This document shows positions 1-27,249 of a stretch of 27,249 nt of DNA, piece by piece. The notes under the pieces were generated by a model that worked only from the letters and a program-made list of their open reading frames with translations, was not told the origin of the DNA and did no database searches. The stretch is from positions 1-27,249 of the IMG/VR virus record IMGVR_UViG_3300047288_000081, one strand, 5' to 3'. The translations under genes and the position numbers were made by a program. The DNA comes from a virus. Lineage: Duplodnaviria > Caudoviricetes. Within the stretch, counting starts at the first letter, position 1; every line of letters starts with the position of its first letter.

Positions 1-139
1 CGTATTCCGATACCGAAATGTCAGTAAAGCTCGAAGCTATCTGAATTATCTTATCAATGTTTTCTAAACTCGAAGTTCGAATGTTTTCGTATTCAATAAA
101 CTCCTTAATAGTTAAATTGTTTACATTAGTTGGAATCAT
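1..139 (-). CDS. 5' part of a late gene running off the window edge (possible tail assembly chaperone)
   Basis: Not in the ORF track. ATG at 139-137 opens MIPTNVNNLTIKEFIEYENIRTSSLENIDKIIQIASSFTDISVSEY..., open to position 1. It directly follows a copy of the late promoter motif. The function is a guess from position. Confidence 0.7.
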   Translation of the reverse strand, partial: MIPTNVNNLTIKEFIEYENIRTSSLENIDKIIQIASSFTDISVSEY

Positions 140-171
140 ATATATATAACGTTTAAAATTTTACTTTTGTT
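140..171 (-). promoter_or_regulatory. Putative phage-sigma late promoter 1 (AACAA-N15-CGTTAT-N6-ATG)
   Basis: Minus strand reads AACAA AAGTAAAATTTTAAA CGTTAT ATATAT ATG, the same spacing as three other copies. Confidence 0.8.
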
Positions 172-293
172 TTCCAAACCATTGGTTAGGATTTAAATTA
201 ATTATTCAAATCAGTTGGTTACAAATTGTAGTTGTTTGTCATATTATATCCGTACATTTGCCTTTGTTTAGTCAAAGCATAACTTTACTCCAA

Positions 294-1463
294 CTACTCA
301 AAGTCCATCCAGTCTGATAAGCTACTTAACTTATTCATTGCCAAATATCTAATAGCATCAATAGCATGGTTATTGTCATCAACTGGATTCTGCATTTTAT
401 TACCATCCCTATCAACATCCCAACAATAGTTTCTTAACTCCTTAATTAAGTTAGTGCTATTCTCAGTTACTTTAAAGTGTATCTCTTGCAATAAAGATAT
501 TGAAGCACGTATACTATCCGGTCCTTTCTTAGCTGGACTAACCGAGAAACCTCTACGCCTTAAATCTTCTATTGACTTAGGTTCGGCACTATCAGCTATT
601 ATATCAGAATATTCCGATACTCCGAGTTTAATTAGTTTGTCAATAATATCTGAGTTAGTTAGTTTAGTTTGATATATCAATTCATCGAAGTAATATTGTT
701 GCCCTGACTTGTAACAAGCTACTAATGCAGTAGGATCATTCGAATATCCCCAATCTAAAGAATAAGCAATCAATTCAGCATCTTTAGGTATGGAAGGAGC
801 AATGGACCAATTTTCAAAGACCGTACCTTGTAACGTACCGATTTCGCCAAGACCATAAACACGATACCAATTCTCCCAATGTTTACTTGTTTTAGCTTTC
901 TCTTTAGCTTTTAATATAAAGTTCAATGCACTTTCAGGACATGCTTCGTTATCTAAATAATTGATAGTTAAAAAGTCCACATCATGATCACCCTTTAATT
1001 CTTTGTGAAACCAAAACTCGTTAACAGGATTCCAGTCTAAATAAATACCCTTCTTTGTTCGAGCTGCTAATTCAGTATAACTATGCAAGGTCATATTATT
1101 GCACTCATTCATATACAAGTAATCACGTCTTGCACCTCTTAGTTTTGAATCACTATCAGCACTAAAGAACTCAATAACCGATTGATTAGCAAACGTATAT
1201 TTAAAGTCAGTTCCATTCCACCTATCATCTTGCCAGCGTTTAGTTTCTACCATTATTTTTTTAAAGTCTTTGATTGCACCCCTCTTTAAATGTGGAATAG
1301 ATTCAGCAACAACACTTGTTTCGGTTAGTGGATATTCAGCAGCATCATCAATTAAGATAGGCAGAATCCCAAATGTTTTACCAGCACTTGTACCTCCTTG
1401 AATGCCTTTGACAAATTTAGTTAATTCAAGAATCTTATCTATAGCAGTTGTTCTTAGAAACAT
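294..1463 (-). CDS. terL: Terminase large subunit (PBSX/XtmB-like)
   Basis: Walker A-like GGTSAGKT, Walker B region LRGARRDYLYMNE, coupling motif DWNP, and RNase H-like nuclease motifs LDWGYSNDPTA, ADSAEPKSI and NHAIDAIRY. Confidence 0.95.
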   Translation of the reverse strand: MFLRTTAIDKILELTKFVKGIQGGTSAGKTFGILPILIDDAAEYPLTETSVVAESIPHLKRGAIKDFKKIMVETKRWQDDRWNGTDFKYTFANQSVIEFFSADSDSKLRGARRDYLYMNECNNMTLHSYTELAARTKKGIYLDWNPVNEFWFHKELKGDHDVDFLTINYLDNEACPESALNFILKAKEKAKTSKHWENWYRVYGLGEIGTLQGTVFENWSIAPSIPKDAELIAYSLDWGYSNDPTALVACYKSGQQYYFDELIYQTKLTNSDIIDKLIKLGVSEYSDIIADSAEPKSIEDLRRRGFSVSPAKKGPDSIRASISLLQEIHFKVTENSTNLIKELRNYCWDVDRDGNKMQNPVDDNNHAIDAIRYLAMNKLSSLSDWMDFE

Positions 1464-1475
1464 AACTATTTTTAA

Positions 1476-1937
1476 TTAGTCATTATTGTTTGTAGAAACA
1501 TCTAATTTTGGGATTCGTCTATCAGGGAATAATGGTTGTTCAGTGAATACTGTTTGAGTAATTTTTTCACTTAATCCTAATTGTTTAGCAATTAAACTTT
1601 CTTTATATATTCCAACTGCTGCTCTGCTAAAGTTATGTTTGTAAATATAGTCCTTTATGCGTGTAACGATAACGTAATAATCATCATAACTATTAGATCT
1701 ATTCTCAATATAATTAGATAATGTAACACTATCTTTGCCTTTGATTTCAAAGTAGTTAGAGCCGAAATATTTGAAGCCTTCCATTGTTGGAGGTTCTTGG
1801 GTGTGAATTATTACTGTTCCTAATTTAACGTGGGGTACTTCCATTTTTAATACTTCTAAAGAGTTTAGATATTCTTGAAACATATTCCATAACTCCTCAG
1901 GTGTTTCTATTATTTTTGTACCGAATGGTCTTGCCAT
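1476..1937 (-). CDS. terS: Terminase small subunit (P22 gp3-like DNA packaging protein)
   Basis: Immediately upstream of terL. Contains ETPEELW..F.EY, PPTMEGF and AAVGIYKESLIAKQLGL, which resemble the gp3 packaging family. Confidence 0.8.
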   Translation of the reverse strand: MARPFGTKIIETPEELWNMFQEYLNSLEVLKMEVPHVKLGTVIIHTQEPPTMEGFKYFGSNYFEIKGKDSVTLSNYIENRSNSYDDYYVIVTRIKDYIYKHNFSRAAVGIYKESLIAKQLGLSEKITQTVFTEQPLFPDRRIPKLDVSTNNND

Positions 1938-1960
1938 ATATAGTTTAGTCCGATAAGAGT

Positions 1961-2080
1961 TTATCCTTGTCCTTTATAAGTTTTAGTTTTCCTATCTCGT
2001 TTACAAATTGATTTCTTTGCCTTACCGACCTTTCGTTTACCGAATGTTTTTTTGATTGTTAGTTCTTTAGTCTTTGCCAT
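1961..2080 (-). CDS. Small, highly basic protein (39 aa)
   Basis: Hand-translated: MAKTKELTIKKTFGKRKVGKAKKSICKRDRKTKTYKGQG. It fills the gap before terS on the coding strand. Confidence 0.65.
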   Translation of the reverse strand: MAKTKELTIKKTFGKRKVGKAKKSICKRDRKTKTYKGQG

Positions 2081-2198
2081 TCCAAAAGTTTATTTGTTCG
2101 TATTCGTCTTGCATTAATTAAGTATTATATAGAATGTTCCGATAAGTGAACTTGTATAGCAGTCAAATGTTGGAACTAAAGTTGTGTAAGTAATATAA

Positions 2199-2441
2199 TT
2201 ATATCTCATTTTTTTTCTTTTTAACTTCTTCTTTTGTTAGTCCGACGGCCCAACGTAACATATCTAATAAACATTCTTTACAATTCGATAGTCCGATAGC
2301 TTGTTGTGGGAATTCTTCGTTATAAACTTCAATTACAGGTTGTAATACATCCATTGAGTTTTGAAGATGCTCGTTGTTAGCTACCCACATTCTAAATAGT
2401 TCAACGTTTTCTTTAATGTGATTTAAGTTTTCTGCTTTCAT
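2199..2441 (-). CDS. Hypothetical protein with CxxC motif
   Basis: 80-aa ORF whose start overlaps the sigma gene stop; contains CKEC. Confidence 0.75.
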   Translation of the reverse strand: MKAENLNHIKENVELFRMWVANNEHLQNSMDVLQPVIEVYNEEFPQQAIGLSNCKECLLDMLRWAVGLTKEEVKKKKNEI

Positions 2442-2962
2442 TTTAATTGGTTTTTAAGTTTAATTCTCGCATTCTCGTAAGCTTTCTTTAAGCTGCTACG
2501 ATTTATTTTAGTTCGTTGCTCCATCCTGTATAATGGTTCGATTTGAGCCATTACAAATACTTCTATATCGTGATCCTGGTTTAACAGTCCATCAAATATA
2601 CAATTTTTTATTCGTTCAATATTAATTTCATCAATAGGTAATAGTTCCATTGGTTCTTCAGCAAAGTCCCGTATTTCGTAATTAGACATTTCGTGAAGGC
2701 TTGATGTATTCCCGTCAATATGCTGGAGTGTTCGTGTGCGGTTTCTGAATAAGTCCCTTAACCGATATAGTCCGAGAATATAAAGTTTACCATCTTTATT
2801 ATATTTATCTATACATTCAGGTTTCTCAGCTAATAATTTAAAGTAAAGTTCGTGTAACATATCTTCTGCTAAGTACCTACCATTGTAATACTTTTTACAT
2901 ATTCTTTTGTAGTAAGAATAATAGTCCGCGAAGTGTTTATCGATTGTTGTTTTGATTGACAA
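2438..2962 (-). CDS. ECF-like sigma-70 family RNA polymerase sigma factor
   Basis: Region 2-like YYKRICKKYYNGRYLAEDMLHELYFKLL (compare ECF AEDLVQEVFLKL) and LYRLRDLFR. C-terminal region 4-like HTH LYRMEQRTKINRSSLKKAYENARIKLK. 174 aa is ECF size. The start codon (TTG) is uncertain. Confidence 0.75.
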   Translation of the reverse strand: MSIKTTIDKHFADYYSYYKRICKKYYNGRYLAEDMLHELYFKLLAEKPECIDKYNKDGKLYILGLYRLRDLFRNRTRTLQHIDGNTSSLHEMSNYEIRDFAEEPMELLPIDEINIERIKNCIFDGLLNQDHDIEVFVMAQIEPLYRMEQRTKINRSSLKKAYENARIKLKNQLK

Positions 2963-2990
2963 ATGTAATATAACTAATTTTATTTTGCAA
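2960..2990 (-). promoter_or_regulatory. Bacteroidota sigma-A type promoter (leftward, sigma/terminase operon)
   Basis: Minus strand TTG (2990-2988)-N20-TACATTTG (2967-2960) fits the TTG/TAnnTTTG consensus. Confidence 0.7.
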
Positions 2991-3015
2991 CTATCAATAT
3001 TATTTTGTATTTTTG
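2984..3015 (+). promoter_or_regulatory. Bacteroidota sigma-A type promoter (rightward, HTH gene)
   Basis: TTTG (2984-2987)-N20-TATTTTTG (3008-3015), with an ATG 4 nt later at 3020. Confidence 0.7.
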
Positions 3016-3019
3016 CAAT

Positions 3020-3229
3020 ATGAATAATCTTTTATCAGTTAGCGAGTTCGCAACCTTACATTCAGTAAGCCACCAAGCCATTTACTATAAAATTAAAACT
3101 AATCAAATTAAATATATAATGATTGGTAAAACAAAATTTATAGAGAAAACATCAAAATATAAACGCAGAGCTAAAAATAATTGCTTTGATAATCAAATAG
3201 TTAGAAATAAAAGTAAAAATAAACATTAA
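3020..3229 (+). CDS. Small HTH DNA-binding protein (excisionase/Cro-like)
   Basis: LLSVSEFATLHSVSHQAIYYKIKTNQIKYIMIG resembles an HTH_17-type fold. Start moved from TTG 3005 to ATG 3020 because 3005 lies inside the promoter. Confidence 0.7.
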   Translation: MNNLLSVSEFATLHSVSHQAIYYKIKTNQIKYIMIGKTKFIEKTSKYKRRAKNNCFDNQIVRNKSKNKH

Positions 3230-3234
3230 ATTAT

Positions 3235-3265
3235 TTTGCAGATATTAAAAATAAGTTTATATTTG
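3235..3265 (+). promoter_or_regulatory. Bacteroidota sigma-A type early promoter
   Basis: TTTG (3235-3238)-N19-TATATTTG (3258-3265), upstream of ATG 3299. Confidence 0.75.
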
Positions 3266-3298
3266 TATCATATTAATAATTTAAAACAAAAAGAAATC

Positions 3299-3457
3299 AT
3301 GAAAAAATTTAAAATTGACTTCCTGGATTGCGATAAATGTATTGCTTTCACAAAACTAACCAAGTGGGAAACCATTGAAGACTGCAGACTTTATGCATAC
3401 GTTGTAATGATGAACAATGTTAAAACTATTCAAACCTTTAATATATCTGCTGTATGA
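3299..3457 (+). CDS. Hypothetical early protein
   Basis: Track ORF 3236-3457 restarted at ATG 3299 (MKKFKIDFLD...), which is downstream of the promoter and preceded by the A-rich AAAAAGAAATC. Confidence 0.65.
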   Translation: MKKFKIDFLDCDKCIAFTKLTKWETIEDCRLYAYVVMMNNVKTIQTFNISAV

Positions 3458-3573
3458 ATATAGATATTAGAGCATCAAACGTTGTTTATATAACAATCGG
3501 AGAATACACCTATTATATAGATGATAGTACTGGAGAACAAATAATTGAAGTTTACCCAACTCACGACTTTTAA
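3454..3573 (+). CDS. Hypothetical small protein (39 aa)
   Basis: Hand-translated MNIDIRASNVVYITIGEYTYYIDDSTGEQIIEVYPTHDF; ATGA overlap with the upstream gene. Confidence 0.6.
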   Translation: MNIDIRASNVVYITIGEYTYYIDDSTGEQIIEVYPTHDF

Positions 3574-3592
3574 CCCCTAAAAAAAACAAATC

Positions 3593-3862
3593 ATGAAAAT
3601 CGAAATCAAATCCACCAAAGAATTTATTGAGGTTGTAGACATCCAACTTCCTAAATTTAGAAAATCTTTAGTTTTTTATTACAAAATCTTTAGCGAAGAT
3701 AAATGTATAATGTTAGAAACTGGAACAACCCCCTCAATTAGTGTATGCCCTATTTCTCGAGCTTATTATTCCGATACGATACAAGATTGCTCAGAAGCTG
3801 ATTACATGGCTGTTTATCACGATACTTTAAAAACCATTTTAGACGAGAAACATGAACTATAA
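3593..3862 (+). CDS. Hypothetical protein
   Basis: 89-aa ORF with AAATCATG start context. Confidence 0.7.
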   Translation: MKIEIKSTKEFIEVVDIQLPKFRKSLVFYYKIFSEDKCIMLETGTTPSISVCPISRAYYSDTIQDCSEADYMAVYHDTLKTILDEKHEL

Positions 3863-4028
3863 TAACGAACATTACTTATGCATCAAGCGTGCATTGTTAA
3901 AAGTTAATATCGATATTAATGATGTTCCTGAAGTTCGTGAAATTATCCTTCATGCTTTAGAACTTACTTATATGGATGGTAAAATTGAAACTTTAAGAAA
4001 CGAAATTAAACTTTTAAAACATGGATAA
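3852..4028 (+). CDS. Hypothetical protein (58 aa)
   Basis: Hand-translated MNYNNEHYLCIKRALLKVNIDINDVPEVREIILHALELTYMDGKIETLRNEIKLLKHG; tiles the gap with short overlaps. Confidence 0.6.
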   Translation: MNYNNEHYLCIKRALLKVNIDINDVPEVREIILHALELTYMDGKIETLRNEIKLLKHG

Positions 4029-4140
4029 TCAAGTATGGTGCATGGCCCGATATTGTCATGCTATTAATTGGTGGAATAATAAAGGCCACTTTAACAAAGA
4101 ACTTTATGAACGTTTCTTAGCCATCCGATATGCCGACTGA
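4021..4140 (+). CDS. Hypothetical small protein (39 aa)
   Basis: Hand-translated MDNQVWCMARYCHAINWWNNKGHFNKELYERFLAIRYAD; tiles the gap. Confidence 0.5.
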   Translation: MDNQVWCMARYCHAINWWNNKGHFNKELYERFLAIRYAD

Positions 4141-4336
4141 AATCTTTATTAGCAAATCAATGATGTATATCGAATTAGACATAGACCAACTTAACCGACT
4201 ACAAATGTTTAATAATCGCCTTAAATCACATATTGATGACCTACCAAGAAATTCTACAGGCAAACGTGCAAGGTACTTTGAACAAGTAAAAGTAATGGAA
4301 CTATTTATTCAAGAAAACTTAAAAAAATTTATATGA
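4130..4336 (+). CDS. Hypothetical protein
   Basis: Track ORF; the true start may be ATG 4160. Confidence 0.6.
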   Translation: MPTEIFISKSMMYIELDIDQLNRLQMFNNRLKSHIDDLPRNSTGKRARYFEQVKVMELFIQENLKKFI

Positions 4337-4512
4337 AAAAAGAAATAGCAGAATCCTACGAAAAAATATTTAAACTAGAAAGTTTGATATTAGAACAAGC
4401 AGCTCAAGGGCAAATAACTTGCGGACTTGAAATGCAAATGAAAATCGAAACAAGTAATTATTTACGTTTAACCCATTCAATTTTAAGATATGATGTACGA
4501 CTTAGACCCTGA
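4333..4512 (+). CDS. Hypothetical protein (59 aa)
   Basis: Hand-translated MKKEIAESYEKIFKLESLILEQAAQGQITCGLEMQMKIETSNYLRLTHSILRYDVRLRP; ATGA overlap with the upstream gene. Confidence 0.55.
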   Translation: MKKEIAESYEKIFKLESLILEQAAQGQITCGLEMQMKIETSNYLRLTHSILRYDVRLRP

Positions 4513-4723
4513 AGACTATACTAGTGGAAGCTACAATCAATGCTGGCTTACCGAACACTGGTACCCAAACGAGTTATTAGTTTTAGATATTAATTACCCG
4601 GAACATCGTTACATATTTAAAGATGAAGCAATTCGATATGTTGAGCTTATATCTAAAGAAAATGACTTTACAGATGAGGAGAAACTAAATTACTTGTTAG
4701 ACATTTTAGAACAAAAAATATAA
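4490..4723 (+). CDS. Hypothetical protein
   Basis: 77-aa ORF in the early operon. Confidence 0.65.
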   Translation: MMYDLDPEDYTSGSYNQCWLTEHWYPNELLVLDINYPEHRYIFKDEAIRYVELISKENDFTDEEKLNYLLDILEQKI

Positions 4724-4742
4724 ACCAATAAAAACAAAAAAC

Positions 4743-5015
4743 ATGTATAAAGTATTATTAGAATTCAATGAAGAGCAACAACAGTTACATTATAATTCTA
4801 TAAAGAATAATGTGCCGGAAACAAAAGAAAATGAAAATGGTTGGAAAACTTTAAATGTTTGTGAGAATATGCATTACGCTCAACTATTTGCAGATTTTTT
4901 ACACGTGCAATATCTTGAAAACCGCAAAGCATCATTTATTGAATTAAAAAAAACAGTAGATAACTTAAATAAATTTTTATCAGTAATTTATCAAATACAT
5001 AATATAAACCAATAA
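4743..5015 (+). CDS. Hypothetical protein, flanked by a 16-bp direct repeat
   Basis: 90-aa ORF; AATATAAACCAATAAA at 4717-4732 and 5001-5016. Confidence 0.7.
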   Translation: MYKVLLEFNEEQQQLHYNSIKNNVPETKENENGWKTLNVCENMHYAQLFADFLHVQYLENRKASFIELKKTVDNLNKFLSVIYQIHNINQ

Positions 5016-5028
5016 ACCCAAATAAATC

Positions 5029-5271
5029 ATGAGCAAAATTATCGCAGCATCAATCGACTTAACTAAACTAGATAAGTCAAGAATTAAACCAGGTAAGAAT
5101 GGAGCAGAATACTATGACATTAGTATTATCCTAAACGACCAACCTAACCAATATGGACAAGATGCATCCATAACTACAGGTCAAACCAAAGAAGAAAGAG
5201 CAGCCAAAGTTAAGGCAAGCTACATTGGAAACGGAAAAACCGTTTACGATTCAAACAATTCACCATTCTAA
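5029..5271 (+). CDS. Small phage protein, possible ssDNA-binding protein
   Basis: SIDLTKLDK...GKNGAEY...YGQD...YIGNGK, ending in PF like SSB tails, and adjacent to ERF. The function is inferred. Confidence 0.5.
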   Translation: MSKIIAASIDLTKLDKSRIKPGKNGAEYYDISIILNDQPNQYGQDASITTGQTKEERAAKVKASYIGNGKTVYDSNNSPF

Positions 5272-5288
5272 AACCCCAAAAAGAAATC

Positions 5289-5816
5289 ATGAAAACCCCA
5301 AATCTCAATTCAAAGTTATTACAATTTCAAAGCAAAGTAAATGCTATTAAGAAGGATGGTAAGAATCCACACTTTAAAAGCTCATATACTACTTTAAACG
5401 ACATCTTAGCAGAAGTTAAGCCATTGCTATCAGAACTTGGTTTAATCATTCTACAGCCAATTAATCATGATCTAGTTACAACTGTTATTACTTGTGCCGA
5501 AACAGGTGAGTCCGTTAGCAGTTCGATAAGTATGCCTAGCGGTTTAAATCCACAACAACTTGGTTCTGCAGTTACTTACTTTAGAAGATATAATATTAGT
5601 TCGTTACTAGCTTTAGAATCAACTGATGATGATGGGAACGATGCAAGCGTAAAACCTAAGCAAGAAAGTAAACCAATGTTAACTCCCGAAACTTTAAAGA
5701 AAATGATTACTGCCATACAGGAAGGTAAGTCCGATAAAGTAAAGGAAGCAATGGAGAACTATACAATTAGCGGTCCTCAGTCTAACGTTCTTAAACTTGC
5801 TTTAATAAATGTTTAA
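5289..5816 (+). CDS. erf: ERF-family single-strand annealing protein
   Basis: KDGKNPHFKSSY and PQQLGSAVTYFRRY...DDDGN are ERF hallmark motifs. Confidence 0.92.
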   Translation: MKTPNLNSKLLQFQSKVNAIKKDGKNPHFKSSYTTLNDILAEVKPLLSELGLIILQPINHDLVTTVITCAETGESVSSSISMPSGLNPQQLGSAVTYFRRYNISSLLALESTDDDGNDASVKPKQESKPMLTPETLKKMITAIQEGKSDKVKEAMENYTISGPQSNVLKLALINV

Positions 5817-6483
5817 CGATTTAAAATTCAGAGCATCGGCTATTGGTCAAATCATGACTAATGGCCGAGCCAAAAACGAAATGGGTGAGACCTGTAAATC
5901 GTATTTAAAGAATTTGTTTATCGAAAAAACTTATGGCATCCGAAAGGAATTTACTAATAAATATGTTGAGAAAGGATTAGAAGTTGAGGACATCGCTATT
6001 AGTACCTATTCAGTTTTTAAAGGTGGCTTTTACACAAAGAATGAGCAATGGTATACAAATGAGTTTTTAAGCGGAACTCCCGACATCGTATCCGATAACG
6101 TAATTGACATAAAGAGTAGTTGGGACATTTATACGTTTCCACATTTTGACACCGAGATCCCGACTAAAGGTTACTTTTATCAGCTCCAGGCGTACATGGA
6201 ATTAACAGGATTAGAAGATGCTTGTTTAGCTTACGTTTTAATTGACACCCCTACCCAATTAGTAGAAGATGAAAAAAGAAGGTTAAGTTGGAAGATGGGA
6301 ATGATTGATAGTGAAAATCCTGAATACTTATTAGCAGTTGAGGAAATTGAACGTAATCACAGTTACAATAATATTCCGATAGCAAAACGTATAAAGGAAT
6401 TTCACATTAAAAAAGATAACCAAGTAATCGAATCTATGTATGCGAGAATAAAAGAATGTAGAACTTATCTTAATAGTTTGTAA
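5809..6483 (+). CDS. YqaJ/lambda-exonuclease-like PD-(D/E)xK nuclease
   Basis: FRASAIG, KGLEVE, GTPD...DIKSS and YFYQLQAYMELTG; paired with ERF. Confidence 0.85.
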   Translation: MFNDLKFRASAIGQIMTNGRAKNEMGETCKSYLKNLFIEKTYGIRKEFTNKYVEKGLEVEDIAISTYSVFKGGFYTKNEQWYTNEFLSGTPDIVSDNVIDIKSSWDIYTFPHFDTEIPTKGYFYQLQAYMELTGLEDACLAYVLIDTPTQLVEDEKRRLSWKMGMIDSENPEYLLAVEEIERNHSYNNIPIAKRIKEFHIKKDNQVIESMYARIKECRTYLNSL

Positions 6484-6484
6484 T

Positions 6485-7003
6485 ATGAAAATTAAACTCA
6501 AACAGTGTAAGCAATGCGGAGAAATGTTTAAACCATTCAATACCTTGCAACCTGTTTGTTCGGCTATTTGTGCCTTAGAATTTAATTCTAAAAAGGAAGT
6601 AGATAAAAGATTTAAAGTGATGAAATCAGATAGCCGAAGTTTAATCCAGTTGCGAAATTTAGCACGTGTAAGTTTTCAGATATATATTAGACAAAGAGAC
6701 AAAGACCTACCATGTATTAGCTGTAATAAGTCCGATGCTAAGTGGGATGCTGGTCACTATTTGAAAGCTGAAATTTATACTAAACTAATATTTAACGAAG
6801 ATAACGTACATAAACAATGCAGTTATTGTAACCTACAATTGGCTGGTAATCTTATCGAATATCGCAAAGGATTAGTAAAGAAAATAGGAATAAATAAAGT
6901 ACAGGAACTTGAGGATATGGCTGATTCGTCACGATCTTATAAATTTACCAAAGATGAATTAATTACCTTAGCAAAAAATTATAAACTAAAAATAAAAAAA
7001 TAA
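6485..7003 (+). CDS. ninG: NinG/Rap-like recombination endonuclease
   Basis: CKQC...CSAIC, YIRQRD..PCISC, DAGHY and NVHKQCSYCN.L.GNLIEYRKGL. Confidence 0.9.
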   Translation: MKIKLKQCKQCGEMFKPFNTLQPVCSAICALEFNSKKEVDKRFKVMKSDSRSLIQLRNLARVSFQIYIRQRDKDLPCISCNKSDAKWDAGHYLKAEIYTKLIFNEDNVHKQCSYCNLQLAGNLIEYRKGLVKKIGINKVQELEDMADSSRSYKFTKDELITLAKNYKLKIKK

Positions 7004-7986
7004 TGAAAAATGCATTTGTAAGTAATTTAATTAAATCCTATCTGACTAAGTTCCCGAAGGTCCCATCTTTAACTTTGGCTAAAAAAATCTATGCAGAAAA
7101 CAATAAACAGTTTGCAGATATTGATGTTGTTAGAAGTTCGATAAGATATTACCGAGGTAAAAAAGGCGAAGCAGCAAAAAAAAATTTAGCAACCTTTGAG
7201 TTCTTAGATCAAAACATTGAGTTTGTAATGCCTGAATCTTATGCTGAAACTTTCGAACCATACGAAATTAGTCAGTCAAGAACCTTAATTATATCGGACT
7301 TACATATACCTTACCAGGATAACGATTCAATACAAAAAGCAATAAATTATGGTAAAGAAAAAAAAGTAAATTGTATTTTAATCAATGGTGATGTTTTAGA
7401 CTTTGCTGGTATTAGTAGACATGAGAAAGATTGGAGACAAAGACAGGTCCATCAAGAGTTTGAAGCTGCACGTATATTTTTGAGTTCGCTACGTGAACAC
7501 TTCCCAAAAGCTAAGATAGTTTTCAAGTTAGGCAATCACGATGAACGCTGGGAAAAATGGTTATTTTTAAAAGCACCCGAAATATTTGATGATCCTGAGT
7601 TTAAATTAGAAAGTAGATTAAAATTAGGTGAGTTAAAAATTGATATTGTAAAAGAAAAAAGACCTATTCGTATTGGTAAACTAACTGTATTACATGGACA
7701 TGAATTATTTGGTGGAAGTGGTGGAGTTAATCCAGCTCGAGGAACGTTTTTAAAAACTTTAGAGAATGTAGTAGTAGGTCATTATCATAAAACAAGTTCT
7801 AATACTGAAGCTTCAATGTATGGAGATGTTTTTAGTGTTCACTCCGTTGGTTGTTTGTGTGGTAAAACTCCTTACTATATGCCAATAAATAAATGGAACA
7901 CTGGCTTCGCATATTGCGAATTAGATATTAAAACAGGTAATTATACTTTTTACAATTTAAAAATTATTAACGGAAAAATATACTAA
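7003..7986 (+). CDS. Calcineurin-like metallophosphoesterase
   Basis: Metal-binding motifs SDLH, NGDVLD, GNHD, HGH and GHYH. Confidence 0.9.
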   Translation: MKNAFVSNLIKSYLTKFPKVPSLTLAKKIYAENNKQFADIDVVRSSIRYYRGKKGEAAKKNLATFEFLDQNIEFVMPESYAETFEPYEISQSRTLIISDLHIPYQDNDSIQKAINYGKEKKVNCILINGDVLDFAGISRHEKDWRQRQVHQEFEAARIFLSSLREHFPKAKIVFKLGNHDERWEKWLFLKAPEIFDDPEFKLESRLKLGELKIDIVKEKRPIRIGKLTVLHGHELFGGSGGVNPARGTFLKTLENVVVGHYHKTSSNTEASMYGDVFSVHSVGCLCGKTPYYMPINKWNTGFAYCELDIKTGNYTFYNLKIINGKIY

Positions 7987-8027
7987 AACCTAATTTTAAC
8001 ACAACTTTAAAACCTAATTTAAACACA
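7984..8027. repeat. Tandem 20-bp intergenic repeat
   Basis: TAAAACCTAATTTTAACACA (7984-8003) and TAAAACCTAATTTAAACACA (8008-8027), 19/20 identical. Confidence 0.85.
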
Positions 8028-8036
8028 TTATTAAAT

Positions 8037-8291
8037 ATGACACCAAGAGAAAAAGCATCTGAGTTAGTTGATAAGTTTTCAAATAAATGTCTATTGACAA
8101 CAGATGGAGGTAAGGTTGCGGCCTTAATAGCGGTTAATGAAATTATAGACGCTTATGCTTATTTAGAAGTTGAAATATTGCATACACAATTTGGAGAAAT
8201 ACTTAATAAAATAAATGGAGAAATAAGAATAAAATATACAGAATTTTGTATGTATTGGGAACAAGTAAAAAAAGAAATAGACAAACTATAA
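8037..8291 (+). CDS. Hypothetical phage protein
   Basis: 84-aa ORF MTPREKA.ELV.KF...ALIAVNEII...YWEQVKKEIDKL. Confidence 0.75.
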   Translation: MTPREKASELVDKFSNKCLLTTDGGKVAALIAVNEIIDAYAYLEVEILHTQFGEILNKINGEIRIKYTEFCMYWEQVKKEIDKL

Positions 8292-8300
8292 AAAAGACTA

Positions 8301-8495
8301 ATGGATATTACTAAATGCAAAGGTGCCGGTTGTCCGATAAAAGAAAGTTGCAAAAGATATACAGCCAAGGAATCTTTAATGCAATCGTATTTTGTAGAGC
8401 CACCTTTTAAGTATAATAAATGTGATATGTACTGGGGTGAAAATGCTGAATCTATATTTAATCAATTAAAAAAAATAACAAATAAAAAAAACTAA
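8301..8495 (+). CDS. Small Cys-rich hypothetical protein
   Basis: DITKC.G.GCPIKESC.RY...C..YW, a probable metal-binding motif. Confidence 0.75.
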   Translation: MDITKCKGAGCPIKESCKRYTAKESLMQSYFVEPPFKYNKCDMYWGENAESIFNQLKKITNKKN

Positions 8496-8497
8496 CT

Positions 8498-8659
8498 ATG
8501 ACTGGATTAAGACACGCACTTAAAGAATATTTCATGGTTCATCAGATAGCTGGTAGCAACCCGATATTAGCATTCGATAACTTAAAACAACAATACGTTG
8601 TATTTTGGTACTTCAAAAAAAATACTATAATTAATCTTGGTTATGAAATAATTTTATAG
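8498..8659 (+). CDS. Hypothetical protein (53 aa)
   Basis: Hand-translated MTGLRHALKEYFMVHQIAGSNPILAFDNLKQQYVVFWYFKKNTIINLGYEIIL. Confidence 0.5.
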   Translation: MTGLRHALKEYFMVHQIAGSNPILAFDNLKQQYVVFWYFKKNTIINLGYEIIL

Positions 8660-8667
8660 TATATTTG
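8637..8667 (+). promoter_or_regulatory. Bacteroidota sigma-A type promoter for the replication operon
   Basis: TTG (8637-8639)-N20-TATATTTG (8660-8667). Confidence 0.75.
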
Positions 8668-8670
8668 CAA

Positions 8671-8757
8671 TAGTTATGGTTTGTGCGAACCTTTTAATAA
8701 CTACTTATTTAGCCTATTGCTGGCGGAGCGCACACTCCAAAAGCATTAGGCTTTTTT
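8671..8757 (+). ncRNA. Structured 5' leader RNA: two hairpins with complementary loops plus U tract (candidate attenuator)
   Basis: Hairpin 1: TAGTTAT-GGTT[TGTGCG]AACC-tttta-ATAACTA. Hairpin 2: AGCCTA-t-TGCT-ggc-GGAG[CGCACA]CTCC-aaa-AGCA-t-TAGGCT-TTTTT. Confidence 0.7.
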
Positions 8758-8766
8758 AATTTAATT

Positions 8767-9459
8767 ATGGCTAAACTAGGTTATACATGGTACCCAAAGG
8801 ATTGGGGCAATTCAGATAGTGTTTTTGAATTATCTTTATGCGAACGTGGATTATATAGAGAATTTATTGATTTCGCAATGTTAAATGATAATAAAACTGA
8901 GCTAAAAAAAGATGTTTGGGTTCGTAAATTTTCAGTTTCGATGAATGAATTAAATTTGATTTTAGATAAATTATTACAATTAAATCTTATTGAAATTAAC
9001 GAAAATATATTATTTATTCCTAGCTGCGAAAACAGATTGAATTTATCTCGTGGAGGTAAGAAAGGCAAGCCAACCAGGGAAAGTATTAATAACTTAAATA
9101 ATCAAAATAAACAAGGTACCTCGGAACCTATCTCGGAACCTACCTCGGAACAAAGAGAAAGAGAAAGAGAAAGAGAAATAGAAAGAGAAATAGAAAGAGA
9201 AATAGAAAGAGAAAGGCAAAATAATGGAATTATAAATTCAATAGAAAATTATTTTAAAGAATTACCAACCTCAACTAATTTTGAATTAATTGCTATTGCT
9301 TTAAATATTCCAAAAGATAAATTAACTTTAAAAATTGCAGACTTTAAAAAAACTTCTAAAATTGATTATCTTAACTTTAACGAATTTTGCAACCACTTTA
9401 AGAACTGGGCTAATAAAAATAATTCTAATAACCTAAAACTAAAAACAAGCTTCAAATGA
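8767..9459 (+). CDS. Putative replication initiator (YdaU/DUF1376-like N-terminus)
   Basis: WYPKDW...LSLCERGLYREFID N-terminus, RGGKKG, a central repeat-encoded linker, and a position directly upstream of DnaB (lambda O-like layout). Confidence 0.7.
   Translation: MAKLGYTWYPKDWGNSDSVFELSLCERGLYREFIDFAMLNDNKTELKKDVWVRKFSVSMNELNLILDKLLQLNLIEINENILFIPSCENRLNLSRGGKKGKPTRESINNLNNQNKQGTSEPISEPTSEQREREREREIEREIEREIERERQNNGIINSIENYFKELPTSTNFELIAIALNIPKDKLTLKIADFKKTSKIDYLNFNEFCNHFKNWANKNNSNNLKLKTSFK
9117..9216. repeat. Iteron-like repeats and purine tract, candidate replication origin
   Basis: 3 x 12 bp TA(C/T)CTCGGAAC(C/A) at 9117-9152, then (AGAGAA)4 at 9154-9177 and (ATAGAAAGAGAA)3 at 9178-9213. 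Confidence 0.75.
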
Positions 9460-10757
9460 TTCCAGCAAATACAAAATTAGAAGGTCAATTCCTCGGAGGA
9501 TTATTAATTAATTCAAGTGAATTTAAATATATTCAGGAACTATTTCACGAGGAATTATTTTACGATGAAAAAAACCAATTAATTGCAAAAGCTATTTTAA
9601 GCTTAAATAACGCATCTAAAAATATCGACCTTATAAATGTATCAAACGAGTTAGAAAGTACGCTTAAAATCAATCCTATTAGCTTTTACGACCTATCCTT
9701 GCTTACTAATGATGCTATACTAAACAGGTTCGATGAGAAAATACTAATTCTTAGCGAGTTTTACATTAAAAGAAAAATGATGTATAAGCTTTCAGAACTC
9801 CTAGAAAAAACCCAAGAATCAACATCAGATGTTTTTGAACTTTTAGCCGATAACGAAAAAAATACAAATGAGATATTTAACAAAATTTCTATTAGCAAAA
9901 CTTTTACAGCTTTAGATTGTGCAATCGAAATGGACCAGCACTTAGATAAAATTGATAAGTTAACAGATGGGGAGTTAATCGGTTGTGATACTGGGTTTAG
10001 TGAACTTAACAAACTTACTTCGGGTTGGCAAAATAGCGATTTAATTATATTAGCAGCTCGACCTGGAATGGGCAAAACTTCATTAATGCTTAACTTTGTT
10101 AATTCGGTTTTAAATCAAAATAAATCGGTATTAGTCTTTAGTTTAGAAATGTCTAAGCTTCAACTATATGCGAGGATGTGTTCACAAATAACATCGATTC
10201 CACTTTACAAATTTTTAAAAGAAAAAATGAATCCTTATGAAAAAGAACTATATAAAAACGAGACCTTTAAGTTATCGAACTCACAATTATTCATCGAAGA
10301 TAAAAGCGGTATAAGTATAAATTTTATTAAAGTAAAGGCCCGAAAATTAAAGAGAGATAAAGATATTAGCATGATAGTTATTGACTACATTGGACTTATT
10401 GACAAAGGCAATAATAACAAAAGTACTAACGATCAAGTAGCGGAAATATCAGGAGCATTAAAAGGATTGGCAAAAGAACTAAACATACCGATTATATTAT
10501 TAAGCCAGTTAAGTAGGGAAGTTGAGAAGCTAAATGATAAACGACCAATGCTATCACATTTAAGGGATTCAGGAGCTATTGAACAGGATGCTGATATGGT
10601 TATGTTTATTTATCGACCTGAGTATTATGGCATAATGGATGATGGAGCTGGTAATTCAACTATTGGTAAAGCAGAATTGATTGTTGCTAAACATCGGAAT
10701 GGAGCATTAAGCGATATAATTGTTAACTTTAACGGCAACTGTACAAATTTTTATTGA
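9456..10757 (+). CDS. dnaB: Replicative DNA helicase DnaB
   Basis: AARPGMGKT, FSLEMS, VIDYIGL, LSQLSR, LRDSGAIEQDAD and KHRNG. Confidence 0.97.
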   Translation: MIPANTKLEGQFLGGLLINSSEFKYIQELFHEELFYDEKNQLIAKAILSLNNASKNIDLINVSNELESTLKINPISFYDLSLLTNDAILNRFDEKILILSEFYIKRKMMYKLSELLEKTQESTSDVFELLADNEKNTNEIFNKISISKTFTALDCAIEMDQHLDKIDKLTDGELIGCDTGFSELNKLTSGWQNSDLIILAARPGMGKTSLMLNFVNSVLNQNKSVLVFSLEMSKLQLYARMCSQITSIPLYKFLKEKMNPYEKELYKNETFKLSNSQLFIEDKSGISINFIKVKARKLKRDKDISMIVIDYIGLIDKGNNNKSTNDQVAEISGALKGLAKELNIPIILLSQLSREVEKLNDKRPMLSHLRDSGAIEQDADMVMFIYRPEYYGIMDDGAGNSTIGKAELIVAKHRNGALSDIIVNFNGNCTNFY

Positions 10758-10758
10758 T

Positions 10759-11787
10759 ATGAATGTAGTTAGTTTATTTAATGGAATGAATACAGGCCGA
10801 CAAGCTTTAGAAAATGTAGGTATTAAAGTTGATAAATACTATTCAAGTGAGATTAAACCTTATGCAATAGAATTAACACAACATCATTTTCCTGATACTA
10901 TTCAAGTAGGGGATGTTACCAAATGGCGAGAATGGGATATTGATTGGCAAAGTATTGATTTAATTTTAAGCGGTTCGCCTTGTCAAGATTTAAGTGCAGC
11001 TGGTAAACGTGCAGGAATAAATGCAAGTAAAAGTAGTTTATTTTTTGTTTTTGTTGAGATATTAGAACATGTTAAATTATTTAATCCTAAAGTTTTATTT
11101 TTACAAGAAAATGTAGGTAGTGCAAGAAAAAAAGATATTGGTATTATGAGTAGAGCTTTAGGTGTTTATCCGGTTAGAATAAATAGTAGTTTAGTAACTG
11201 CTCAACTTCGTGATAGATATTATTGGAGTAACATAAGAACTAAAGAAACTATGTTTGATATTGTTACTGATATACCGCAACCAAAAAATAAAAAAATAAT
11301 GTTTAAAGATATTATTACAAGCGGTGAAGTAGATAGAAAAAAAAGTAAATGTTTATTATCTGGTTTATATAATTTATTTTGCTATAAAGATGAAACATCA
11401 AAAGAAGCTCAGCATTATTTAATTAATAGAGAAAAATTTGGTACTTTATTAATTTATGAAAATGATAAATTGAAATGTAAAACAAACACAATAAAAGGTT
11501 ATGATATAGTAACTGAAAATGATTGTTTAGATTTAAGTTTTCCAACATCAACAACTCGCAGAGCAAGAGTTACTAAAGGTAAAAGTCCTTGTTTAATGGA
11601 ATCAACAAATAACCTTTATAGTTATAAAGATGGAATTGTTAGAACAGTTAATCAAATAGAAATGGAACGTTTACAAGGTTTTCCTGATGGATATACTTCA
11701 ATATTATCTAAAGCTAAAGCTGGTAGTTTACTTGGCGATGGTTGGACACTACCAATAATAGAACATATTTTTAAATTTATAATATGA
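10759..11787 (+). CDS. DNA cytosine-5 methyltransferase
   Basis: Motif I VSLFNGM, motif IV GSPCQ, motif VI QENV, motif VIII Q.R.RYYW, then ERLQGFP and LGDGW. Start placed at ATG 10759. Confidence 0.92.
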   Translation: MNVVSLFNGMNTGRQALENVGIKVDKYYSSEIKPYAIELTQHHFPDTIQVGDVTKWREWDIDWQSIDLILSGSPCQDLSAAGKRAGINASKSSLFFVFVEILEHVKLFNPKVLFLQENVGSARKKDIGIMSRALGVYPVRINSSLVTAQLRDRYYWSNIRTKETMFDIVTDIPQPKNKKIMFKDIITSGEVDRKKSKCLLSGLYNLFCYKDETSKEAQHYLINREKFGTLLIYENDKLKCKTNTIKGYDIVTENDCLDLSFPTSTTRRARVTKGKSPCLMESTNNLYSYKDGIVRTVNQIEMERLQGFPDGYTSILSKAKAGSLLGDGWTLPIIEHIFKFII

Positions 11788-12062
11788 ATAAGAAAATTAA
11801 AGTTAAATATTTAAAATTAGGCAGAGAGAATATTTGGGGCCTTGCTCATTGCGGACTTAATCTTATCGAACTTGATATTAGATTGAAAGGTAAAAAGCAC
11901 CTGGAGATATTAACCCACGAAAGTTTACACATATTACTTCCTGAACTGGAAGAAGAAGATATTGTAAAACTCAGCGTAATATTAACAAAAACTTTATGGT
12001 CGGAGGGTTATCGGAAAATAGATAATAACAATGATATGCAATTACAAGATGGAAGTAAGTAA
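11784..12062 (+). CDS. Small HExxH zincin-like protein
   Basis: WGLA...IELD.RL...LEILTHESLH. Confidence 0.65.
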   Translation: MNKKIKVKYLKLGRENIWGLAHCGLNLIELDIRLKGKKHLEILTHESLHILLPELEEEDIVKLSVILTKTLWSEGYRKIDNNNDMQLQDGSK

Positions 12063-12113
12063 CATTATCCACAAAAACAAACTTAATGTAGAAATTAACC
12101 AACAAATAAAAAT

Positions 12114-12398
12114 ATGAATTACGAAAAATTTAAACAAATTATTGATTTGCAAATAGCTCACAATAAAAGATCAGATGAACTTTATGCTTTAAAAATTGAT
12201 TTATTAGAAACCTTTGATGAAATTACAAGAGCAAATGATTTGCTTTGGACTGAAGTATTAACAGAAAATGGCGATTATCATTTGTGTTATTATCTATACG
12301 AAATGAATGGTATTAATGGCACTCCCGATCTAAACGAAGAATATAAAAATGTAAAAAAGTTGTATGATTATTTAATAGAAAATAAAGGATTCAAATGA
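12114..12398 (+). CDS. Hypothetical protein
   Basis: 94-aa ORF. Confidence 0.7.
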   Translation: MNYEKFKQIIDLQIAHNKRSDELYALKIDLLETFDEITRANDLLWTEVLTENGDYHLCYYLYEMNGINGTPDLNEEYKNVKKLYDYLIENKGFK

Positions 12399-12721
12399 AT
12401 GTAACCGATTTTAACAAAGTAATTGAAAAAAGAATTGATTTGATTAAGTTAATTATGTTATCGAAAGGAAAAGAATATTCAACTGATTCCGATAAGTTCC
12501 ATAATTTTAAACAGTCAGTAGGTATTAGCTTTCATACATGCCCGGAGAAAATAGCGTGGGAGTTTGCTGTTAAACACTTTCAATCTATTAAAGATACTTT
12601 GGATTCAGTTGATAATGGAGCTGTAAATTATACAGATAAATATATTGAAGAAAAAATAGGTGATGCTATTAATTATCTTATTCTTATTGAGGGAATGTTA
12701 AAAGAACGTTTACTTGACTAA
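12395..12721 (+). CDS. DUF1599/Nmad-like all-alpha protein (possible nucleotide pyrophosphohydrolase fold)
   Basis: KGKEYS...FHNF...KH...EKIGDAINYLIL pattern. Confidence 0.55.
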   Translation: MNVTDFNKVIEKRIDLIKLIMLSKGKEYSTDSDKFHNFKQSVGISFHTCPEKIAWEFAVKHFQSIKDTLDSVDNGAVNYTDKYIEEKIGDAINYLILIEGMLKERLLD

Positions 12722-13117
12722 AGCAAACACTAAACAAGATACTCCGAAAATAATACTGATGCCTTTTAAACGCTTTTGTTTCTTTACCTCTAGGTTTAAC
12801 CCTTTTATTTGAATGGTTAATGATTTGTTTTCTTCGTCTTTATACTTGATTATAGTTACTTGATTTCCGATAATAGTTTGTAACTTATCTTCATTCTTTT
12901 TATATAAATTAACCTGGTTACCTTTGAAAATTAGTTGTTGCTGGCATAATGAATCTGCTAAGTAATATGCTTCAGCTTTATAATATTGTTTTGCTAAGAA
13001 TTTAGCTTTATCGGAACTAAAACAAATTAAAGTATCTTTATTATTTATAATTAAACTTTGAGAATATGCTGTCAAATTCAGCAACAAGGTTATTATTATT
13101 AAGCGTATCAATTTCAT
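12710..13117 (-). CDS. Exported coiled-coil membrane protein, possible spanin-like lysis component
   Basis: Signal peptide MKLIRLIIITLLLNLTAYSQ, coiled coil, C-terminal hydrophobic segment; last gene of the lysis block. Confidence 0.55.
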   Translation of the reverse strand: MKLIRLIIITLLLNLTAYSQSLIINNKDTLICFSSDKAKFLAKQYYKAEAYYLADSLCQQQLIFKGNQVNLYKKNEDKLQTIIGNQVTIIKYKDEENKSLTIQIKGLNLEVKKQKRLKGISIIFGVSCLVFALVK

Positions 13118-13376
13118 TTACTTTGGTTTTATATTTTATTATTACAGTTTGTTTTTTATTCTCCAATACGTTTAGCTCCTGAGTGTATTTATCAATAATA
13201 ATTTTATTCTTTTTTATATCGGAATATAAGCTATCATTAACTTTATTCAAATTATCAATTTCTATTCTATATCCTTGTATTATTCCAAGTTCGTTGTAAG
13301 GAGAATAAAGAAACCAAACAATTAATAAATGAACACATAATGTTATTATGCACAAAATTACCGATTTATTGTACAT
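13041..13376 (-). CDS. N-terminally anchored coiled-coil protein, possible i-spanin
   Basis: One N-terminal TM segment followed by a heptad-rich region; overlaps the next gene. Confidence 0.55.
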   Translation of the reverse strand: MYNKSVILCIITLCVHLLIVWFLYSPYNELGIIQGYRIEIDNLNKVNDSLYSDIKKNKIIIDKYTQELNVLENKKQTVIIKYKTKVNEIDTLNNNNLVAEFDSIFSKFNYK

Positions 13377-13381
13377 GACAA

Positions 13382-13606
13382 TTATTTTCTTGTACTAAAT
13401 TTATCAATAGTAGTTAATCCTAAACAACCAAAAGCTAATGCTGTTACACATTCAACTAAGGTATCTGAAGGCTTTATGTGTTCAGGTGTAAACTGATTAG
13501 CAAAAAGAGTACTGCATAGCATAATAGTACATATAAGACCACATACTCGTTTACTCGAAATCGTTCCTGTTTCATCTGCTAATATTTGTTTTATAAAATT
13601 TTTCAT
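13382..13606 (-). CDS. Putative holin-like two-TM protein
   Basis: ISSKRVCG followed by two hydrophobic segments and a basic C-terminus. Confidence 0.6.
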   Translation of the reverse strand: MKNFIKQILADETGTISSKRVCGLICTIMLCSTLFANQFTPEHIKPSDTLVECVTALAFGCLGLTTIDKFSTRK

Positions 13607-13848
13607 TCTTTTTTTCCTCGACTTTTGGTTATCTTACTTTGTAGTTTTTCAATTAACATTTCAATCCTTTGCTCCAATAATTCTATTCTCTTTTTAAGTT
13701 CGTTAATCTGATCTTCGTAAATTGTAATTACTTTGTTATTACCTGAAGCTTTTAATTCGTTTCTACTTTTAAAATAATCCCAAACATCCTTACCTTTCAG
13801 TACACCTATCAAGGCGACTACTATGCCAATAATAGAAACCTGGTCCAT
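13603..13848 (-). CDS. Small TM plus coiled-coil protein (holin/antiholin-like)
   Basis: N-terminal hydrophobic segment and coiled-coil C-terminus, next to the endolysin candidate. Confidence 0.55.
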   Translation of the reverse strand: MDQVSIIGIVVALIGVLKGKDVWDYFKSRNELKASGNNKVITIYEDQINELKKRIELLEQRIEMLIEKLQSKITKSRGKKE

Positions 13849-13849
13849 T

Positions 13850-14398
13850 TTAAAATTCTTTTAAAAGTGTGTAAGTATAGTTTAATTTTTTTGATTCCTT
13901 AGCCAAAGTTAAAATCTTTTTAAAGTCTGCAGGATTATTCAGCACTTGACAACCAGCACTCCATTTATCTATTATTGTAGATATTGATTTTTCGTTTGCC
14001 CTATGTATATTGATACCAAATAATCCCGTATCTAAAGTTAAATTTTCTTCTGCTTTATCATTTAAGTTTTTATCACGATAAACAGTTACTGGCTTTACTT
14101 GACAAAACGCTTCATATTTACCTTGATGCATTCCTATTCTCCAAGTATCAACGTATTGAGCTGGCTTTAATAATGCTGCTCCTTTTGGATTTAATAAGTT
14201 TTTTAACCAATGAACACCAGGATTAGTAGTACAACTAAACCACTCTATTTTATCATTATTAATTACTCCGAATAAGTCATCAAACTGATTAGGTAAATCC
14301 GCTTTTGAACGTATGCCAACAAAATTAATATCACTAAACCATTTGTAATTGTTTAATAAATATTGTGCTTTTATTTCTTCGATGCTATATTTTTTCAT
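13850..14398 (-). CDS. Putative endolysin with an L,D-transpeptidase (YkuD)-like catalytic motif
   Basis: GINIHRA-x11-WSAGCQV resembles the YkuD H-x14-17-S-x-G-C motif; the gene is flanked by membrane-protein genes. Confidence 0.6.
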   Translation of the reverse strand: MKKYSIEEIKAQYLLNNYKWFSDINFVGIRSKADLPNQFDDLFGVINNDKIEWFSCTTNPGVHWLKNLLNPKGAALLKPAQYVDTWRIGMHQGKYEAFCQVKPVTVYRDKNLNDKAEENLTLDTGLFGINIHRANEKSISTIIDKWSAGCQVLNNPADFKKILTLAKESKKLNYTYTLLKEF

Positions 14399-14589
14399 TT
14401 CTTACTTTCTAATTGTTCAACTCTGCGTTCTAAACTATCATGCTTAACATCCTGGACCATTACCATAGTTTTAATGTCGTTTAGGTCTTTACTCATCTTC
14501 ATCAAAGCATTAACCCCTAATGCTCCGATGAAAGATAAGATGGCTATCAACCCCGATACAAGCCATAAAAGAATGTCAAATTGTGTCAT
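14395..14589 (-). CDS. Small single-TM plus coiled-coil protein (XhlA-like architecture)
   Basis: TM segment ILLWLVSGLIAILSFIGALGV then a coiled coil. The start at ATG 14589 gives an ATGA overlap with the upstream gene. Confidence 0.6.
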   Translation of the reverse strand: MTQFDILLWLVSGLIAILSFIGALGVNALMKMSKDLNDIKTMVMVQDVKHDSLERRVEQLESKK

Positions 14590-14948
14590 ATATTTATTAA
14601 GTTCCATTGATTATTATTCCACGAATACATTTTGTTATCACTAGGATAAGGTATTGGTGCTTCCCATTTATAGTTTATTAAAATCCAATCTTCGTATGGC
14701 TTAGGTGAAATAAAAACATCATTTATACTATCATAAGTAAATCCTATTCCAGCATAAGTATTTCTAAAATTAGAATTATAAGAAGTTTGTTTTATCAAAT
14801 CGTAATCATAAATACTTTTAATATTTAATGAATCTATAAAATCAATTCCTAATTGTTCAACCTCAATTCCATTGTTAGTAATAATTTCGTTATCAATAAC
14901 TATTACAGCTATTACAATACTATCTTTTATTAATGCAAAGTTTGCCAT
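14586..14948 (-). CDS. Tail-fibre-associated protein
   Basis: MANFA.I...QTSYN..FR..YAGIG.TYD...D.FI.PKP...W.APIPYP...Y.W; follows the glycine-rich protein gene. Confidence 0.65.
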   Translation of the reverse strand: MANFALIKDSIVIAVIVIDNEIITNNGIEVEQLGIDFIDSLNIKSIYDYDLIKQTSYNSNFRNTYAGIGFTYDSINDVFISPKPYEDWILINYKWEAPIPYPSDNKMYSWNNNQWNLINI

Positions 14949-15811
14949 TATTTGTATTTATATTTTATTATTACTATTCCCGAACCACCACTTCCTGCTA
15001 ATGCTGTTCCATTTCTTTCAGCTCCTCCACCGCCACCGCCTGTGTTTGCTGTTGCTGAAACACCTGGGCCACCTAAACCACCTGCACCACCACCACCAAT
15101 ACCACCAACTCCTGCTATTCCAGCTGTTTGGTATACACAACCACCACCACCACCAGCGTAATAATTTCCAGTTATTGATGATAAAGTTCCTGCACCACCA
15201 TTTCCACCCACTAAACTTGTTCCATTTCCACCAACTGCAGCTGCTCCGCCACCGCCACCACAACCATAATTAGGTGATGCTGTTGCATTACCAGCTCCAT
15301 TACCTCCAGCAAAACCTTGTCCTGATGTTCCTGCTGCACCTGTTGTTGTAAAACCTGCTGATGCTTGAGCTGTACCTCCGCCTCCACTACCACCACTTAC
15401 AGCATTTGCAGAATAAGCACCTCCACCGCCACCCCCATTAGAAGTTATTGCATTAAAAGATGAATTTGTACCACTACTTCCTGCTACTGTGTAAACACTA
15501 CTACCAGCTCCACCACTACCTACAACAACTGCATAAGATTGAACAGCTATTGACAATCCAGTATTTGTTTTTAATCCTCCTGCTCCTCCTCCTGCTCCTA
15601 ATATACCACCACCACCTGCTGCACCACCAGCAACAACTAAATATTCAACTACATTGTTTGGGGCAGCTCCTAATGTAGAAACTACAAAATTTGAACTTGA
15701 ATTAAAAGTATGAATCTTATAATCTCCGACTGTTGTTATAGTTCCGCCCGTTGCAACTGTATATACTACAGGTGGCACTTTATTCATTAAAGGTATTAAG
15801 TTGTAATACAT
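14948..15811 (-). CDS. Glycine-rich tail/receptor-binding domain protein
   Basis: YKIHTFNSS, VEYLVVAGG, many GGGGG runs, ending GGSGIVIIKY. Confidence 0.8.
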   Translation of the reverse strand: MYYNLIPLMNKVPPVVYTVATGGTITTVGDYKIHTFNSSSNFVVSTLGAAPNNVVEYLVVAGGAAGGGGILGAGGGAGGLKTNTGLSIAVQSYAVVVGSGGAGSSVYTVAGSSGTNSSFNAITSNGGGGGGAYSANAVSGGSGGGGTAQASAGFTTTGAAGTSGQGFAGGNGAGNATASPNYGCGGGGGAAAVGGNGTSLVGGNGGAGTLSSITGNYYAGGGGGCVYQTAGIAGVGGIGGGGAGGLGGPGVSATANTGGGGGGAERNGTALAGSGGSGIVIIKYKYK

Positions 15812-17607
15812 TATGCTTGTGTGTTAATTCCTAAAACATCAAATTTAGTATCTGTATCATTCCAAACCAAACCAATATAAATAGTTTTACTAATTGTTGT
15901 TGTAGTTGGTAATGTTACTCCGATAGCTCGATAGTTAGTTCCAAAGGCTATTGTTTGTGCTGTGCCATTATCTTTAATTCTTATTATCATTGCTTGACCT
16001 TCCGACATTGTGCCTGTTGGGTTTGCTATTGTTAAGCCTGTAGCCTGAGCTGTTATCTTAACTAAATCATTTGCTGAGGTTGGTGTTACCGTTGCTGAAC
16101 TTGTTACACTTTGAACTCTCGGAGCATAATCTGCTTTAGCATTCCATGTTGAAGCACTTGTAATTCTTGAATCTGCTAAAGTTCCACTCCAACCTAAAGT
16201 TAAAGAAGTAGATTGTAATAATGCAGTTGAAGGAGTTCCACCTAAAGTTAAAGTTACATTTGTATCATCAACTTTTGTTAATGCTGCAGCAGTTACCGAA
16301 ATTGCACCGCTTGTATTATTATAACTTATCGGACTTGTACCACTTAAAGAACCTAAAGTAATATAATTAGAACCATTAGTTATTTGAGTATTATTAGTTG
16401 GAATAGTTATAGCTCCTGTTGTATTATTATATGCACCCGAACCAGCAACAAAACTTAAACTAGTTAAAGTAATATAATTAGATCCATTTACTATTTGATT
16501 ATTATTTAATTGTTGATGTTGCCATTTAGCTGGAGAACCGCCATAAACCCAAACATCATTTGCTGAAGGGGTTCCTGATTGCATATCAATTCCATGGATT
16601 CCGTCAACTGTTGGATTCGGATAAGTACCATTTAAATCACCACCAGCAGTTCCTGAAGGAGTGCCACCTGAATATTGTGGAACGTTTAAAGTTGCTCCAA
16701 CTAATGTTGCGGCTCCACTTGTGCCTGTTGTTGTTAATGTTAAAGTATCTTGTTTTAAATTTAATGCTGTTTGAGTTGCTGTAGATACGGGTTTGTTTGC
16801 ATCGGAAGTATTATCAACATTGTTTAATCCAACCATTGATTTTGTTATTCCCGAAGTCGTACCTGTAAAAGTTTTATCTCCAGCAATAGTTTGTGGACTT
16901 GTTGAAATCACACCCCTAGCTGTTGCACTTGCATCGGGAACATTTAAAGTTATTACAGGAGTTGTAGTGCCTGTTGCTACCGATGAACTTAAATCAGTTC
17001 CACTAGTTGTTAAAGTTAATGCAGCTACACTTGTAACCGTTCCACCGCCACCCGTTGAAGCAATAGTAATTATTCCATCCGCTCCAGTTCCTGTAGTTGT
17101 TAAAGTTATATTACTTCCCTCAACTAATTTTATACTTCCACCTGTAGCCGATAAAGTTGCTGTATGCGAACTTGAATCTGAAGTATTTGCTAATGTTTGA
17201 TTACCTGTATTTGTACCGCTTGTATTTGTTATAACTGTTTGTTGAGCATCGGTAACATAATTTTTATTTGTACTTGCTGCTATATCCGCTGTTGTTGCAT
17301 CTGCTCCAGCAGTTACTAAACCTTTTGAATCATAAGTGATTTTAGTTTTAGTTGCTCCAGTTATAGCTGTATTGCCAGTTACTTTAGTTCCTAATGCTGT
17401 ATTCAAATCGGTTTGACTTGTTAACGTTCCTGTTATAGCACCCCAAGTAACAGCACCCGCTGCACCTGGTCCGATTAAAGTTCCACCCAAAGTAGTACCG
17501 TCTCCGATATAAAACATTTTAGTATCAGTTGTATAAGCGACTTCGCCACTTTCTAATACAACCGTTATTCTATCGGCATTCGTGCCACGTCTAATTCTTA
17601 TTGCCAT
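15811..17607 (-). CDS. Tail fibre protein
   Basis: Mtd-N-like start (IRRGT...GEVAYTTDT..FYIGDG), Thr/Gly-rich modules, VGLNNVDNTSDANKPVSTATQTAL repeat and a C-terminal beta domain. Confidence 0.85.
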   Translation of the reverse strand: MAIRIRRGTNADRITVVLESGEVAYTTDTKMFYIGDGTTLGGTLIGPGAAGAVTWGAITGTLTSQTDLNTALGTKVTGNTAITGATKTKITYDSKGLVTAGADATTADIAASTNKNYVTDAQQTVITNTSGTNTGNQTLANTSDSSSHTATLSATGGSIKLVEGSNITLTTTGTGADGIITIASTGGGGTVTSVAALTLTTSGTDLSSSVATGTTTPVITLNVPDASATARGVISTSPQTIAGDKTFTGTTSGITKSMVGLNNVDNTSDANKPVSTATQTALNLKQDTLTLTTTGTSGAATLVGATLNVPQYSGGTPSGTAGGDLNGTYPNPTVDGIHGIDMQSGTPSANDVWVYGGSPAKWQHQQLNNNQIVNGSNYITLTSLSFVAGSGAYNNTTGAITIPTNNTQITNGSNYITLGSLSGTSPISYNNTSGAISVTAAALTKVDDTNVTLTLGGTPSTALLQSTSLTLGWSGTLADSRITSASTWNAKADYAPRVQSVTSSATVTPTSANDLVKITAQATGLTIANPTGTMSEGQAMIIRIKDNGTAQTIAFGTNYRAIGVTLPTTTTISKTIYIGLVWNDTDTKFDVLGINTQA

Positions 17608-17618
17608 TTTATATATTA

Positions 17619-17966
17619 TTAAATAAAGTTACCGCCATCTATTAAAGTATATGAAGTTGCTGCTGCAAAAGTACCGCCATCAATTAATACATTGAAATTA
17701 GTACCGCCACCACCACCACTATATATAGGAATATTTAAAACATTACTTACTAAAGTAGATGCTCCACTTGTCCCCGTTGTTGTTAATGTTATTCCGCTTC
17801 CAGCTGGCAAAAAAGATAAAGCACTTAATTGAGTTGTCCCATCGCCTAACTTGAATTGACCCGTTGTACTTAAATACGCAGGCTCACCAGCTTTTAAAAC
17901 CATAGTTGCATTGGCTGAAAACCATGCTGAATTTTTTGGATCGTATCTTAATTCTACTACTGCCAT
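17619..17966 (-). CDS. Short fibre-related protein with an Mtd-N-like domain
   Basis: W...N..VLKAGEPAY..TGQFKLGDG...L; shares a module with the downstream fibre gene. Confidence 0.7.
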   Translation of the reverse strand: MAVVELRYDPKNSAWFSANATMVLKAGEPAYLSTTGQFKLGDGTTQLSALSFLPAGSGITLTTTGTSGASTLVSNVLNIPIYSGGGGGTNFNVLIDGGTFAAATSYTLIDGGNFI

Positions 17967-18571
17967 TATGTTAAAGTTTGTATTATTGTAACTGGTGCCG
18001 GGTCAGTTAATGTTTGTATTAGTTGTTGTAAAACTTCAATCGTATAATAAGAACCGCAAGGCACTACCGCAATAACATTTCCATCTTGATCTATTATTCT
18101 TACATCATCAGGATTAATAACTGAAGGCGAACCTGTTATTGGTAAAGAGCAAGCATCCCATTCAAAGATTGATTTAAACTCTACATCAAAATACCAACCA
18201 GCAACCTCATCGTTAAAAGCATCTACAAAATCAGTTAAAGTTGCATTTTCGTTTACATCAATAAGTTCTGAGAAATCAAATTGTTTAAAATAAATTAAAG
18301 TATCTAAAGCTATTTGCTTACAATCAGATAAGACCTCAAGTTGATTTCTTAAACCCTTCTTGCTTTTATCACAAATGTAAAATCTTATAACAGTAATATC
18401 ACTAGTCCCTTCAACTCTGTTAGGTTGCAAAGTACCAAATAACATAGGATATTTAATTGACTGACCGCCATTTAATTGATCCCAAGGGTCACCAAAATAC
18501 CAACTCTTAATTTGCTTGTGAGCAGTTGAGTACGTTGCTATTGTTGATATTAATTTGTTTAAGGTAAACAT
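17966..18571 (-). CDS. Virion structural protein (possible tail terminator/completion protein)
   Basis: 201-aa ORF after the portal and adaptor genes; function inferred from position and size. Confidence 0.5.
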   Translation of the reverse strand: MFTLNKLISTIATYSTAHKQIKSWYFGDPWDQLNGGQSIKYPMLFGTLQPNRVEGTSDITVIRFYICDKSKKGLRNQLEVLSDCKQIALDTLIYFKQFDFSELIDVNENATLTDFVDAFNDEVAGWYFDVEFKSIFEWDACSLPITGSPSVINPDDVRIIDQDGNVIAVVPCGSYYTIEVLQQLIQTLTDPAPVTIIQTLT

Positions 18572-18628
18572 CTATTAATTTCTTATTTTTTTTAATGTAC
18601 TTTTTAATTTCAATCTTTGTTTTTTTTC

Positions 18629-19210
18629 TTATTGCCATATAGGATTGTCTCGGTTATCTTGAATATTACTATAATCTTTTTTACCCAAAATTCTAGTGCC
18701 TAAATAAATATCAACATCGTAAGCATTTCGTTCAGGGAATATATCCGCTCCTGTATTTGTGTTATAAGTTGGGTAAGTAGAGTTATTATAGTTTAAATAT
18801 TTTATCATTCTATCACCGTACATCTCGCCATTTGTTTTCCAAATATTCATTAAATATTCCATGTCGTTAGTTGGTATCGGTTGCCCGTTATCACTGCTAT
18901 TAGTCATTATGCCTTTGTTAGCATATCGGAATTTAAACGTTGGTGAGCTTTCATACATAATATAGTGAACCATCATTTTTAAAATGTAGTTATCTATTAT
19001 TGTTTTGTAAGCTGCTGGAATAGTTGTTGCTGAATTTATATAAGCTAAGATATGAGTTTCAATAGTATTATATAAACTAGTTCCCAAAAGTGGAAGTATG
19101 TATTTATCCTGTACCAATTCAATTACTGGTGTTATCTTATCGTACTCCGTGTTATCGTCAATAACCGAATGTCTAATTAAATAATCTTGTCCTATCCAAA
19201 GTGTTGCCAT
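18629..19210 (-). CDS. Putative head-tail adaptor protein
   Basis: Directly after the portal gene; helical pattern QDKYILPLLGTSLY. Function inferred. Confidence 0.55.
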   Translation of the reverse strand: MATLWIGQDYLIRHSVIDDNTEYDKITPVIELVQDKYILPLLGTSLYNTIETHILAYINSATTIPAAYKTIIDNYILKMMVHYIMYESSPTFKFRYANKGIMTNSSDNGQPIPTNDMEYLMNIWKTNGEMYGDRMIKYLNYNNSTYPTYNTNTGADIFPERNAYDVDIYLGTRILGKKDYSNIQDNRDNPIWQ

Positions 19211-19211
19211 G

Positions 19212-21347
19212 TTATTTCTTTTTACGTTTTATCCTAGTTTCACCAACCCAAATGTGTCGGCACCAAGGAGTTGTTTCAGTTCCATCATTATAAAATCCAC
19301 CTCTGAAATCCCAGGCCGAAGAACCAAATTCGTTGCTGTAATCCTCAATTTCATTATATGTTAATCTTTTAGCTTTTAATTTGCCATCGACTAATTCAGT
19401 TCCTGAAGTTAATTTGTACATTCTTCTGCAAAAATCTCTTGTTGTATCAATTATTTCATCTCCACTTACATCAGGTCTTATATCGTATCTATAAACTGTA
19501 TAAATTTCAGTCTCATAATCTGCAGTATCTTTATCTAATCCTTTTTCAGTTGGTGTAAATATACCTCCTAAAGTATCAATTAATTTTTTAGCAGCTAACC
19601 ATTCTAATACAGTTGTAACTTTATCTTTATCTACATTTAATGCCTTAGCAAGTTCTTCAGGCTTAGCAAATGGATTACCTTTTAATTGGTTTAATATTCC
19701 ATTTCTTAAATCGGTTTCCGATAACTGAAATCTATTAGCTGTGTATAATTTTTGTTTAGATAACTCGAATTTTAAAACTTGTTTTGAATCCTTAAAGTTT
19801 ACATATTCAATATCTATGATTTCATCTTCATCATCTATTTGTATTGCTCGAGCAGTTGCCCATTCAATAAATCTTTTTTCTTTATCATTTGATTGTTGAA
19901 CTTTTACAACCTCATTATTCATTTCTTCTTGTGCTATTCCTAAGAACGTTAAAGCATCAGCATCACTTAATCCAAATCCTGTTTTAATCATTATTAATGC
20001 CTGGTCCGCTGTATAATCACCTTTCTTTAACTTGTTGGCTATATTAAAAAGATTTTGTCTTTGTCTGCCTGTTAAGTTTTTAAGGTGTTCGTTAACTTGT
20101 ATTTCTTCTTGAATTACAGTCGCACTCGGAGTGCCAATTTCTGCAGCTTCAATCTTTAACCCGTATTTTTCAATTATATAATTAGTTACGATATTAGGGT
20201 CTCTAGCATTTAAAGCATTGATAACATTTTGATTTTCTAATGGAAGTTCCTTGCCTATTGGCTGAACTTGTTCTACTTCAAATGTAATATCTAAACCAGT
20301 TTTTAGTTTAAACATTTTATCAATAAACTTATTGAATGCTACTTGTTCAATCTTAGCATATTCGTTAATAAATAATTCGTGAGCTAAATCTAATTCGTTA
20401 CGATCGCCTAAAGTACCCTCAGTTTTGATTTTAAATAATACTCCTGGCACGTTATGTCCTGTTATTATCTTTTGTTGGTTACGTTTATTTAACGCTTCGT
20501 ATTGGTCTGCTAATCCTGTTGGAGTTACATTTACAACTTCTGCTCCTTTGCCATCGGGATTAGTAAATGATAATACTACTTTACCAGCATTTTGTGTGCC
20601 TTGATGTTTCTCTTGGAATCTTTCTTTAATATCTTCTTTTACTTCAGGTGTTAATTTACCACTAAAAAAAGTAATAATATGACCAGCACTAAATCCATTC
20701 TTTACTAAAGAGTGAAAAAAGTTACTAATCTCAATATCGGTATTTATGTCTAATAGAACACTTGAATAATCGGGTGAAGGGTAAAGTCCATCTAATTCAT
20801 TTAAAGACGGTGTAAAGTCCTTAGAATAGTAAATTGAGGCACCTATAAAGCCTTCCTTGTAAAATGGAAAGTAAGTCTTTTTTAAATGGTAACTTTTAGC
20901 AGTCCAATCTTCTGAATACCAAACTCCGCAATTATCCGCACTTAGTCTTATCTTACCCATATCTAAATGGTAAAACTCAATCGGTTGACCTATTAAATTT
21001 GTAGTTACTTGACATGCGAAACCTCCATAAATTGCTTTGTCGGAATCACATTTTTTTCTTAATTCATACCATGAATCAAATCTATTTGCCTTCGCTAAAA
21101 ATTGTTGAACTTGTGGTAAATCTTGACTAGGTACTATTTTCAGTCCGCTAAGATAACGTGCTTTACCTTTTAATATTGCAGCGTGTTCAGGATGATTGTT
21201 ATAAGAATTTAATAATTCTTTAGGGAAGTTATTGTCTTTGCCCCACTTAACAAATTCTCCAGCAGTATCTATTTTATAAGTCGGAAGTTGGTTAACATCC
21301 ATCTTAATAGTAATTATGTCATTATATACTTCTAATTTTTTAGCCAT
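19212..21347 (-). CDS. Portal protein with a long C-terminal extension
   Basis: WGKDNNFP..L...YNNHPEHAAI, YPSPDY, NGFSAG, GTQNAGK and IITGHNV...LF resemble PBSX-type portals; about 300 additional C-terminal residues. Confidence 0.8.
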   Translation of the reverse strand: MAKKLEVYNDIITIKMDVNQLPTYKIDTAGEFVKWGKDNNFPKELLNSYNNHPEHAAILKGKARYLSGLKIVPSQDLPQVQQFLAKANRFDSWYELRKKCDSDKAIYGGFACQVTTNLIGQPIEFYHLDMGKIRLSADNCGVWYSEDWTAKSYHLKKTYFPFYKEGFIGASIYYSKDFTPSLNELDGLYPSPDYSSVLLDINTDIEISNFFHSLVKNGFSAGHIITFFSGKLTPEVKEDIKERFQEKHQGTQNAGKVVLSFTNPDGKGAEVVNVTPTGLADQYEALNKRNQQKIITGHNVPGVLFKIKTEGTLGDRNELDLAHELFINEYAKIEQVAFNKFIDKMFKLKTGLDITFEVEQVQPIGKELPLENQNVINALNARDPNIVTNYIIEKYGLKIEAAEIGTPSATVIQEEIQVNEHLKNLTGRQRQNLFNIANKLKKGDYTADQALIMIKTGFGLSDADALTFLGIAQEEMNNEVVKVQQSNDKEKRFIEWATARAIQIDDEDEIIDIEYVNFKDSKQVLKFELSKQKLYTANRFQLSETDLRNGILNQLKGNPFAKPEELAKALNVDKDKVTTVLEWLAAKKLIDTLGGIFTPTEKGLDKDTADYETEIYTVYRYDIRPDVSGDEIIDTTRDFCRRMYKLTSGTELVDGKLKAKRLTYNEIEDYSNEFGSSAWDFRGGFYNDGTETTPWCRHIWVGETRIKRKKK

Positions 21348-21726
21348 TGTAAACCTTGTTAGTTATTGCTCCGCCTTGATATTCTTTAAATGTAATTTTT
21401 GTTAAATCATAACAAGTTGCATAACCCACCTCCACTACATTTAATCCAGTTGGATTAGTATTACTATTGCCTACTTGTTCGTAAATCGTATATTCGTAAT
21501 CGCCTACTGTTAATGATATTTGTGCAGTTGTTGGTGTTGCTGTTTCAACTATTATAAATTCATTATATCGTTCCTTTTGTGTGCTTATATCCGCTGGTAA
21601 AAAGTATTGTGATGTATTTGTTTGAACGTTTTTAAACTGAAATAAAAAATAAGGATTTGCTAATAAACATTTCTCCTGTAATGTTAAGATAACTGTATTA
21701 CTATTATTCTTATTAATTGTTATCAT
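21340..21726 (-). CDS. Hypothetical virion protein (beta-rich)
   Basis: 128-aa ORF with GDYEYTIYEQ...VEVG, preceded by a late promoter motif. Confidence 0.65.
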   Translation of the reverse strand: MITINKNNSNTVILTLQEKCLLANPYFLFQFKNVQTNTSQYFLPADISTQKERYNEFIIVETATPTTAQISLTVGDYEYTIYEQVGNSNTNPTGLNVVEVGYATCYDLTKITFKEYQGGAITNKVYNG

Positions 21727-21758
21727 ACTTATATAACGTACAAATATATCAATTTGTT
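21727..21758 (-). promoter_or_regulatory. Putative phage-sigma late promoter 2
   Basis: AACAA ATTGATATATTTGTA CGTTAT ATAAGT ATG. Confidence 0.8.
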
Positions 21759-21762
21759 ATTT

Positions 21763-21795
21763 AAAAAAAAAGCCCAAGCTTACGGGCCTGAGCTT
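21763..21795 (-). terminator. Rho-independent terminator after the major tail gene
   Basis: Minus strand AAGCTCAGGC-CCGTAA-GCTTGGGCTT followed by a U run; two G-U pairs work only on this strand. Confidence 0.85.
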
Positions 21796-21814
21796 AACTT
21801 TAAAAAGTTATTGA

Positions 21815-22342
21815 TTAAGCTATTAAGTTAGCTATCAAAGTACTTGTTACTTTGTAAATTGGAGCTATCTCCTTACCTTTAAAAGAAAGTTTGTGTCCAT
21901 TCATGTCAGTAATTGCAGTTCCGCTTTCAGTTGACCAAGTTAATAAATCCATTCCTTGATCCTTACCAAATAACCAATAGTCACCGTTAATATCTTGAAC
22001 CATCATAGTCAAAACGTTTTGAGCAACTAATTGAATTTCTTGAATAACTGTAGAAGTTAATTTTTTAATAGTGAAATCAATTTGTGGTTCGTATGAAATA
22101 GTTCCTGAAGCTGGAGTATAAGTACCAGGACTTGTAAACATTCCCATCTCTTTATCCAAAGAATACACTCGGTACTTCTTGCCTGTTGCTAAAGTATAAG
22201 CTGTAACCACTCCAGCAGTTGCTGTAAAAGCATAACCAGTTCCTGAGTTGTTTTCAAATTCAGTTAGATAAACATTTTTTATTCCACCAGCTCCACCTTT
22301 ACAACCTAGAAAGGTATAACCGCTTGTTAATACACATGGCAT
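21815..22342 (-). CDS. Putative major tail tube protein
   Basis: 175-aa beta-rich ORF (GC..G.GGIK.VY...D.NG.YWL.G...G...SGTA..D.NG..L.F) after the capsid gene and before a terminator. Confidence 0.65.
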   Translation of the reverse strand: MPCVLTSGYTFLGCKGGAGGIKNVYLTEFENNSGTGYAFTATAGVVTAYTLATGKKYRVYSLDKEMGMFTSPGTYTPASGTISYEPQIDFTIKKLTSTVIQEIQLVAQNVLTMMVQDINGDYWLFGKDQGMDLLTWSTESGTAITDMNGHKLSFKGKEIAPIYKVTSTLIANLIA

Positions 22343-22372
22343 AATTTTATAATTTTAATTTGTTTATAATAA

Positions 22373-22388
22373 GGAGGGTTGCCCCTCC
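22373..22388 (-). terminator. GNRA hairpin after the capsid gene (weak terminator or mRNA stabiliser)
   Basis: GGAGGG-GCAA-CCCTCC followed by TTATT on the minus strand. Confidence 0.6.
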
Positions 22389-22395
22389 ATTAAAT

Positions 22396-23403
22396 TTATC
22401 CTACGTAAAGAACATTCATTGCTTGATTCACAACGTGTGCGAAGATTGTCATGATATTCTTAACGAACATATCTTCACGATTGAAAGCAATTTTGTTAAC
22501 TTCAAATTTATTGATATCGCTCACTAAATCAGTACACCAGTAAATATAATCTGGTCTTGCAGCTATAACAACGTTCTCAGCTAAAGGCACGAATTGAATT
22601 TGAATTCCATTGTAGAAATAAGCTTCAGTTGCTTGACCTAAATTAGTTACTGCGAATAAATCACGGTAAGTAGCAGATACGTTATAAATATTAATTAATT
22701 GTTTGTGAGAATAAGGAGCATAAATAAATGGCTTAACTGCACCATTAATAACTCTTGCTGGGATAGCTGCGTACACTTTTGCGTATTCAGTTTGGATATT
22801 AGTACTAGATATAGTCGTTCCTAAAACCTTAATACGAGTTCCTAAAGCACCACCATTATAAATCATTCTAGTTGCAACACCATCAAGTAATGAAGCTGAA
22901 CCTGAAGCAACTAATGCTTGTTCAACTGAACTAACTTGATTCTGAGCAGTTCCTGGAGTTAAAGCTGCAACTGCAGTACGTGTAGCACTTGTTGCACCAT
23001 TCCAAAACTTACTTTGTAAATCTTCAGCAATTAAATTACCATAAGACTTTAATACTACTGAACCAAATTCACTTGATTCAATTTCCCATGCACCTGGCTT
23101 CATAGTCGTTTTGAAACGTGATGAACGCAAAGCATTAGGATCAAATTCTTGGTAGTACATTAATTTAGTTGGAGTAATCAAAGTATCAACTAATCCAAAA
23201 GTTCCTGATGAAGAAGGAGCACCACTTGCAAATGCTTGAGCTGTTACTGTGTTATCATTTTCAGTAAAGATTGTATCCGCTTTAATATCGGTTGCTAAAC
23301 TTACTAAGTTCTTATTTACAGTATCATTTGCAAATAAAATTTCTTCGATTATCGGTTGTACTGCTACACCTCTTAAATCTACTATTGTTGCTGAAATTGC
23401 CAT
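22396..23403 (-). CDS. Major capsid protein
   Basis: 335 aa, after the protease and scaffold genes; IAEDLQSKFWNG and LLDG pattern; followed by a hairpin. Confidence 0.75.
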   Translation of the reverse strand: MAISATIVDLRGVAVQPIIEEILFANDTVNKNLVSLATDIKADTIFTENDNTVTAQAFASGAPSSSGTFGLVDTLITPTKLMYYQEFDPNALRSSRFKTTMKPGAWEIESSEFGSVVLKSYGNLIAEDLQSKFWNGATSATRTAVAALTPGTAQNQVSSVEQALVASGSASLLDGVATRMIYNGGALGTRIKVLGTTISSTNIQTEYAKVYAAIPARVINGAVKPFIYAPYSHKQLINIYNVSATYRDLFAVTNLGQATEAYFYNGIQIQFVPLAENVVIAARPDYIYWCTDLVSDINKFEVNKIAFNREDMFVKNIMTIFAHVVNQAMNVLYVG

Positions 23404-23435
23404 TTTATATTTTGTTTTAAATTATTATTAATTAA

Positions 23436-24020
23436 TTATTTTGATAGTCTAAATTTTTCTAAAGGACTTAATTCTTCCCAACTTTTAGAAACCTTAGTTT
23501 CATTTTGTATTGGAGTGTTTAAAATCTCATTTACTACTTTGTTAAGTAAAACAACTTGTTTTTTTAAACTAGATATTTGACTTTCTAAAGATACTTGCAT
23601 GTTACTCATTTGAGTTTTCATATCGGGCATCTTTAATTCTGGAGCAACTACTTCAGGTAACTCAGGAGCTTCTTCTGCTTTACTAGCAATCTCAGCTACT
23701 ATTCCACTTGCAATAGTTACGATGTTGCCATCTTCCATTGTGTATTCGCCATCCATTACTGGACTAGGTGTACCACTTGTAATATCCATTATTGCAGTTC
23801 CGATAACTAATTCACCATCGTATGCGAATACTAAACCATCAACTGTTTTAGCTTCTTTCATTTTAACTTCAGGAGTTTGCTCAGTACTTGGTTTTTTTTC
23901 GTCAGTTGGCATTGTAGATGGTGCAGCAACTGGATTAAGACCTTCTAAGGCCACACGTTCATCAACACTAAGTTTAGTTATGATAAAGTCTTTAATTTTT
24001 GAGATAACATTTGTTTCCAT
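23436..24020 (-). CDS. Putative capsid scaffolding protein
   Basis: Acidic and Pro-rich, PVMDGEYTMEDG.IVTI..G.V.EI, C-terminal coiled coil; lies between protease and capsid genes. Confidence 0.65.
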   Translation of the reverse strand: METNVISKIKDFIITKLSVDERVALEGLNPVAAPSTMPTDEKKPSTEQTPEVKMKEAKTVDGLVFAYDGELVIGTAIMDITSGTPSPVMDGEYTMEDGNIVTIASGIVAEIASKAEEAPELPEVVAPELKMPDMKTQMSNMQVSLESQISSLKKQVVLLNKVVNEILNTPIQNETKVSKSWEELSPLEKFRLSK

Positions 24021-24052
24021 ATTTATATAACGTTTAAAGTTTTTAAATTGTT
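24021..24052 (-). promoter_or_regulatory. Putative phage-sigma late promoter 3 (embedded in the protease 3' end)
   Basis: AACAA TTTAAAAACTTTAAA CGTTAT ATAAAT ATG. Confidence 0.8.
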
Positions 24053-24613
24053 TATTATTTTTATTACTTGTTCATCTGACATAGTTACTTTATTGACTTC
24101 AGCTGTTTTAAAAAGGCCATCAATCGAAACACCGTTAACTTCACCCGACTTGATTTTTGTCCATACATCATCCGATTCAACCTTGCCCGTAAGAAACCAA
24201 GTTCCCTCTGGCAATCCTTCGAAGCCTTTTGCTGTTGCAAATCTTTCATTATTTAATAATACTGATTCAAAAAATGTAACTCCTTCTATTAATTTACTTG
24301 AATGCTCAATATCTACAGCACTGCTTAAATTATCTTTAACCCATTTTTGTTCTACTAATTCAATCGTTTCTTTATCGAACATCAAATTAAATTCCTCACC
24401 AGCTATATTCCGATAAATTAATTGATTAGGTATAAGTACAGGAGTAAATATAATTCTTTTGTCTTCGTTTTGAATTGCTAATTTGATTTCAGATTGTTTG
24501 TTAAACTTAATCCAATTTATTTGAATTGCTGGATCACTTACTAAACTAACTGTCTTTAATCCCATCTCGGAATCTTCGACATCTATTATTGCTTTCTTAA
24601 TTGGTAATTCCAT
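24023..24613 (-). CDS. Prohead serine protease (XkdF-like)
   Basis: VSLVSDPAI, LIPNQLIYR, IEH, LPEGTWF...KV...VW.KIKSGEVNGVSIDG. Confidence 0.85.
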   Translation of the reverse strand: MELPIKKAIIDVEDSEMGLKTVSLVSDPAIQINWIKFNKQSEIKLAIQNEDKRIIFTPVLIPNQLIYRNIAGEEFNLMFDKETIELVEQKWVKDNLSSAVDIEHSSKLIEGVTFFESVLLNNERFATAKGFEGLPEGTWFLTGKVESDDVWTKIKSGEVNGVSIDGLFKTAEVNKVTMSDEQVIKIINNLKTLNVI

Positions 24614-24645
24614 AATCTAATAACGTTTAAATTTTAAATATTGTT
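24614..24645 (-). promoter_or_regulatory. Putative phage-sigma late promoter 4
   Basis: AACAA TATTTAAAATTTAAA CGTTAT TAGATT ATG. Confidence 0.8.
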
Positions 24646-26813
24646 TATCCATAAGTTGATTCCGATACTAATTTGTTTACTCTATTTGTTGTACTTCGGT
24701 TTTCAGTTTCAACAACGTATGCTTTAACTGGAGCAAAGTTATTATTTTGATTACCACTAAATGTAGTTGATTGACCTTGACCTGGTCCATATATTGCGGG
24801 AGCTTGACTTGTTGTTGATGGAATGCTTACAGCCGATTCAGGACTTGTAGCTGGAGCACTAGCCCCACCCTCAAATTGTGCCGCCCCTATCTTTGCTAAG
24901 TTAGCTGCTGTTGTAATTGCTGAAGCTGCTAATAAGATACCAGTTGAAATACCAAAGTCAGCTTTAGGAGTTGTTGCTATAATATTAGATATTGCCATTA
25001 CTCCATCCATTCCAACCTTTGCTAAGTTAAATGCCTTTTGAACGTTAAATTGTTTACGAGCTAAATCTTCTTCTTCTTTACTACCTTTTTTTACTTTTGC
25101 AGATTTAATACTAAAATATATATCTGATAACCCTTGAGCAGCATTTAAACTATTTTTAGCATTTTCAAAACCTTGTTTTATTTCATCTTGTTTTATTTTT
25201 TTAGTTTCGGCTGCTATTCTTTTTTCTAAATCTAATTTATCCTTTGCATATTTATTATCTAATGATGTAGTATTTTCTTTTATTAAATTAGCACTCGCAA
25301 CATTTATTCGATAAACTTCATCAACATGCTCTTGTTCTTTTTGTAGTTTAAGTAAATCGTTATTTTCTATTTGTTCTAATTCTAATTGATAACCACTTTC
25401 TAAAATAGATAATAATTTAGATGCTTTGGATTGTTGACTAGCTAAAAATGTAGCATTATCTGCTTTATCTTGTGCTTCTTTTTTTTCTTTTGCTGTTTTT
25501 TCTATTGCTTCTTGTTTAACTTTATAATCTTTTTGTATTTGTATTATATTATCTTGTAAAGTTATTTCAGCTTGAACTAATGCTTTATTTTTTGTTGCTT
25601 TACTTGCTGTGCTTTTATTTATATCTTCAATTAATTTATCATTTTCAAATTGTGCTTTTGCAATAGCTTGTGTTTGTTCACTTTTTAAAGTTTTTATATA
25701 TGATTCCTCTTTTGCTTTTTCTATGTCCGATAATAACTTTTTTTCATCTTCAAGTCTTTTTTGTGCTGCTGCTTTAGCATCCTCAATTTGTTTTTTTCTT
25801 AACGCTTCAGCTTTATCAAATTCTTCTTTTGTTAGCGTTCCCGCTATTTTGTTATTTGTTTTTAAATTATCAAATAATGCATTTGATTTTTCTAATTCTG
25901 TTTGACCTAATTTTTTAGTATCATCAGCAAATTGTTGTGTTTCTTTTGAATGTATATTACCATATTCAACAACTTTTTTAGAATATTCATTCATATCCGC
26001 CTGTAAATTAAGGCCAATACTACTTACGTATGCGTATGTTTTTTCATACCAAGGAACTACATCTGCTGCTGCTGCTTCACCTGTTAATACCTTTGCTTGT
26101 GCTTCTGCTGACTTTGCAAACAAAACATTTGCAGTTGCCTTAGCTTGCATTGCTTCAATATACAAATCCTTATTTGCTACAAAATTACTTTCTGCTACAG
26201 CTAAATCATTTGTAAACCCTAAACTTTCTCCTAATGTTTCGTTATATATTTTTAATGTTTCATCTTTTGATAACGTGCCTTTATTAAATGCATCAAATGC
26301 CCCTTCTACATTTTGAACTCCTTCTAAGACTTTTGCTAATTCACCCGATACTTCTTTGGTTGCTTCTGCTAATGCTTTTTCTGCTAAACTTGTTTTGTCA
26401 AACATAGCAGCAATAGTTTCAAAATTATCGTATAATAACTTTATACCTTCAATTAATAAAAATATTGGAATAGCACCCATTGCAGCACCAACACCTTTAA
26501 ATCCTGTTTTTATTTTATCAAAATCAAAAGTTCCAATACCTTCACCTAATAATCTAAATGAAGATGTTAGTTTCTCAACTCCACTACCTTTTAAACTTTT
26601 AGTCGAATCATTTAAGTCCTCAACTTTATCTTTTAATCCTGCTAATTTTTGACCAGCTTTTGTTGCTTCAATAGAACCTTCGCCAAACTTAGAAGTCATC
26701 GCTATCTGCTCATCTTTGGCTGCCTTAATCGCTGTTTTTAAATCTTTAAAAGAACTGATTGTTTTTTCAGCTCCCTTTACCTCGACTTCTATTCCTATTT
26801 TCTCCGTTGCCAT
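24645..26813 (-). CDS. Tail tape measure protein
   Basis: 722 aa, Ala/Lys/Glu-rich helical sequence with two hydrophobic Ala/Gly segments; C-terminal VKAYVVE motif. Confidence 0.8.
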   Translation of the reverse strand: MATEKIGIEVEVKGAEKTISSFKDLKTAIKAAKDEQIAMTSKFGEGSIEATKAGQKLAGLKDKVEDLNDSTKSLKGSGVEKLTSSFRLLGEGIGTFDFDKIKTGFKGVGAAMGAIPIFLLIEGIKLLYDNFETIAAMFDKTSLAEKALAEATKEVSGELAKVLEGVQNVEGAFDAFNKGTLSKDETLKIYNETLGESLGFTNDLAVAESNFVANKDLYIEAMQAKATANVLFAKSAEAQAKVLTGEAAAADVVPWYEKTYAYVSSIGLNLQADMNEYSKKVVEYGNIHSKETQQFADDTKKLGQTELEKSNALFDNLKTNNKIAGTLTKEEFDKAEALRKKQIEDAKAAAQKRLEDEKKLLSDIEKAKEESYIKTLKSEQTQAIAKAQFENDKLIEDINKSTASKATKNKALVQAEITLQDNIIQIQKDYKVKQEAIEKTAKEKKEAQDKADNATFLASQQSKASKLLSILESGYQLELEQIENNDLLKLQKEQEHVDEVYRINVASANLIKENTTSLDNKYAKDKLDLEKRIAAETKKIKQDEIKQGFENAKNSLNAAQGLSDIYFSIKSAKVKKGSKEEEDLARKQFNVQKAFNLAKVGMDGVMAISNIIATTPKADFGISTGILLAASAITTAANLAKIGAAQFEGGASAPATSPESAVSIPSTTSQAPAIYGPGQGQSTTFSGNQNNNFAPVKAYVVETENRSTTNRVNKLVSESTYG

Positions 26814-26815
26814 AA

Positions 26816-27247
26816 TTATATTATAAAGATGTTAGTTGTGTTTGATTTAATTGTTATTATTGAATATTGCCCTGTTATTATTGTTTGTGGTAAAGCTGCC
26901 CCGTTTAATGTTTCCGAAGCCACCCCGTATAACTTTACTGAGTTAGCACTTGCATCAGTTCTAAAGAATGTAAACTCATAATCAACAAATAAAGTCGGGT
27001 CAATAGTTATCTTTATATTTCCAGCTGTAGCATTTACCCAAAAGAATGAACAAGTTCCATCAATGGTATAATCCGCTGTTATAATTACTGACTTCTTTAC
27101 TACTTGACTTGTATTAATTTTTGCTAAATAACTTCCACTTGAATTATCTATTGTAATGGCATCCGATAAGTTAATCCCTCCACTTGTTATTGTGCTTGTA
27201 CTTGTTAAATTAACGCCTGTAAAATTACTTACTGAAGATTCTATAAC
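26816..27247 (-). CDS. 3' end of a tail/baseplate protein (truncated by the window edge)
   Basis: Not in the track. Open frame ...VIESSVSNFTGVNLTS...ADYTIDGTCSFFWVNATAGNIKITID...TIKSNTTNIFII, stop at 26818-26816, 2 nt before the tape measure ATG. Confidence 0.7.
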   Translation of the reverse strand, partial: VIESSVSNFTGVNLTSTSTITSGGINLSDAITIDNSSGSYLAKINTSQVVKKSVIITADYTIDGTCSFFWVNATAGNIKITIDPTLFVDYEFTFFRTDASANSVKLYGVASETLNGAALPQTIITGQYSIITIKSNTTNIFII

Positions 27248-27249
27248 TA

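What the first reader, a model, noticed from the sequence alone, without database searches (positions are those of the whole stretch)
137..24645. Candidate phage ECF-sigma regulon: four identically spaced AACAA-N15-CGTTAT-N6-ATG late promoters
Seen: four minus-strand copies at 140-171, 21727-21758, 24021-24052 and 24614-24645. Each has invariant AACAA and CGTTAT boxes, exactly 15 nt between them, and exactly 6 nt to the ATG of a late gene (the post-terL gene, the gene leading the portal block, scaffold, protease). Three copies extend to TTTAAACGTTAT. The other CGTTAT occurrences I spot-checked lack the upstream box. Established: AAC at -35 and CGT at -10 is the classic ECF sigma promoter signature (e.g. 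Bacillus subtilis SigW/SigX/SigM) and differs from the Bacteroidota TAnnTTTG housekeeping promoter. Inference: the ECF-like sigma at 2438-2962 drives late transcription from these sites, giving a compact sigma/promoter pair that may be undescribed and orthogonal to the host.
Basis: partly seen in the sequence, partly recalled or inferred. Interest (0 to 1): 0.88.

Follow-up and report, generated by a model that had tools for sequence, protein, structure and literature searches.

The report
Phage sigma factor with co-switching promoters
A small freshwater phage carries four matching start signals in front of its virion genes that are likely read by its own sigma factor, and sister phages with a changed version of that protein have changed the same single letter in those signals, a natural lock-and-key switch.

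Summary
Confirmed. AACAA-N14-ACGTTAT-N6-ATG occurs four times, all on the virion-gene strand, against 0.04-0.08 expected. The 174-aa protein at 2438-2962 folds into ECF-like sigma2 and sigma4 domains but misses curated family cut-offs. The key test came from relatives. A second allele differs only in the sigma2 half. All 17 other contigs with the window's allele and a site read CGTTAT; all 4 with the second allele read CATTAT, one genome at all four sites. Genes between the sites recombine freely. Distant relatives keep a sigma-like gene before the terminase and clade-specific boxes before the same genes (9 of 10 genomes). Most likely a host-type promoter makes the phage sigma, which then starts near-leaderless late mRNAs; binding, start sites and timing are untested. 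Orthogonality to the host is not shown: Flavobacterium has its own CGT promoters. Phage ECF-like late sigmas are known (phiEco32), but with extended -10 boxes only. Nine paper searches found nothing on this family. The scan noted ECF-type promoters in other, unrelated Bacteroidota phages, not in relatives. New variant of a known kind.

The parts
137..171 (-). Site 1: AACAA-N15-CGTTAT-N6-ATG; heads the post-terL gene and, in complete relatives, four further genes ending in the tape-measure-like gene
   Evidence: gene order in L001
21724..21758 (-). Site 2: same motif before the 128-aa gene that leads the portal block; lies 12 nt after a terminator-like hairpin
24018..24052 (-). Site 3: same motif, inside the 3' end of the protease gene, before the likely scaffold gene
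24611..24645 (-). Site 4: same motif before the prohead protease; its first A is the last base of the stop codon of the tape-measure-like gene
   Evidence: deletion allele in relatives
2438..2962 (-). Divergent ECF-like sigma factor (sigma2 about residues 1-77, linker, sigma4 about 109-174); start codon uncertain (TTG at 2962 or ATC at 2956)
   Evidence: TIGR02937 E 1.2e-5 full length, below cut-off; AlphaFold2 pLDDT 89.7; structure matches
2960..2990 (-). Host-type Bacteroidota promoter TTG-N20-TACATTTG pointing into the sigma gene and overlapping its TTG
   Evidence: consensus from PMC6847099
2985..3015 (+). Divergent host-type promoter before the first early-region gene (weak helix-turn-helix hits), ATG 4 nt after the -7 box
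2199..2441 (-). 80-aa CxxC protein overlapping the sigma stop; conserved sigma neighbour of unknown role
   Evidence: 78 of 80 sigma loci have such a gene; alignment A5
1476..1937 (-). Terminase small subunit (no motif upstream)
294..1463 (-). Terminase large subunit; two alleles (about 99% and 78%) occur with both promoter types
1..139 (-). 5' part of the post-terL gene (203 aa in L001; no PHROG match)
24023..24613 (-). Prohead protease (XkdF-like)
   Evidence: Pfam PF14550 E 6.7e-15
23436..24020 (-). Likely scaffold protein (by position; label inferred)
   Evidence: (weak PHROG 24921), position between protease and capsid-sized gene
22396..23403 (-). Likely major capsid protein (label inferred); no motif upstream
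   Evidence: 50% identical to a virion protein of Cellulophaga phage phi46:1
21770..21795 (-). Intrinsic-terminator-like hairpin with T run just before site 2
   Evidence: 4 such sites found, 3.0 expected by chance; only its position is informative
21340..21726 (-). 128-aa gene leading the portal block
   Evidence: no family match
19212..21347 (-). Portal protein
   Evidence: Pfam PF04860
24645..26813 (-). Tape-measure-like protein; its last codons hold a second AAC 11 nt upstream of site 4
   Evidence: PHROG E 5e-6

Best explanation
The four sites are likely promoters for virion genes, read by host RNA polymerase carrying the phage's own divergent ECF-like sigma factor (2438-2962), with sigma4 predicted to bind AACAA and sigma2 to bind and open ACGTTAT. 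Shown: the motif, its position, the two-domain sigma fold, and that the -10 base switches G to A with the sigma2 allele. Inferred: (1) host sigma transcribes the sigma gene from TTG-N20-TACATTTG, giving a leaderless or nearly leaderless mRNA with a weak start codon, which would delay sigma build-up; (2) the phage sigma then starts four transcripts within a base or two of the ATG; (3) specificity types are kept by selection because a sigma allele and all its sites must match, and sequence exchange between the copies helps a switch spread.
For: Motif far above chance and only before virion genes. Fold: residues 1-77 match SigR sigma2 (Z 9.5, rmsd 2.1 over 72), 109-174 match E. coli sigmaE region 4 (Z 8.8, rmsd 1.9 over 63); the top nine rows are sigma chains; Foldseek's listed rows are nearly all sigma factors or sigma complexes, ECF first; 33 of 44 homologs hit TIGR02937 at E<=0.1. 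Allele B (72-74% identical) differs in the sigma2 half and linker and is identical from residue 122 on, and the -35 box is unchanged. Allele A with CGTTAT: 17 of 17 contigs that hold both; allele B with CATTAT: 4 of 4 (Fisher 1.7e-4, contigs not independent). G003 has CATTAT at all four sites. 32 of 33 contigs with two or more sites are internally consistent. Of 695 variable columns, only the two promoter bases and one neighbour are perfectly linked; the protease gene between them has median r2 0.04-0.06. An 11-bp deletion at site 4 (16 of 33 contigs) always brings up a new AACAT at the same 15-nt spacing. In 9 of 10 genomes the upstream regions of the same genes resemble each other more than random sets (p<=0.03), with different boxes per clade and a sigma-like gene before the terminase. 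Residue 74 aligns with the RpoE Asn84 position; Asn (allele A) favours CG and His (allele B) favours CA over CG in published mutant data.
Against: No binding, transcription start or timing data. The protein misses curated cut-offs (Pfam sigma2 13 of 24 bits, no sigma4 hit; TIGR02937 25 of 42.9); Foldseek gave no E<=0.001, and Z under about 13 can reflect a common helical arrangement. Only four allele-B contigs carry both parts. Part of the capsid gene and the 128-aa gene also track the type (r2 about 0.8), so some lineage structure exists. L064 is mixed (A, A, G). The Asn84 code is loose: many residues shift towards CA, His prefers AC most, and it does not explain G012 or G014. G013 was not significant in the position test (p 0.076, three sites). 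terS/terL and, in several clades, the protease have no site. Leaderless mRNAs are rare in Flavobacterium (5.5%), and some clades have 11-36 nt between box and start.
Confidence: 0.85

Rival explanations
1. The sites are promoters read by a host ECF sigma; the two phage types infect different hosts or use different host sigmas, and the phage sigma-like gene does something else.
For: F. psychrophilum has a class of promoters with a CGT -10 box attributed to ECF sigmas (PMC9723704). An earlier scan note read a similar signal in a crAss-like phage this way (e1-6076231, unchecked). Capsid and 128-aa alleles partly track the type.
Against: The box changes with the phage protein's sigma2 half while sigma4 and the -35 box both stay fixed. 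At least nine different box types go with different phage sigmas across clades, more than one host sigma class would explain.
Confidence: 0.06
2. The covariation is shared ancestry plus gene conversion: two lineages each homogenised their repeat, and the link to the sigma allele is incidental.
For: Spacer sequence is exchanged between copies (the site-1 spacer sits at site 4 in L046 and L052, and shortened in L047). Only four allele-B contigs; partial lineage structure.
Against: terL, which lies between sigma and site 1, occurs in both alleles with both promoter types; allele-B contigs are not clonal (capsid gene 85-95% identical among them) and the gene between two perfectly linked bases is unlinked. 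Conversion does not explain why the sigma2 half alone changed.
Confidence: 0.05
3. The protein is a late activator or sigma-appropriation factor that binds the repeat and recruits host holoenzyme, or the motif is a translation signal in the mRNA because of its fixed distance to ATG.
For: The gene sits before terS like RinA-type activators (PMC3152322, listing and start of abstract). The 6-nt distance to ATG is fixed in this clade.
Against: The protein has a sigma2-like domain as well as the helix-turn-helix domain; no site lies before terS and no host -7 box lies at the four sites; the region has no shared RNA fold or Rfam match; distance to ATG varies in other clades while box spacing stays fixed.
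Confidence: 0.04

Closest known systems
ECF-like sigma of coliphage phiEco32 and Salmonella phage 7-11 (Kuravirus-type)
   Same: A phage-encoded, outlier ECF-like sigma that transcribes structural genes from a few well-conserved promoters after a host-driven early phase (PMC4331800 and PMC7881722, passages).
   Different: Their consensus is TAATGTATA, an extended -10 with no recognisable -35 (PMC4331800, PMC5333181, passages). Here a -35 box at fixed spacing is conserved and a sigma4 domain is present; the genome is about 33 kb, the host likely Bacteroidota, and no match was found among 50,697 deposited phage records.
Bacterial ECF sigma factors with AAC/CGT promoters (SigW/SigX/SigM type, recalled; F. 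psychrophilum SM6 class)
   Same: sigma2 + short linker + sigma4, no sigma3; AAC-N17-CGT geometry; -10 specificity apparently set near the Asn84 position (10.1101/2020.06.23.168245 sections 5-7; PMC7776599 Dataset S3).
   Different: Below curated cut-offs; own promoter is host-housekeeping type, not autoregulatory; regulon is four virion operons; phage ECFs were left out of the current classification (PMC7826278, passages).
T4 gp55 and SPO1 gp28/gp34
   Same: Phage sigma replacing host sigma for middle or late genes (10.1101/2021.11.12.468384, passages).
   Different: Large phages, non-ECF sigmas; gp55 needs co-activators and uses a -10 box only (recalled). That survey counted only two Bacteroidetes phages with a sigma gene.
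RinA / Ltr late activators of Gram-positive siphoviruses
   Same: Regulator gene placed before terS that controls morphogenesis genes (PMC3152322, listing and start of abstract only).
   Different: Activator acting on one promoter before terS; here four dispersed bipartite sites, none before terS, and a sigma2 domain.

Membership tests
ECF (group 4) sigma factor | sigma2 domain | tested here: met
   Residues 1-77 match SigR sigma2, Z 9.5, rmsd 2.1 over 72; Pfam Sigma70_r2 weak in 10 of 44 homologs
ECF (group 4) sigma factor | sigma4 helix-turn-helix domain | tested here: met
   Residues 109-174 match E. coli sigmaE region 4, Z 8.8, rmsd 1.9 over 63
ECF (group 4) sigma factor | No sigma1 or sigma3; short linker | tested here: met
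   174 aa, unstructured linker at 77-111
ECF (group 4) sigma factor | Reaches curated profile cut-offs or a classified ECF group | tested here: not met
   Pfam 13.2 of 24 bits, no sigma4 hit; TIGR02937 25 of 42.9 bits; nine homologs also below
ECF (group 4) sigma factor | Bipartite promoter with rigid spacing | tested here: met
   4 of 4 sites N15; spacing kept after an 11-bp deletion in 16 of 16 cases; one contig of 33 has N14 (L047)
ECF (group 4) sigma factor | Autoregulatory promoter (common, not universal) | tested here: not met
   No site before the sigma gene; host-type promoter instead
ECF (group 4) sigma factor | Adjacent anti-sigma factor | tested here: inconclusive
   A CxxC protein follows the gene in 78 of 80 loci but has no family match
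ECF (group 4) sigma factor | Binds core RNA polymerase and directs initiation | not testable with these tools
   Needs biochemistry
phiEco32/7-11 phage sigma | Extended -10 promoter without a -35 box | tested here: not met
   Conserved AACAA at fixed spacing
phiEco32/7-11 phage sigma | Sequence relatedness | tested here: inconclusive
   tblastn found no match in 50,697 phage records at E<=1; no profile comparison was run
RinA/Ltr late activators | Single target promoter before terS | tested here: not met
   No motif before terS

The most novel reading that the evidence does not exclude
A whole family of small freshwater Bacteroidota phages runs its late programme on a fast-evolving sigma/promoter lock and key: swapping the sigma2 half creates a new specificity type, gene conversion rewrites the four promoter copies, and the types coexist in one recombining population as partly incompatible regulatory groups. 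The sigma itself is timed by a leaderless mRNA that starts at a non-AUG codon (AUC), and its late mRNAs are leaderless too.
Probability: 0.3. Interest if true: 0.85.

Novelty: new variant of a known kind. Interest (0 to 1): 0.68.

Why it matters
How a regulator and all its sites change specificity together is usually inferred from distant genomes or engineered mutants. Here two states differ by one promoter base and coexist in a recombining natural population, so the switch can be tested with two proteins and two 35-bp sequences. The wider family supplies about ten sigma/box pairs, candidate switch parts for Bacteroidota, whose housekeeping promoters differ from those of E. coli (PMC6847099). 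These sigmas fall below standard annotation cut-offs and in some clades lack a standard start codon, so phage sigma factors in this phylum are probably undercounted.

Tried and rejected
Spacer length tracking sigma length (12 nt with 153-157 aa, 15 nt with 172-208 aa): dropped, since the difference is 14 versus 15 if the conserved C is aligned, and a 165-aa clade has N15. A residue code with D70 as the Asn84 equivalent: dropped after the SigR alignment placed residue 74 there. RNA evidence: contigs from six freshwater RNA libraries were laid (6 of 23 runs listed); high-depth pieces stop at 24002-24009 in three runs, just inside the scaffold gene, while low-depth pieces bridge the site; contigs cannot show starts or levels, adapters follow some ends and no DNA run was laid, so this is not counted. 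Complex prediction of sigma with the CxxC protein gave no answer (score 0.00). The narrow profile A1 missed the sigma in five distant genomes; reading frames and a wider profile found them. A reverse scan for CATTAT sites gave 127 stretches, mostly unrelated; among 114 new loci 18 had family genes and one had a sigma (allele B, already counted). Sequence search of PDB gave only weak hits, with an unrelated RpiR regulator first. Sigma70-type promoter scan: chance level. Rfam: no match. phi46:1 has no sigma-profile hit and none of the A or B sites. A 19-row sigma tree had 8 of 16 inner branches unresolved and was not used for co-evolution claims. The motif cross-table used motifs picked by eye, so its diagonal is not evidence; one search replaced it.
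Full report
Observation. The window is a 27,249-base phage record, 31% G+C, with a plus-strand block of replication and recombination genes and a minus-strand block of packaging, head, tail and lysis-like genes. Four exact copies of AACAA-N15-CGTTAT lie on the minus strand, each 6 nt before an ATG, and all share the A before CGTTAT. Box counts predict 0.084 copies; 300 Markov simulations at each of two orders gave means of 0.04 and 0.06 and none with the ATG; no 4-copy ATG-anchored bipartite word arose in 20 simulations. A weight matrix recovers exactly these four in the window and four in the complete relative G001, with a wide score gap. The sites head the post-terL gene, the protease, the likely scaffold and the 128-aa gene before the portal. 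The capsid-sized gene, the gene after it, the tape-measure-like gene and terS have none. Site 2 follows a terminator-like hairpin by 12 nt.

Likely host. Host-type promoters TTG-N19-21-TAnnTTTG occur five times, three before early genes, one pointing into the sigma gene and one inside a tail gene, none at the four sites (consensus from PMC6847099, passages). Of 43 starts, 2 have a Shine-Dalgarno-like word and 29 have A at -3. The capsid-sized protein is 50% identical to a virion protein of Cellulophaga phage phi46:1, and its 3 relatives in species genomes are all in Bacteroidota bins (binning unverified). Bacteroidota is inferred.

The protein at 2438-2962. Pfam gives only a weak sigma2 hit (E 0.081). 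TIGR02937 matches residues 7-173 at E 1.2e-5 but below its cut-off, and 33 of 44 homologs match at E<=0.1 (homologs chosen from the 73 hits and close loci). AlphaFold2 gives two helical domains joined by an unstructured linker, mean pLDDT 89.7. Foldseek has no hit at E<=0.001, yet nearly all listed rows are sigma factors or their complexes, ECF types first. A search over 48,161 chains ranks nine sigma chains first: residues 1-77 on SigR sigma2 (Z 9.5, rmsd 2.1 over 72) and 109-174 on sigmaE region 4 (Z 8.8, rmsd 1.9 over 63); the tool warns that such Z values in helical proteins are not decisive alone. It works like an ECF sigma but is not in a classified group; PMC7826278 (passages) says phage ECFs were not captured.

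Natural allele test. Of 29 close loci, 21 carry the window's allele (A) and 8 carry allele B, 71-73% identical. The differences lie in the sigma2 half and linker; from residue 122 the aligned A and B rows are identical apart from the last residues. Contigs holding both a sigma and a site: 15 IMG/VR and 2 metagenome contigs with allele A all read CGTTAT; L021, L023, L024 (G005) and L262 with allele B all read CATTAT. G003 has CATTAT at all four sites. Fisher p is 1.7e-4, but contigs are not independent. Among 33 contigs from the protease search, 32 agree across their sites and L064 is mixed. Clonal descent does not account for this: terL lies between sigma and site 1, and both terL alleles occur with both site types; of 695 variable columns across 21340-25200 only 24624, 24031 and 24026 have r2 of 1 with the site-3 state, while the protease gene between the first two has median r2 0.04-0.06. 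Against: part of the capsid gene and the 128-aa gene reach r2 near 0.8. The -35 box has its own test: 16 of 33 contigs lost 11 bp of the site-4 spacer, and in all 16 an upstream AACAT from the last codons of the tape-measure-like gene lands at the same 15-nt spacing. In L046 and L052 site 4 carries the spacer of site 1, which points to exchange between copies.

Residue level. A weak profile alignment to SigR (E about 0.4), consistent with the structural end-point, puts residue 74 at the RpoE Asn84 position; the SigR-to-RpoE numbering is recalled. Allele A has Asn, allele B His. In the published substitution series (10.1101/2020.06.23.168245, outline and sections 5-7; PMC7776599 Dataset S3 parts 1-2; Dataset S4 part 1 opened, not used) Asn gives CG 0.40 and CA 0.09, His gives CG 0.11 and CA 0.21. 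The direction fits, but His prefers AC (0.29), many residues shift to CA, and G012 and G014 do not fit. This is a lead. Datasets S1 and S2, which pair natural ECFs with promoters, were too large to read and may bear on it.

Wider family. Genomes with 34-67% capsid identity keep a sigma-like gene, a CxxC gene and the terminase in a row and have their own boxes before the same genes: for example G011 ACACGTT, G012 AGTATTAT (five sites, one before the CxxC gene), G014 AAACTTCTTTATTAT, G013 GGATAT, G006/G009 YRCTAT, G007/G008/G010 TGCCAC, G018 TACTAT. With no motif assumed, upstream regions of the orthologous genes resemble each other more than random sets in 9 of 10 genomes (p<=0.03; 7 at <=0.0004; G013 0.076). 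G020's record holds no sigma (fragment), and G015/G017 have a sigma but their records hold none of the scored structural genes. Nine homologs all give sub-cut-off sigma hits.

How the sigma is made. A host -7 box lies directly at the sigma 5' end in 14 of 18 records (10 TAnnTTTG, 4 TAnnTTTA). Published starts lie 4-5 nt past that box. In G006 and G009 an ATG sits 4 nt after it; in the window the TTG is inside the box and an in-frame ATC follows 3 nt later; in G014, G015, G016 and G017 an in-frame stop precedes the conserved N-terminus and no ATG, GTG or TTG is available (4 of 18 records). A leaderless, non-AUG start is therefore inferred for some clades; the codon used is unknown (L162 has GTC in place of ATC). 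For the late sites, C lies 12 nt before the ATG, so transcripts would be leaderless or nearly so; leaderless mRNAs are 5.5% in F. psychrophilum (PMC9723704, passages), and some clades have longer distances.

Comparison and novelty. Phage ECF-like late sigmas are known from phiEco32 and 7-11, with an extended -10 and no -35 (PMC4331800, PMC7881722, PMC5333181, passages). A survey found two Bacteroidetes phages with a sigma gene (10.1101/2021.11.12.468384, passages). Nine full-text searches returned nothing on this family or on allele-linked promoter switching in phages; the library lacks most subscription papers. Earlier scan notes describe ECF-type promoters in a crAss-like and in T4-like Bacteroidota phages (unchecked) and none on relatives. 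Verdict: real feature, first reading supported, new variant of a known kind; function is inferred from comparative evidence and untested at the bench.

Noticed in passing
window 2956-2967 (-); G014, G015, G016, G017, L162-L173: The sigma gene often lacks a standard start codon: an in-frame stop or the host -7 box directly precedes the conserved N-terminus, with ATC the commonest first candidate. Several database homologs begin 25-45 residues in, as expected if gene callers miss the start.
   Followed up: partly
window 2199-2441 (-): Small CxxC protein follows the sigma in 78 of 80 loci; in G012 it has its own late-type site, as a feedback factor might.
   Followed up: partly
window 24646-24656 (-): The last codons of the tape-measure-like gene hold a spare AAC one helical turn above site 4; it becomes the -35 box in the 11-bp deletion allele.
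   Followed up: yes
L046, L052, L047 protease site: Site 4 carries the spacer of site 1 (one base short in L047), suggesting conversion between promoter copies.
   Followed up: partly
L155:7109-7580 (P0004): An allele-B sigma whose C-terminal domain is replaced by unrelated-looking sequence; assembly artefact or swapped sigma4.
   Followed up: no
window 22500-22970 and 21340-21726: A capsid-gene segment and the 128-aa gene (75% identical, GTG start in B types) track the promoter type at r2 about 0.8.
   Followed up: partly
window 7942-7968; G003 565-591 and 33765: An AT-rich, partly palindromic stretch near the end of the phosphoesterase gene scores weakly on both strands with the matrix and recurs in G003.
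   Followed up: no
window 9250-9340 (+): Purine-rich GAGAGA-type repeats inside the DnaD-like gene (EREREREI), the top unanchored repeat in the window; possibly origin-related.
   Followed up: no
window 294-1463 and 24645-26813: terL and the tape-measure-like gene are highly mosaic among otherwise near-identical phages (terL 99% versus 78%; tape-measure 45-93%).
   Followed up: partly
L075 2806-3600 (Cellulophaga phage phi46:1): A duplicated block inside genes gp04 and gp05; no sigma-like gene by profile.
   Followed up: no
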